Below, in pieces: positions 1 through 64,000 of a stretch of 64,000 nucleotides of DNA. The DNA is taken from the NCBI GenBank assembly GCA_013115145.1, contig JAAPAO010000035.1:1-64000 (forward strand), given 5' to 3'. This DNA is from Perkinsus chesapeaki ATCC PRA-425 (lineage: Eukaryota; Protista; Perkinsozoa). Position 1 is the first letter of the stretch. Every line of letters starts with the position of its first letter. Below the pieces are notes generated by a model. The model was not told where the DNA came from and ran no database searches. It saw only the letters and a list, made by a program, of their open reading frames with translations. Both the position numbers and the translations under genes were made by a program.

Positions 1-20
1 TTGATGCTTTTACTGGCTTT

Positions 21-845
21 ATGGTACATCGCGTGTTATCAGACCATGGTAAAGCTCCTGTATTAGTTGAAGCTCTAAACTCTGTTATGTTAGAACATGG
101 GTTCGTGATGGGTATCTTGTCAGATTCAGACCCCCGGTATAGTTCCGCCGAGATTCTAGCTTGGACGAAAGCTACAGGTATTCGCTGGTCTAGATGCCCT
201 GGTTATACCAGTTATCTCAGTGGATTTCATGAAGCTAAGCATAAATCTATAAATCGTATATTGCGAGGTTTATTACAGAAAAGTCGTTCTAATGGTTATG
301 AAACGGACTGGTATAAATTATTACCGAGAGCTGTTTATTTATGTAACAATGTCTGTCGTCCTTCTCTTGGATGTCCTATATTTCCAGCTGATGGTCACTA
401 TGTTTATGGTAGATCTTTACCCCCTAGTATTTGTCCACTACGTACCTTAAGTGCTGATGCTAAACAATCTCTTGATGATTTGCTACCTTTACCTATACCT
501 ACTACTCGTGAAATTACTAGATTGTTATGGGAGTATTCACAGGTTATTTCTGATGATCACCAATGGGTTGCTGAGAATATCGAAATTGGTCTGAGAAATC
601 GTGATGTGTATGGTGGTGTTAGTATTGCTAGATCAGATTTTGCTAAGTTGAAGATTGGAGATAAGGTGGTGAGATATAACTTTGACTGCTTAACACATAA
701 GCTATCTCAACGTTGGTTGAGTGATATTTATGTGGTATTGGACACTCGTGGTGTTATAGCTGCTATTGCCAAATCTGCTACAGACACTAATATCAAATAT
801 GAATATATTGGTAATTTGAAGAAGATTATAGATGATGATGAGTAA
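21..845 (+). mobile_element. LTR retrotransposon integrase (rve core plus C-terminal GPY/F-like region), 5'-partial pol, probably Ty3/gypsy-like
   Basis: ORF has ILSDSDPRYSS...GIRW...Y...GFHEAKHKSINRIL (D..E catalytic spacing), WYKLLPRAVYLCNN, and KIGDKV...KLSQRW. It is followed by an LTR-like segment. Confidence 0.85.
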
Positions 846-891
846 ATGTTATGCTGTATAATAATAGTTAGTTTGCACCCGGCCCCCGGAG

Positions 892-1077
892 TGTTAGCTA
901 AGTGGCTAAGTATCTTGATATCTTGATATCTTGCTTTCTCACTTTTCTTTATTATAGCTTAGCTGACATAGCAGAATATCTGAATTTCATAATTATTCTG
1001 AGTATACCACTCGTCAGCAGTTATACAAGTACTTTGCGTTCTACCCAGTATCTAGAAGTTACCCGAGTTCGTTAACA
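892..1077 (+). repeat. probable 3' long terminal repeat
   Basis: Starts TGTTAG and ends GTTAACA (TGTTA...TAACA inverted ends), 46 nt after the integrase stop. The partner LTR lies outside the window. Confidence 0.6.
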
Positions 1078-1275
1078 CCGCGATCGCCAGGATCTCCGTA
1101 ACAATCCTACAACGATCGCACGGTAGTATTGCCGCGATGAAATACAAGTTACACCATCGAACATTTCAATAGTAACTCCAACTGGCACAAACATCGTGCC
1201 AGTCGGACTGGCCCAGTCCCACAATGTGGATTCCATAGTGATCTTCTCAGGCTTTATAGTTGACCAATAATTACA

Positions 1276-1785
1276 ATGCACATCTGCAAGACCGTCGTAG
1301 TTCTCACTCTATCCGTGTGCGAGGGGCAGAGTCTGGCTAAGACCACTGAAGACCCGTTATTGGATGCCATTGAGAAAATGTTCAAGGGTTTCGTCGACGG
1401 AACAACGACTAGTCCGAGTTCTGACCACTCGGATGGAGAGAACAGCTTCTTCGACGGCATCAATCTCGATCTCTTCACTCAAAGGCCCTCAACCACGTTA
1501 GATGCTGTCGCTTCCAGTCCGGCACCATCAACATCCAACTCTTTCGGCGGTCTCACTATCGACCCAACGGAAGCGGTTGCAACCCCAGGATTAAGCATCG
1601 TGACAAAACAGGAGATTCTTGAAGATTACACCAGTCTCCTTGTTGCTATACTCATAGTCTTGATCTTAATCCTGGCTATTTTGGTGCTGCAATTGGTTTT
1701 GCCGAAATGTATGACTGGAAAAAGGTCAGAGGCCGCCGATGATCTAGAAGAGAATGCGGGGACAGTTAGCAGTTGTAGAGCATAA
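1276..1785 (+). CDS. mucin-like single-pass surface protein, family copy A (apparently intronless)
   Basis: Hydrophobic N-terminus, SFFDGINLD and FGGLTIDP motifs, S/T/P-rich linkers, DY-TM(LVLQL) and DLEE tail. Confidence 0.8.
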   Translation: MHICKTVVVLTLSVCEGQSLAKTTEDPLLDAIEKMFKGFVDGTTTSPSSDHSDGENSFFDGINLDLFTQRPSTTLDAVASSPAPSTSNSFGGLTIDPTEAVATPGLSIVTKQEILEDYTSLLVAILIVLILILAILVLQLVLPKCMTGKRSEAADDLEENAGTVSSCRA

Positions 1786-2399
1786 AACATGTATATTACA
1801 TGATGTAATGCTGACGTGACGTTAATAACGTCAACCGGCTTTACTATAATTAAGAACATGAAAAACGGCCCGATTATTTTTTGCTGGATCCCCTTGTATC
1901 GCGTTGAGCTTTTTGAGTCTCCATTAGGACCTCCAAGATGTTATCCCCTGAGCTAATGTAGCTGTTGGTTGCCAGTACTACTGGCCCGGTAGCACCCGTG
2001 ACGTCTAAGACATCACTGCTTCCATGATATGGTCACACATGATATGAAACACCAGTAGTTCCTCTCATCGAGGGCCCCGAGTCAGGACTCCCGATACGAC
2101 TCGTGCGTGGCGTGCAATACGCAAATAAAATGGTTACGCAACGAATGGAGCTGCTGGCCTGCTATCAGCAGTACCAGTCAGTCCTACAAATCTCAAGTCC
2201 GAGTTCTGCAGCACAGGTGGCCTGAACACCCTACTTCTCATGACGCTGAAAGTTCCAACCTGAGACACAACGAGAACAGTGTGAGAAACTACTTTTGTCA
2301 TACACTAAGAGAAAGATGAGTATTATATCTGATAATTTAATTATCATCATTATCTTGCAGAGCATAAAGCAAACTGTTGCTCGCATGATATCGTTTGTT

Positions 2400-3812
2400 T
2401 CACGTTCGCACTAAAGGCTCGAATGTACCTGCCGAACCATCCTGCAGGGTTGGTACAGGTCTGAACCACGAAGATGGGTCCACAAGAGCCGACGGGCTAG
2501 ATGATAAGCGCGCCCAATCGGTATTAGTGAGTCTAATACTGCTCACCGCCAAGACCAATGAGAACTCTTTTACTGTAGTCATGTTAGCATACTGGGTTAA
2601 GTCCATGTTATCATACATGCCTCGCTTATGCGCCAGCTTAGCAAATATACCTTCGGTTTGCCAGCAATGGACATGCTTAATCCGGTCGGTCGAAGCCCGC
2701 TCATCACTATGAGAGAATTCATCAAGATTGCCGAATCCCTCACCAGACTTCACAACATTACCGATATGATTCAATGCCACATGACCGCTGTACAAGGAGG
2801 TAACGGGCCAGTGCCAATGAGGCCAGCTCAAAGTTGACGCGCAGCACTTCTCGTACTCCGAGAACTCTTGCGTGAGTAACCACCGCGCTACCGATACACT
2901 CAGTCGAGCAGCTGCTCGGACCAGGCGGAACTCTCCAAACCAGGTGCTGCCAAAATTGTGCTTGTCGAAGTCGTTCCGAAGTTCCAGAGTGGCCGACACA
3001 TACGGCAGATGCCGTGCAGTATTCTCGATCATATAGCCCCCCGTTCCAGCGATGAGATTAACCTCTTGTGGTAGCGTCCAATTGTAAAAGCCTGGCATCA
3101 GGAAAACGTCGGCATCCGTTCTCAGTGCACTATCATAAATGTAACCGTCGTACTCGGCCATAGATAATATGCTATTCATATAGGCAGCATACCCCATGAG
3201 AGGATCCTCAGGTTCACCGATCGGTGTGCTTCTCGACTCGATAGGCGTGTAAGGAGCAATGACGCAGCTCGACGGGCCCCAATCGTTATGGCGGGGTTGA
3301 GTTTTACACCCAAGGCTTACAGCGAGATCGGAACCAGCTAGCTCGGTTAGAACGACGAGATCCGTTTTCAGTGTAGCCGGCTCGTGTGCCACCGCCAGGA
3401 GCCATGAAAGGTATAGAGCCTTGAACTCACGGGTGAAACCTTCAACCTTATCAGCCGGGAGACACACAAACACTCCGCGAACGTGAATGTGCGACTTGTT
3501 GCGCCCTTGCGCTAGAACTTCAAGTACAGAATCCACCTCCAGGGCCATTTCGTGAGTTTCGGCCTTCAGTCGGGCCCGTCCCTGGGGAGTCTTCCAGTAG
3601 GCCTCACTCCCGATAATCTCCCAGATGGGTCGAGACGTAGCCGTGGCATAAGTGAGCGAATTGTTGGTCTCAATGGAATGACGAAAACTTCTAGAAGGAA
3701 CCAGGAACGGTTTTCGTTTTAGATCATCATAGTGCAGGTGTGGCCACATGCCGAATTGCAAGCCCAAAAGGATGATTCCAGCGGTCACCGTAAAGACTGT
3801 TAGAACCACCAT
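2400..3812 (-). CDS. type II membrane protein with DxD motif, glycosyltransferase-like, function unknown
   Basis: Uninterrupted 470-aa ORF with an N-terminal hydrophobic anchor, LRTDADVFL, FGSTWFG, WPHWHWPV.SLY.GH.ALNH and HVHCW. Confidence 0.7.
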   Translation of the reverse strand: MVVLTVFTVTAGIILLGLQFGMWPHLHYDDLKRKPFLVPSRSFRHSIETNNSLTYATATSRPIWEIIGSEAYWKTPQGRARLKAETHEMALEVDSVLEVLAQGRNKSHIHVRGVFVCLPADKVEGFTREFKALYLSWLLAVAHEPATLKTDLVVLTELAGSDLAVSLGCKTQPRHNDWGPSSCVIAPYTPIESRSTPIGEPEDPLMGYAAYMNSILSMAEYDGYIYDSALRTDADVFLMPGFYNWTLPQEVNLIAGTGGYMIENTARHLPYVSATLELRNDFDKHNFGSTWFGEFRLVRAAARLSVSVARWLLTQEFSEYEKCCASTLSWPHWHWPVTSLYSGHVALNHIGNVVKSGEGFGNLDEFSHSDERASTDRIKHVHCWQTEGIFAKLAHKRGMYDNMDLTQYANMTTVKEFSLVLAVSSIRLTNTDWARLSSSPSALVDPSSWFRPVPTLQDGSAGTFEPLVRT

Positions 3813-4236
3813 TAAAATAAAAAACTGTCAACAGTAGCTACCCGCACTTCAAAAACTTTCGGGACTAGAAGCAATAACAGTGCTGCACTGCCAGTGCTAC
3901 AGCAGCACGCCCCCTCATAAGATGCCCAGAAAGCAATTCAGCCATGGACATTCCGAATCGAGATTCGAAATTTTCGTTATCAGGCGAAAATCTCAATAAT
4001 TCACTCGCCCACAACACAGCCAATGCGCGTACCTCAGGCGCAGTACCACAGCTGCTATGCCAGATGCTTGGCTACCCAACAATATTTGTTAAATGCGATC
4101 TCGAACTCGACACCCATGGTAAAAGAATCACCACTACACAGAACGATACTCCACTGGGTTGGGAGCGATTTGAAGCTATCAATGCTATTTCAGCAGCGGT
4201 AAACAATGACTTTGAGCAGGGCAGCAGCGTCTATAT

Positions 4237-5765
4237 CTAATTCTGATCACGGCTCTTAACACAGCAAGGAGCGTGGCTTTCGTCTTCAACGACTTTCACC
4301 TGAAAGAAAGTGTTCCGATGGATGCGGCCACCATGGCCAAGCCACGTCGAACTTACAATCTCGGTATGGTCGGCCTCGGGACCCAATTTAGCCTCGGCCT
4401 CATTGACCAGTTTCATGGCCAACTCCGACATAGGATTATAAACTCCTTCGCCCTGAATAAAGGTTACGTAAGATAATACACTTGCTGATATACCCGCTAA
4501 TGCTAGTGACTTACCTCCATAAGGCGCAGCGCATTGGCAACATCCTTCTGGAGACCGGCCATGTTGAAGCCGTAATCGAACTTCCCTGGAACGAACAAGT
4601 TGCTGCTCAGCAAATAACGAGCAGGTTATTATTACGTGTCAAAATATTCTTGGGAAAACGTCCCTGGAGTACAAAAGTGCGCCCGCTAGAGGTATCGATG
4701 GCATCTAGAGCAGCCTGGACGTCAACTCCAGCCTTAGCCAGGGTAACCATTGCCTCCGAGCCCATCAATAAGTTTGCTGCCAGAAGTGCATTATTTATGG
4801 ACTGAAATATGAAATCAGAATGGATTAATAGAGGATTGCCCTACTTTAACAGCGTGGCCACTGCCAACAGGCCCCAGCCCAAAAACATGACCGCCAGGCG
4901 CGCCAGACCAGCAGTTTATCAAACGGCGAACGCCTGAAAGTCCTCACATGCATGCATGTACCGATTCTCCCGACGTCACACCTGATTCTTGGTCGTCCAC
5001 AAGAGACGGGTCCTGCGACCCCACCATTGACGTTAAAACACCTGCCTTCGCTCCCTGGCATCCACGTAATTGTCACAATTGGCAATGTAATAACGTGTCT
5101 TACATGTGGTCCTCCGCTAACAGCGCAATCAGTAAAAACTGTTTCCCGTCGAGCAGCACTATCCTGCGCAGACACTGTGGAAAGCCTCTCTGCGACGGCT
5201 TTGGTGAGAGGTGGGTAGCCGCTTGTACAGTCAACCCAGTACAGCTTCGGACCTTGAACAGAAAGCATGGACTCCGTGCTTCGTGCGCAGTAGAGTAGTT
5301 TCACGTGCGTTCTCCTTGTGTGGTGCTTCAAGCATAGTAGGATCCTTAACAATTGTGTCCGCTAATTGCGACACTTCGTTGGATGTCGGCACGCAGGTTA
5401 CCATATAGAGGGACGATACCGACCGGTTCGCCTGATTGAAGGAAACGATGCGGTCAACTGCGGCTTGCCTTGCATAGTCGCGAGTACCTCTAGCCACGAT
5501 CGTATCGAAGGTACTGGCTTGGTATCAAAGCCTACGTCCTCAGAGGCTTTAGTAGCACGATCGATACCACTTGTCGAAAAAATATTAACACGATGCCTGA
5601 TCACAAGTGAGGAATGTCAAGACGGAACAGGCGAACGGAGATACGATGCTACCCAGCAGCGGCAATACGACGACAGAGGGGAAGTCCAAGTTTCCCCAGA
5701 CCAATCATTAACACATTTAGCGGCTTGGCACCAGAAGCGGCCGCAACGGAGCTGACTGAGGACAT
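4237..5765 (-). CDS. beta-hydroxyacid (3-hydroxyisobutyrate-like) dehydrogenase, multi-exon
   Basis: Exons read on the minus strand: NVLMIGLGKLGLPLCRRIAAAG (Rossmann), WVDCTSG, FTDCAVSGGP, GPVGSGHAVK|SINNALLAANLLMGSEAMVTLAKAGVD...SSGR, GFNMAGLQKD and LGPEADHTEI. Confidence 0.85.
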
Positions 5766-6099
5766 GAACAAAGAGGAAAGTTAAGAAACCTTAAATGAAC
5801 TCCCGAAAAGAGAGAACCCCGATACTTCCAAGTTAAGAGAATTGGAGTCTGCAACATCAAGAGCCACACGCCAAACCCAACTGACATATTATTCACTGGA
5901 AGGACATATCACTGGAAGGTTTTTCAATTGCGACGTCAATCTCCATTTCTTTGGGGTCTTCTCTTTATGGGCTCACAATAAGCAAGAGCACTCAGTTACT
6001 ACGACCCGTGTTCAATGTACTACAAAACTCGACAGTTACTTGATACGTACGGTGATCTAGAAACGTAAAAAGCTGGTAGGTCATCGATTGTGTAGCCTT

Positions 6100-7759
6100 C
6101 TATTCATCTTTCTTATCGGCGCTTTCCTCTTCTTCGTCTTCATCGTCATCATCCTCGTCGTCACCCTCATGGACATCAACTTCGATGTCCTCGAGAATCT
6201 TCTCGATCAGGGCCTTGGTATCTTTGGGAGCGTCGGCGGGCTTGGCGATCTTCTCAATCATCCACACGGCGAGTGTCTCATTCTCGGCCAAGGCTTGCAT
6301 GAGGATCTCGTTGATGTCGCCTAGTTCGGCCATATCAATTTCATCACCCTCTTGCAGCTCAGCATTTTCGCCTTCTTCGGCAGTATCACCTAACGCCCCG
6401 AAACACAGAATTCGCTATCAAATTCATATCAGATTTGTTACCCTCAGGGGCGTTGTCGTCCGTTGCGGCTTTCTCCACCGTCTCTTTCTGAGGAGCTGCT
6501 TCTGTCTCTTCCTGGCCTTCTTCTTCCTCCTCATCCTCATCATCAATATCAGGTAGTTCAATATCATCCCCACCATCATCTAGTACATGGCATGAAATCT
6601 TGTACGAAACATCGTCGGCTCCGGACAGCAAACCAGGTAAAATAGTCTCCCTCAAGACCTACAATAGCATGGTGGCAACGTCTATGGACAAAAGATGTCA
6701 CCTTCACTCCGGATTCCTCGAATGGGCCAAACATTGTGCTCCAGACCAGCTGACCGCCGACCTTCAGGGCCTCTCCTTCGGCCTTGCACAACTTCTGGAC
6801 ATGTTCAGCGCCGGTCTCATCAGCAAGGAGACCATCGATAGTCGCCTTATCAAGGAACATATCGACCTCACCTGACAAACAGCAGTCCTTTCCCGTCACT
6901 AAATTTCATCCAAAAGAGAGAGAGGGTCCGGCCCTCGGGGCCTTTCACTTTGTCCACTGACTCCAGAAATCGTGCGTGTGCTAATCCACATCGGAGTATG
7001 TGGAACATACCCGGAAATGCTCACCTGGCTTGACTATCTCGGGGCACATCTCGGCAGCCTCCTTATTGTGATACTCCACATCTTTGAAGTGTTCCTTGCA
7101 CAGCTCAATAGCGCTGGGGGAGTAGTCGAGACCAACCAAGCGACCAGTATATCCAGCATCGCGCATTGACTTGAGAAACGATGACACCTATGGACAGAGC
7201 CTATGAACTTGGGGAATGTTTGCAGACTCAACATTATAAAGCTGATGTACGTGTGGATTGTCTTCAATATAGTTACGCTGCTGTAGCCTCTAGTCAAGCA
7301 GCAGCAAGACATTGACTACAATTCATAATGAATAATTCATTAAAATATCCTCGAAAAATGTTATTCGGAAACAGCCAAAAGGACAAATGTAACCACCTAC
7401 TCCGCATCCTATGTCAACCACGGTGATGTCTTTTTTCTCAGGCAAAAGCTCCTTCATAGCCTCAAAACTGAAATGCCACTCGTCGGTAGAATCGGCATCA
7501 TCATCTTCAGCGGCATCCTCTTTATCTGATAGCAAATCTCTGACCAGCTCCATAAGACCCGACTGCCATTACTGGCCTTCTTTTCATCGTTAGTTCCCTC
7601 GTCGGTAAGCCTTTGTTTTTTTGCCTTATAACGCTTCTCCCAATAGCTAGCATCGCCATAGTGACGGAAGTCCTTCTCGCCGTCCTCATCGGCATCAGCA
7701 ATCTCATGAGCTGCTCGCTTCTTACTACCCGTTTCGGTGGCGGATGGGGTGACAGTCAT
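6100..7759 (-). CDS. class I SAM methyltransferase (EFM4/METTL13/EEF1AKMT4-like) with acidic C-terminal extension, multi-exon
   Basis: YGDASYWEKRY, DEWHFSFEAMKELL, VVDIGCG, GLDYSPSAI and FLDKATID. A 38-nt GT-AG intron (7563-7526) joins the first two frames. Confidence 0.8.
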
Positions 7760-8357
7760 TAGAGACGGGGCGAAGGGAAGAACTGATCGAAATAAATGCA
7801 AGAGTGGAAGACTTTAAAATCCTAGCTAGCACGAGTCCGGCTACACTGAAATAACGAACGTACTGCCACAACCTACGGCAGCCGTCGTTGTACACAGTCT
7901 TCAGAGTTCTGGCGAATTCGGGTATTTTTTTGACATGCTTGAATATGTGTGGTGGCATGGCCGCCGGAAGCCTTCGCCCTGATCTTAGATTAGTGATGAA
8001 TCATCACTGATGATCACTGATTGATCTTATAGAAAGAAGTCATTACAAACGATTTAATACGGAAAGGTGGCTTGCCATAAGTCCGCAGGTGATACAGTAC
8101 CCTCATGAAGCAGATCTGGGGAGATAATCACCGAATTTACCGAAGGGGCAATCGCTAGCTCTTCAGCCAATATACTCGAGGAGTTTTCAAGCAGGTACCA
8201 AAGGCCGCATAAGGACTGAGAGAACGACAGCCTCTCGTACGTATGAACCCTAAACCAACGATCGTGACTTTGCCTCGTGCTCTGCTTCTGGACGTTACAC
8301 GCCAAGACGGTGGTGTCACGGTGTCATAACAGCTGCCGCGTCGTGCGACACATCCGA

Positions 8358-8404
8358 TTTTCGTGCAAGTTTCCTGCATTTAGGCAAAAAAGGCGTCGAC
8401 GACC
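8358..8404 (+). promoter_or_regulatory. conserved upstream module TTCGTGCA-N7-TGCATTTAGG...GTCGACGACC
   Basis: Recurs upstream of the surface-protein paralogs. Function is inferred only. Confidence 0.45.
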
Positions 8405-8479
8405 GCTGGTCGTAGGAATGGGCACTAGTCGAGGTAACAGCTGGTTTTCTCAGATATAATTGGTTTATCTGATCGTAGA

Positions 8480-8569
8480 ATGAAGTTCTCCACTATACTC
8501 TGCGCTCCCTGCATTGCTTTCTGTGGCGCATGGTTTGAAGGCCTGTCTGTCGAAGCCTTCGACTCATAG
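8480..8569 (+). pseudogene. truncated surface-protein paralog (signal peptide plus first motif only)
   Basis: MKFSTILCAPCIAFCGAWFEGLSVEAFDS* matches the family start (e.g. LCVPSGAFFEDLHVED). It has the same upstream module and an AG acceptor at 8453. Confidence 0.6.
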
Positions 8570-8616
8570 GAGAATTCACTGCTTTACAGGGAATACCCAC
8601 CACTGGATTAGATAAT

Positions 8617-8860
8617 GTAATTTAAATAAAGTACTGTATTAAATCCAGTGCTTTATTTAAATTACCCAAAGTTTGGGTCATTATTCGGGATTATTTGGGT
8701 CAAGCCATTTAATATATAGTTTGGGTCCCAAACTATATATAATATATAATATAATATATAATATAACATATTAATATATAATATATTAAATATCATACAT
8801 AAGAATCTCATGATAAAATATATCACTTAGCTAATAAAAAAATAAATTCGTGAATAAATA
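8617..8860. repeat. AT-rich island with two hairpins
   Basis: 20-bp inverted repeat at 8617-8636/8646-8665 (one mismatch), perfect 14-bp inverted repeat at 8712-8725/8727-8740, then an (ATATA)n tract. Confidence 0.8.
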
Positions 8861-8965
8861 CACTAAATACCCATGACTTGAATTGTTGGGGCCGAATGCT
8901 ATCTCATCCGGTTCGAGGAAAGCCTTTCCCGAAAAGGTATACTCCCGCCAGGGCTCGCGCAGGGA

Positions 8966-8991
8966 TTTCGTGCAACTAACATGCAATTAGG
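8966..8991 (+). promoter_or_regulatory. conserved upstream TGCA module (copy B)
   Basis: TTTCGTGCAACTAACATGCAATTAGG, about 135 nt before ATG 9128. Confidence 0.45.
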
Positions 8992-9127
8992 TCACTTTTT
9001 CCGCGACCGCAGGCGCGGCGGTCGCGGTCGGGAGGATTTGTGGAGCTTGCACTCAGTGCAATGCACTGCGCAACTGTGGTTGGTCCTTGAAGCGAACATT
9101 TTCAGCTATTTAAAAGCCTATATTGTT

Positions 9128-9707
9128 ATGATTAGACAAGCTATCCTTCTCATTCTCTGCGTGCCTTCAGGGGCATTCTTCGAAGATTTGCATGTTGAAG
9201 ACTCAAGTGCGCTTGCCGGGTTGAACTTGGACGATGCTTCTTCGGCGACAAGCCCGAGGCCACTTGGTACACTCAAGCTCGGCACAGCAGTTACTCCGCG
9301 GCCGGGCTTATTCGAGGAATTGGCGATCGAGTCTATTCTCACGACAAGTACGGCCTCACATGTGGTGGATGAAGGCGAAGACACTGCAGCCCCAGGAATG
9401 AGCAACAGCTCTAAGCAAATGGAGAGCCCTAACTTAGGTGGACCTAGGGACTACCATGTGGTCCTAACTGCCTTACTTATCATTACCTCATTAGTCTGGG
9501 TAGTAGGCATGTTGCAGCTATGGGCCCTGATGAAGCTTGCTTCGGCTGCCCATCGGGAAAGGATAATTACAGACTTGGAGCAGGGGTAATAGCGATTATC
9601 TTGCCACTCCATGGCGGACACGCTTTAGTCTGAGTCATTTTAGGCATACGCTCGAGAAAGGGAGCATCAACTTCGACAATGAAGAAAATGCCGGAGTCGG
9701 CTCATAA
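9128..9707 (+). CDS. surface protein copy B (exons 9128-9585, 9644-9707; 173 aa)
   Basis: Signal peptide, FFEDLHVED and GLFEELAIES motifs, DY-TM(GMLQL), DLEQG. A phase-2 intron keeps the frame to GHTLEKG...GVGS*. Confidence 0.85.
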
Positions 9708-10547
9708 TTAAACAAACGATATTAGTATTATCATATTACACGTCAACGACGTGACGTCATGGCCGGGAAATGATGACCCTGACGCTGTGCCATAAGTAGT
9801 GGTGTCTGATAAAATCATCAATCCGGTTTTGTGTTAATATTAGTTCGATTCAAAACATGCCCACACTGTGCGTCGTAAAACAATACTTAGGATGTCCCAG
9901 CCTGGCTGTCTAGCTAACCCGAAGAGCAGAACAATGAGACAATCACCCGCGGACGAACTTCACAAAGCGGATAAAGTTAGTAGTCCGATTGGGACTTCCG
10001 ATGGACGAGTACCACTGGGAATACCTCTTGTTATAATATTATGAAAACGATGGGAACGTCGCAGAGTTCTTCCTCTACCTGTTGATCCAAAATCTGTATA
10101 ACAACACACTAGCTTGAGGGAGTCAGCGCCGCGAGGCTCTCAGAGGCTCTGAAGCAGAGCCTGGCTCTGACCTACTACTTGCAGCTCAATGTACTCATCC
10201 GCTGTGATATACTGTGAAACTTCAAGTTTCCAACTTGCCAAGCTCAGCTTGGTCCAAAGCGTACACAACATTAGAAATCCCAAGTCTTATGTAACAGTTA
10301 CATAACAGTTACATTGTAACTTACCAGGAGGAAAGCTGAAGTTAAATCACGGTTTCCAGTCAGCTCACTCGTGCCTCTGAAGCACGGGGTGACGAGTTTG
10401 TGAGAAATGCCCTATGAGATTTGTGAGACTTCATCGTTCTATCGTACTTGTACGTACCAGAATACTCCGGGAGTATTACTCCCCCATTGAAATTTGATAC
10501 TTCCCACGAAATTTAACGGTTAAATTTTAACCGGTGCCCCTATTCAG

Positions 10548-10890
10548 TAGTCAAGCAGCAGGGTAGTGACTATCATAGACTTCAGAGTGATGTTACTCGG
10601 CAACACGTGTCAAAAGGACAAATGTAACCACCTACCCCGCATCCTATGTCAACCACGGTGATGCACTTTTCTCAGGCAAAAGCTCCTCCATAGCCTCAAA
10701 ACTGGAATGCCACTCGTCATTAGAATAAGCATCATAGTCTTCAGCGGCATACTCTTCATCTGACAGTAAATCTGCGACCAGCTCCATGTAAGCCGACTGC
10801 CATTGCTGGCCTTCTCCTCATCGTTATTTCCCTAGTCGGTAAGCATTTGCTTCTTCGTCCTATAACGCTTCTCCCAATAGCTAGCGCCTC
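10548..10890 (-). pseudogene. pseudogene fragment of the methyltransferase at 6100-7759
   Basis: Clear nucleotide match to 7291-7657, with an in-frame TAG (MLTD*G) and a 1-nt deletion before ITVVDIGCG. The 38-nt intron is retained. Confidence 0.9.
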
Positions 10891-11329
10891 CATATAGTAC
10901 TGTATACGATTGTATATGTACGACCGCCCTTTATAAGCCGAGCGGCCGACGGCCTCATCTAATAGAAACAAGGGCCTTGTTACAAGGCACGACTAACAAA
11001 TGGGTACCACTCAGACAAGTGACCTGACCCTAGCGAGCAGAGAATGCAGTGGCCTCATAGTATAGATAAGAACCAGATTAAGAGTCTCTTAATAAGAGAC
11101 ACAATCGCCGATTCTACCGGAGGGACAATTGCTAGTTCCTCACTGAGGAGTCCTCAGCCATTATTCGTATAAGAGGCGAGATCAGGATACGGGGAACGAC
11201 AACTGTTTACCCATAGCGTTTTCCCAGTGAAGGCTAAACCCACGAACGAGGGTGCTTCATATTCAACCTCCGGACACGTCGTGCCCCATACGACACTCGA
11301 CAGCTGTCGCACGCGGGCGACACGTCCGA

Positions 11330-11356
11330 TTTTCATGCAAATTACCTGCATTTAGG
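11330..11356 (+). promoter_or_regulatory. conserved upstream TGCA module (copy C)
   Basis: TTTTCATGCAAATTACCTGCATTTAGG. The flank 11110-11360 resembles 8140-8390. Confidence 0.45.
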
Positions 11357-11524
11357 CCAATGTCCGCAGCATTCTGCGATCAACGCAGATTAATCCCTAA
11401 AGAGAGTCGTGGCAAATAGGTAGCCCCATTCTTGGAAGAGCTATGTTTCATATTATGAAATTCATAAGCACTGTTCCATTGAGCAACGTGCTTTCAGCTT
11501 CATTAGTTTTAATACTATATTGAT

Positions 11525-12113
11525 ATGTGGTGCGTAACTGCCATCCTTCTGGCTTACCTCTCCAAAGGGGTGGCTGACTTTTTTAGTAGCTTTTCTGTCG
11601 AGGATCCTAGCACACTCGAGAATTTGGCGCTTACCGGGCCTTCTCCCACCCAAAGCCCGCCCATCGATAACACCGGCTTCTTTGATAGCATCACTGTCGA
11701 GAGCGCCCTCCCAGAGTATCCGGCCCTGCATGATAGGGAAAGTTCAACTACGACTGCGATGCTTGAAGTTGAGAGCTCTACCCCGTCAAGCCCGGGAAAA
11801 TTGGAAGGCGCGGCTCAACAGATAGGCGACCCGCTGAACCCGTCCGAGGTTAATCAAGACTACAATGGTATTATCAGTGCAGTGTTAGCCATCTGTGGTA
11901 TCACGTTGATGGTTGGGCTGTTGCAGCTGCTAATCTTGAAAAAGATTGCTCTGGGAGTATCACAATTGCAGCAAGCCGCGGATGTGGAACAAGGGTAAGT
12001 ATGAAGCCCGTTAAAACGTTAGTGTTCACATGCTCATTTCCATCTTCAGGTACAGGTTGAGCAAGGGGAAGACTAGTGATGGCGAAGACGTGGCGATGGG
12101 CAGCCTATCATAG
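11525..12113 (+). CDS. surface protein copy C (exons 11525-11994, 12050-12113; 177 aa)
   Basis: Signal peptide, FFSSFSVEDPS and GFFDSITVES motifs, DY-TM(GLLQL), DVEQG|YRLSKG...GSLS*. Confidence 0.85.
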
Positions 12114-12585
12114 GCTCCTGAAAGATAAGACGCTTTGTGCAGCATGACCAATCTGAGTTGTACCGATTAAACTAAGGGCCTTAGGTCTAAGGCTATTGTG
12201 CTGCGTTTCAAGTTGTTTAATAAACAGTTTATTGTGGTAAGGCTATTCCTCTCAACTCAGAAGTTCCAAGCTAGTACCAAACTGGTGGTGCAGCATAATG
12301 CTACCAGCATATTACTGGCGCCACCAGAGCCCATTTGGTTATTTCAAAGCATACATTGTATACTATACAGTGTATAGTATACACCCCTCCATGTGATTTT
12401 AGCATAATCGGTTTTTCCCACGTATCTGTGCTGTACATAAGTGTTTGAGTCTATCCTTCACAGTGTGAAGTTCACACAGGGTTATGACAATACTAGTCTA
12501 CCATAAGTTATAGTATAGGTTATAGTTATAGGTGTATATTAGTCATATTAAGTATAGTTATAGTATATGTACTAGGTCTTCGTGA

Positions 12586-12944
12586 CGAAGCGGCGGAGCT
12601 CGTTCAGCTGTTATTTTGCTCGTTGTTAGTTCGTCATCACACGCGTAGTGCTTTGGAGGTCCGAGCGAGTGATCAAATCGCGCGGAAACGATTTAGAGAA
12701 GAAGTCGTGGGTTCAAATCCCACATGCCACATTTTTCCGTCAAATAATGTTTTTGCTTTTTCACTCGACACACGGGGTAGCTTTGAAAAAATTACAAATT
12801 TTCTAGGCATCCCCAGAGGAAGAGGAGTCTTTTCGTCTATAGATCATCAGCTAGTTCGCTCTGGTTAACGAGAAATAATTCGTACGCACGCACGCACGCA
12901 TGGCGAAATGCTCCATTTCCAGATAATAAGCTCCGCTCGCTTCG
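12586..12944. mobile_element. small non-autonomous element (MITE/HINE/SINE-like) with inverted ends, tRNA-like T-arm and (ACGC)n microsatellite
   Basis: CGAAGCGGCGGAGCT (12586-12600) and AGCTCCGCTCGCTTCG (12929-12944) are inverted repeats with one extra base. GTGGG-TTCAAAT-CCCAC lies at 12707-12723 and (ACGC)4 near 12884-12899. The flanks are TATAG-rich. Confidence 0.5.
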
Positions 12945-15900
12945 CTCGCTCCGCAACTTATAGGTTATAGTCTGTAACCTCAAAGGTCCAGGTCTTAACT
13001 TATTAGCTTCAGCTTAGCTGGAAGCCTAAGCAGGGTCAGACGGTCCCGTCTGTCACCAGATAATTTGAAAGCCTTGATGGTCTTACGATCGTGAGTTGGA
13101 CGCTTGTTGAACTCTCCGTGTTCGCTGTGGCAGTTTTTGTGTTTCTGAGTATAAACATGTTGCATTTAGTCAAATTTGAGTATGGTGTAGTGTTGCGAGT
13201 AGAAACCGTTAGCCTTAATCCGTATTGAGCCGTATCGTAAAAAGTTACGAGATCGTAAGTCGTACCGTAACCGTAATCATAATCGTAAAGACGCCCATGT
13301 CTAGGCTCAGAGCTCAGTCCAGGGTGGCAATGCAACAACAGTTGCTAGCTAAGCTAGCCTAACTGGTGTTTGTTGATGATAAACTGTAAAAGCCAACCTC
13401 TCCTCGCTGTGTATGTTCCTACCAATAGTACTGCTACTGCTGCCTCTCGACGGTGACTCACTATTGATGAGGAAACGAGTCTGATGATAATCATTGCTCT
13501 GCGGAGGTTGAGCTTCTACTAGCTCACCGCGCGCATTACGTACTACCATATATGGTCATTGCGGCTAGTAGGACCAGTTGCCAGTCCTTGCCAGCAAAAG
13601 CAGGTCTATAGACACTTTCGCTTGCACGCTTTTTCTTCATGCGTGTTGTATGGCAAGCTACAGTTGACTTTTGGTCAATAACCACCCGGATGAGTATCCC
13701 GGTCAGACCATCTCTCGTCTACTCAGTACTACTCCCAATCTAAATAGTAATCTTGCGTTGAACTATTAACGGACAAATATGCGGTATCCACGGCTGCGGC
13801 TGCCGCAGTCAAAACCTAAACTATTCAATGCGTAAGGAATATGCTGTATCCAAAAGAAGGTACGAATCTACTGGCAGAGATTACGACGGAATCGCGGTAT
13901 AACTGAAAACATCGGTAGTGCTCATATCCTTGGAACTCGCCGTAAGTAACTTGCATACTAAAGCGAGTAATTTTAGTGAATCATGACACGCGATGCCAGC
14001 ACGCGCCACTACAAGCGACTGTTAGAAGATGCGCTGGAAATATTAATAGTGAGAAAGAAGGTATATCAAACGGAGATTTCGTAACGGAGTCCATAATGTA
14101 TTTCATATCATACGGCCGCAGCGAGAAATTCTCACATTTATTCCCCGTGCCGTAAAAAAACAGTGACGACTACCGTAGTAGCTCTATGACATATAGCACT
14201 GGAGATTTCATGAGCAATGAGACTCATTGAACAAGTTACTGCCAATAACGACATAGCGCAGGTAGGAACTTTGTCAAGAGCTATCACGGTGGGAAGCGTG
14301 CACGCGGCGCGAAGCACGCCGCTCCCTCGAGTTTACGAAAGACCCAGCTTATCAACACACGCATCCGCCGGTGAGTATCAAGAAATAAAGAGACCGTCTG
14401 GACTGAAGTAGTGCTAAAAGACTGATCGAACGTAACCTTTACGTTTGGGTTTAAGCCAAGTTCACGTTGAGTTCACAGCTCCAGACTGAGTCAGATATAG
14501 CTGCACAACGAATCGTTGTCAATGACGAAACCGACTCCCACTCACATTAGCATACGCGTATTATGGATACAACATCATCCATGAGGTGGCTCATCGATTG
14601 CTTCTCGCTTTTGTAGCAGCAGTCTTGCAAGCAGCTTGAAGCAAGTTGCCGCGGTCACCGGAAGAAAGACGGTCTTTCAAATACCATAAGATCGCAAAAG
14701 CTGCTGCTGCTGCCAGCTATTGAATACCGCATTACTCAACATGGTAGAAGCAAGCATTTAACTACCCAAGAAGTAAATACCCAAGTCAGAAGAATAACAC
14801 GAGCCCAGTTGTTGGAAAGTTTTCAATTTAAGAGTACTTGTCAACATGACGGGGGATCCGCGTGGCGTCTGGTTAGTCTCGTGCCCGGAGGGCCGAATGA
14901 CCTCGGAGGTCACGTCAATTAAACTGACACAAATACCTGCCTGCCTGTAACTCATGCTGCCTGCTAAACTGCTGCTCATCGGTGCTGCAGATGTTGGGCC
15001 TGCCACATACAGGAAACAAATCTATTAAACCCGACGCGTTCTTTATCATCGACTTAAGAGGCGACTTTACTAATGGTAAGATAGAAAGGTTGTAGAAGAA
15101 GGCAATAACTAGAGACTTGCGAAGAATAAGAGAAGCTTGCTTAACGAAAGTGACACAAAGCCCTGCACACGAAACGTCTGGAGCTCGACGTCGATCCGAC
15201 CAACTCGCTATTAGCGATAAGCTATGCTATAGAACTGCCTGATAAATGAAAACCTCATTGCCGTCATAGGCATCGCACCCGGGCAGAATCCCTGTCGCGG
15301 AAAGAAGTATTTTGAAATTGGAAGTTGAAATAGACACAATCTTGACCAATTTAAAATCAGAAGACATGGAAACAACTCCATCGAGTCAACGCAACTAACA
15401 CAAACTCATTAGATTGAAAATGAGGATCAGTAAATAGTATTTACTACACGTCAACATGGGTCGTGTTGTTCAATACATGCAACTGTCTATTCCTTGTGGC
15501 TGTAACTCGTCGGACTTGTGCACAATACCTGTAGGCGACCTGCTCCATAACAGAACATAGCATGATATACATAGCACATCCAAGAAAATATAACTATTAT
15601 AGTTATACGCAGACTGAATAAGGTTGGAGATTGATGAAAACGATGTCGAGAGTATTTCCAAGTAAGGGTTCCTTGCCAAGGTAAAACGTGCAAAACATTT
15701 GACAGGCTTCTCAATCTGAAGAATACAGCCTACAACTTCACAACAACGTTTTCCGGTTTTAGTGGACTCTATCAACTAGAGGGGGGGGGTTCCGTCAAGT
15801 TGCTTCATCAAAGGTTATAAGACAGAAAGCCGACAATACTTTTTATCACTATGATAATACAGTCTGCATTGTTTAATAGGATTCGTAATTTGTATCGTCA

Positions 15901-16271
15901 TTATCGAATCAAGAGTAAGTACATATTATGCTTTATAGAGCTATAACCTACACAAGCAATATCTTTGAACATGTCAGGATGACGGGATGACAATTCTCTG
16001 GTGAATCTAATCGTTAGACTCTAATGGCCAGATCTAAGAGCTGGAGTCCAAGAAGCAGTGCTGGTCAATGCAGTTAATACTAAATTATCCAATGCCGCCG
16101 AATAGCACTTCATTCAAGACTTTTTCGCCTGGTACTGTCACTATGACAGTGTCATAGCACAGATTATGCTGCACAACAAACCGGAATTCAAGACGACATG
16201 CGATCAAGATCAGAGACGCAAAAAAAAGACTCAACTCAAGCACAATTTGCGCCGCACAATGTGGAAGAAAA

Positions 16272-16318
16272 ATGCATGCATTTCGTGCACTTGGGCGAGA
16301 ATAGAGTGGTCGGCGACC
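16272..16318 (+). promoter_or_regulatory. conserved upstream TGCA module (copy D)
   Basis: ATGCATGCATTTCGTGCACTTGGG followed by GTCGGCGACC at 16309-16318. Confidence 0.45.
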
Positions 16319-16438
16319 GTCGCTTATCGGAAGTTGGAATTATAAGGACTACGAGGTTTGATGCTCAACATAAAATGTTCTAGGTCGTAGACTTGGTTTC
16401 TCAGCTATTGTACTCCATTGGTGTAACACCAAGTTAAC

Positions 16439-17291
16439 ATGATTAACATCGCAATCCATTTAACAGTTTTAATATATATTATATGTTTCCCTGGCAATGG
16501 GATGGATTTTTTGAGTGACATAAGCATTGAAGATCCGAGCACCCTTGATGACTTGTACTTGGATGACACGCCTACGATACCGATTCCGGATACTACAGTC
16601 GGAATCAGTCCAAACACTGGTTCTACACCTCAGCCTGGCCTCTTCGACCATTTGACTATCGAAAGCCCCTTTCCATGGTTCAGCCAACCTGGTGGTGCTG
16701 CGCCCGAGTATCCTTCCACCAGGTTCAACCTCTTTGACGGTGTGGTGCTCGAGAACCTGACCACAGCAGCACCAGGTCTGTTTGATGGCCTATATATCGA
16801 AGATCCTCGCTCAGGCGACACCAGCCCCATCGAAGATATGGCACTGAAGAATGGTTTTTCAGAAGATGTGAGCACTGAGAGCCTCTCTACAACTCACCCT
16901 ACCAGCGTTGCATATGCACCTACACCTACGGTTGTCCGAGACCCATCGGGTGAGATCAAACCCGACCTAGTAGCGGTATCCGCTACTAGGAGCCATCTGG
17001 GAACCTCTAATGATTACTCTATTATCCTAGTAGTTGTGGTGGTAATCCTGGGGCTACTGCAATTGGTGGGGTTATTGCAGACGTGGATACTGCAGAGAAG
17101 CTTGCGTGAGTCAACACAAGTGAAATGCACCAAGGACTTGGAGCAGAGGTACAACTGAAACCGTCAAGGGTTCTGAGTTTATTGTCTTTCTCCATTTCAG
17201 GTATATCCGTGATAAAACGGCGGATCTAGAAACCGGCTGCAAAGAAGATATCATCGCGGAAGACTCCACTGGGAATATGGGTGGCAAGTAA
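16439..17291 (+). CDS. surface protein copy D (exons 16439-17148, 17201-17291; 266 aa)
   Basis: Signal peptide, four motif copies (FLSDISIEDP, GLFDHLTIESP, LFDGVVLEN, GLFDGLYIEDP), DY-TM(GLLQT), DLEQR|YIRDKTADLETG...GGK*. Confidence 0.85.
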
Positions 17292-18744
17292 AAGAATTAC
17301 TTAATCCTACCACGAAGCCATGACAATGTGATGTCCACACTGATTCGCTGAAGAGGCATATCCCGCGTTCATAGTAATGAATAGTTATCAATCGAGATGG
17401 TCTGACCATCATGGTCAGTGCAATACGAATTGGCTGTACCAGCTCGGGTGTGAAAGTCATCCGCGCATATTATGACATTGCCTAGTTACCTTTCTACATG
17501 TGCCGGTGAATCTCCAGAACCACGAGATTTCGACAGGCTGACCTAATTTCTACTGCACCTTGCAGTGACTGCACTGCGCTTCGCGTATAACATATGCGCA
17601 GTGAGGAATTGTTACCAGGAATATCACGCGGCCTGCCAACTAAAGATTTCGCGGCATACGAGTCCCGTACACCGCACTCGATTCACGAATAATTCGTGAA
17701 TTGAACTATTCTTGAAATTATAATTATTAATGAAAAATTATTTTTGAGCCATGGCAAACAATCCGACAAACTCGCCGGGCCGGCTGTCATGCCGCTTGCC
17801 ATGATGGAAATCCGAATTAATCAATTAAATATAGAGCGCCGACAGCCGGAATCTGCGGAAGTGGGAATATCTTTATATTGATTACTGTTATTAGTTTACG
17901 ATTATTTGATTATTAGTTACGAGTGGAGTAAGGTACCACCTTGAAGCTCTCGCCGAGCGATTTCTAATACTGGGTCGCCCACTGCGCCCATTCGAATTGG
18001 GCTCTGAGTAATGGTTTAACAAAGAAATCGTTACATAGAGAAGTGAGAATTTACGAGTTTTCGGAATGCTATTTCAACAGTTTCTCGCCGTTTTTTCGCG
18101 AGATGTGCCTACAGTAGGCAGCCTACTGTACATGCAAAACAGAGTAACACAAACGTCACAGCCGCTGTGGGCCATAGCCTGTGGCATCGAGACTGTGCCA
18201 CAGCGCTGGTGGTATAATAAATGTATCTACATCTTCGTCGAGCAGCCTGCTCGGAGCAGGGTATAGTTTTGGTTCGATCTGCAGAGGGTCGTGACTCATG
18301 ACTCTTGAGTTCGATTCCCAATTGCAACTCCCAACTTACAACGGTAGTTCCTTGTTACACATCTTTCCACGAGCCTAGCGCTAATGCGTGCTTTCGTGTG
18401 TTTTTGCACGTGCATTAGCGTGAAAAAACGCTGTGTTTTGCGCGTGTAGCGTCTCAATGGCATTAAGACAAGAATTAGATTCTACGACTTATTATTGGGT
18501 TTATATGAAGCGTTTACGACTCATTTAGAGGATTCTAGCGTTAGCCAACCGCGGTCAGCCCTATTACGACTGGGCTGCTGAGATAGGGAAGTTCCCTAAG
18601 GTAACGTCGGGTTTAACTTGGTCAGCTTTGTGACTATCCATCAGATCGAGTCCATCTTCTCAGCTAGCCTCTCTACTTCCCCTCCAAGCGGGCGTGCGAA
18701 CGTTTAACTGTATATTTCTTGCAACGCTCCACGCGCGACCGCGC

Positions 18745-18796
18745 ATTCGTGCAGTTTTCGTGCATTTAGGTGAAATGTCCACAAGAGTCGGCGACC
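18745..18796 (+). promoter_or_regulatory. conserved upstream TGCA module (copy E)
   Basis: ATTCGTGCAGTTTTCGTGCATTTAGG followed by GTCGGCGACC at 18787-18796. Confidence 0.45.
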
Positions 18797-18873
18797 ACCG
18801 GAAAACTACCTTTAGGCGATATAAGGACATTAGACTAGATGAGACTATTTCAGTTAAAATCCGAAACCTTAAC

Positions 18874-19420
18874 ATGTGGTCTTTGCTTGCAATGTCTTGT
18901 GCCTACGCCTTTCTGGGTGAGGCCAGCTTCTTTGACGGCGTCACTGTCGAAGACCCGAGTAGCCTCGCTCAGCTGCAGCTGGAAGTCTCTTCCGCAACTG
19001 ATCCAGTCAACTCTGGAAGGCCCACTACACCGAGGCCAGGTCTCTTCGATAGCATGGCTATCCATATTCCTGATGAGACCAATCCAGCTGATGACACGAG
19101 CACGACCACGCCTGCGTTCGATGCACCCAGAATGAGCAATGAACGGGGCCAGTCTGGGTTTTACCAGGACTACACCGGAATCCTCATTGTTCTGGTCATC
19201 ATCGTTGGGTTACTCTTGGCAGTGGGGCTATTGCAGTTTTGGATGTTGAGGAAGATCGCTATCGGATCCCATCTAAAACGAGCTACAGACTTGGAACAAG
19301 GGTAAGAGATAATTGGCGAAGTTTCCTCTGAATGAATTAGGTTTGAGATTTATTTTCAGATACCAAGTAGGCAAGGGAGCTGGGGCGGAAACTCACTCAG
19401 AGGCCGTCATAGGACAATAG
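18874..19420 (+). CDS. surface protein copy E (exons 18874-19301, 19360-19420; 162 aa)
   Basis: Signal peptide, SFFDGVTVEDPS and GLFDSMAIHIP motifs, DY-TM(GLLQF), DLEQG|YQVGKG...IGQ*. Confidence 0.85.
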
Positions 19421-20956
19421 GTCACAGATTTTATGTCCGATTACATGATAACTGTTGTACTGGTTAATATAAGTGGTAGGAACCGTGTCTAGTTTTGAGA
19501 ATTGTCAATTACAGTGTAGTTATTGCACAACGTATACTACGCTCGAAGGTTTTCACTGGAAGCTACATTAAGTGTAGTACATGTAATTTTCTGAAACCGG
19601 AAGATTTCTGGTTGGTTGACGTTAGTGGAGAGAAAATTTCCCTAAGAAATAGAGACACAACGGCACAATTTGGCACTGGGTGACCCAGTCTGGGTCAACA
19701 GCACGCAGTGCCAGAACACCTAATAGGCGTCCAGTAACTGGACCCCAGTAGGCTCTGTATTGGCATCCGGAGCAAGCACTGGCGGTGACCGGCACAACTG
19801 TTCAATGGCGGCGCGCACCGCGCGCCGCGCATTATTCCTTTCGCAATATGGAGGAATTCGGCGGCAATCTTTGGCTTCTTTGAAGCAAACCTGCTCCTGA
19901 GAGGGCTACTTCAACTCAGAATCTATATAATATCTTTAGGGAAATAATTCTATATTCTAGTTTCAGTATCGCTCTCACACTAGGACTCGGACCATGGCGG
20001 CGGTCGGTTCGAGCCTCTACCTTTCGTCTCTTGTGCACTGAGCATGCACAAAGCGCTTCTCGAACGTCTTGCTAGTGACCGTTTCGTGACTACTACACTT
20101 CCGACTGAGTTACACATTTGCTTTATCACTCTTACATTGTCATAATTGCTCCTTAATATGGGCCCTCATGTCCTACAGTAATTCTCGTTCTGCTTTGATT
20201 TCAAGTCAATTTTTATTTCTCCTTCCACATTGCCACCCTTAATTACTGACGGTAATTGACCGCGATGCAAGGACAGTAGAGCAATAAATTGCGATAATGA
20301 ACACAGCGTGCTAGATGAATACGATGAATAATTTTATTCATATAATATATGACTATATAATAATATAAATATTATTCAACTACACTCACAGAGAGTGATG
20401 ATTGCATGCTACCGAGGGATAGATGAGCACATTCCTAGCTATTCCCGAACATCACTTCTATACCGTATAGTCCCTCAGAGTATATACGGCCAGCACAAGT
20501 AATACCTGATCCCTTTATTTTCACGAAATTTTAGTCCGCAGAGCTACCCCGCACAGATTACTGATGAAATGTTCCCGTATGCCTGGTATACGCGTCTCCA
20601 GGAAGAGATGGCAGTTGCCAGCCGTCACCACTTAGAACCTAGAGGCCAAATGTAACGAATGGCAACCGCAGCGGCTGCACGACCACGTTATAACTACTAC
20701 GTCATATACTAAGTTAACCATATTCTAGTTGGTAATCAGGCTCGAGTGGGAATGGCCCAACTCCCGGCTTCGCTCATCAGAGAGTAGTTCCCATACCCCA
20801 CGCTCGCGCGTATCCCCCCAAATGCCACAGCCCATGCAAAAGGCAGAGCGTCACGGCTAGGTCGTTCGCGTAAGAACGAATTTCCTACAGATGCGATCGA
20901 CTGACTTTTACGAACTGCCTAGGAGCAAGAAATATACTGATACCTTCCAACCGGTA

Positions 20957-21110
20957 ACTACCTCCTTATCGGTGAGAACATGAACAACACCATCCCAACC
21001 CAAGAGATAATCACGATCGAAGTGAAAACCGATGATTGGCCAAGGACCTGAGGACCAGATATATGCGTGATTGAACGGCAGACCCAGAAACCTACTGCAA
21101 AGATGTCATC
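20957..21110 (-). pseudogene. degenerate proteasome beta-3 (PSMB3) fragment
   Basis: 20957-21052 aligns with PSMB3 23981-24077. It reads VLGQ then (1-nt deletion) FDRDYLLGWDGVVHVLTDKE, against IDRDCLSGWGGVVYILTDKE. Confidence 0.8.
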
Positions 21111-22193
21111 GTGGCAGACTCCACTTTGAGTACGGGTGGCAACTTGCCACTGGCAAGCAAACGAATTGCTTAATTCTGCCAAGAAGCCACGACACCGTTT
21201 TGTACCTTATAATGAGGAAATAAAACAACATCAAGAATATGACGATTATACACCATGATCACATTGACCTTTCCATTGTGAACTAACCAGTTCAAATTTT
21301 CACATTTCAACTTTCAGTTGCTGAAGTCTGTTGAAGTTAGATTATTGATATCAAAACGTTCAGTAGATATACGTAGGAAACTTACCAAACCGTCGGGTAA
21401 GGTCACATCGTGAACCGATTATTCGATTGGAAGCTTTAATAAAGCTACTCAAATACTAAAAACTCAGGAAATATCATTAAAATAATCCATTTCATATGTT
21501 CAAGGAATGCCTAGCCCTGAGATAGTACTCCCGAAAATTTTCAAATCGTCTAAAGAGAAGGGATATGTTATTTTCTGCGTAAGGCGATAACAAATGTCTC
21601 CTCACCTTAGTTCCAACCATTTGAGGCTTGAGCGACTGAGGATGAGCTATCCATGGGGCGACTCGACGGGCTTCTTCGAATACACGTGGATGGGAAGAAT
21701 GTCGTCGTGATATGATCACCTGAAACTTAGTAGTCACATTTACGAAGAAATCATGGTAAATCTTATTGGTTCCAAGATCTATCGGGCCCGATCTGTAACT
21801 AGACACAACACAGGAAGCCTTTCTGAGGAAAACACTTATATGAACCAATCCATGCTAGCCCAAACAACAGGGGTACATGTGCCATATACATCCGCATCAC
21901 GTTCAGTGTGGCGCAGCTTCCTCCCTCCCGTTCAATTCTTGACCGTCAGATTTCGCGACTTTCCACTGAAATCTTCAGCTAGAATAACAAAAACCACATG
22001 AACATCATATAAGCACTCTCCTGCCGAGGACCTATCCAGAACAGGAACATGCGGACATATCAAATTGATAGGTCTCTCCATATTATATACTCTATATATT
22101 AGAATATATATTACTCTTAATATACTATATCTATATAATCTCTACATATCGATATTATCAATGTAACGCTGAAAGCCTGCCTATAGTTAGCGT

Positions 22194-22279
22194 GGCGAGT
22201 CGCGACTCGCCCATGCAGACTTCGTGCATTCATGCAAAATGCAAGACGCGCAGCAGTCTGCGATCAATGGTTGCCGACC
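22194..22279 (+). promoter_or_regulatory. 18-bp palindrome plus variant TGCA module (copy F)
   Basis: GGCGAGTCGCGACTCGCC (22194-22211), TTCGTGCATTCATGCAAAATGCA (22221-22243) and GTTGCCGACC (22270-22279). Confidence 0.4.
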
Positions 22280-22420
22280 ACCTTGGAAACTATTTGCAAA
22301 CGCTTGTATGGGAGCTCGAAGCAATAGTGAAACCTGGTTTTGTCAGATCTGGTTTTACCTAAGGGCTTCAAGATCAAACTCCTCTGTCTTAGCTATTTTA
22401 ATTCCACACCACTCTATAAA

Positions 22421-23136
22421 ATGCGGTTCACATATCCATTTTTCATGCCCTACCTCCTTGTCTGTGGGATGAGTTTTTTCGATCAAATCGAGATTGAAGC
22501 TCCTGATTCTCTACAAGAACTCCAGGCGTCGGAGCCAATGCCAACTTCAACACCAACCCCCAACAGTATGATCGGTCAAGACTCGCCCACAGGAACGCCT
22601 AGCTTCTTTCACTTATTTGCCGAAGGCTCGTTCACAACAGGGTCTCTGGAGCTCACAGATACTACGACAGCAAAGATGAGCTCACCTGGTGGAGTGAATG
22701 AGGAAAGAGGTCCTCCTACAACTCCTACAACCGGCATTTTCGATGGGCTCTCCATTGAGAGCCCATTTACTACAAGAGCCGGCCTGTTCGACGGCATAAC
22801 GTTGGATACTATCCCCACTTCAACTTCGGTATCGCCAAAGGAGATTCGGCCTGAAGGCACTCAGGCTCCGAGGATAAGAAGTCAGCTAAGACAACCAAGA
22901 GATGAACAGAGTTACTTCGGTTTATTAACTGCTCTTACAATAATCTCCGGATTTATTTTGCTGGTTCTGCTACTACAGCTTCTAAGCCTCAAGAAGATAG
23001 CGCTCAACACCCTACAGCCGGCAGATCAAAGGTAAGACGGCAATACCACAATTGATGCAGGAATTTAACTTGTTTCAGGTACAGGGTGAATACCGAAACT
23101 ATACCAGCCGCAGACATGCTGAAGATACGGTATTAG
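22421..23136 (+). CDS. surface protein copy F (exons 22421-23031, 23079-23136; 222 aa)
   Basis: Signal peptide, SFFDQIEIEAP, GIFDGLSIESP and GLFDGITLD motifs, SY-TM(LLLQL), ADQR|YRVNT...IRY*. Confidence 0.85.
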
Positions 23137-23245
23137 GACTATAAGTGAAAACCGAAAGACGCTGCATGGGGTACTGTACCACTGATGGATGTTTAGTGTT
23201 GCACTGCACGTCTTGGGTTAATAGTTGTGACTCGGAGATAGCGAA

Positions 23246-23783
23246 CTAAGCGGCCATCTTGTGTGAGGTGATTCTTCTCAACCAGATATACGATCGAAAC
23301 CTCGCAACACGCGTAATAACTAATCGGTTAAGTATTAAGTAATGGAGAGATTTTCGCCGTTCGCACGAACTTCTAACCCGTAGAGCTTTCCCAAAATGCG
23401 TTTGCAGCTTACACCGCATAGATTCCTGATAAGGGGTTCCCGCATAATCACCCTCAGTAGGGGTACCCCACCAAACAACGATATCATAGCCCCGTGGAAT
23501 AACGTAATGAATTCTGCAGTCACTGCAGACCCGATCTTCCATCACTACCTCATGTTAAAGGGGAATCATCCGGTATTCTGGGAGAAAGCGGATTCAAAAT
23601 GGAGATGCCTCTCCTCTCGCCTTCTTCAAATGCCCAGAGGGCCCCTCCAATAGAGGCGTCCTCAGACCTGCCTCTCCAATCACCCGTCACGCCGATTACT
23701 GCATCCACGTCGTGGCAAATTACCAGTAGACGGCATCGAGGCTGCATTCTATGAACTGCCCAGTATTGACAGACTCCCCTCAC
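23246..23783 (-). CDS. possible spliced hypothetical protein
   Basis: Adjacent minus-strand ORFs (23550-23783, 23246-23545) downstream of PSMB3, with no recognised motif. Confidence 0.25.
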
Positions 23784-23895
23784 ATGAAGCCCTCTATGCG
23801 AAATTCAGAGTTCTCATGAGACAACACAATCCGAGGATATAGACGAAACCAATCATCGCTATTCAGGTGTACTAGGGGACCACGGATCACTACGC

Positions 23896-24861
23896 TTAAT
23901 CCATTCTGCCCTTGAGTGTCTTAGTGATTAACTGACAAGAAATGTGATAATACCTGAGCCCTAATACCATCCACTCCATTACTACCTCCTTATCTGTGAG
24001 AATATAAACAACACCACCCCACCCGGAGAGGCAATCGCGATCGATACCAGAAAGGAGGGACTGGCCGAGCACCTAAGTAGTACAGCATTATACCACAAAT
24101 GAGGCCTTCCCCACAGCTACCTCAGCGAGCTCGTCCGGGCCCATTCCTTCCCTCCAGAAGCTCTCCGCAACTCCCATCAACTGCTCTGTTGCTGTGCCAG
24201 AGACAATGAAATCAGGAGCGGTAGACTCAGTGCCTAACGGTCGACAAATATAAGAGCCATCGCCACGGTAATGACTCCTACCGATGAGGTCAAACGAGGA
24301 GATGAAAGGCTCCCCATCGCTCTTAAGACCAGCAATCACAGGCTCACAGAAATAGGGGCCGAATCTACGAGAAACACTTGCTATAGCCAACAGCTCAATC
24401 TTGCCGCCCACCGCTTCTCATAGAGCATTGTGGCCATCAAGTGGCTCACCACATCACACGGCATCTCACGGTCTTCCTTCAACTTGTATAATTTCAAGCG
24501 GAACTTCAAAAGCTGTGCCCTGGCAAAAGCACCGAACGTTACCCATACCCTGCTGAGACCCGAGTATTACAGAGTTTGAGAATCAGTAGCCAGACCCTGG
24601 AAGCCCACCAGGCACCGAGTGGTCATCGGATACACTTTCTCCATGTTGGCAGAGACAGTCTGTAGCTGGTTAACACCAAACCTTCGATCACAGGCCTGAC
24701 AGAACATTACGTGGCGCGCGGTAAAGTGTATATTACTATTCCAACGCAGCCTTCTCCCTTCATGGCGATCACACTGCCACCATTATACTCCATAATGTTT
24801 TGTCCGGACTAAATGCAATATACCGCTAACCGATTCACCCGAAATCCAGCGGACTTACCAT
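23896..24861 (-). CDS. PSMB3: proteasome subunit beta type-3, multi-exon
   Basis: M|..EYNGGSVIAMKGEGCVGI, CDRRFGVNQLQTV, RRFGPYFCEPVIAGL, PFISSFDLIG, DFIVSGTATEQLMGVAESFW, VLGQSLLSGIDRDCLSGWG and KTLKGRMD*. Confidence 0.95.
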
Positions 24862-25088
24862 GTTGTTGAAAGAGTCTGCCAGAAAGATGAAAAACTCACT
24901 AACAGCAACAATAACCGCTACTCCCCATTCCTCCACTTAACGCAACACCCTCGAATCGGGTAGCAATGAAATTATATCAGTTGTGACAGCGGCGGCTTTC
25001 CAAACGTCTTGAGGTGCAGCAAGCGTTGCATGAGGGATCAAATTACACTAAGGCCTTCGCGCTCGGGCGGGCCAATACAAAATAAAGT

Positions 25089-25995
25089 CTATTGAGGTTT
25101 GTTGGTCGACCCAAGAGCAACCTGAGAGCGATATACCCTTCCCGTCCAACCCCTAGTTACTACCGGTGCCGAATGAGCGGCAGAGCTCTGCGCTGGAGCT
25201 GCCTGCTGCTCGCTTCCTGGTAAAGTAGTAGGCAAGTAAGTAGGAGCTGATGGGCCCTGAACTCCGAAACAAGTGCATTCCACTAAGCTCAGAGTGCTAT
25301 TACCGCAAGTAGCTCATTTTGCTTGTCCATGGCCACTTCCTCCTCCAACATTGAGAACTCGACCTCCAGTGAGACATCATCGCATCCCTCGGGCAAGTTG
25401 TAGTTCCTGCCGAGGATATCGTTGATCTCATCCTGGTCCATCATAAGATCCTAAAGTCAAGCTAAGATACTCCCGAGGCCGGCCAGTCTACCGCCATGTC
25501 ATCTACGACATCCTCAACATGGTCGATGTTAAACTGATTCATCTGGGCCTTCATTGCATGATTCGCAACCTTCATCGACTCAACAACGTTAATATTCGTT
25601 TGCATCTGCTCCTGTGTGAACGCTGCCTGATAAAACCACCTTTGGGTAGCTCCGAAAGATACCCTCCTCTACCTGGTCCACATTGAACTGAGTGTTCATG
25701 AGCTGGTCCCGTTGAGCCTCATACATCTTCTTCCTCTTAAGGACCGCCAAAGCCCTTTGCTTAGCCCCAGCCGCGCCGGACCTGGTTGCCATCTGCTGCT
25801 TGTACCTAAGATATTTTATCCTCCTCTCAGAGACCCCCTTGTACCCTACTTAATAAGCTCCTCGTCACACTGTTTAATTTTCTTATCTAACAAGCTGGTA
25901 CGACTGTCCAAGTGTTCGCTTGTCTCGGCTAGCGAAGGCCCAGTAGGAGCCGGCGGGGCCTCCTTTTTCTTACCAACCCCGAAGATTCTGTTCAT
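25089..25995 (-). CDS. CHMP5: ESCRT-III SNF7-family protein CHMP5/Vps60, multi-exon
   Basis: MNRIFGVGKKKEAPPAPTGPSL...LDKKIKQCDEELIK and AKQRALAVLKRKKMYEAQRDQLMNTQFNVDQ. Confidence 0.9.
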
Positions 25996-26599
25996 TCGAG
26001 TCTATTAACAAAACTGATCCATCTTATTTTACGTCAACAACCCCTCAATGGTCCAACAACACTACCATCATCAAACACTGTGCCGGGCGAGCGCGGTTAC
26101 ATTTGCACGCATGCACAAAGGCTCGTTTAAGCATCTGGACGTGCTCATTCCGGCTATACTTAGGGCCGGTCGCTCCCGTATGACCGTTGCTCCGTATGAC
26201 CCCGGTTGGGGTCACTAATCTGGAGGTATAAGTCTTGCATCGTGGGATTCAAACTGATCGATTATCTTAGCGATCGGTATTTCGCGCACCTAGCACGCTG
26301 CCCACTTGTGGACATGTCTGGTGATGACGGCTGTTTTATTGACTGAGTTAACTCAAATAGTGCGTGCGGTCTTATTAACGACATATACAACAACACTCTG
26401 AATCTTTAACACTGTTAACATCATTAGTGTCGCCCATAATTTATATATTTCCCGACACTCCACTACATCGTCGATTTTAACATTTTACCATCTTCCATGA
26501 TTCGTCAATAACTCAGGGGAACCTGTCTTAGAACATCTGATCAAAGTAGATCTTCTACTTACCTCAAAATAAGCATCACTGACTAGCTTTAATATTTAA

Positions 26600-27560
26600 T
26601 CTTCCTCGTCTTTCACTCTCCCAGTGGGCGTTATCACTTGTCGATGTGTACATGTATTGTTGGTCCCATAGAAGCCACGTACGGTAGCGGTTCAATAGGA
26701 GATGGGATCATCACTATCTGCCGACTCAACGCGGTTATTATACTCGTTGTTGAACTCTCCACAACCTTCAGGAATAAGTGCGGTTCCTCTTCCGATTTAA
26801 CTGGTAAACATATAATAGGATGGTCCATGGTCCGCGAATAATCCAAACCACATTTCTTGAGCAACATCTGCATAGCCTTATCCTCTCGAGCTTCTATCTT
26901 GAAGCATTTCGAGTAACGGTCTTTGAACCTCCGCATTGCGTTGTGAGTACATTCATGTAAAGCACTATGACCAATTAAAGGCTTATCATCGATAGTAGCT
27001 CTAACTCCCAATATATCCTTCCAAAAGGTCACTCTCATATGGACTGAATCTATGCAGTGTGATAGGCTACCATCTATAGATTTTGAGACATAGCTTCCCG
27101 GTGGTATGCTCTGTGTAGAGTCTATAGGCTGCTTACTTCCACCAATTACTTTGGTTATTAGCTAATACCATATAATAATAAACATACGACGGCAGTAGGT
27201 CAACTTCATTACGGAGACAGGAGGAGAGAACTAGTGGGATTGTACATTTACTGCATATTGCAAGATTGGTAATCACTTTGCTGCGTGGTGGAATCGAAAA
27301 ACTGAGACCTGTGAGGCCAGGAGTGTTTGTTGGTAATGCAGTTGTAGACAGTGCACCCTGACAGTATATCGCGAGGAGGTAGGCATTAGTGAGTGTTGAT
27401 GCCTAGATTGCAGGCGTAATGCCTCGGCATCGGAGTCTTATTTTTGGCGTGTGTTGTAGCAGTGGTGACGGAAGAAAACTGAAAGAATAGAAAAATGTAG
27501 AATTAGTAGTGCACGACGGGAATCTCCAAGAGCGCGAATGTGGGATGGTGAGAGTAGTAG
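26600..27560 (-). CDS. hypothetical protein, multi-exon
   Basis: 134-aa ORF 26634-27038 looks coding, with further exon-like segments upstream. Ends are approximate. Confidence 0.35.
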
Positions 27561-27958
27561 ATGAGATTGACAAATGGACGGCGACCCTCCCAAGTGGTTG
27601 AGTAGTAAGAGTGCTGTCAGACGGACAGCATGACAGGCTAATGTGCGAGTGGGGAAAGAAGGAGAGCGTGTGAAAAAACTGCGTTATTATACAGCTATTA
27701 TCAATGCTAATATTATATCACATTGGCCGGGCATACTTTCGTGAAGTAAGATGCAGCGATTGACGCTCGAATACAAATACGAATTAGTGACCGAAGCCGC
27801 TCCATCTCGACCCTGCTTAACTTTCATAGTTGAGCCGCTGCATTATAGGTACATTAGCACCGGAAAGTGGCTGCTTCAGTGTATCACGGTTTTGCTCTCG
27901 ATTGTTTCCTTCTCCGTCGGTCTTTGCAGCACGGGTTCGGTAAACGAAACATGTCCCG

Positions 27959-28786
27959 TTGGGAATTGGCGTACTTTCATTAAACATTCTTTCCATCTGC
28001 TTCATCTCCTGTCTGGATGTCTTGCGTTGGCAGTTCTTATTTGGTTATAAGGGACCGTGTCATGGGAAATTGGCATCCAAACCTCAAGGCTGGCGACTCA
28101 AATCAGGTCCTTCGGTAACTCCTATAAAACAGGTTGATCAAAGCATTGATTATACTGTAGGCCAGTACCAAGTCTATGTGCGCAATCAACCCGACCACAG
28201 TGTGGCTTTTCCAATGGGAAGTTTACCTTCACTTTACCCGATTTGCAACTTTAAGTGGTTTTCTCGTTGTAACTCATATGCTTCAGTTCCCTCTTTCCCT
28301 ATGCTTTCGTCTCTTGCCAGCTTGAGTCAGCATGCAGCCCCAACGAGAGCAATAGCAAATCCGTTCGCTGCTGGGCAGCAGCGGTGGAAGATTCATCTCT
28401 CAAAGTCTGTCATATGGCGTTTTTACAACCGCCTTAATGTTCGACGGAAGTATAAGACAGCCATTAGGAGAGGACGAATGGTAATGGAACGGGGATGGTT
28501 TGGAACACCGGTCCCTGTTGAGCTTCACAGCGCTTCTCGTGTCCTTCTCTCTTTGTTCCTGGTACATAAATTTCTCGAATTCATGCGCCTTGTTTCAAGT
28601 CCATATTTCCACCTGGCACGGTGGAAACAGTGCCCTTGTTTATTAAGTGAGTTCTGGGATCCAGAATCGATGCTAGGTCGTTCTGTACGTGTACAAAGGG
28701 GTTTTGAAACTGATCCTGAGTGCCAGATTCATTTATTCAACGACCCTAGTTTTCTGACCTTACTACACATTCCTCGGTCCACTTGA
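27959..28786 (+). CDS. hypothetical protein (likely start near 28301, MLSSLASLSQ...)
   Basis: 275-aa ORF. The distal part is basic and could follow a mitochondrial-type presequence. No family recognised. Confidence 0.4.
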   Translation: MGIGVLSLNILSICFISCLDVLRWQFLFGYKGPCHGKLASKPQGWRLKSGPSVTPIKQVDQSIDYTVGQYQVYVRNQPDHSVAFPMGSLPSLYPICNFKWFSRCNSYASVPSFPMLSSLASLSQHAAPTRAIANPFAAGQQRWKIHLSKSVIWRFYNRLNVRRKYKTAIRRGRMVMERGWFGTPVPVELHSASRVLLSLFLVHKFLEFMRLVSSPYFHLARWKQCPCLLSEFWDPESMLGRSVRVQRGFETDPECQIHLFNDPSFLTLLHIPRST

Positions 28787-29102
28787 GGTTTTGTCTCGAT
28801 TTAAAGATCGTGAAAAGTTTTCGAATTGATTGAAGATGCCTTAACTCGACCGGTAGATGGTGTAGATTATCAGGGCCCGTCCCTCAGGTATGGAAGGACG
28901 GTCAAGTGCAGTTCCCCAAGATAGGCATAGCAGGTTACGATGACCACAAGAATGCCTACAGGGGGAAGATAGAGAACTGTCGAGCACCTCGGATATGGTT
29001 CGTAGATTAGCTTGCATGTGGCAATGTGAACCGGTTTCTGTGATCCTTGCCGGACTGTAGTGTTATTAAAGTCACCAGGAAACCAGCGCGGCACAGGATG
29101 TA

Positions 29103-32100
29103 TTGGTTTTTAATTCAATGACCACCCTTACGCGATACACTCGGCCAATAACAGTTCTGAGGCCTTATTTGTGGAACGTGTCGAGAAGGTACTTTTCAAC
29201 ACGGCCATGGACAACCGAGGAGGATACTAGGCTCGTCCAGATCTGTGGGGATACCATGAAGTACTCCGCCAGTGAATGCCGACCGCACGCTGCTGTCAGG
29301 GCCCTGCCAGCATGGGTGGCCACAACTAGCGTCTCCCAGTTGATTGATCGTTCCCTTCGTCGAGCATCCCGAGGGGAAGCCATTCTGGAAGGAAGGAGCT
29401 CGGAGGAGCTGCTCGGCCGGATTCGGGACTTGGGCTTGGAGAGCAGGGACAGCGATCGAAGAGTAGGGAATATGCCTGCACTCGACCAGTCTCGCTATCA
29501 GTGGCTTTCCTGCCTCAAACGGAGGCTATCGCAGCTGAACAGGGAGACCGCGGTGGATGCCGACTTCGACCCCGACCACGTGGCCACAACTTTATTAGGT
29601 GACGCTTCTTGTCCAGTTCGTATGACCGTACAACTCTCAGCACCTGTCGGAAAGAAAGCTCCCGAATCGCCAAGCCTGTCCCCGTTGGCTTTCTGCTACT
29701 TCCTCCAGATCTGTTGTCTTCAACCAAGACTATCCCGTATAATGATGGACAGAGTCATTCAACACCTTCATCTCACCGATAGCAGCTTCAGCGGTGATTT
29801 TAGAGCAGCCAAGTAAGACAACCTCAACCGTCGTCAAATCTTCCTTGCTTGCGCTCTTACAGTGTAAAACCGTTAAGGTCTCTAGACACCATGTGAAGCT
29901 TTACGGTATGCCTATAGATCGCCCCTGACCCCAATTAGGTGTCTCAGGGAGAAACTCCCACCCGTTATTGGCCTAGCTTTGCCTGCGGCACTCACGCGTT
30001 GCGCACAACTCGAATTAATGATGCGAGGGATCTGCAGTCTAGAAGATGCGTACTGCGTAATTGTTATCGGATTCAACTCACCTTACAGTCGTATAGGAAC
30101 TGCTAGGTGGACTTCCAGGTTCTTCCACAACCAAGCAGTCGCCATTGTTCGGGAACAGGCCGATGCTATAGCGGATGCATACGTCAACTTCAAACGAGAA
30201 CTCAAGATTAACGTAAGAAAGTTAGGCCGTGAACTGACGGCCCATCCGTGATGAGTCTCCCAACGTGTGCGAGCAGACGGCCACGTAGACTTTTGGGCGC
30301 TCAGCGAATGAATAATGGTCTATTAGTATGACCCAGCGCAGCTGGTTGTGGAGCTCATGTCTCTTTATCAACTGCGGCATGCAGCTCTGACTGTTGCCTT
30401 ACCGACTGAGTTGAGCCTGTTTTTCAAGTGTCGTAAGTCACATCTTTCAGGTGGTCCTTCAAGACGTCCTCACTTCTACCTCTGAAGTCCGTTTCCTGCT
30501 GGATATGGGCCAAGGACGGTACAGCTCTTCACACTACTTAGACGACAGCCGCATGTGGAGCTATGCTAGAGGCGATGTGTTCCTCATCGGCAAAGCCCAT
30601 CCAGATCAGCTCACCACCCTGGACTTTACCGATTCAGTTAAGCTCGCTTATCTCCCTTTTTACTGCGATTTGCTCACATGCTCCTCTCAATCTAACTGGC
30701 AACACAGAGACGGCCTTCCCCGTTTTTGTTGTAACCGTGGTCGTTTCGGAAGTCGCCGAAATCAAGCCGAGCATTCATCTGTCGCTCTTTCTAGTGTCAT
30801 TCAACGCAGTACCGATATCTACAGCGAATTATAAGATACTGTAGAATGCCGTCTGGATCTCCCGTGGAATGTCTACCATTGTTACTAGCATACCGAAAAC
30901 CATTATGCTTTTCGTGAACTCAAATTGTTATTTTATACTACCGCTCTCTCTCCAACTTTGCCCCTTTCAGTGTTCCCAAGCCTACAAGGCTGATACGGAG
31001 TACTTGGCGTATCCACGACTGCGAATCCATACTAACACTCCACTGCAGCAACAGACCATCACCGTCAACTGTGCTGCCTGCGGGCAGTCCGAGCTCAAAG
31101 TCAACGCTGGCGAGCACCTCAAGGGTGACGGCTACCTCCGCTCCTGCGTACATATCTCCCTCATCGCAGGCGCAACTCGTCTGAAGTGCAAATGCCAGAG
31201 CTCTGGGCGAAGACCTCATCCGCAGCCCCCAGTTCAGTTCCCCACCGATGAGCTCTGGCTTGGCAAGGTGACACGAGTAGCGCAGAGTGGCAGTCTCGGA
31301 GAGCTGCGCCTCAAGGTAGCGGGGGTGTCATTGCCTAGAGCACAGACGCTTAGGTATTTCCAGCCTCCTCGGGTGCCTTGGCGGAACTCCTAAGCTCTGA
31401 TGGAGAAGACGCGAGAGTGGCGACAACTCCAGTGTCGGTTTTCAAGGCGGCCCTAGACGACGGACGGGTTGACTGGCTCTGCGCTCCCGTGACCGCCAAC
31501 ATACCGCAGGTAGGCAGCTACGTGGCCAATGCAGCTGCAGAATGGTGAGGAGCTCAGATTACTAGTCGAGTGCTCTCGGCAGTGTTTGCCCTGTGCGCCA
31601 ACGATCCTACCCGACAATCTCCCTTCGTTCGTCGGTTGCTGCTGGAAGGCCATCCACAGGCCGCTGAGGAGAGGATAGCCTGGATTCCCGAGGTAAGGGT
31701 CGCTGTCTTCCCATGCCCTACTGCAGCCTAATCGCTTACTTAGCCCTCCAACGAGGATTTAAGGACCCTCGCAGAGTCCCAGAAATCCGCGGTCAGGGCG
31801 GCTGTGGCCTCCCGCTGCACTCTTATCCAAGGCCCCCCAGGCACCGGCAAGACCTTCGCTGTGGTGGCCATCGTCAAGCACTGGCTGAGGTTCAATTCCC
31901 ACGCCTGCTGTTTTTCACGTCCCCTCTCTTGCAGGACCAATCCTGAGTTTCCCATAATGGTGTGTGCTGGAACCCATGCCGCGAGGGCCCTGCTCCACAC
32001 CCAACTCGAGGCCGAGGGCATCACCGTGACAGCCGTACCAGCTTATATCGGTGACTATGGTGAGACCACGAGGCGGCGTATGGAGCGAGGTGAGCGCGGA

Positions 32101-33500
32101 GGAACTCCCCGGCGCAAAGACAACTTCAGATACTACCAAGCCTGGCACCGTATACGTAGAGACAGTCTATAGCGCTGCGCTAGTTGCTGACAGAAAGCTG
32201 ACTCGTGTTATCGTGGACGAGGCCAGTCAGCTTACCGTAGCAGGTACCCTTCTGCCGATCATGCAGGTAAGCACCACCATTGCCGTGTTCCCACTTCACA
32301 CTTCCTCTCCTCCAGGGAGCCGAGCAGGTTGTCCTACTGGGTGACGATCGACAGTTATCAGCGGTCAGTGGTGGCCTCAGTCTATTTGATGAGCTTCTCG
32401 CCTCCGAGTAAGCCATACCTGATCAAGCGATGGCGCGGAGATTTGCCCGTGGCTTGTACCTTTCACTGAGTGAAATTCACTCCATCAATTGTCCAGCTTC
32501 CAGTAAGGCACAGGTTAATCCTCATTTTCAGGTTGATTGCGCCCAAGTTTCTATCGGAGCAGTTTCGGATGCATCCCGAAGTGGCAGCCTTTTCAAGCCG
32601 GCACTTCTACGACGACCAGCTAACCTGTCATCCGAGCTGGCGCTCGAAGGCTTGGCCAGCTCTCCCCTTGCCAGACATATTTCACAGTCGGGTCGCCTCG
32701 GACAACGGAGACCGTGTCATCTTTGTCGATACCGGAGGTGGGCCGCAACTGAGTGAACCGCGCAGTTTCTCTTTAGGTGCCACTCGAGAGGCATTCGACA
32801 AAGGCTGCGATAGCTACTACAACGCTCAGGAGGCTGACGCCGTGGCACTGATGGTGGACTCACTCCTAGCCTCAGGGGCCAGGGACGCAGATGTGAGCAA
32901 TGCCGACGTGACGGAGGAGATTTGAACCATCTCAGGTGGGAGTTGTCACCCCCTATGCCGCACAAAGGACATATATTCGGCGCCAACTGCATCTCTTATC
33001 AGCGAACATCGTGGAGGGCGCCTATGCAGATAGAATATCTCGGAGGTACCCGCCTCGAATGTCGACTAGTGACTTTGTTTCTCAGATCGATGACATCGAA
33101 GTCCGGTCCGGATCCGACCATCGACTCAGTTGACGCCTTTCAAGGAAGCGAACGTTCTTGGATCGTCTTTTCAGCTGTGAGGCTATCTGCTGGTTCCCTC
33201 CGAGCACTCAGCAATGACAGGTCCGAAGCAACCCGGAGTTGTCGGTTGGATTTCTTAACGACTATCGTCGCGTTAATGTGATGCTCACTCGAGCACGTTA
33301 TGGAGTAAGTTGGCCGTAGACCGCTGCTCTAGCAGTTCGCGCTGCTACATAGGTTGTGGTGATTGGCGATGGAGAAACCCTGCACGCCTCCCGTCCTTGG
33401 AGAGCGTGGTTGGATTGGGTGCAAGACCATGGCAAGATTATCAGACTGGACAAGGACGCGCTCAAAGAAATAGCAGAGGTACGCAGTATTGTCAGCCACA
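29103..33500 (+). CDS. UPF1/DNA2-NAM7-like superfamily 1 helicase, multi-exon, possibly with N-terminal Myb-like region
   Basis: [10 protein letters not shown] (motif I), VIVDEASQ (II), LLGDDRQL (III), [50 protein letters not shown] and [11 protein letters not shown] (VI). Inclusion of 29103-29816 is inferred and the 3' end is approximate. Confidence 0.85.
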
Positions 33501-34157
33501 CTGGCATGGCTCTCTGGGGTTCCCGACCATGCGAGTTTCTCATATCCCTCTACACAGAGGGGCATCGTTGTGACCATGGATCTGTGGCAACTGGACCTCT
33601 TCTGACCCCTTTCAGATACCAACTCCACATGCCAAGCGCGTCCGGTTCGATCCTGATCGCTGGCGCCTTGGCGTTGCCCTCGAAGCGGCTTATGGGAAGA
33701 TCCAAGCGACCCGTCCGCTGGCCGAGGCGTGTATTTGGTCAGCAACCAGTGAATTCAACACCGTGGAAGTAAGATGTTGTTGTGACGCTGTGACGCCTTT
33801 CTCGCGTCAGGTTCAGTTAGATGACAGAACAGGCAATGTTATCCAATGCCTATGTACTTGCCCCGATGGTAGGAGTAACCACGGCAGATGCCACCATGCA
33901 GCAGCTCTCACAATACGAGTAAACGATTGTCATTTCGCCTGAGTTTAAGTGCCTGTTGGCAGGTAAGGCAGCAAGCGCTCGGTATGAGCCGGCAATATGC
34001 TCAAACCGAGTTCCTCCCCTCTCGAGAGCTGCCAAGGACTGTATGAATTCATATCCATTCAAACGTACACTGATTTTTGTGACTATAACAGTTGTTACTT
34101 GTTTCCCCTTCATTGGCCTCGTGTTCGTAACTGAACATAATACCGCTGCAAAACAGT

Positions 34158-35564
34158 TTGAACTTGCCAAAAATGTGGAAGATCGTAAGAATTCGGTACA
34201 TCATTATTATGGCCATTGCTGGTGTCGTGCTGTGGAGCATTCTACTGCTGCACCACGTCAGGGAACCGCGCAACGAGCATTCTCGTTCGAAACCCCGTAA
34301 TGATCCGCTTTGCTGCCCAGCATGCTCACCGGACCAAATGGCGCTTCTTCGCCGACGCTATGACGCGAGCTGCTTGAATCAACAGCATCAGTTAGATATC
34401 AAACTAGAGCTATCTGGCAATTCCTTTGATGTGATCAACGAGCAGTTCGATATATACCGATTGCCTAGTGGAGAGGCGGAGGCCACAGCTCACGGCATCC
34501 AAGGAGCTTTTGGGGCAATCGACGCTGTTTGTGGACAAGCCCGGCGTTTCGCTCTAGAGGCGACAGCTCCGCGGTCGCTGGCTTATCGGGGCCTCCTCCT
34601 TGATATTTCTCACGTCTTTCTTTCCGTGGATGACCTTAAGCGGATAATTGAATTTATCTCACGACAGGCCGGTTTGAATGTACTCCACTTGCACATAACT
34701 GATCATCAATGCTTCGGCATCGAACTGGCCTCCGCACCAGAGCTTGCTCACGCAAGTCAAAGCGCGTGCAACAGAGATGGTTCGGTGAAGGGGTACTACA
34801 CCAAAGACGAGCTGAAAGACCTTGGCGAAACGTCCGCTGTCTTGGGAGTCCAGCTACTCTTGGAGATCGATCTTCCCGGCCACGCCGGCGCATGGAAAGC
34901 ATCGCATCCAGAGCATGTTACCGATGACTATTTGAACCCCAGTGACGAGACGATGTGGAAGCTTCTATCGACTGTCTTGACTGAGCTCGAGGAGTTCTCG
35001 CCGGATAGCCCGCTGCGTGCAGAGTTGCCTCTGGGATTGCACCTTGGAGGGGACGAGGTGTCCAATCGACGAGCACAGCGAGAGTTCGAAACTAGGCTGA
35101 AGAACTACAAGCGGAAGGGTTCGGCCTGGCACGACCTGCGATGGGAAGAGTCTCTACTGGTCGGCGGCGTCGAGCGTGATGATATCGTTACTGTATGGAA
35201 GTCATTCGAAATGGATGGTCGAATCTTGCTAGAAGATGTCGTCAGCAAGGGCTTCAAAGCCATCAACATGTGCTTAAGCAGGCTCTATCTCGATGCCAAG
35301 TTTCAGCCGACAGTCCAAGCTATACGCAATTTCGACGCCTACCGCAGTGGATCTCAATCGGCAGGGCCTAATGGACGCCTCGTCGATCCTTCGAAGGAGC
35401 ACTTAGTCCTCGGCGCAGCTGTGAGCTGCTGGGGTGAATGCATGAGAGATCTCGCGAACGATTCGTCGGGCCGGAAGCCCTACACTGAATTCTGGAATCT
35501 TGTTCGGGAAGCTGGTCGTAATTTTTGGAATGCACAGAGACCGTCGAAACGGCAGCACTCGTAA
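34158..35564 (+). CDS. glycoside hydrolase family 20 beta-N-acetylhexosaminidase, type II membrane, intronless
   Basis: N-terminal TM, YRGLLLDISHVF, NVLHLHITDHQ, EIDLPGHAGAW, catalytic HLGGDEV, YLD and CWGE. Confidence 0.92.
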   Translation: MNLPKMWKIVRIRYIIIMAIAGVVLWSILLLHHVREPRNEHSRSKPRNDPLCCPACSPDQMALLRRRYDASCLNQQHQLDIKLELSGNSFDVINEQFDIYRLPSGEAEATAHGIQGAFGAIDAVCGQARRFALEATAPRSLAYRGLLLDISHVFLSVDDLKRIIEFISRQAGLNVLHLHITDHQCFGIELASAPELAHASQSACNRDGSVKGYYTKDELKDLGETSAVLGVQLLLEIDLPGHAGAWKASHPEHVTDDYLNPSDETMWKLLSTVLTELEEFSPDSPLRAELPLGLHLGGDEVSNRRAQREFETRLKNYKRKGSAWHDLRWEESLLVGGVERDDIVTVWKSFEMDGRILLEDVVSKGFKAINMCLSRLYLDAKFQPTVQAIRNFDAYRSGSQSAGPNGRLVDPSKEHLVLGAAVSCWGECMRDLANDSSGRKPYTEFWNLVREAGRNFWNAQRPSKRQHS

Positions 35565-36172
35565 CGTGTTGAAGTGAGAGTTATTGCGTTATTTGTATCA
35601 GTACGATAATACTGTTAAACTCAAGTCTTTTGATTATTGCATGCACGCTGATGATAATGACAAAACTACATATAATGATCGTCAGAAGTACCAAGTCTCA
35701 AGACGTAGTAGTAATGATGACACTTAGGAGGACGTACAGCGCGACCAACTACGATGACGTTGCCCCATTGGCTGAATAGAACGAGGAATGGATATACCTT
35801 CAATGAGTGAACTACTACCACCATGACCACCACCTTTCAGAGAATAACTGTCTCGCCACTGATGTTTATAGTAATACTACTGCTAAAAGAAACAACCCTA
35901 TTGGGCTAAAGGAATCTTCTAAGCCTCCTTAAGTCGCAGCCATACTTGCAACCAAGGAACACTCATATCACAACAACGATCATGACTCTTTACGAAAGCA
36001 TGCATATAACAAAAAATGGTATCTAACTATATCTACTGCGACACTGGAGCATCGTCATCATCATAACTATAGTAGCGGACGGTAGAAAGTACGCGATAGA
36101 GATTGCTCACACTGGCAGTGTTGGAGGAGGATTAGGACAATATAAAGAGTAACTCTGCTAGGCATGTTTAGG

Positions 36173-37750
36173 TTACAGAAAGTGCCACACTACTGCTGTC
36201 GTCGGGCAGTCACCATCATTCACATTGAACGGGACAAAATAATACCATCTCATCATATGGCAGAGATGCTCGATGGCGCTTCTGACGCCGCCATCCGCGT
36301 GGGGGGTTCGAGTGACGACTCCGAATTGGCCTGAACACAAAGCAGCGTACGGACCTCTGTGCTGATGAGTACTCACTCGGGCTGCCTTCGTCGAACCGTC
36401 CATGGCCTCTCCAGTTCTTGAGGTTGAGCTTCCACATCTAGTACTCGGAGAGGCATCTCCTCCTTTACGCAGCCTTTCTAAGGCGCTACGACGCACTGTC
36501 TAAAATGAGAACAATATCCTGGCGGTGCATGAACCACGAGGAACCGGTAGCAGTTTCGCGGACTCCTACCTTGAAAACTGTCTCCATAAGGAGAGCCAGG
36601 TCGTCCTGTGAAGTGTGTTCCGTCTTGGAAGCCAGTGCAGCTGCTGCAGCCGCGGCTGCCGCTTGAGAGGTTGCCACGTCCTCAGCCTCTGATGTCATGT
36701 CTAGGAGGTAGTCGATCGTTGGAGGCTGGGGAATCTGGTCAGCTCTATCCACGCGACACCGTCGAACTCGGCTCACAATATCGGGCACTTCAAAGGGAGA
36801 GATCATCTCGCCTCGGGAGGCAGCAGCGATGCTGACATCCGACTGCTGGGCATTCTCGAGCTGTCTCAACAGCTCCCGCGCTTCCTCCGAGGACATCATC
36901 TGGAAATCCCTAGACCAAACTCTGCGGTGGGTTGAGTTACCGGACTAGTGTCCTCCTCGTAGCTGGCTAGCTCCAGCAGGGCCGGTTCGATCGCCGATGG
37001 TGACAGGCCGGGCGGGCCGATCTCATCCGATGCGTCACTCAAAAGCGGCGGAGCAATCCTGAGAGGCAAATCAACTCAAGCCGAGTATCGGAGACTCACG
37101 AGTCGTGGATGGTGGGAGGCGGAGGCGGCGGCGGGATGCCTGGGACTCCCATGGGAGCGTTCTCCTGATTCTCGGGGTAGCCGTTGTAACCGCTCTGTGG
37201 CTCCGTCGGTCCCCTGGGGATCTCGCCGGCCGCTCTCGCGTTCCGGGCCCACTTAACCTCGAAGAACCCTAAAGGCAACTGTACTGCAAGCGCACAATTA
37301 AGTTGCCCCACATGTTCGTCCGAAAGGGTCATCCATTGAGATCTTGCGCTCCTCGCAGGCGTGGTAAGCTTCCAATGCATGTGATCGATGGACAAAGCGG
37401 ACAAACCCATAGCAACGCGGCAGATGCGTAACCGGATCGTAGACGACCTTCACGTGCTCCAGGGGTCCGAAACGGCCGAATCGGCAGGCTGAAGAGGCTT
37501 AGTTTCAGTTTCGACAACTCTCGAGTGGCCTACCCAGGTCAACTTCCTGAGCCTCTCGCGGGAATCGAAACACCATGAGGGTTCTGACGGCCAGGTTGGG
37601 GTCGCTGAAGTCTGTCTGCGGGTAGGGTCTCTTGGCCACACTCGCCGCCCGGCTAGAGTCAGACGAGTACTTCCTCTCAGGGCCAGCGGCAGGGTCAGAA
37701 ACATACCTGCTGCTGCTGTTGGTCGGGGACGGGTCGAAAGTTGCACTCAT
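36173..37750 (-). CDS. hypothetical proline-rich protein, multi-exon
   Basis: Chain of minus-strand coding-like ORFs (37505-37750, 37096-37410, 36486-36899, 36173-36496). No family recognised. Confidence 0.45.
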
Positions 37751-37877
37751 TTCCGAGATTGGAAAAAAGAGGGAGTGACGCGAATTAAAGGCGCTGCAGC
37801 GAAGAGGGCTAATTGAACAACTCAGTTTCGAGATAGCAAGTACGGCATTGAAAAGCAGGGAGCATTTAATTCATCAA

Positions 37878-40800
37878 TCATGCTTTATTCTTTTTCTTCC
37901 TCCTCCCCGCCTTCCTCGTAGTTGGGCCCGACTGGACTGTGTCCTCCACTCGGTACCGAATCACGTGTGGAGTCTCCAAGCCCGTTAGTGCCCTGAGTCG
38001 GGATTGCCGACGTGGAGACTGTCGGGCTACTTGAGAGCGCCTCCTCTGTCCCGAAGAGCATGCAAGTTGCGCAAGCAGATCCGCGTTCGTGGGTGGAAAT
38101 CCCCGATAGAGACCTGTCAACAGCTCGCGGTGATCACAGACTACCCACTGGCTCACCGATAATGCCTCCATGGCGACGCTTAAAAAGGCAAAGGCCTCCC
38201 GATCCCGGCCCAGCTCCATGAAGCAGACGCCGATGTTGTGGTACGCTGTAGCGGTGTGAGGGCAGACCTGAGCTCGTCGAGCTGCCATGCGTCACCGAGA
38301 GATTCGCCGTCAGACTTTGTTCTCTCGGCTCTTGTACAGGGAATAGGCCTCCCTACAGTCCCTTGCCTCTAGGTAGGAATGCGCTGCAATGTCGTAGTGG
38401 CCCAATCTAAAGGCCACATACCCTAGGGAGGACCATACCTAGGGAGGCAGAATCATAGGAAATGTCGGAGCAGGCAACCCAACCTGGCCATTCAGAGGGA
38501 AGTTGGCAGGGTCGTCTAGATTGGCCCAGAAGCTCAAGACACAGCCAATGGACCACACTAGCCTCAGGGCTGTCCCGTAGACAGAGTCCTGCGGAATCCG
38601 CCTCCACTACAACGCGGTCACAGCATCACCTTGTCGCAGCATTCGGGTGAGCACGAGGCTATCGCCAAAGAGGCGAGCTCGCATGCGAAGTAACTGGGGA
38701 GTAGAGAGGAGAATAAACGACGGACTGGGTCTACATCTCAGCGGCCACCGGTATCGGAGAGAGCCGACGAGCGCTCGCCATTTTCTCTATGTCCTCGGAC
38801 AGGAGCATGGTCCAGTCGTTTGGGAGTTGGAGGGTATCCAGCGGCACAACTGTATACGCTGGCGGCGCACCCACCTGATAGAAAACCGCCGGACAGAAGA
38901 CCGGCACAGCAAACCAACTCGGACCGCACCGGTAAGGGGATGAAGTCTCCTAGGGGACGGGCGAAATCCTCATCGCGGCTCATTGGGCGAGCTACGTCCT
39001 TCTCCAGAGAGACACTCTGACCAGCTGCTTCATTATTGGATGCGAATCCGCTCGCAATGTACTGGCCGGCTGAGGCCACTGCGCACCACTCCGCTCGTGC
39101 ATGCATCAGTGTCGTCGCTGCTTCCCGATACTTGCGCTCTCGTCTATCCAGCACGTGAGTATACCCTACAGCACGGTACACCTGGTCACCTCAGTACGCC
39201 GATTCGATCAATGAGGTCCTCGACGTCTTCCGAACACTCGCACGGTGGAGGCTCCCAAGGCTCATCGATGACCACTATCACACCGTGGCTGACCGAGCTG
39301 CTGCTGCTGGATGGGTTGGTCTGCGATGCTGGCCCCTCCGGATACTCTTCCTCCGCGGCCGCCTAGAACTTACAGTTCTTCGTCGAGGGCAAACTATGAC
39401 GAGGTAAAGCCGGTTCGGCTCACCAAAACTCGGACACTGTCTCGCATGTATTGAATTGGTACAGGTATCTTTGCTTTCTCGGGGAGTTTTTCATGGTACC
39501 CCCAGACGCCAACAGCTGAGCAGGGCCATCGTGCCACGGCGATCCACGGCTCCTACGCAGGTTGTACGTCTGATCATCATCCTTGCTCGCCTTCGCTTTT
39601 TTCCCTTTTCCTTTCTTCTTCGCTGTCCCCTTAGCCTTCGCCTTGGCAGCTAGTCTTTCCTCAACTGTTATTAATGGCGGCAGTAGCAGACTGCCGAGAC
39701 CAGGGTTAGTCAGAAGAAGCCTTGAAGAATGCAATGTAGTTTAGACCGGCATCGAATCGATGGAGTATCAAACCGCGAAGGCGATACAATCCCTTAGAAA
39801 TGCATCGTACAAGAATGCCAGTCATCAACTGGTTTGAGGCATACAGCACCGAGTGCGAAACTGCCCCCGTCACACTGGGATAGCACACGCTGAACTGGCG
39901 GCATAGAAGGCGGACTCCGGTCACAGTACAGAGCTATACGGCACCACCGAAAGTATTTGCCTCACCTATCTTCACCGTCGAAACCGATGTCCTCGTCCAG
40001 CGGTCCTAGATGGCTCCTCAGTTCGTTCAGCCAGTGATTGACTTCCAACATACCCGACGGCACCGCGTTCGGTTTCATCACCGGGCAGAGACGGTGGGGC
40101 TGGTACAGGCGCTGGTCAAGGCATCAACTCAACGGCCATAGACCAGGCAACAACGTGGGAAATCCTGTTGACATGCGTGCATCAGCTTCATTTCCGTTTG
40201 CGATTCAACTTAATATTCTTCGGCCGTTTGTCAGCCTTCTTAATAGTTCTCATGGCCGCATTAGGCGACACGTCCGCCCCCGTACTGAGGGACCTGCCGG
40301 ACACGCTAAACCATCCCAGCTTCAGCTGCAGGCCTACATGGCAACATCTGGTCGCTGGTTCAGACTCTCGACAGTCATGCGACACTGTGCGCTCTCTGGG
40401 TGGTCTCGCCCTCGAGTTTTCTGATCGAGCCGGAGATCCGTGGGCTTCGTTAGCGTTTCAACGTAGGTGCTTATCAGCCCGTCCGGCTCACATTCATTAT
40501 CTCTGCGGCACTCCAGGCCAATTTATACGCTTTCCTGTACATCCCCATGGCGCAGAGCGCAAGAGCCTCGTTATGTCCCCAAAGTGCAACGTGTGGACAA
40601 ATCTGCTCCACAAAAGACGACAACTCCCTGCGCAATCGTGTACCATGGGCGTGTCAGTCTTGCGTCTGGTGTTGTAGGATATTCTTAAAATCTTAGCGTT
40701 TTTGAAACACTCTCTGGCGAGGGAGAACTCTCCAAGGTGGTAACAGACGTACCCAAGCGAAGCCATAATCTACGCGGGACTCGCCGAGACTAGTTGGTTT

Positions 40801-41550
40801 GAGGCAGCACCTTGCTGACAACTAGGTCTTCCTTGCCGTTTCTCTTTTCGGTTTGGGCTCGGAGGTAGTACATGTGCCACAGGGACCAGACAACGCGGGT
40901 GATCGCCTCGTCAATGCTGTCCTGCGCCGACGTGATCAGACACCCGACTCAGAGACCCCCCACCTTTATAGCGCCCGGCTGCGCTCGCCACAGTAGTGCA
41001 ATTTCTACCAGCTGTGTGGTGAAGTAACTGGAGGGGAAATATTATCACCCCCGAGGACGGCCTAGGCACTCACACTTCCGCATGAGGACTCAGTGGCGAC
41101 TTGTACCCGATCGAGGCGAGGGTTTCGTACTCGACAGCAAGGGTAATGCACCAAGCATCAGGCAAAGAAACACGTGGGCTTTCAGGGACAACGTGAATCT
41201 CTGGAATCTCCAGGAATTCCTGACGAGTCTGGCGTCGGAAAACGAGGGACCGGATTCTATCAAGACCTGTGGGTTTATGTTAACTGCCGGCATTGCTCGC
41301 CCGAGATGTTTTTTCTTCATCGGCGGCAGCCCCCAGCCATTGACCATCTCTAGCGGCGTCAGTGGCGGAGCGGCTGAGCCCTGCCGTATTTCAGCGGCGG
41401 GCCGAAAGCCGTTCGCTGTGTGCCTGCCCCCGGTCTGGACATATAGCCACTCGGCTCTGGCTGTGACGAGGTTAATCACCGCCGAGTAAAAAAGACCATC
41501 CCGCCTGCCAAGCACTATCGGGTGGGCGGCTTGCCAACTATGATGGAGCA
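37878..41550 (-). CDS. TPR-repeat protein, multi-exon
   Basis: TPR-like exons TATAYHNIGVCFMELGRDREAFAFL, GYVAFRLGHYDIAAHSYLEA and SLGYVCYHLGEFSLARECFKNA, plus Lys-rich KKKGKGKKAK segments. The 5' end is uncertain. Confidence 0.6.
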
Positions 41551-42325
41551 CCTCAGTCTTTCAATTCTGTCTAAGAGGTCCTCGACGTCATCCGAGCACT
41601 TACACACAGGCGGGCGGAATTGGCGGTGGATCAGAGGCCAGACGGGCGTGTTGGCGGGTGCCGGCTTCCTGTCTTCACTAATTGTTATCTCGTCAGTGAC
41701 GCAGTTCGCAGCGATGAGGTACCCCTGCCCGACTCCTGGAGCGCCGCACGCCGATCTTGACTTACTGGATGCAGAAGCTTCTTCGAAGCCACCGAAGGTT
41801 TGCCGTCTGCACAGCCGCTTTCACCCTGCCCAGGAGCTTTGGCCCTGGTTGAGCCTGAGCAAGTTGGCCTGAAGGGACCCCAGCTGTCTGACCCACCAGT
41901 CTCTATTGGCTCGAGAACTACCACTTCATCCTCCTCGGGGGGCTCAACTTTGTCCCTGCGGACCACAGACAGATGATGACGATCAGCGATGTCAACTCAC
42001 TTCCGGTTCAACCATGCAGTGTTGGTATCGGTGAAGAACTTCTTTAACTGTCGCAGTATCTCCCTTCTCGAAGGACATCGCAGCGGTATCGATACCGGCC
42101 CTGGAGAGACTGTCATCTAATAACCAAGGAACTGCCACCCACAGGAGGAAGAACTATTGACAAACACAGCAGAAAACAGGAAGGGCAGCAGCAGAACAGA
42201 TCTCAATGGTACGAGTGATGGTTGAGCAAGCACAAGAAGAGGCGCGGAGCCCGTGGTGAATGGACAAGCAGAAAATGACATCCGAAGAACCGGAGTGTAA
42301 AAAATACAGTGTGCATCATCATTAT

Positions 42326-43300
42326 TCATTCCTTTGTCGGCCCGGAGTTCCCCGTGCGCGGCACAGCAGTAGACTGAACTTCACCTAGAGTCGTACTGCT
42401 ACTCGCTGCTGTGTTGCCTGTCTCCAGATCGACCTGTGAAACGGTTTGATACTCATTAGTCGCTCGAGAGGGCTTCTTGATTTTGCAATACGTCCACACA
42501 GCTGCGCCCAGAATAGTGGAGAGAACGCCCATGAACTGGCGGGCCGACCAACCCTTCATTTCATCGAGTAGCATCTCAGCTAAGCCCAGCAGTACCACAA
42601 GCTGAACGTTGCCGACTATCGCCGTTCCGGTGGCAGAGACCACCTTGATCATGGTGAAAACGATGATACTGTAGACCACAGAGCATGAGCACCCCACAGC
42701 CATCACCATGACGGTCTCTCCAGGGCGCTCTTGGAAGTAAGTGGCGAAGTCCCAGCCCTCGGCCCAGATGGCCACAGGGACCAAAGTGACACAGGCGACG
42801 GCTGCGGTGTATAAGGTCAGAAGGAGGGGGTGTATTCGGGTGCCAGGGCCGAGGAGACGCTGTGACAAAACCATTTGGAAAGATAACAAAACCGTTCCCA
42901 AAATGCATTGGATAATACCAACGTGAACCTGACGGAAGCAAGACAGTATCATAGGCAACCCATTTAGAGGCATACACTAGCAGAATTGAAGCCTGTTGGC
43001 GTGCGAACTGTCAAAGCCACGCCCAAGGTAAGTAGCAGCAAAGACACCTTTTGCAGTGCAGTAGACGGAGGTGTATGAAGTATAAACCGCCCAAGGACGG
43101 CGATAACAACAGGGGACGCTGAGCGGATGATCTGAGGGAACTGATGCGATGCTGGTGGGCCGGTACGAGTAGTACTTGGTTCATGGATAGTTCTATCCTA
43201 ACGAGACTGGCGTTGTTGAGGGCTAGTTGAACACCGTTAAGGATGGACACCGCACACACTGACCATATGTGCTTTTTAAGGTGGGTTGATACCTAAACAA
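42326..43300 (-). CDS. triose-phosphate/nucleotide-sugar transporter family (DMT/TPT), multi-exon
   Basis: QLALNNASLVRIELSMNQV, GTVLLSFQMVLSQRLL, LLTLYTAAVACVTLVPVAIWAEG and VFTMIKVVSATGTAIVGNVQ. The N-terminus may extend to ORF 43871-44305. Confidence 0.8.
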
Positions 43301-44637
43301 AACCGGCATCGTGCCAGCATCCTTGGGGACACTAGACTCCCCCTTAGATAATAAAAAGATATCAATCGACAGGGAATCAGTAAAACTATTTTACTGGTAA
43401 GAGAGTAAAGGTCAGTGACGATTAGATAGCACCAGTTCCACGGCCATCACAGTATGCTTAACGAAGCATTGATATGACTATGTCATTGGACCCGATGCCT
43501 CCCCACTGGTATAGTAGTCATCGATGTCACGTAACAAACCTCCGGAGAGCTCCTCTTACCTGGCGCCTCATCGACGGCCAGCACGCTACGACTGGCCCTA
43601 TGGTGGCAACCATCGCTACCATATTAGCACCGGTAAGAATTAACGGAAAATGAAAACCATGCACACCTGAAAAGATCCTTCATAGAGGGCGGAGAGTCGT
43701 AGATCTTACCCAACGCCCACCGATTGAACAGCCCCATTGTAGCATTGAGTCCGCAATAGAGAAGTATCTGAAAAGGCAAAAGGCTGAATTAGAAAAAGCT
43801 GCAAAAATTATAGGAAGAAGAGGCTTTACTGGCAAAGAGTTACAGGCTATACAGAACTTCAGTTCCACTCCTACTGCCTGCTGTGCAAGGTTAATAGCTT
43901 TCGAGACGCTATATACCGCCGGTATATCGCTACATCCGGGCAAATACCGGGTTCAGACGCACTAAGATACGAACCAGACCGTATGATGATTAAGACGAGA
44001 CAATGCTCAAGATCTCGACGAGGGAACGGTACGGTATCCAAATGAAGGCGAGTGCAGTTTAATGGGCCCATAAGTATTACAATGACTGTGACATATAGCC
44101 GATATAAGGCTGTACTGGAGCAGCGCATTCTGCTGCTAGCACTGCTGCTGCTCCCCTTCTGCTTGGTATCTTCGATATCGTTATTTTCATTAAGAGTCGG
44201 TGCGTAGTCGTGATGGCTTCTTGCAGCGGCGGGCGACATTGATGATGATATGGGTGAGATAGCCACGGATCCACCGTCAACTTTACTCGAAAAAAAAGCA
44301 GTCATAAAAAACTACTTTGTAGACTAGTAAGCAGTTAAGAGCAAGACCTTTAAATTCAAACAGGTCAATCCGAATATAGCAAAAGTACAGCAACGAAGCC
44401 CGTTGAGACTACAAAAAGCTGGGCGTTGAAGACACGTTCCATTCCCATTTCCCAGATGCCTTCCGAAGCCGCAGCCTACTTGCTATTGGACCAGAGAATA
44501 TCATATTTACCCAGATCCCTCAGTCGGTGTATCCCCTATTTAATGAGACAATGAAAAACATATCAGCACACAGCTGCCCAGAACGCGAACACCAAGCAGG
44601 TTAGAAAGTGTATTTTACCGAAAACAGTTGTACACGT

Positions 44638-47600
44638 TTATTTGCCACCACCTTCGTGAGGAGCTCGCACCGCCGTAATAGTAGCGTCTCCAGGGGACTC
44701 TGCTATCTGTACCAGTATCATATAACAGCTGGGCTCCAATCCGAGGGCTTCTGCACCTGAAGAGAGAGGTAGGTTCGATAAACAACGCGCAACAAGTCGC
44801 ATTAAGTCAAGGGGGGCAAATAAGCAATTCTGAAAACCTGACAAGTCATTGCTATAACCCTCAGGGCCTGAAATCTATCGGCTACACTGTAGGAGCTACT
44901 GCTTGCAAATGTTGATTCTGTGTAGCCGAAATCATACACAAGTAGGCAAACAGCACGCCTCCTCCTCCTCCCCATCCGGGTACGTTTATTACATTCCTTG
45001 GAAGGTGGGCATAGATAATAGTAGTAGTCATCGATATGGATGAAGCCAACACGATCCTTTGATATGAAGTAATCACAAAGCTTATCATACCTGACAAAAC
45101 CATTTACTCTCAAGACAAGTAACTAAGCATTGCCGGGCAGTCGTGTATCGTAATTCGCGTATTCCATCTGTATACCGTCGTATATTTGTATTTGGTCTTT
45201 ACATACCGCTCGATTACCACAGACAGCCTGTATGATACAGATGACATCAAGGGGGTACTATCTCCTGACGAGCCCATTTTGCCCGCTGGATTTCGGTTAT
45301 TTGAGGGCATCCGGAGCAGCCTTTCGGAAGAGAACGTGTGACCGAGGTGCGCACGCGTGCGTGACCGATTCGTGGTCTTTCTGGCCGACGCCCACAAGAG
45401 CATTTCAACGAAATAGTAGTATACTACCAGCACACCTTCCAGCGATTAATTGACAGCTCTTTTGATCAAACCAAACTAGACCTGACTCACCCCTCACAGT
45501 CATCCTTAGACGCTGCGGAAAGATACCAGACAGTTGTGTCATCTGGCTGTCTCTCCGCGTGACTTCGACAATGCTCCATCTTGGTCCGTTGATCAATATT
45601 GAGCTTTGAAAGACTAAGAGCAGCCATCACCAACATACTGCTTCTCCGTAGCTTACTGGGACAAACGGTTCTTCTCCGATCCCCGAACAAAACGCCACTT
45701 TACTTGACAGGCCAGCTCGCCCATCTTCAGCAAGGATAGAGTTTCAACGGCCCGATGCGGGCTTGAGTCACGACTTCGGGACGGTACTCTGAAGAGAGCG
45801 TTGTCGATTACAGCTTTCGGTAAAAATGAACAAAAAGTAATAAAAAGGAGATATGAAGAATTCGAACAATAATGTGCATTCGCACCGATTGTTGCGAATA
45901 CGTATTGGTCAAAAATAAAGAGCATTCTATTCACTCAGTCCATAGCTGACGAATCACACTCATAGGGATTGACAAAAGGCCAAGAGGTGTAGGAGGACAC
46001 CAATAACGCTATCCTTTAGAGTCGGAGTCCGTCCTAGACCCGCCCAATCTGGACTACCTCTGATAATCCCTCCTCCGGCCGAGTTGTCTATCATCTCTGC
46101 TTCGAGATCTATGACGATGGTGGTGATGATGCCGAGGGGACCGGGAACGATCCCGGTTGATACGACGGTTCCTGTATTCATCCAAGGACTGGTGCAGACC
46201 AGGCACATCCTGAAAGTCGCAATAATCCCTAGCGGAGCGGAGCACATCACTAAAGCGCTTACATCTCTGTTCCGATAGAGGAGGGACATGTGTTGCACTG
46301 TAGGCGGGGTAGTGAAGTCAACATTGAGGAAATGGCCGGCGGCTATCTCCAGACCGTACATGTGGTTGTATGCCTTTATAGCATCAGCTACGTGGGAATA
46401 CCTTGCACAAGCACTTGCTCACAATCAATCCCTCGGACGCCGGGCTAATAGCGATCCAGTGCAAAGTTGTTTCGTTTAGAAGAGGCATATTGCTTTATTT
46501 ACCCAGATACCGGACTGAATGACTCGAGACCGTTGATTGCCGACCAAGCTCTGATTCGTTTCCACTTGTGACATTGAGTTTCTATTCAACTATACTGAGG
46601 CGTACTGAGGCCCAGAGTTTCTGGATACCCTCGCCGCGAGGGCCTCGCGCGTATACGCCGTGTGCTGCTACTGCTGCCCTGTCCTCCCCGGCCGCCCTGC
46701 CTACTGTATAAACGCACAGTTTTTATTCTCCAGCATCCTAAAGTCCTCAATATCTGATCACAAGGGAGACTTCCCATCTCGACAACACCACTTTAGCGCG
46801 GAGCCTTACATCCAAAACTAGCAAAGGCCTTGTTAAGGTCAGTTTCTGCCACTTTAAAGCCCATCGGCAGACTCCACCCAACCCAAAGCTTCTTGTCTGC
46901 CTTTAGCGGCGGAGCGAAGGCTACGTGGGTGGCATGACCGTGCTCGTGGAGGTCCCTAATTTCCCCGTATGACAACCCAGGCACGATTCCCGCCTAGTAC
47001 TTCTCGACATGGGACTGCAGAAACGCTGCTGCTCTAGTGGACTTGAGCGTCACGTGAAGGACAGGAATACCAGCGACGATAATCTGAAGGGGACCTTTAA
47101 TTCTAAAAAGGCAACGCTTCGGAAGGCTTTCAGAACCGTCTGTCGCCCCGAAAGAGCAGCGCCTAATATCTGGCGATTGAAGACAGATTTGAAGGAAATA
47201 CGGTATCAGACAAATACCACATTTCCTTCAAATCTGTCAAACTAATACTACCAATTGCAAGCCAGAGTGCACTAATATGAATTTGCCTGTGTACAGTGAT
47301 TAGGGGAACCACAGAGATATACCGGTTACTGTATACCGTGATAGAGCCCTCCTATGAATACCGTCCCCATCAGTACCTTATTAGTATCCACTAGATCCTC
47401 CAGCTTAATCCAGCGGACCAAGAAGCTTTTTATTGACTGTCTCGAATCGATGTCAACTTCCGAGGCGGGAAGGTTACCAAAGAGGACATACCGATTGTTC
47501 AGATACTCCCGGTGTGGGTGCTTGCTGTAATCGTCCAGCCTGCAATGGATGAGAATGAGCAGCACGACTCACTCATGAGAAAACGCCACCGAAGTTCAGG

Positions 47601-48521
47601 AGTGATATCACGGAACCACCCCAGAGGCAAATCCCGATCTTACAGTGCAGCGCAATCGGCATTCTCCAAGTCGTGGACTTCAGTCCAATGGGACACAGGC
47701 TCCACTGGAGGCTCTATCTTCAACGACTGCTTGTCCTCACTCATCATCCGAGGCCGCAAGCCTACCACGGTGTAAGATGGTCTTTTACCCCCACTAAAGC
47801 TACCGCCATTGGCATGCCGAGCCCCGGTGCCGACAACACGGGCTCCTGCGAGGTACTCTCCTGTTAGCGGGTCCACGTCCATTCGGACAGCAATGCCGCC
47901 AATAGGGGCTGGCGCTTCACCGGGCAGACTGCAAAGATACTAAATAGGTCAAGATGATGACCTCCCCCACACACCCCTTCTCTTTTCGGTGATGATCCCC
48001 TTGCTGTGGCCCAAAATAAACATGAACCTGCATTACCGAAGTGAAACGGATCACACTGGCAAGTCTCACTTCGTTGTCGTCGAACTTCGACTTGTCCAGC
48101 TTCTCCCGAGCAGCATAAGCCGACTTAGTGTTCTTGAAGTTTACTACCATCTTTTCCTCAACCTTCTCAACATTCCTAATGACGCCCATTCCCACCCTCC
48201 CAGCCGTCCGCATCCATATTACACAACTTCACCGAATCGTCCGCATCTCATCTCCACTTCAGCCTCGTCTGTATCGTCCGGTGCGTTATAAATATACACC
48301 GTGCCTGATACAACGCCTGCAAGGCCTACTATCACACCATCACTACTGCTAGGCGGATTGCCAAGAAGCTCCTCGGCGTTCTGCGGGACTCCCTCCTGAC
48401 CGGCCATCACCGTATCAGTCGCACCGGCATCGTTGGCATCGGCCTCGTGCCTTGGTGAGAGCTGCTGTTGGCCACCGAAGTCCCCATAATCCACGAAGAG
48501 ATCCTCATCATGATCATCCAT
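44638..48521 (-). CDS. multi-RRM plus C-terminal SPOC protein (Spen/RBM15/FPA-like), multi-exon
   Basis: RRM-like exons (TVYIYNAP..RFGEV; MVVNFKNTKSAYAAREKL; YVLFGNLP; LWVGWSLP..AFASFG), RS-rich RDRSRSPRHHHH and SPOC-like YDKLCDYFISKDRVGFI...YYYLCPP. Confidence 0.7.
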
Positions 48522-48892
48522 TAATGAAGATATGAAGGCGAAGGGGAGGAGGAGGAAAGAACAAACGAGAGAGAGAAGTACAAGCCATAGTCTCAACAAC
48601 AAACCCAACAACAGCGCCCTCCTGGCTCCTGAAAAAAAGATTCAAATTCGCGAGCTTTAATTGCATGATAATAACGAGTCCACCATTTCAAGCTGTCAGC
48701 TCCGAGCATGATGCGCGCGTGATCCCGAACAATTCGCCTAAGTGCAGGAAATGCAGGAAAAAGTCCCGCTCATGCCAAAGGGCACACTTGTATGGAGCGC
48801 TGCGGCGGTGTGAATGCTTCTTTATTGTTACACGCTTTCCAACCAACAGTACTCAACGCTAAACAACTCGCTAAGAAACCATCACTCGAATT

Positions 48893-50097
48893 CTACAGGT
48901 TCAATTGCAATGCCTTAGGCGCACGGCTGGCAATCCGTTTGGTGTCGACCGTGGCACAAAACTCGGCGACGTTAGCGGTGCCTTCGGCTGCCAAAGCGAC
49001 GGCCCTACACTCGTCCTCAATTGTGGACCAGTGGGCCCGGAGAGCAGAGCCGTCTTCGCCGGCATCGGACATGGCGGTGATCCTGTCGCATATTGCTGAT
49101 ATCGACCGAAGGAGGGGCCTTGAGACTGGCACCTGATAAAAACAGAACATGGCCCAGGCGGAAGGAACGTAAGCCAGCGCTGAGATAAGTCCACTGTGGC
49201 GATGGAAGTCATGACGTCATCGCCCAACAGATCCACACTAAACCTCCGCATGTGACTCAGTCACAGAAGTGTCAGCCTGTGTGGATACAGCTTGTCCCAC
49301 AAGAAATATTACCAGCTCGAAAAGCCCAGAGATTTTTACTTAGCTGTGGTGAGCCGTGTTAGCATTTCCGATACGCATGGAGCCTCGTTAGAATAACCAC
49401 AAAGCTTGGTGCTCACCTCCTGGCGTTGAACAGCCTCCACGTACTGCAGTATGGACTCGACCTTCTTGCTCAGCATCGCGATTGCTCCCACTGTGGGCTC
49501 CACCAGATGCTCGTAGGTAGGCGTGGTTCTCGCGGCTTGCATGGCATTCTTCGTCACATGGGACACCGCAATGTTCTCGGCCTCGCTCTCTAAGCACGGG
49601 GTAACATCAAGCTCGATGAAGTTGCCGTCAACGCCCCTTTCGAAAGCCTGGATCGGCAAGGTTTCGCTTTCCCTGCTCAGCCAGGCAGACTCCTCGTCGG
49701 AACGCACCACAAGGGCCACCAGTGCGGAGTCACCACCACCGGCATCGGCTTCAATGATACTCTCCATGAACGAGTGAACCTCCGTGGACGGAGGGCCGCC
49801 AGGGCCTACTGAGTACCAACCAACGGCAGTCCACTGTGGGTAGATCTCACTGTACTGCCGAAGCCGTGTGCATGCGTGCTGCTTACATACCGTCTCTTCC
49901 GGTACGCATTGGAAACTGTTGGTTATAGTGATGTCGGTGCCGTCCGAATAGCCTATAAGAATTCCCCGAGTTGCGGTAATTGGTTGGGCGGCTACGGCGG
50001 TGCCAGAATAGCAGACTCGTGTCATGTGATCGGAGATGTTCAACAACGCCAATGGATGCACCTTCACCGTAGCAGCACGACAACGACGGCTCGACAT
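48893..50097 (-). CDS. COPS6: COP9 signalosome subunit 6 (MPN domain)
   Basis: VKVHPLALLNISDHMTR, GILIG...ITNSF, IYPQWTAVGWYSVG and EAENIAVSHV. The last exon reads LLRSISAICDRI. Confidence 0.8.
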
Positions 50098-50287
50098 GTT
50101 TAAAAAGACTAAGCAACTCGGGAAATCGAAGACCCCTCTGTGAAGAAATCGGATAATATTTCCGACATTCCCACTCAAATCATGCTCTAACTGCCAACGC
50201 GGAGAGCCCATAGATCGGACGTTGTCAAGTAACGGAAGAGCCGAAGAATGGGAAGCCCCAGCCTCTTCAACTCAACACCACAGGATT

Positions 50288-52087
50288 TCATCCCTCAACA
50301 GGTCCCTTCATGAAACTCATGTACGCATCCTCACCAAATGCTCTCGCCAAAACATTCCCTTCGCTGCCGGCTTGCTCCAATAACCGTGCCACTCGTCCTC
50401 GAACATCTCCAGCAAGTCCTCCATTAGGGAACGCCTCGCTGGCAACCGCGTGCCAGGAGAACGGGTAAGAACCATTTGTGGTCGAAAAGACCGGCTCTTC
50501 CACGTACTTCCGAGCACTGCTCTCGTCCAGCGCTATCTCAACCACGGTCTTTGCCGCCTCCCCAAAATCGTTGAAATCGTCCAAGTCAATGAAACTTGCA
50601 GGATTAAAGATGCTCCGAGCAGCGGAATCTCCGTAGTAGATAGGTATAGCTCCGGCAAGGAAGGCGTTAACGATCTTCTCGGTGACGTAACCAGGAGCAA
50701 CTCTGTTCTCCATGGCGATGACGAACTTATAAGGCTTGTAGATCTCAACTGCATCATCATAGAAGTTGCTGGAATATCGCTCCCTACGGCGACCGAGCTC
50801 ACGCGGAACTCCACTGCCATTGCACCGCGATAGAGCCTCCACTTCCAGGCCGAACGCCGATGCCGCCCGGAGCAACGCGAGATAGAAACGCTCCCTACTT
50901 TCAGAAGCGCAGTTGTGGGACAGATAAGCCGCGAATTTAGTTTTATTATCCCATATGGCTAGCCGGTCGCCGTGGAGCAGCTGCTCCATTGCAGCGTCCT
51001 TCCTTTGAGCGAAGGAAGTACTGGCGAAAGGTGCGTAGAAGAAACGGTCACCAAAGGCCATGCCGTGGTCCTGTGGACCGAGATAGATCCCGAGGTCGTA
51101 GGCGGGAAAGTTATGAATGCCGCTGTTCTTCCAGTGGGTCTCGCCGTCAACAAAAATAGCCACACCGCCAAAATTCACGGGAGGGTGCTCTCGGAAGATC
51201 CACACGTCCGCACACTCTACGTCGGCCTTAACCACTGCACCGTCGACGGCACCGAAGATGTGGCGCGCCATGGTCTCTGCGAAGTTGCCACCGAGATGAG
51301 CCGCTTCCTCGCTGGACCAACTCACAACCATGGCAGACTCGATCGCTGGGAGCCCATTAGCCTTGCGAATTCGACTTAGCAGTGCAAATAGAGGCCATCC
51401 AGAGTGCACGGACAGGCTGGCATTGAGCGGTCCCAGCCAATCAAGTATCATCGTAAGCCCTGAGGATGTCGGAGGACATCAGTATCCATCAATCGGCCTC
51501 ACCTCTCCGGGCCGAAAGTCTGCCGCGAGTTAGAGCATGGCACGTCAGAGCGTCAGCAGCCATTGCTAAGCCGACAGCCTGAGCAGGACCCTTCCGACAC
51601 GTGCTGGTCTTTAGAGCCAACCTTCGCTTCGCTATCATCCTCCGCACCGTCCACAACAGCCAGGGCCTCCACCATGGCCGAGCCTCGTCCCCTCAGCACG
51701 GCGTTCCAGGACAGTCGACGGGCCTCGTTGGACCGGAGAATCTCGGGCTCCAGCGAGGAACGCTCTACTTCTTCCAGGACTTCCGCGATGGGCCACTGCG
51801 AATCCAACAATCCGGCCATTCGGAAAGGACCTAGAACTGTTTGGGCCGGAAGAGGCGAACTAGCTCGACTTGCCGGAAGTGAGGCACTTCTCTCCAGTTG
51901 CCCAACATCTGACCAGTTCTGCTACAGCATCACTCTCAGCACCACAGGCACCACAGGCACCGTCGAGGGGGACTTGGCGGTCACCGAGCCATCGCCAAGC
52001 TGTCCGCAGAAGAGCCACGCAATCGGGATGATCGTCGGTATGCCCATAAGAGATGAGAAGCAAGAGAAGAGGGCAACGCATGAGCAT
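50288..52087 (-). CDS. GT10 alpha-1,3/4-fucosyltransferase
   Basis: 387-aa single exon 50288-51451 with KFAAYLSHNC and YKFVIAMEN...GYVTEKIVNAFLAGAIPIYYG...FNPASFI. A hydrophobic-leader ORF at 51860-52087 is probably exon 1. Confidence 0.88.
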
Positions 52088-52167
52088 ACATTACTTGAGC
52101 AAGAACGGAAAGTTTACGGAAATCAACATTGACATGTTACAATGAGACCGATTAACAAGCACGAAAC

Positions 52168-55100
52168 TCATGCATCCTGCGACCCGTCACTGTCCGAGGA
52201 TTCGGTATCCTCACCGGTCACCACCTGGCAAAGCGTTCCAGACACCGCTGGGGCTGAAATGCTGACCTGGCCGGGGTGACGTCCATTCACTAGATCATCC
52301 TTCTGTATCCGAAACAGCGATGCCAAGTCGACAGTTGGGACAGCTGCCTTTGGAGAGTCCCACGGTTCATCAGCCTCACCAGAGCTGCCCTGAGATGGCT
52401 CTCCTTCCTCCTCTTCCACGTCGGCCGCCTCCCTGGGTTCGTCCCTGATGGAGTGCTCGTATCATCCAAGAATCATTTCGTATCATTACGAATAGAAGAG
52501 GTCGAGATCGGCCAATGTCTCGACCATCGGCGGGGCCGGTTTGCTGATCCCCGTCGGAACGCGCACTCTCGATGACGTATCTTCACTGCGGAATGGCAGC
52601 CTTCCAGGAAGTAAGACTACGCTGTCGTTGAGCATCCCCGGATGATAGACTTCTCGCCACCGGTTCGAGTACACGTTCCCGAAGAGCGGACCGAGACGAC
52701 GCTGCAACCGAGGGCCCCTTCATGGCATTGAACGCCTGCCGAATGAAAACGCTCTCAGACGTCCGCCCTAGAGGCCCACCTGCTGCCGCTGTCTTTCCCC
52801 CTCAGCCGCCCGGCTCTGGTCGAACTGCAGTATTTCTTCGCAGCTGGACAGGGGGGTTTCGAGAACAAACGACAGCGACTGTAGGGGAACCTTTACAGGG
52901 GACAATCCGTGGAGCTCAAGTCCCCGGCGGTCCGACCTTGGTCGCTTCCTGTGTGGGCTCAGACGGAGTTAGTTCCCTACCGGCGGAAGCCATCACCGTA
53001 TCGCGACCGGTGAGCCACCGCGGGAGGTGAGCGTGGAGGTAGCCCCTCGCTAGTCTCTGTAGATCACACGTCACCTCCGCGTTGGCCGCCATGACCTGAC
53101 CGACTCTCGGGCCAGCGTGGTTTGGGACTAGCGACACCTTCTCCCAGCCGCCGGTGCACATTCCCCCATAAGCATCTTTCATCATCTTCATGATCGTCGC
53201 TGCGGACTTCAACCGAGGGTGGCCAGGGTCTCGGAGAGCAATCCCAAGCATGTGATCCACTATAGCGGAGAGGCGAGGGAGCAGTTCTGCGGCAACACAG
53301 AAGAAGAGGATTGGTCTATTGAGGGGTCTACGTCGAGAAATAACACCAGGGAACTCCTCGGCCATCAGAGCCTCGGCAGTCAGCGGTTCTTTTTGGCGGT
53401 CTTCCTTCCGAAGACTGTTCAGCTGATGGAACGCCCACAGGCGAATGCCGAGGACCATAACCTGTGGTGAAGTGGGAGACGGCCTGCCGCTACCGGTACT
53501 AGACACACCTGCAACTGGACCATCTCTTGCTCTCCGTCCCACCCCTTTACAAGACTGCGGAAGGTGTCGGCTACGGTATAGGCGCATGCCGACAGTCCTG
53601 AAGGTGCTCGGGCTGATCGGCTTCGACACGGTGCGCCCTACCATCCCTCTGCGCAAGCAGCCACACAACCGAGGCCCTCGCTGCTGGTGCAGTTAGAGAC
53701 TCTAGCGCCCGAGACAGTCCAACCAACACAGCTTCAACGTCTTTGGAGTTGCCACTTCGCTGCCGATGCTCTATTATCTCCCTCACCTAACCATCTGATG
53801 GTCCTCACGCACCCAGGCCACCCCTACGGCAACAACAGCCTCGTTAGCCAGTATCGGGCAGGCACTGTCCAGCATGCTGATCAGGCCGCCCATAACCCTG
53901 TCTGATGTGACCGGGTACTGTCTCGCAATGTGGGAGACCAGTGCCACCACCTTGGCAAGGAACCCTGTCAGACCTGGCCACTACACAATGTGCGACGATA
54001 ATGAAGAGCGCCCCTACCAGGCCGGTTCTGCCAGCGGACGTAGACTTGGAGTTCACCAAGAACATCATGCACGTTGGATTCGTCCACAAGTTCCCGGATA
54101 ACTGCGAGCTTAAGCTCGGCCACAAGAGGGCTGTCGTACGACCTGCGCAGCTGACTGCAGCAGCAGCACTAGTGCATCGTTGCTAGCTACATAAGAAAGA
54201 ACTTTCGCAGGTGCGGCCTGAACAGTAGCGCTCCACCGTCGCCATGTCGTACAAGTTCCAGCACGGTCTTGATCAGAGTTTCGGTAGCTTCGCTGCCGCG
54301 CGCCAAAACAAGCGCGCCTGAGCAGGAGGCTCCTCTAGGCTCCAGGCAGCGATAGGCTGACTTATCAGCTGCTGGCTGACGACTTGAGCGTAGTGTTTTT
54401 GGTCAAGGTCCCAGAGAACGCAGCATGCCAGATGGACAACAAACCGAGAGTGTGATAGCAACAGATGAGATGCCAGTACCTACGGACACCATAAAGTCGA
54501 GGAGTTAAGATGGTCTTCAATGTTCCGACAGGTCGGTCGGCGATCTCGGACGGTTTTTGCAAAACATTATTATGGAGCAGAACCAAACAGGGTGAAGGAG
54601 CATATTCAAGAGGACAGGGGCCGACTATAGATCTAGAGTTACTATATCTAAGACGAATCCTGAAATGCTGAGCTGACGGCTGATGAGCCCAAGAGCGAGG
54701 ATCGCCCACCTCCAGGAAGACACCACAGTGCTGATGGACGACCTCTTCACGGTTGTTGTTGAAGTGAAGCCGACAGTACCGATGTAACAGTTCTGAGCCG
54801 ACACGCCAAGGAGCAGCTACTATCGAGAAATCCACCAACCGATAGTGTAGTATTGGCCAAAAGGCTCCATCAAAGGCAGCAACTTCACAAGCCTCGGGTA
54901 GGCTGAATGAATCATGCTCAAGGACTCTTTGATTCTGTCGGTTCGCAAGGCATCATCCGAGTGCACTACAGGATAAACGCACAGACCTTCCCTCATCGTC
55001 TCAGCGCTAGGCGTGGGGTACCCTCCTGCTGGTCTCGAGGTAGACCATAGAGCTGGACGCATACAACGAAATAGGACATGACAGCTGCGCCAACTACCTG

Positions 55101-56470
55101 GAGGGATTGGTAAGCCTACTAGGGGGACTCACGTGGAACCTCACCAGTTCGGAACCGTCACTTGTCATCATTTTAAGGAGCAAGCTACGGACCAGCGGAA
55201 ACTGGTCAATGTCCGTGGTGAACACCTAAACCAGGCAGAACCGTTCGTGCTCAACAAACGGCACCACTCGGAATGCCCATTCACACGTGACATAAATTAC
55301 CGGGTATTCCTGCAACTCAGCCTCTTTAGAGTCAATGCAACACGATACACAAACGTGTGTGAAGTCCGCAAAGCGAAAATTTTCAAATTTTTTCTATGTA
55401 GAATTTCCAAATTACAGAGATATTAAAGCGACTTCATGCACCTCGCATTCCAGACTGACCTGTGGCAGGCACACAGCAGCTACAGACTTCCTCACATAAA
55501 CCGAGGAATCCACCGCAGCTTGATTGACTGCAGCCATAACCACCTGAGACAGCAGGTGGTCTGGCACAGTTCCACCCCCTGTTCCGTTTCAACTGCTCAC
55601 TTGTATCATCTCCAATACTCTTATCGCCGCCATACTCCTCAGACTTGCCGCTCGAACTAGAGCGCTTCTGGCATCTACCGAGTCCTTCTGGAAGGTGTTC
55701 ACACTCAACAAGGCCAGCTCCCGTCTAGCCTCAGCATGTGAGACGATCCAGGCGTACCTACAAGATGCCATTCCAACATGGCCCCTCCCTGGCCAGTCTC
55801 CTACACAAGCCTCTTCAATTCTAAATTGCTTATCGACATATTCTTAACGACCTCGCTGAACAAGTCGATGCAGATATTGGGGTTACCTGATATACAACAG
55901 AAGTGATGCCCCTGAGTATTATATATTTGCTACTACTACTATAAACTACCTATAGTACCAATAGTGTCAGCTATAGATGACAGATTAACAAGTGTCTGCA
56001 CTCATTGCTCATCTCACTGAGCAAAAATTTGCTATCCGGCCACGCAAAAAAGTTTGGCATCTCCTTCACATAGGGAAGGGATGCCTTGGCAGTATTGCCA
56101 CTATACAAGGATTTCTTCATGCTTCACCTTCTGGACCGTCATTATCTGCGCTACTTGGCAAGCGAGAACTTTGCCGAATTTCGCGAAACTTCTCCATGGA
56201 GTTGTCCGCCAAAACCCCGGCCAAAACAAGACGAATCAGAAAGACCAACAACCACCAAAGGAGAAGAGCAGCACCATAAAGGAGGCCCAATTGCTGACCT
56301 GAGGAGGCCTCCGCTGCCAGTAGCCGCCTCATAGCATCCAACTTAGCCTCTGTGGAGGGGCTATTGAGACCTCTCCTTATCTCTCCTTGACTTAGATTTA
56401 TCGATCCATTGAAGTACTTTGATTCCGAGAAGCTCGCCCCAGAAGATACGTGCTGCAACTGAAAGGACAC
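52168..56470 (-). CDS. AP3B: AP-3 complex beta adaptin, multi-exon
   Basis: ESKYF...EAKLDAMRRLLA, ELALLSVNTFQKD...ALVRAASLRSMAAIRV, PLMEPFGQYY and an acidic hinge-like C-terminus. Confidence 0.85.
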
Positions 56471-56688
56471 ACCCGCACCTTTCCCTGTTCCCAGCCAGCC
56501 TGCCGTACGTTGCTAATAACACTCTTAACGCCGTTAACGACGCTTGCAGCTCCCGCGGCTCCCCCGCTATACATGGTAAACTCCTGCGGCGCCCTCCTCC
56601 TGTGGGTAACTTTAACACAACAACAACAACTCCGGGGGAGAAGAGACATGCTTCCTGCTCGGCAGTTGATGCTAATTAGAGCGTGCCA

Positions 56689-58014
56689 TCAGCGAGTCGT
56701 CCACCTCAGCAGCTTAGCAGCAGCCAGTCCGACCAAAGGCGCCCCAATGGCCACACCTATCTGCCTCAGTATGGCCCTAGTGTTTCCCACAGCAGTGGCC
56801 GTCTCAACTTTAACTTCACCGCAGGCCACAGCCTTGATCTGGTCCGCCACAGCGCTGGCTGATTGAAAGCCGGCCTGGATGTCGAGAACAGTGCAATTGG
56901 CCAGCCTGCTATCGATGTTGCCCCGACCGTTGAGATGGGCGTCAGGATGCCAAGCGGCTCTCCATTGCCTAATAGCCGCCCCCACTGCGGTGCAGTTACT
57001 CGACGTGGCCAGCACTCGGGCCCACTTACCGTCCAGAGGTGATGTCATCACAGAGTTGAGAGTTCGAGCGCTGCACGCCAAAGGGAGCTGGGCCTTCACC
57101 CACTCCCCGGCCTCCACAGCCTTCTGGGCCACCGCGTCCAGACCGGCCGATACCGGCGGTAATCTTGTATAGAGCTCTATCATACCCGCACCAAGCGCGG
57201 CAATAGCGTCGAGTATTCGGGGCGCGCAGGAAACCAGGATACGGGTGCCAGCATCACCGGCCTTCTCGCCGAGTTGTGTCACACCTGCCAGCACGGGAGG
57301 GCCGAACTTGTTACAAAGAGTAGTGACGGAGAGGACAACGTCATCAGTTAGGGACTGCAGGTTCAGTAGGGATGGCAGGATGGCAGAGTACCACCAGTAC
57401 TGGGCAGAGAAGCCCACCGCCGAGCCGGCTCTCAGGACGGTCTTGCTCACTTCGCCGATCACTACCACCGCCGCATCCTTGCCAGGCGCTGCGACTCGTT
57501 GCATACCCGAGACCGCCCCGGTCCCCATCGCCACTGTGACGTCTCGACACACCGGGTAGACCTCTTTGACCAGCAGCTCTCCAGCGAAGCCGACTCCGCT
57601 CATCACAGACTGGACCACCGGGCTTGCACTGGTCCAGAGATCCCCGGCTCGAGAGCCAACCTCGGTCATCACCGGACGCAGCCTCTCGCCGGCCCCCTTT
57701 ACCGCCGCTCCCACAACGACGGCGGTCTCCTTTGCCTTCACCGAGGCGCTAGAAATAATGCTGATCGCTTTGGTGGCGCACCCGCTCAGTGTGCCGTTGG
57801 CTGCAAATAGATTGGCCAAAACGCCTACATTATCAGATGACATGAGACTAGTATCAGTTACATTAAAAGAAGTGGTATCTACAATAGGAGGATGATGAGA
57901 GCCACTGCTTTGAGAATCGCTGGTCACTAGGGTTTGTTCTTTAGCTTTGGGGACTGCTCCCAGGGCTGCTGACAGACTTAACATAGCCAAGGCCAGACAG
58001 ATGGAGTTGGTCAT
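56689..58014 (-). CDS. secreted/membrane protein with degenerate J-domain (HPD), intronless
   Basis: 441-aa ORF with signal peptide, long Ala/Gly/Val helical region, WARVL...AAIRQWRAAWHPD...AGFQ and a hydrophobic C-terminus. Confidence 0.7.
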   Translation of the reverse strand: MTNSICLALAMLSLSAALGAVPKAKEQTLVTSDSQSSGSHHPPIVDTTSFNVTDTSLMSSDNVGVLANLFAANGTLSGCATKAISIISSASVKAKETAVVVGAAVKGAGERLRPVMTEVGSRAGDLWTSASPVVQSVMSGVGFAGELLVKEVYPVCRDVTVAMGTGAVSGMQRVAAPGKDAAVVVIGEVSKTVLRAGSAVGFSAQYWWYSAILPSLLNLQSLTDDVVLSVTTLCNKFGPPVLAGVTQLGEKAGDAGTRILVSCAPRILDAIAALGAGMIELYTRLPPVSAGLDAVAQKAVEAGEWVKAQLPLACSARTLNSVMTSPLDGKWARVLATSSNCTAVGAAIRQWRAAWHPDAHLNGRGNIDSRLANCTVLDIQAGFQSASAVADQIKAVACGEVKVETATAVGNTRAILRQIGVAIGAPLVGLAAAKLLRWTTR

Positions 58015-58399
58015 TAGAGAGATAATACAAGGCCTTTTGGCGGCAAGGATTTCTTACTAAACCCGATTTGTTTGGTTTTTATCAAGATGTAAAGGGATCA
58101 TGGGATAGTGCATGTATACCCTCCATGAAGTGGAAGATACTCCAGAGCGAGACTCTTAATTACGGATTGCCTTAATATGCAGATAGGTAAGCCCACCAAG
58201 CCCACCGGACTTCTACCACGCACACTTGGTGGTGTTATAGATGGTCTCATTTTCCCCAGCAGCCCTACTAGTGTTTATCAACCGTTCCCTAAATATGACC
58301 ACCTTATAACACACTCAACTCGACTGCCCAATTTGCGAGGAAACTCTTTACGTTTTGCAGCCAGGGAATAAAGCTACGTGAACTGTGCAAACACCTCAT

Positions 58400-59100
58400 C
58401 AGCTGCCTGGTAAATCGGCTGGACCTCCTCCCTTATGAAACCAATGCTGGCTGGCGGCGCGATACCTGATGACCACATGCCGCTGGGAAAGCCCCACCAT
58501 CCCCTTACGGCCTCGCTTGCATTGGTAGTTCACTTCCCTATCAAACAGCTCCCTATCAGTGACCACCAGCATGTCATCCGGAGACACCCTCTTAGCCGTC
58601 TCGGCAAACATATTCGTACGGAACCTACCCATGCCGCCGCTCCTCACGCAACTTGCCCATAGAACTTACAGTTGAGCCAGCCGATAAACCGATGGAGAGT
58701 GGTGCCTCAGTAAGCACTCTAGCTCCCATAGAGAAGTCAACGGGATCACCTAATAACAACCCTTCCAGCCCCACAATGAACAACCCAAACTACTACCTTA
58801 ACAGCCTCATCCAGGCTCATCTCGGCCTTCCAAGGATCTTCCTCCAGCCTGGCATCTACCACAGCCATCAGCATGCATCCAGTGTGGCGGCGCCGCTCCA
58901 ATCTACCTGATCCCTCCACTCCTTTCCGACTAGCTTCCCCTTGGTCATGCACTAGCCCTCGACATGATGCAGGGCTCCGCTGCATAATAGTATAGGCTGC
59001 TGTTATCAGCCACATTACCACACTGTGGGACCGTACCTATACCAACAACAAATAAGACGGAGTTCTCCACCAAAGCACCACTTTCATCGAGCATATGCTT
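58400..59100 (-). CDS. possible small spliced hypothetical gene
   Basis: Exon-like segments flanked by AG/GT (DARLEEDPWKAEMSLDEAVK|gt; DPVDFSMG...AGST|gtaagt). Product unidentified. Confidence 0.3.
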
Positions 59101-59274
59101 CTCTCTTATCGACCTCTATAAATGACTTATGCAATTAAATAAATTATCCCTTTTCCCTATCTACTAGATTCTTGTTAGGGAAGTCAATTAATTCCCTGTT
59201 ATAAATCCAGCGGTTATCCCCTCCCCTGTATTTACACACCTCTATTTCCCATACGACTCACTAAACTATCATAT

Positions 59275-61550
59275 TCAAGCTTGCGCAGAGACCGCCGGAC
59301 CGTAGCTTTCGCGCCAGTAGATTCGGTATACAACCCTTCCTAGAGCACGCTTCAAGCTACCGCTTTCGAAAGATACTCTTGCCGCGATCACTAAGAGCCG
59401 CTTTTGCCTGTCATATACCCTATACCGCCGTAGTGCTCTTCCGCCTTTGAACAGGATACCTCTACTGCAATTTGACAAGTCTAGTTATCGGAGCTAGTAA
59501 TATGCATGAATTCCAACGGCGCTCCAGGCCAACCCCTCTAGGTTGCCACTGCGAAAGGTAGATATCACCAAGGATGGGGTAGCAAAGTCAAACTTCACCC
59601 TCTAATGACATACTTATCCGCCTCATACAAATCTTATATACATCTATCTAAATATATATCCGCCAATTTCTAAACGTTGTGCAGTAACCAAATACTCTCT
59701 ACCGGTTACATCACAGCTGTCCAACATAAAAATTTCCCGGTTGAAATTCCCTTTTTCCCAACTTGAGAAAAATGATTCTGAGAAGCGAACGGTCCAATGG
59801 GTCTATCGGTACTTATGGATAGGGTCCGTGCCACCCAAGGCAGCTACTATATCCTTGCCTCCCTTACTACCAACATAGCACATCGGAGAAGTTTCTTGGC
59901 GAATGCAGCAACAGACGCCCCAGGCAGCATCGGCGACTTCAAGGCCAGCAATAACAGACGAAGGAAGCGGTGACGATATGGTAGAGTGAGTGTAGTGGGA
60001 GTGAGGAGGGCATACAGACGAGAGTAGAACGCAGATAGGCTGTTGTCTATATACCTGAATAAACCCCTGCAAAAAGGAAAGCCCAATGGAAAGCAGCCAC
60101 TCTAGAGGGTTACGCGTTAAGCGCTGCATCGGTTCATTATATAAAGAACGTTCCGAAAATAAATCTATAGAGGGGCTATCAGTAATGCCGTAGTGATAAT
60201 CAATGTATCCCTTAAATAGGCCACCATTCTGATTCGGTATTGCGGAGAAGCTCACTGGCCTTACCAGAAGCCGGTGCGTTACGCTTTGTACCTTATATAC
60301 TTGGCCGGAGTCGCAGCAAGGCACTTCGTAATAAATAGGCTACAATACAAAAGCCCATGTCATATTGCTGGACAACCACTGACGACCAATATTCTGACGC
60401 GGGGCGCAAATTTGACTAGAAGTCTATCCGATAAGTTCATCGATAAGACGGCGAATATATAGATGTAGAATTTCGAGCCTCCCCTTACTACGATGGATCT
60501 CCAATGTTAGCCTGGGTAAGCAAATAGAACAGGCCGCTGAGAGCCAGCACACTGTTCGTAGTGTCCTCTGCTGTATCGCTGCCATCGAACGCCTACACTA
60601 GCCACTACGAGCAATACGGGGACATGAAATAGTACTTTGAGATAGAAGTCGCCAAGGTACTGCGGTGAAGGCAGGTAAGGGAGGACGTTACTGGGCAAAT
60701 GGCGAAGGACCAGACGAAGAAGGTCCGTAGATAGATCCAAACGGAGGAAGGTTAACCTGGTCACCCATACCACTCCTTCCTCAACAAACCCTTATACTAC
60801 CATGCATCCTGGAAGGCCCGTCTCAGGCTGGGCAGCCCCTTGCATGTGGCCTTACCGCTGGTGTCCAGTGGCTCTGTTTGGCAGATTGCTATTGTTGGTG
60901 GAGCGTAGGCCTCCAGTAGAGTGTAAAGCCTCTCGAGGATCTCCTCAGTATCGACTCCAGAGCCCTTTATAGCTGTTATAACGGGGCGAGTGTTGCTGGT
61001 ATCCACACCATCCAGGGCGGAGCTGACCAGTTTGAGATAGGACAACACTTGAAGGTAGACGTCCCAATGGGCATTGGCCAGCTCTCCGACCAAGACTGCA
61101 GCGGCATAGTCGGGATCATAGACATTGATGATAACCGATAGGACCGTCGCTTGGACCAACTCCAACGGAAAGGCGCCAGCGATGTCGCATTCGGACTTAA
61201 TGGCCTCAACCATCAGCCTGGTGCCGAGAGTGATGGCTTGCTCCGAGTGGGACTGTAGTAGCTGCTCTAGCATCGACTGTAGAGCCTTCCAGTACAGGTC
61301 CAAGGCGGTGTCCTTAGCGTGTTTGGTATAGACTAGACCTCCGGCCTTAACCTTATATACACAGCATGCTCTCAAAGCAGCTTTAAGGCGAACAGCCACT
61401 ACGGGCAAAGGGACGTCACCCTCGATGGCTAGCAATCTGACCAGATTCGAATCTTTCCATTTTGACCTCTAAAGAACCTTACCGTCTGGCCGCTTTGAGA
61501 TCACCACTGGCAGCTATCTTATCGATTTGGACCTTCGTCAATTCCTTCAT
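59275..61550 (-). CDS. NOC4: nucleolar complex protein 4 (CBF/Mak21 family), multi-exon
   Basis: RRAFQDAW, LRLVLRHLPSNVLPYLPSPQYLGDF and FYSRLYALL...YRHRFLRLLLLALKSPMLP...AAFAKKLLR. The 3' end is approximate. Confidence 0.8.
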
Positions 61551-61580
61551 CTTACCAATGCAATCCTATCATGACGGAAA

Positions 61581-61619
61581 TTCGTGGCGCGCGCCACTTC
61601 TCATTTCGTGGCGCGCGCC
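61581..61619. promoter_or_regulatory. tandem TTCGTGGCGCGCGCC motif in divergent intergenic region
   Basis: Exact 15-mer at 61581-61595 and 61605-61619. The first contains the 14-bp palindrome GTGGCGCGCGCCAC. Confidence 0.45.
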
Positions 61620-61958
61620 CTAGAGCGCGATTTGGCGTCGATTTTGCTGTTCCTGCTGCTCATGTGCGACCTGTTCTTATTTCAGCCATTTTTGGAATGC
61701 ATGATAATCTACTTCGCGGGATAGTGGACATGTCAAAGATACTCTTGATCTCACTCGTAAAGATTCACCAGAGGTTGATTCATGGTACAAGCTTGCTTTA
61801 GGCGATCAGCGTCGCAGAGGCAACTAAAGCGAGGGTGGCAGTGGACCCGGCTACTAGGGGGCCCACTATAGGGGATGTAGATAATATTGTGGCGCGTGAT
61901 TTTAATCCGCCCGTGGTAGGTAATTCCCGGGCTAAATGTAGAGCCCGGTTCCTATCTC

Positions 61959-64000
61959 ATGCCACTTTGGGGCGTCTTCCTCCTCATTCTGGCTCCGGCG
62001 ACCATCGGCCTGTCCTGGAGTATCTTTGAGGTATCTTTGTCCGTATTTCGCACTATAAAGATTCCAAATAGGTCATTCGGCTGCATAAGCTGCCTATAGA
62101 CGGCACAGGTGTAGCCAGATTCCCGGACTCTGGGGAATCCACTAACGGGTATGTCTTGCTCCATCTCTTCGATGTTGCCATCCTTCTATCAGGGACTCCC
62201 CTTTGCTCAGCGAGTCGACCGCTGTAGAGAAGTCTCTTAAGATGATGCGGCAGGTCAGCGCTCATATAGCAGAGGGCGCCACTGCCTTCCTGGTGGAGGA
62301 ATACAAGTCGGTTGGGGGGAGGGCAACAGCCTTTGACTCAGTCGCGGAAATGTGTTCTTTGGAAGGGAACCTTAATAGGAAATAAACTATAAAAATCATA
62401 TAGGAATAGCCATAGTGAATTGTAAAGTATAATACTTTATCGGTATAGTTAAAGCCCACCCCACTATATTTATTATTAATAGAGGGCTCGGCAGTGAAAG
62501 GGGAAGCTTTCAATGGGCCGCACCCGTGGCTGTTGCCACACTGTAGAGCTTCGCTCCGCTGTAGTGCCTTATTATTAGGTACCTGCTGGTGTATATAATA
62601 ATATTCGGTATCGTTATTGGCGTGGTAACGAGCTGGTTTGCCGCACTGTCATTCTTGGTTGGAGCCATCACCAGCTGTCTCTCCGGCTTCATAGGGATGA
62701 GGACCGCTGTCTTCTGCAATGTACCGCCAGCTTTCCAAGGCCTACTTCTGACGGTTAATAGGTACGGACGGCCCACGAGTGTTGGAAGGAGCTTCGGTTG
62801 GGCTATGACGTGGCGATCCGTGGAGGCTCGGTGATGGGGTTCAGTCTCGTGAGGTAGTAACTGAGGAAGGATTCCAATGCATCTGTTTCGGCAGCCTCGG
62901 GGTGTTCACGCTGTTCGGTCTGGTGTCATTACTCAATGCTGTCATGAAGCTGGAGAACTCAGCAAAGAGCTATGATGGGCCCAGCATACTTTTCGAGGCC
63001 CTCGCGGGGTAGTGATAGCGTCGGCTGCCAGGGGTGATGTACTAGTGGGTCAGGTACGGTCTAGGGGCCTCCTCGATAGCCCTTTTCGCTCGAGTTGGTG
63101 GGGGCATATACACCAAGGCGGCCGATGTTGGAGCTGATCTAAGCGGTATTAGGGTCATCAGAATTGGGTGTCACCAATTCTTGGGTAGGTAAGAACGAGT
63201 ACGGTATGGACGAGGACGACCCACGCAATCCGGCCTGTATAGCGGACAACGTTGGTAGGCTGCGGGCGTTGGAAGGCAGGGTCGTCCTTTATGGTGCTGT
63301 TAGGCGATAATGTCGGGGATGTGGCCGGTATGGGAGCGGACCTCTTCGGCTCGTTTGCGGAGGCTACATGTGCTGCATTCGTGCTGATAGGAAAGTAACA
63401 ATCTGGTCGGACCTGCCGTGGTCTAGTGCTATTGCCGTTTCAGTTCTACTTTGTCCCATTTGAACATCTACGAGGCCCCTATAATGTACCCCTTACTGAT
63501 CTCCTCATCGGGTAGGCGTCGAAGGTCCTGTGGGCGGCAGGAGTGTGGGTGCGTAGGTATATTCGTGAGCTGGTTCACGGTGCTGTTCCTTCGGTTGGCG
63601 ATGCCTGTGAAGGACATCCCGTGCATTGAGAAATCGCTTAAGTAGGCGGCGGGTGGAGCCATGACTGAGGGCTCACGGTGGTCCCAGGTATCTGCTATTT
63701 GTATCCACTTTACTCATGACGCCGGTCATTATCGGCTTGTCCTACGTGTGTCTGCCGCCAGAGTTCATGGTCGGCATTCGGTCGCCATTGCTGCCGCAGT
63801 CGCTCAAAGAGGAGGATGCTGGGAAAATGGTGGAGTGGTAGTAAAGGCTATTGGGGGGTAGGAGGATCCCTGTGAGCAGGTACGCCTGTATGGCGTCGGT
63901 TCTGATGGGATTGTGGTCTGGCCTACTGGTGGGGATAGTGACAGAGTAGTTGATGATAGCTGTCTTAAGAGTGGTATGCCGTTGGCAGGTACTTCACCAG
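61959..64000 (+). CDS. VP1: membrane H+-translocating pyrophosphatase (V-PPase), 3'-partial, multi-exon
   Basis: [92 protein letters not shown]. Confidence 0.95.

Follow-up and report, generated by a model that had tools for sequence, protein, structure and literature searches.

A Perkinsus-restricted family of small predicted type I membrane proteins with a repeated peptide, encoded in a Perkinsus chesapeaki gene array

Gene array and its upstream module

The window analyzed here, bases 1 to 64,000 of Perkinsus chesapeaki contig JAAPAO010000035.1, contains a cluster of six intact genes and two decayed remnants, all for small single-pass membrane proteins. Each intact protein carries 1 to 4 copies of the peptide motif G-[LF]-F-D-G-h-x-h-E-[DS]-P, and most genes of the array are preceded by a common upstream module. 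The features are as follows.

1276..1785, + strand: c1, intact, single exon, 169 aa, one clear motif and a degenerate second
8364..8405, + strand: upstream module before c2t
8480..8569, + strand: c2t, truncated pseudogene, 29 aa (signal peptide and first motif), then a stop
8971..8989, + strand: upstream module before c3
9128..9707, + strand: c3, exons 9128-9585 and 9644-9707, 173 aa, 2 motifs
11336..11382, + strand: upstream module before c4
11525..12113, + strand: c4, exons 11525-11994 and 12050-12113, 177 aa, 2 motifs
16273..16319, + strand: variant module before c5, TGCA spacing different, second box present
16439..17291, + strand: c5, exons 16439-17148 and 17201-17291, 266 aa, 4 motifs
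18750..18797, + strand: upstream module before c6
18874..19420, + strand: c6, exons 18874-19301 and 19360-19420, 162 aa, 2 motifs
21042..21140, + strand: tail relic (eighth fragment), decayed c5-like cytoplasmic tail
22214..22266, + strand: upstream module before c7
22421..23136, + strand: c7, exons 22421-23031 and 23079-23136, 222 aa, 3 motifs and one degenerate

An initial annotation of this DNA had described seven plus-strand copies, six intact and one truncated. All of these open reading frames are present at the starts it gave, and its range of spliced lengths for the intact copies, 162 to 266 aa, was reproduced, but the fragment at 21042-21140 had been missed. This relic matches a c5-like tail at 62% identity over 34 aa (E of 4e-6), with one in-frame stop. 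It runs unbroken across the exon 1/exon 2 joint and is therefore intron-less, with exon 1 joined to exon 2 exactly at the junction of the splice model. In c2t, the stop is followed by a remnant of a second motif in a different frame and then by AT-rich simple repeats (8620-8802). A family HMM run over the remaining 41 kb of the window found no additional copy. Public gene calls agree that the array members are the only clear host genes on the plus strand in the first 27 kb, except for an integrase-like open reading frame at 21-845.

Five copies (c3 to c7) have a phase-2 intron of 47 to 58 nt at one common position, which is shared by FOL47_003311, a P. chesapeaki gene on another contig. The spliced model of c4 is identical to the GenBank model FOL47_006289, whereas the GenBank models of c5, c6, and c7 begin at internal Met codons and differ in start codon from those given here. 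The upstream module consists of TGCA-N7-TGCA-W-T-Y-A followed by a TCGACGACC-type box; it has 5 matches against 0.17 expected, each 116 to 207 nt ahead of a start codon. The most divergent array member, c1, has neither the intron nor the module. As c3 to c7 and the truncated copy have all kept this putative promoter module, the sequence suggests that they are co-regulated.

Protein architecture and the repeated peptide

Alignments and a feature table agree on one common architecture for the six intact copies despite wide divergence in sequence and length, as originally described. Signal peptides and topology were assigned by simple rules, not by a trained predictor. The nine family members considered have N-terminal hydrophobic cores of at least 9 residues within the first 23 residues (KD 1.7 to 3.2, weakest in c6 at 1.70), and in 9 of 9 an allowed -3/-1 cut site with small residues adjoins the first motif. 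The ectodomain that follows is acidic and cysteine-free (pI about 4.05 to 4.3; Asp+Glu 14 to 22%, Lys+Arg 2 to 6%), with 0 or 1 N-glycosylation sequon. Its Ser+Thr content is 21 to 27% and its Ser+Thr+Pro content 29 to 39%; the linkers are thus enriched in Thr, Ser, and Pro, as first proposed, but just moderately, and the term "mucin-like" is a loose one, since Ser+Thr lies below that of classical mucin domains and there are no tandem Pro/Thr/Ser repeats. A run of 3 or 4 Thr and then a D/S-Y dipeptide precede the membrane helix, in which a Gln close to the inner end is invariant. The 19-residue membrane segments (KD 2.4 to 3.6) are followed by Lys/Arg, placing positive charge on the C-terminal (cytoplasmic) side. 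The tail beyond the helix, 31 to 53 residues long, comprises a basic juxtamembrane stretch, a D-L-E-Q/E-G patch, and a variable end. Its description as short and acidic holds for the D-L-E-Q-G patch but not for the tail as a whole, whose pI is 4.9 to 9.8 and which is basic next to the membrane. With 31 to 53 partly charged residues beyond the hydrophobic segment there is no terminal signal for a GPI anchor, and we rejected a GPI-anchored surface antigen.

An AlphaFold2 model built from the family alignment has a mean pLDDT of 60, with residues 38 to 107 below 50; only the membrane helix (residues 113 to 164) is confident, at pLDDT 82 to 94 over the membrane part. The ESM Atlas model has a pLDDT of 0.57. 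By these models, the ectodomain has no predicted fold and would be left unstructured.

The motif stands out clearly from this background. Its strict form occurs 14 times in the six proteins; across 5,000 composition-preserving shuffles, the average was 0.03 and no shuffle gave more than 2. In a six-frame scan of all 64 kb, the core motif is confined to open reading frames of the array, on the plus strand, save for one stray match at 1241-1264. This stray match sits just upstream of c1. The first motif copy begins 0 to 2 residues past the predicted cleavage point of the signal peptide, with a short S-x-L-x-x-L stretch after it, and the units are separated by variable linkers with Pro/Gly boundaries.

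In an acidic context, F-F-D or F-F-E/S occurs in 7 of the 14 motif copies of the array and in 9 of 19 instances family-wide. This core recalls the FFAT motif (E-F-F-D-A-x-E in an acidic tract, bound by VAP), but the acidic residue is at position 8 rather than 7, and FFAT is cytosolic, whereas the Perkinsus motif, lying between signal peptide and helix, is predicted by the positive-inside rule to be lumenal or extracellular. By this prediction, an FFAT identity is unlikely.

Relatives and evolution of the family

No characterized relative could be found for these proteins, in keeping with the initial statement that no named family was recognizable. None of the six proteins has a match in Pfam-A by hmmscan at E values up to 1, which also leaves the glycophorin A, syndecan, TMEM154, and mucin-15 families without a match, and a PDB search returned nothing beyond a chance-level match to a membrane helix. 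The genes themselves had not gone unnoticed: all six intact ones are already deposited as "hypothetical protein," and the models of four are faulty. When 1.84 billion proteins were searched exhaustively with a profile, only one further P. chesapeaki gene and one P. marinus gene were recovered; another P. marinus gene came from a subsequent search. P. marinus thus has at least two full-length homologues (PMAR006881 and PMAR006869); all of the relatives are deposited as "hypothetical protein," and a literature search found no paper citing the P. marinus locus tags. Judged from these searches, the family is real and restricted to Perkinsus. The early guess that the DNA came from P. marinus was right about the genus but wrong about the species, which is P. 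chesapeaki.

Synonymous differences between copies are saturated (pS of 0.60 to 1.12), while pN is 0.27 to 0.79, usually below pS and lowest in the helix block. Every one of the six frames is nevertheless open, which marks them as old genes maintained by selection, and the array appears to have grown through old local duplications. Conservation is strongest in the membrane helix, the juxtamembrane region, and the D-L-E-Q/E-G patch; the ectodomain is less conserved, fast-evolving, and variable in motif copy number.

The same data bear on the idea that the open reading frames are non-functional, by chance or through decay, having multiplied by duplication and then been called as genes by prediction software. 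Decay is plain in two copies, and the proteins have low complexity and predicted disorder, but six frames of 162 to 266 codons stay open despite synonymous saturation with pN usually below pS, splice sites and intron phase are conserved, and motif, helix, and tail patch are conserved across two species and three loci; this reading is already disfavored and, in our estimate, very improbable.

Possible sites and roles of the proteins

We favor, with a probability of about 0.6, the view that these are Perkinsus-restricted small (about 150 to 270 aa) type I single-pass membrane proteins with a disordered stalk that presents the motif. The proteins are predicted to enter the secretory pathway, and the motif-bearing part would face the outside or a lumen. 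The stalk may then present the repeated peptide as a putative docking or self-association site, by analogy with glycophorin, podoplanin, and syndecan, while the conserved helix and juxtamembrane patch would serve partner binding or sorting. "Docking site" is used here as an analogy, because the motif corresponds to no known ligand motif. The proteins would most likely sit in the plasma membrane, beneath the cell wall, but a type I protein of this kind may equally reside in an internal compartment.

Feature-based ESM Atlas neighbors include herpesvirus gG, TMEM154, glycophorin A, mucin-15, and syndecan, all with scores below 0.9 and hence leads only. The animal small type I sialomucins (glycophorin A, PF01102; podoplanin; syndecans, PF01034; TMEM154; mucin-15) resemble the Perkinsus proteins in size, signal peptide, and single helix, as well as in a disordered, acidic, Cys-free Ser/Thr/Pro ectodomain, basic residues next to the membrane on the inner side, and a brief tail. 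A short acidic repeat, E-D-x-x-V-T-P-G, is found in podoplanin as well and acts there as a ligand site. However, the Perkinsus family shares no sequence homology with these proteins, has a lower Ser/Thr density, and carries an unrelated hydrophobic-acidic motif. The top Atlas neighbors, herpesvirus glycoprotein G and UL132-type proteins, are type I glycoproteins with mucin-like ectodomains; the likeness is one of composition and architecture only, at a score of 0.87 that shuffled proteins often reach, with no alignment support. Among parasites, TcMUC of Trypanosoma cruzi, the mucin-like glycoproteins of Cryptosporidium, and the mucin-domain cyst-wall proteins of Toxoplasma are, like the Perkinsus family, lineage-restricted, locally duplicated, and fast-diverging, with Thr-containing disordered regions, and are secreted or on the surface. 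Those families are mostly GPI-anchored or secreted, with dense Thr repeats, whereas the Perkinsus proteins have a true helix with a 31- to 53-residue tail and a Thr run of just 3 or 4 residues, and they are few, eight intact genes being known so far.

A less probable alternative keeps the same architecture but places the proteins at an internal secretory or endolysosomal site, such as the Golgi, the trophozoite vacuole, or the secretory organelles of zoospores, where the peptide would act in the lumen as a signal for sorting or escort, and the helix with D-L-E-Q-G would be a cytoplasmic trafficking signal. Conservation of the helix, juxtamembrane region, and D-L-E-Q/E-G patch above that of the ectodomain fits signals that face such machinery, the predicted mature N terminus, where the first motif is found, is the usual place of propeptide-type sorting signals, and the proteins are too short to reach through the cell wall. 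On the other hand, up to four internal motif repeats would be odd for an N-terminal sorting signal, none of the tails inspected has a canonical Y-x-x-hydrophobic or [DE]-x-x-x-L-[LI] signal, and a fast-evolving ectodomain of variable copy number better suits an exposed protein.

A more specific proposal, rather unlikely in our view, is that the peptide is an undescribed extracellular short linear motif that docks Perkinsus cells to a bivalve receptor, to a lectin-independent binding protein, or to their own wall; the six divergent, co-regulated copies of P. chesapeaki, compared with two or three near-identical ones in P. marinus, would then be an adaptation to different, broader clam hosts. 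The initial annotation took the proteins for O-glycosylated surface antigens or adhesins and, should the organism be P. marinus, for candidate carriers of the glycan ligand of oyster hemocyte galectins; all of these roles are speculative here, including that of a carrier of exposed Gal/GalNAc glycans bound by CvGal1/2. A review (PMC7053492) reports that the trophozoite surface of the parasite exposes Gal/GalNAc and that the glycans were then still being identified, and it names no carrier protein. Our literature search found nothing on Perkinsus O-glycosylation enzymes.

It is improbable that the proteins are membrane-tethered precursors whose cleavage would free either the whole ectodomain or just the repeated peptide to serve as a signaling peptide or a wall or matrix component. 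A conserved unit repeated 1 to 4 times between variable linkers with Pro/Gly boundaries is what such a precursor might look like, but the residues flanking the units contain no dibasic or other recognizable processing site, and the conserved helix and tail would be needless in a mere precursor. We give very little credence to a bipartite plastid-type leader (a signal peptide with an aromatic +1 residue, as in red-derived plastid lineages) targeting the envelope of a relic plastid. F-F, F-L, W-F, or L-F does occur 0 to 2 residues past the predicted cut in every member except c1, and dinoflagellate class I leaders, in which a Ser/Thr-rich region precedes a hydrophobic stop-transfer segment, are superficially similar. 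Yet the strong acidity of the region after the signal peptide (14 to 22% Asp+Glu, 2 to 6% Lys+Arg) is the reverse of what transit peptides show, the aromatic motif recurs internally, and the 31 to 53 residues past the helix leave no possible mature plastid protein.

Protist genomes commonly contain small orphan families of membrane proteins, so the type I membrane protein family favored here is a lead, not a discovery. Hardly any membrane or surface proteins of Perkinsus have been characterized, despite the major losses of oysters and clams that these parasites cause and the dependence of hemocyte entry on surface recognition. Available transfection and CRISPR methods (PMC8062965) should allow a P. 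marinus homologue to be tagged. The array also offers a compact example of a common TGCA-pair putative promoter module for co-regulation in Perkinsozoa, and the family provides a well-delimited group of candidate exposed proteins, confined to the genus, that carry an unusually clear conserved peptide.

Copies and setting of the array

All seven plus-strand reading frames listed in the initial annotation are present at the starts it gave, and spliced models reproduce both its size range of 162 to 266 aa and its end coordinate of 23136. Its supposition of the genus Perkinsus was right, the species being P. chesapeaki rather than P. marinus. In five of the six intact copies (c1 and c3 to c7), the long reading frame is closed by a conserved donor (…CAR-GG/GTAAG, or AG/GTA, the slash marking the splice point), with a pyrimidine-rich acceptor 47 to 58 nt past it and a short, open exon 2.

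Members of the family in the array
1276-1785, plus strand, intact copy c1, 169 aa, no intron
8480 onward, plus strand, truncated copy c2t
9128-9585 and 9644-9707, plus strand, intact copy c3, 173 aa
11525-11994 and 12050-12113, plus strand, intact copy c4, 177 aa
16439-17148 and 17201-17291, plus strand, intact copy c5, 266 aa
18874-19301 and 19360-19420, plus strand, intact copy c6, 162 aa
22421-23031 and 23079-23136, plus strand, intact copy c7, 222 aa

The gene ends of these models agree with those of the public gene calls. The GenBank models of c3, c5, c6, and c7 look faulty: that of c3 (FOL47_006288) splices out 19 residues, among them D-Y and the outer portion of the membrane helix, and those of c5, c6, and c7 begin at an internal methionine with the loss of 21, 6, and 8 N-terminal residues, respectively, the c5 model missing the whole core of the predicted signal peptide. 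The truncated copy is a pseudogene, encoding a predicted signal peptide and the first copy of the repeated short peptide (the motif) before a stop after 29 codons; a second-motif remnant lies downstream in a different frame. AT-rich simple repeats (8620-8802; periods 7, 12, and 17) directly follow c2t and possibly mark the event that shortened it. An eighth, decayed piece at 21042-21140 (62% identity over 34 residues to the c5 tail; tblastn, E = 4e-6) contains one in-frame stop and is unbroken across the point of the c5 intron. A family HMM run against all six-frame ORFs detected no additional copies in the rest of the window (41 kb).

The copies are spaced 0.6 to 6.7 kb apart, and unrelated minus-strand genes occur only at the array ends.

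Neighboring genes
Between c1 and c2t, minus strand, DUF7164, NAD-binding dehydrogenase, and methyltransferase
23896-25995, minus strand, after c7, Snf7/proteasome model, 425-aa product with both Pfam domains

The 23896-25995 model may merge two neighboring genes. At the contig start, an ORF at 21-845 weakly resembles an integrase core (rve; E = 0.047) and is probably a retroelement remnant; from 29118 onward on the plus strand, a public 1406-aa model combines AAA_11/AAA_12 helicase and Glyco_hydro_20 domains as the result of either an unusual fusion or model merging.

Comparison of the window with itself revealed only small shared flanks: a 305-nt segment, an 84-nt segment, and the upstream module described below. 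The 305-nt segment (10590-10894) is a pseudo-copy of methyltransferase exon 1 (7358-7660; 86% identity) and lies upstream of c4 in the same relative position that the real exon has upstream of c2t. We read it as the trace of an old segmental duplication; a recent duplication giving rise to c2t and c4 was rejected, since only this flank and the module align and the rest does not. The 84-nt pair (20937-21020 and 23961-24044, 80% identity) adjoins the relic at 21042-21140 on one side and lies beside the Snf7/proteasome gene on the other.

Motif and protein anatomy

Nineteen instances give the motif consensus (T-P-x-P/A)-G-[LF]-F-D-G-[ILV]-[ST]-[IV]-E-[DS]-P. Strict matches number 14 in the six proteins; 5000 composition-preserving shuffles gave 0.03 on average and never more than 2. 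A six-frame regular-expression scan of the 64 kb found the core motif confined to the family ORFs on the plus strand, except for a stray match at 1241-1264 just 5' of c1.

At the N-terminus of each protein, a short hydrophobic core precedes small residues at -3/-1, and the first motif starts 0 to 2 residues past the predicted cut. After this N-terminal motif copy comes a short S-x-L-x-x-L stretch, a weak helix in the AlphaFold2 model. The ectodomain of 69 to 171 residues has no cysteine, 0 or 1 N-glycosylation sequons, and an acidic composition (Asp+Glu 14 to 22%, Lys+Arg 2 to 6%, Ser+Thr+Pro 29 to 39%; pI ~4.1); the label "mucin-like" in the initial annotation fails on Ser/Thr density. Most members in both species carry a run of 3 or 4 Thr some 25 to 30 residues N-terminal of the membrane, followed in order by a D/S-Y dipeptide, a hydrophobic helix, and Lys/Arg. 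A Gln near the inner end of the helix is invariant, and ~12 residues further on a D-L-E-Q/E-G patch marks the intron site, beyond which the tail is variable and not uniformly acidic (pI 4.9 to 9.8), contrary to the "short acidic tail" first described. Given the family alignment, AlphaFold2 reaches confidence for the membrane and juxtamembrane helix alone (residues 113 to 164), with pLDDT < 50 for residues 38 to 107, and in the ESM Atlas the same protein is modeled at a pLDDT of 0.57; because of this low confidence, the ectodomain is without a predicted fold.

Relatives, upstream module, and evidence for real genes

The statement that no named family is recognizable holds in Pfam, in the PDB, and across 1.84 billion representative proteins searched exhaustively with a HMMER profile. 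None of the six proteins matched a Pfam family, DUF6594 and ODV-E18 for c1 (E = 0.2 to 0.3) being noise; the sole PDB profile match, the integrin beta-3 membrane helix (E = 0.03), is at compositional or chance level, and structure neighbors in the ESM Atlas are unrelated helical proteins with TM-scores < 0.5. The exhaustive search returned nine matches: the six window copies, two true relatives, namely, P. chesapeaki FOL47_003311 (E = 3e-12) and P. marinus PMAR006881 (E = 7e-7), and one false match, a bacterial 752-aa repeat protein (P0009; E = 1e-4) that is a low-complexity chance match. Further searching added PMAR006869, on the same scaffold as PMAR006881 and 89% identical to it; PMAR027007 and two 57-aa partial models fall in the same 90% cluster. 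Word-based and exhaustive profile searches at the protein level, which miss unannotated genes, found no homologue in P. olseni, other alveolates, or outside Perkinsus. Every member carries the database label "hypothetical protein," no paper citing the P. marinus locus tags or accessions was found in a literature search, and searches on proteomics and O-glycosylation yielded nothing relevant.

A maximum-likelihood tree splits c3 to c7 from c1 and the other three members (support 94/93) and the array from the rest only weakly (68/71), with very long branches. An additional ectodomain intron, absent from the array copies, interrupts the genes of P. marinus and the second locus of P. chesapeaki (in locus coordinates, L002 10001-10566, L005 10001-10584, and L003 10001-10646), and the tail intron of P. 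marinus lies ~3 codons downstream of the P. chesapeaki position. A SUV3-type helicase gene is found within ~10 kb of both FOL47_003311 and PMAR006869; therefore, that locus may be ancestral.

In the window, the promoter-like module TGCA-N7-TGCA-W-T-Y-R is present at five sites compared to 0.17 expected, each time on the plus strand and 116 to 207 nt 5' of the ATG of a family copy.

Upstream modules
8364-8382, plus strand, before c2t
8971-8989, plus strand, before c3
11336-11354, plus strand, before c4
16273-16290, plus strand, variant form, before c5
18750-18768, plus strand, before c6
22214-22232, plus strand, before c7

In most copies a second box, TC-K-R-CGA-Y-C, follows 30 to 45 nt past the module; the exact module form is absent at c1 and at two loci outside the window. 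In apicomplexans, TGCATGCA-type sites are bound by ApiAP2 factors. The module counts as support for the genes being co-regulated.

Indirect evidence that the copies are likely real genes is good. All six reading frames are open, c3 to c7 and FOL47_003311 share a phase-2 intron at the same position, the P. marinus homologues have the same layout, and in the intron-less relic exon 1 meets exon 2 precisely at the junction of the splice model, suggestive of a cDNA-mediated copy or intron loss. In pairwise comparisons, non-synonymous differences (pN 0.27 to 0.79) are usually below synonymous ones and lowest in the helix block; saturation at synonymous sites (pS 0.60 to 1.12) precludes a dN/dS estimate. 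The alternative of non-functional ORFs is contradicted by conservation.

What the proteins may be

The most likely reading is that of small type I membrane proteins in which a disordered acidic stalk would display the repeated short peptide, the conserved helix and juxtamembrane part possibly serving in partner binding or sorting. Rival readings give the proteins a sorting or escort role in an internal compartment or make them precursors of a processed peptide; another, a plastid-type leader, is contradicted by acidity. Readings of the repeated peptide as a clathrin-box, S-hydrophobic-x-E propeptide-cleavage, PEXEL/TEXEL, or RxLR motif were rejected, because its residue spacing is a misfit or it would face the wrong membrane side.

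For the stalk-display reading, the nearest functional analogues are the small membrane sialomucins glycophorin, podoplanin, syndecan, TMEM154, and mucin-15. Several of these are also the nearest feature-based neighbors in the ESM Atlas, with scores < 0.9 that make them leads only, and membership in their families fails the Pfam profile test. Surface exposure, O-glycosylation, and the role of galectin-ligand carriers, as proposed in the initial annotation, are putative; the review PMC7053492 goes no further than Gal/GalNAc being exposed on trophozoites, with identification of the glycans then in progress.

Overall, the observation behind the initial annotation is confirmed and slightly extended: the family, its architecture, and its lack of a named family stand, and the function proposed for it is speculation. 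This is a new family, limited to the genus, of proteins of a familiar kind, a reasonable experimental lead rather than a surprise on present evidence.
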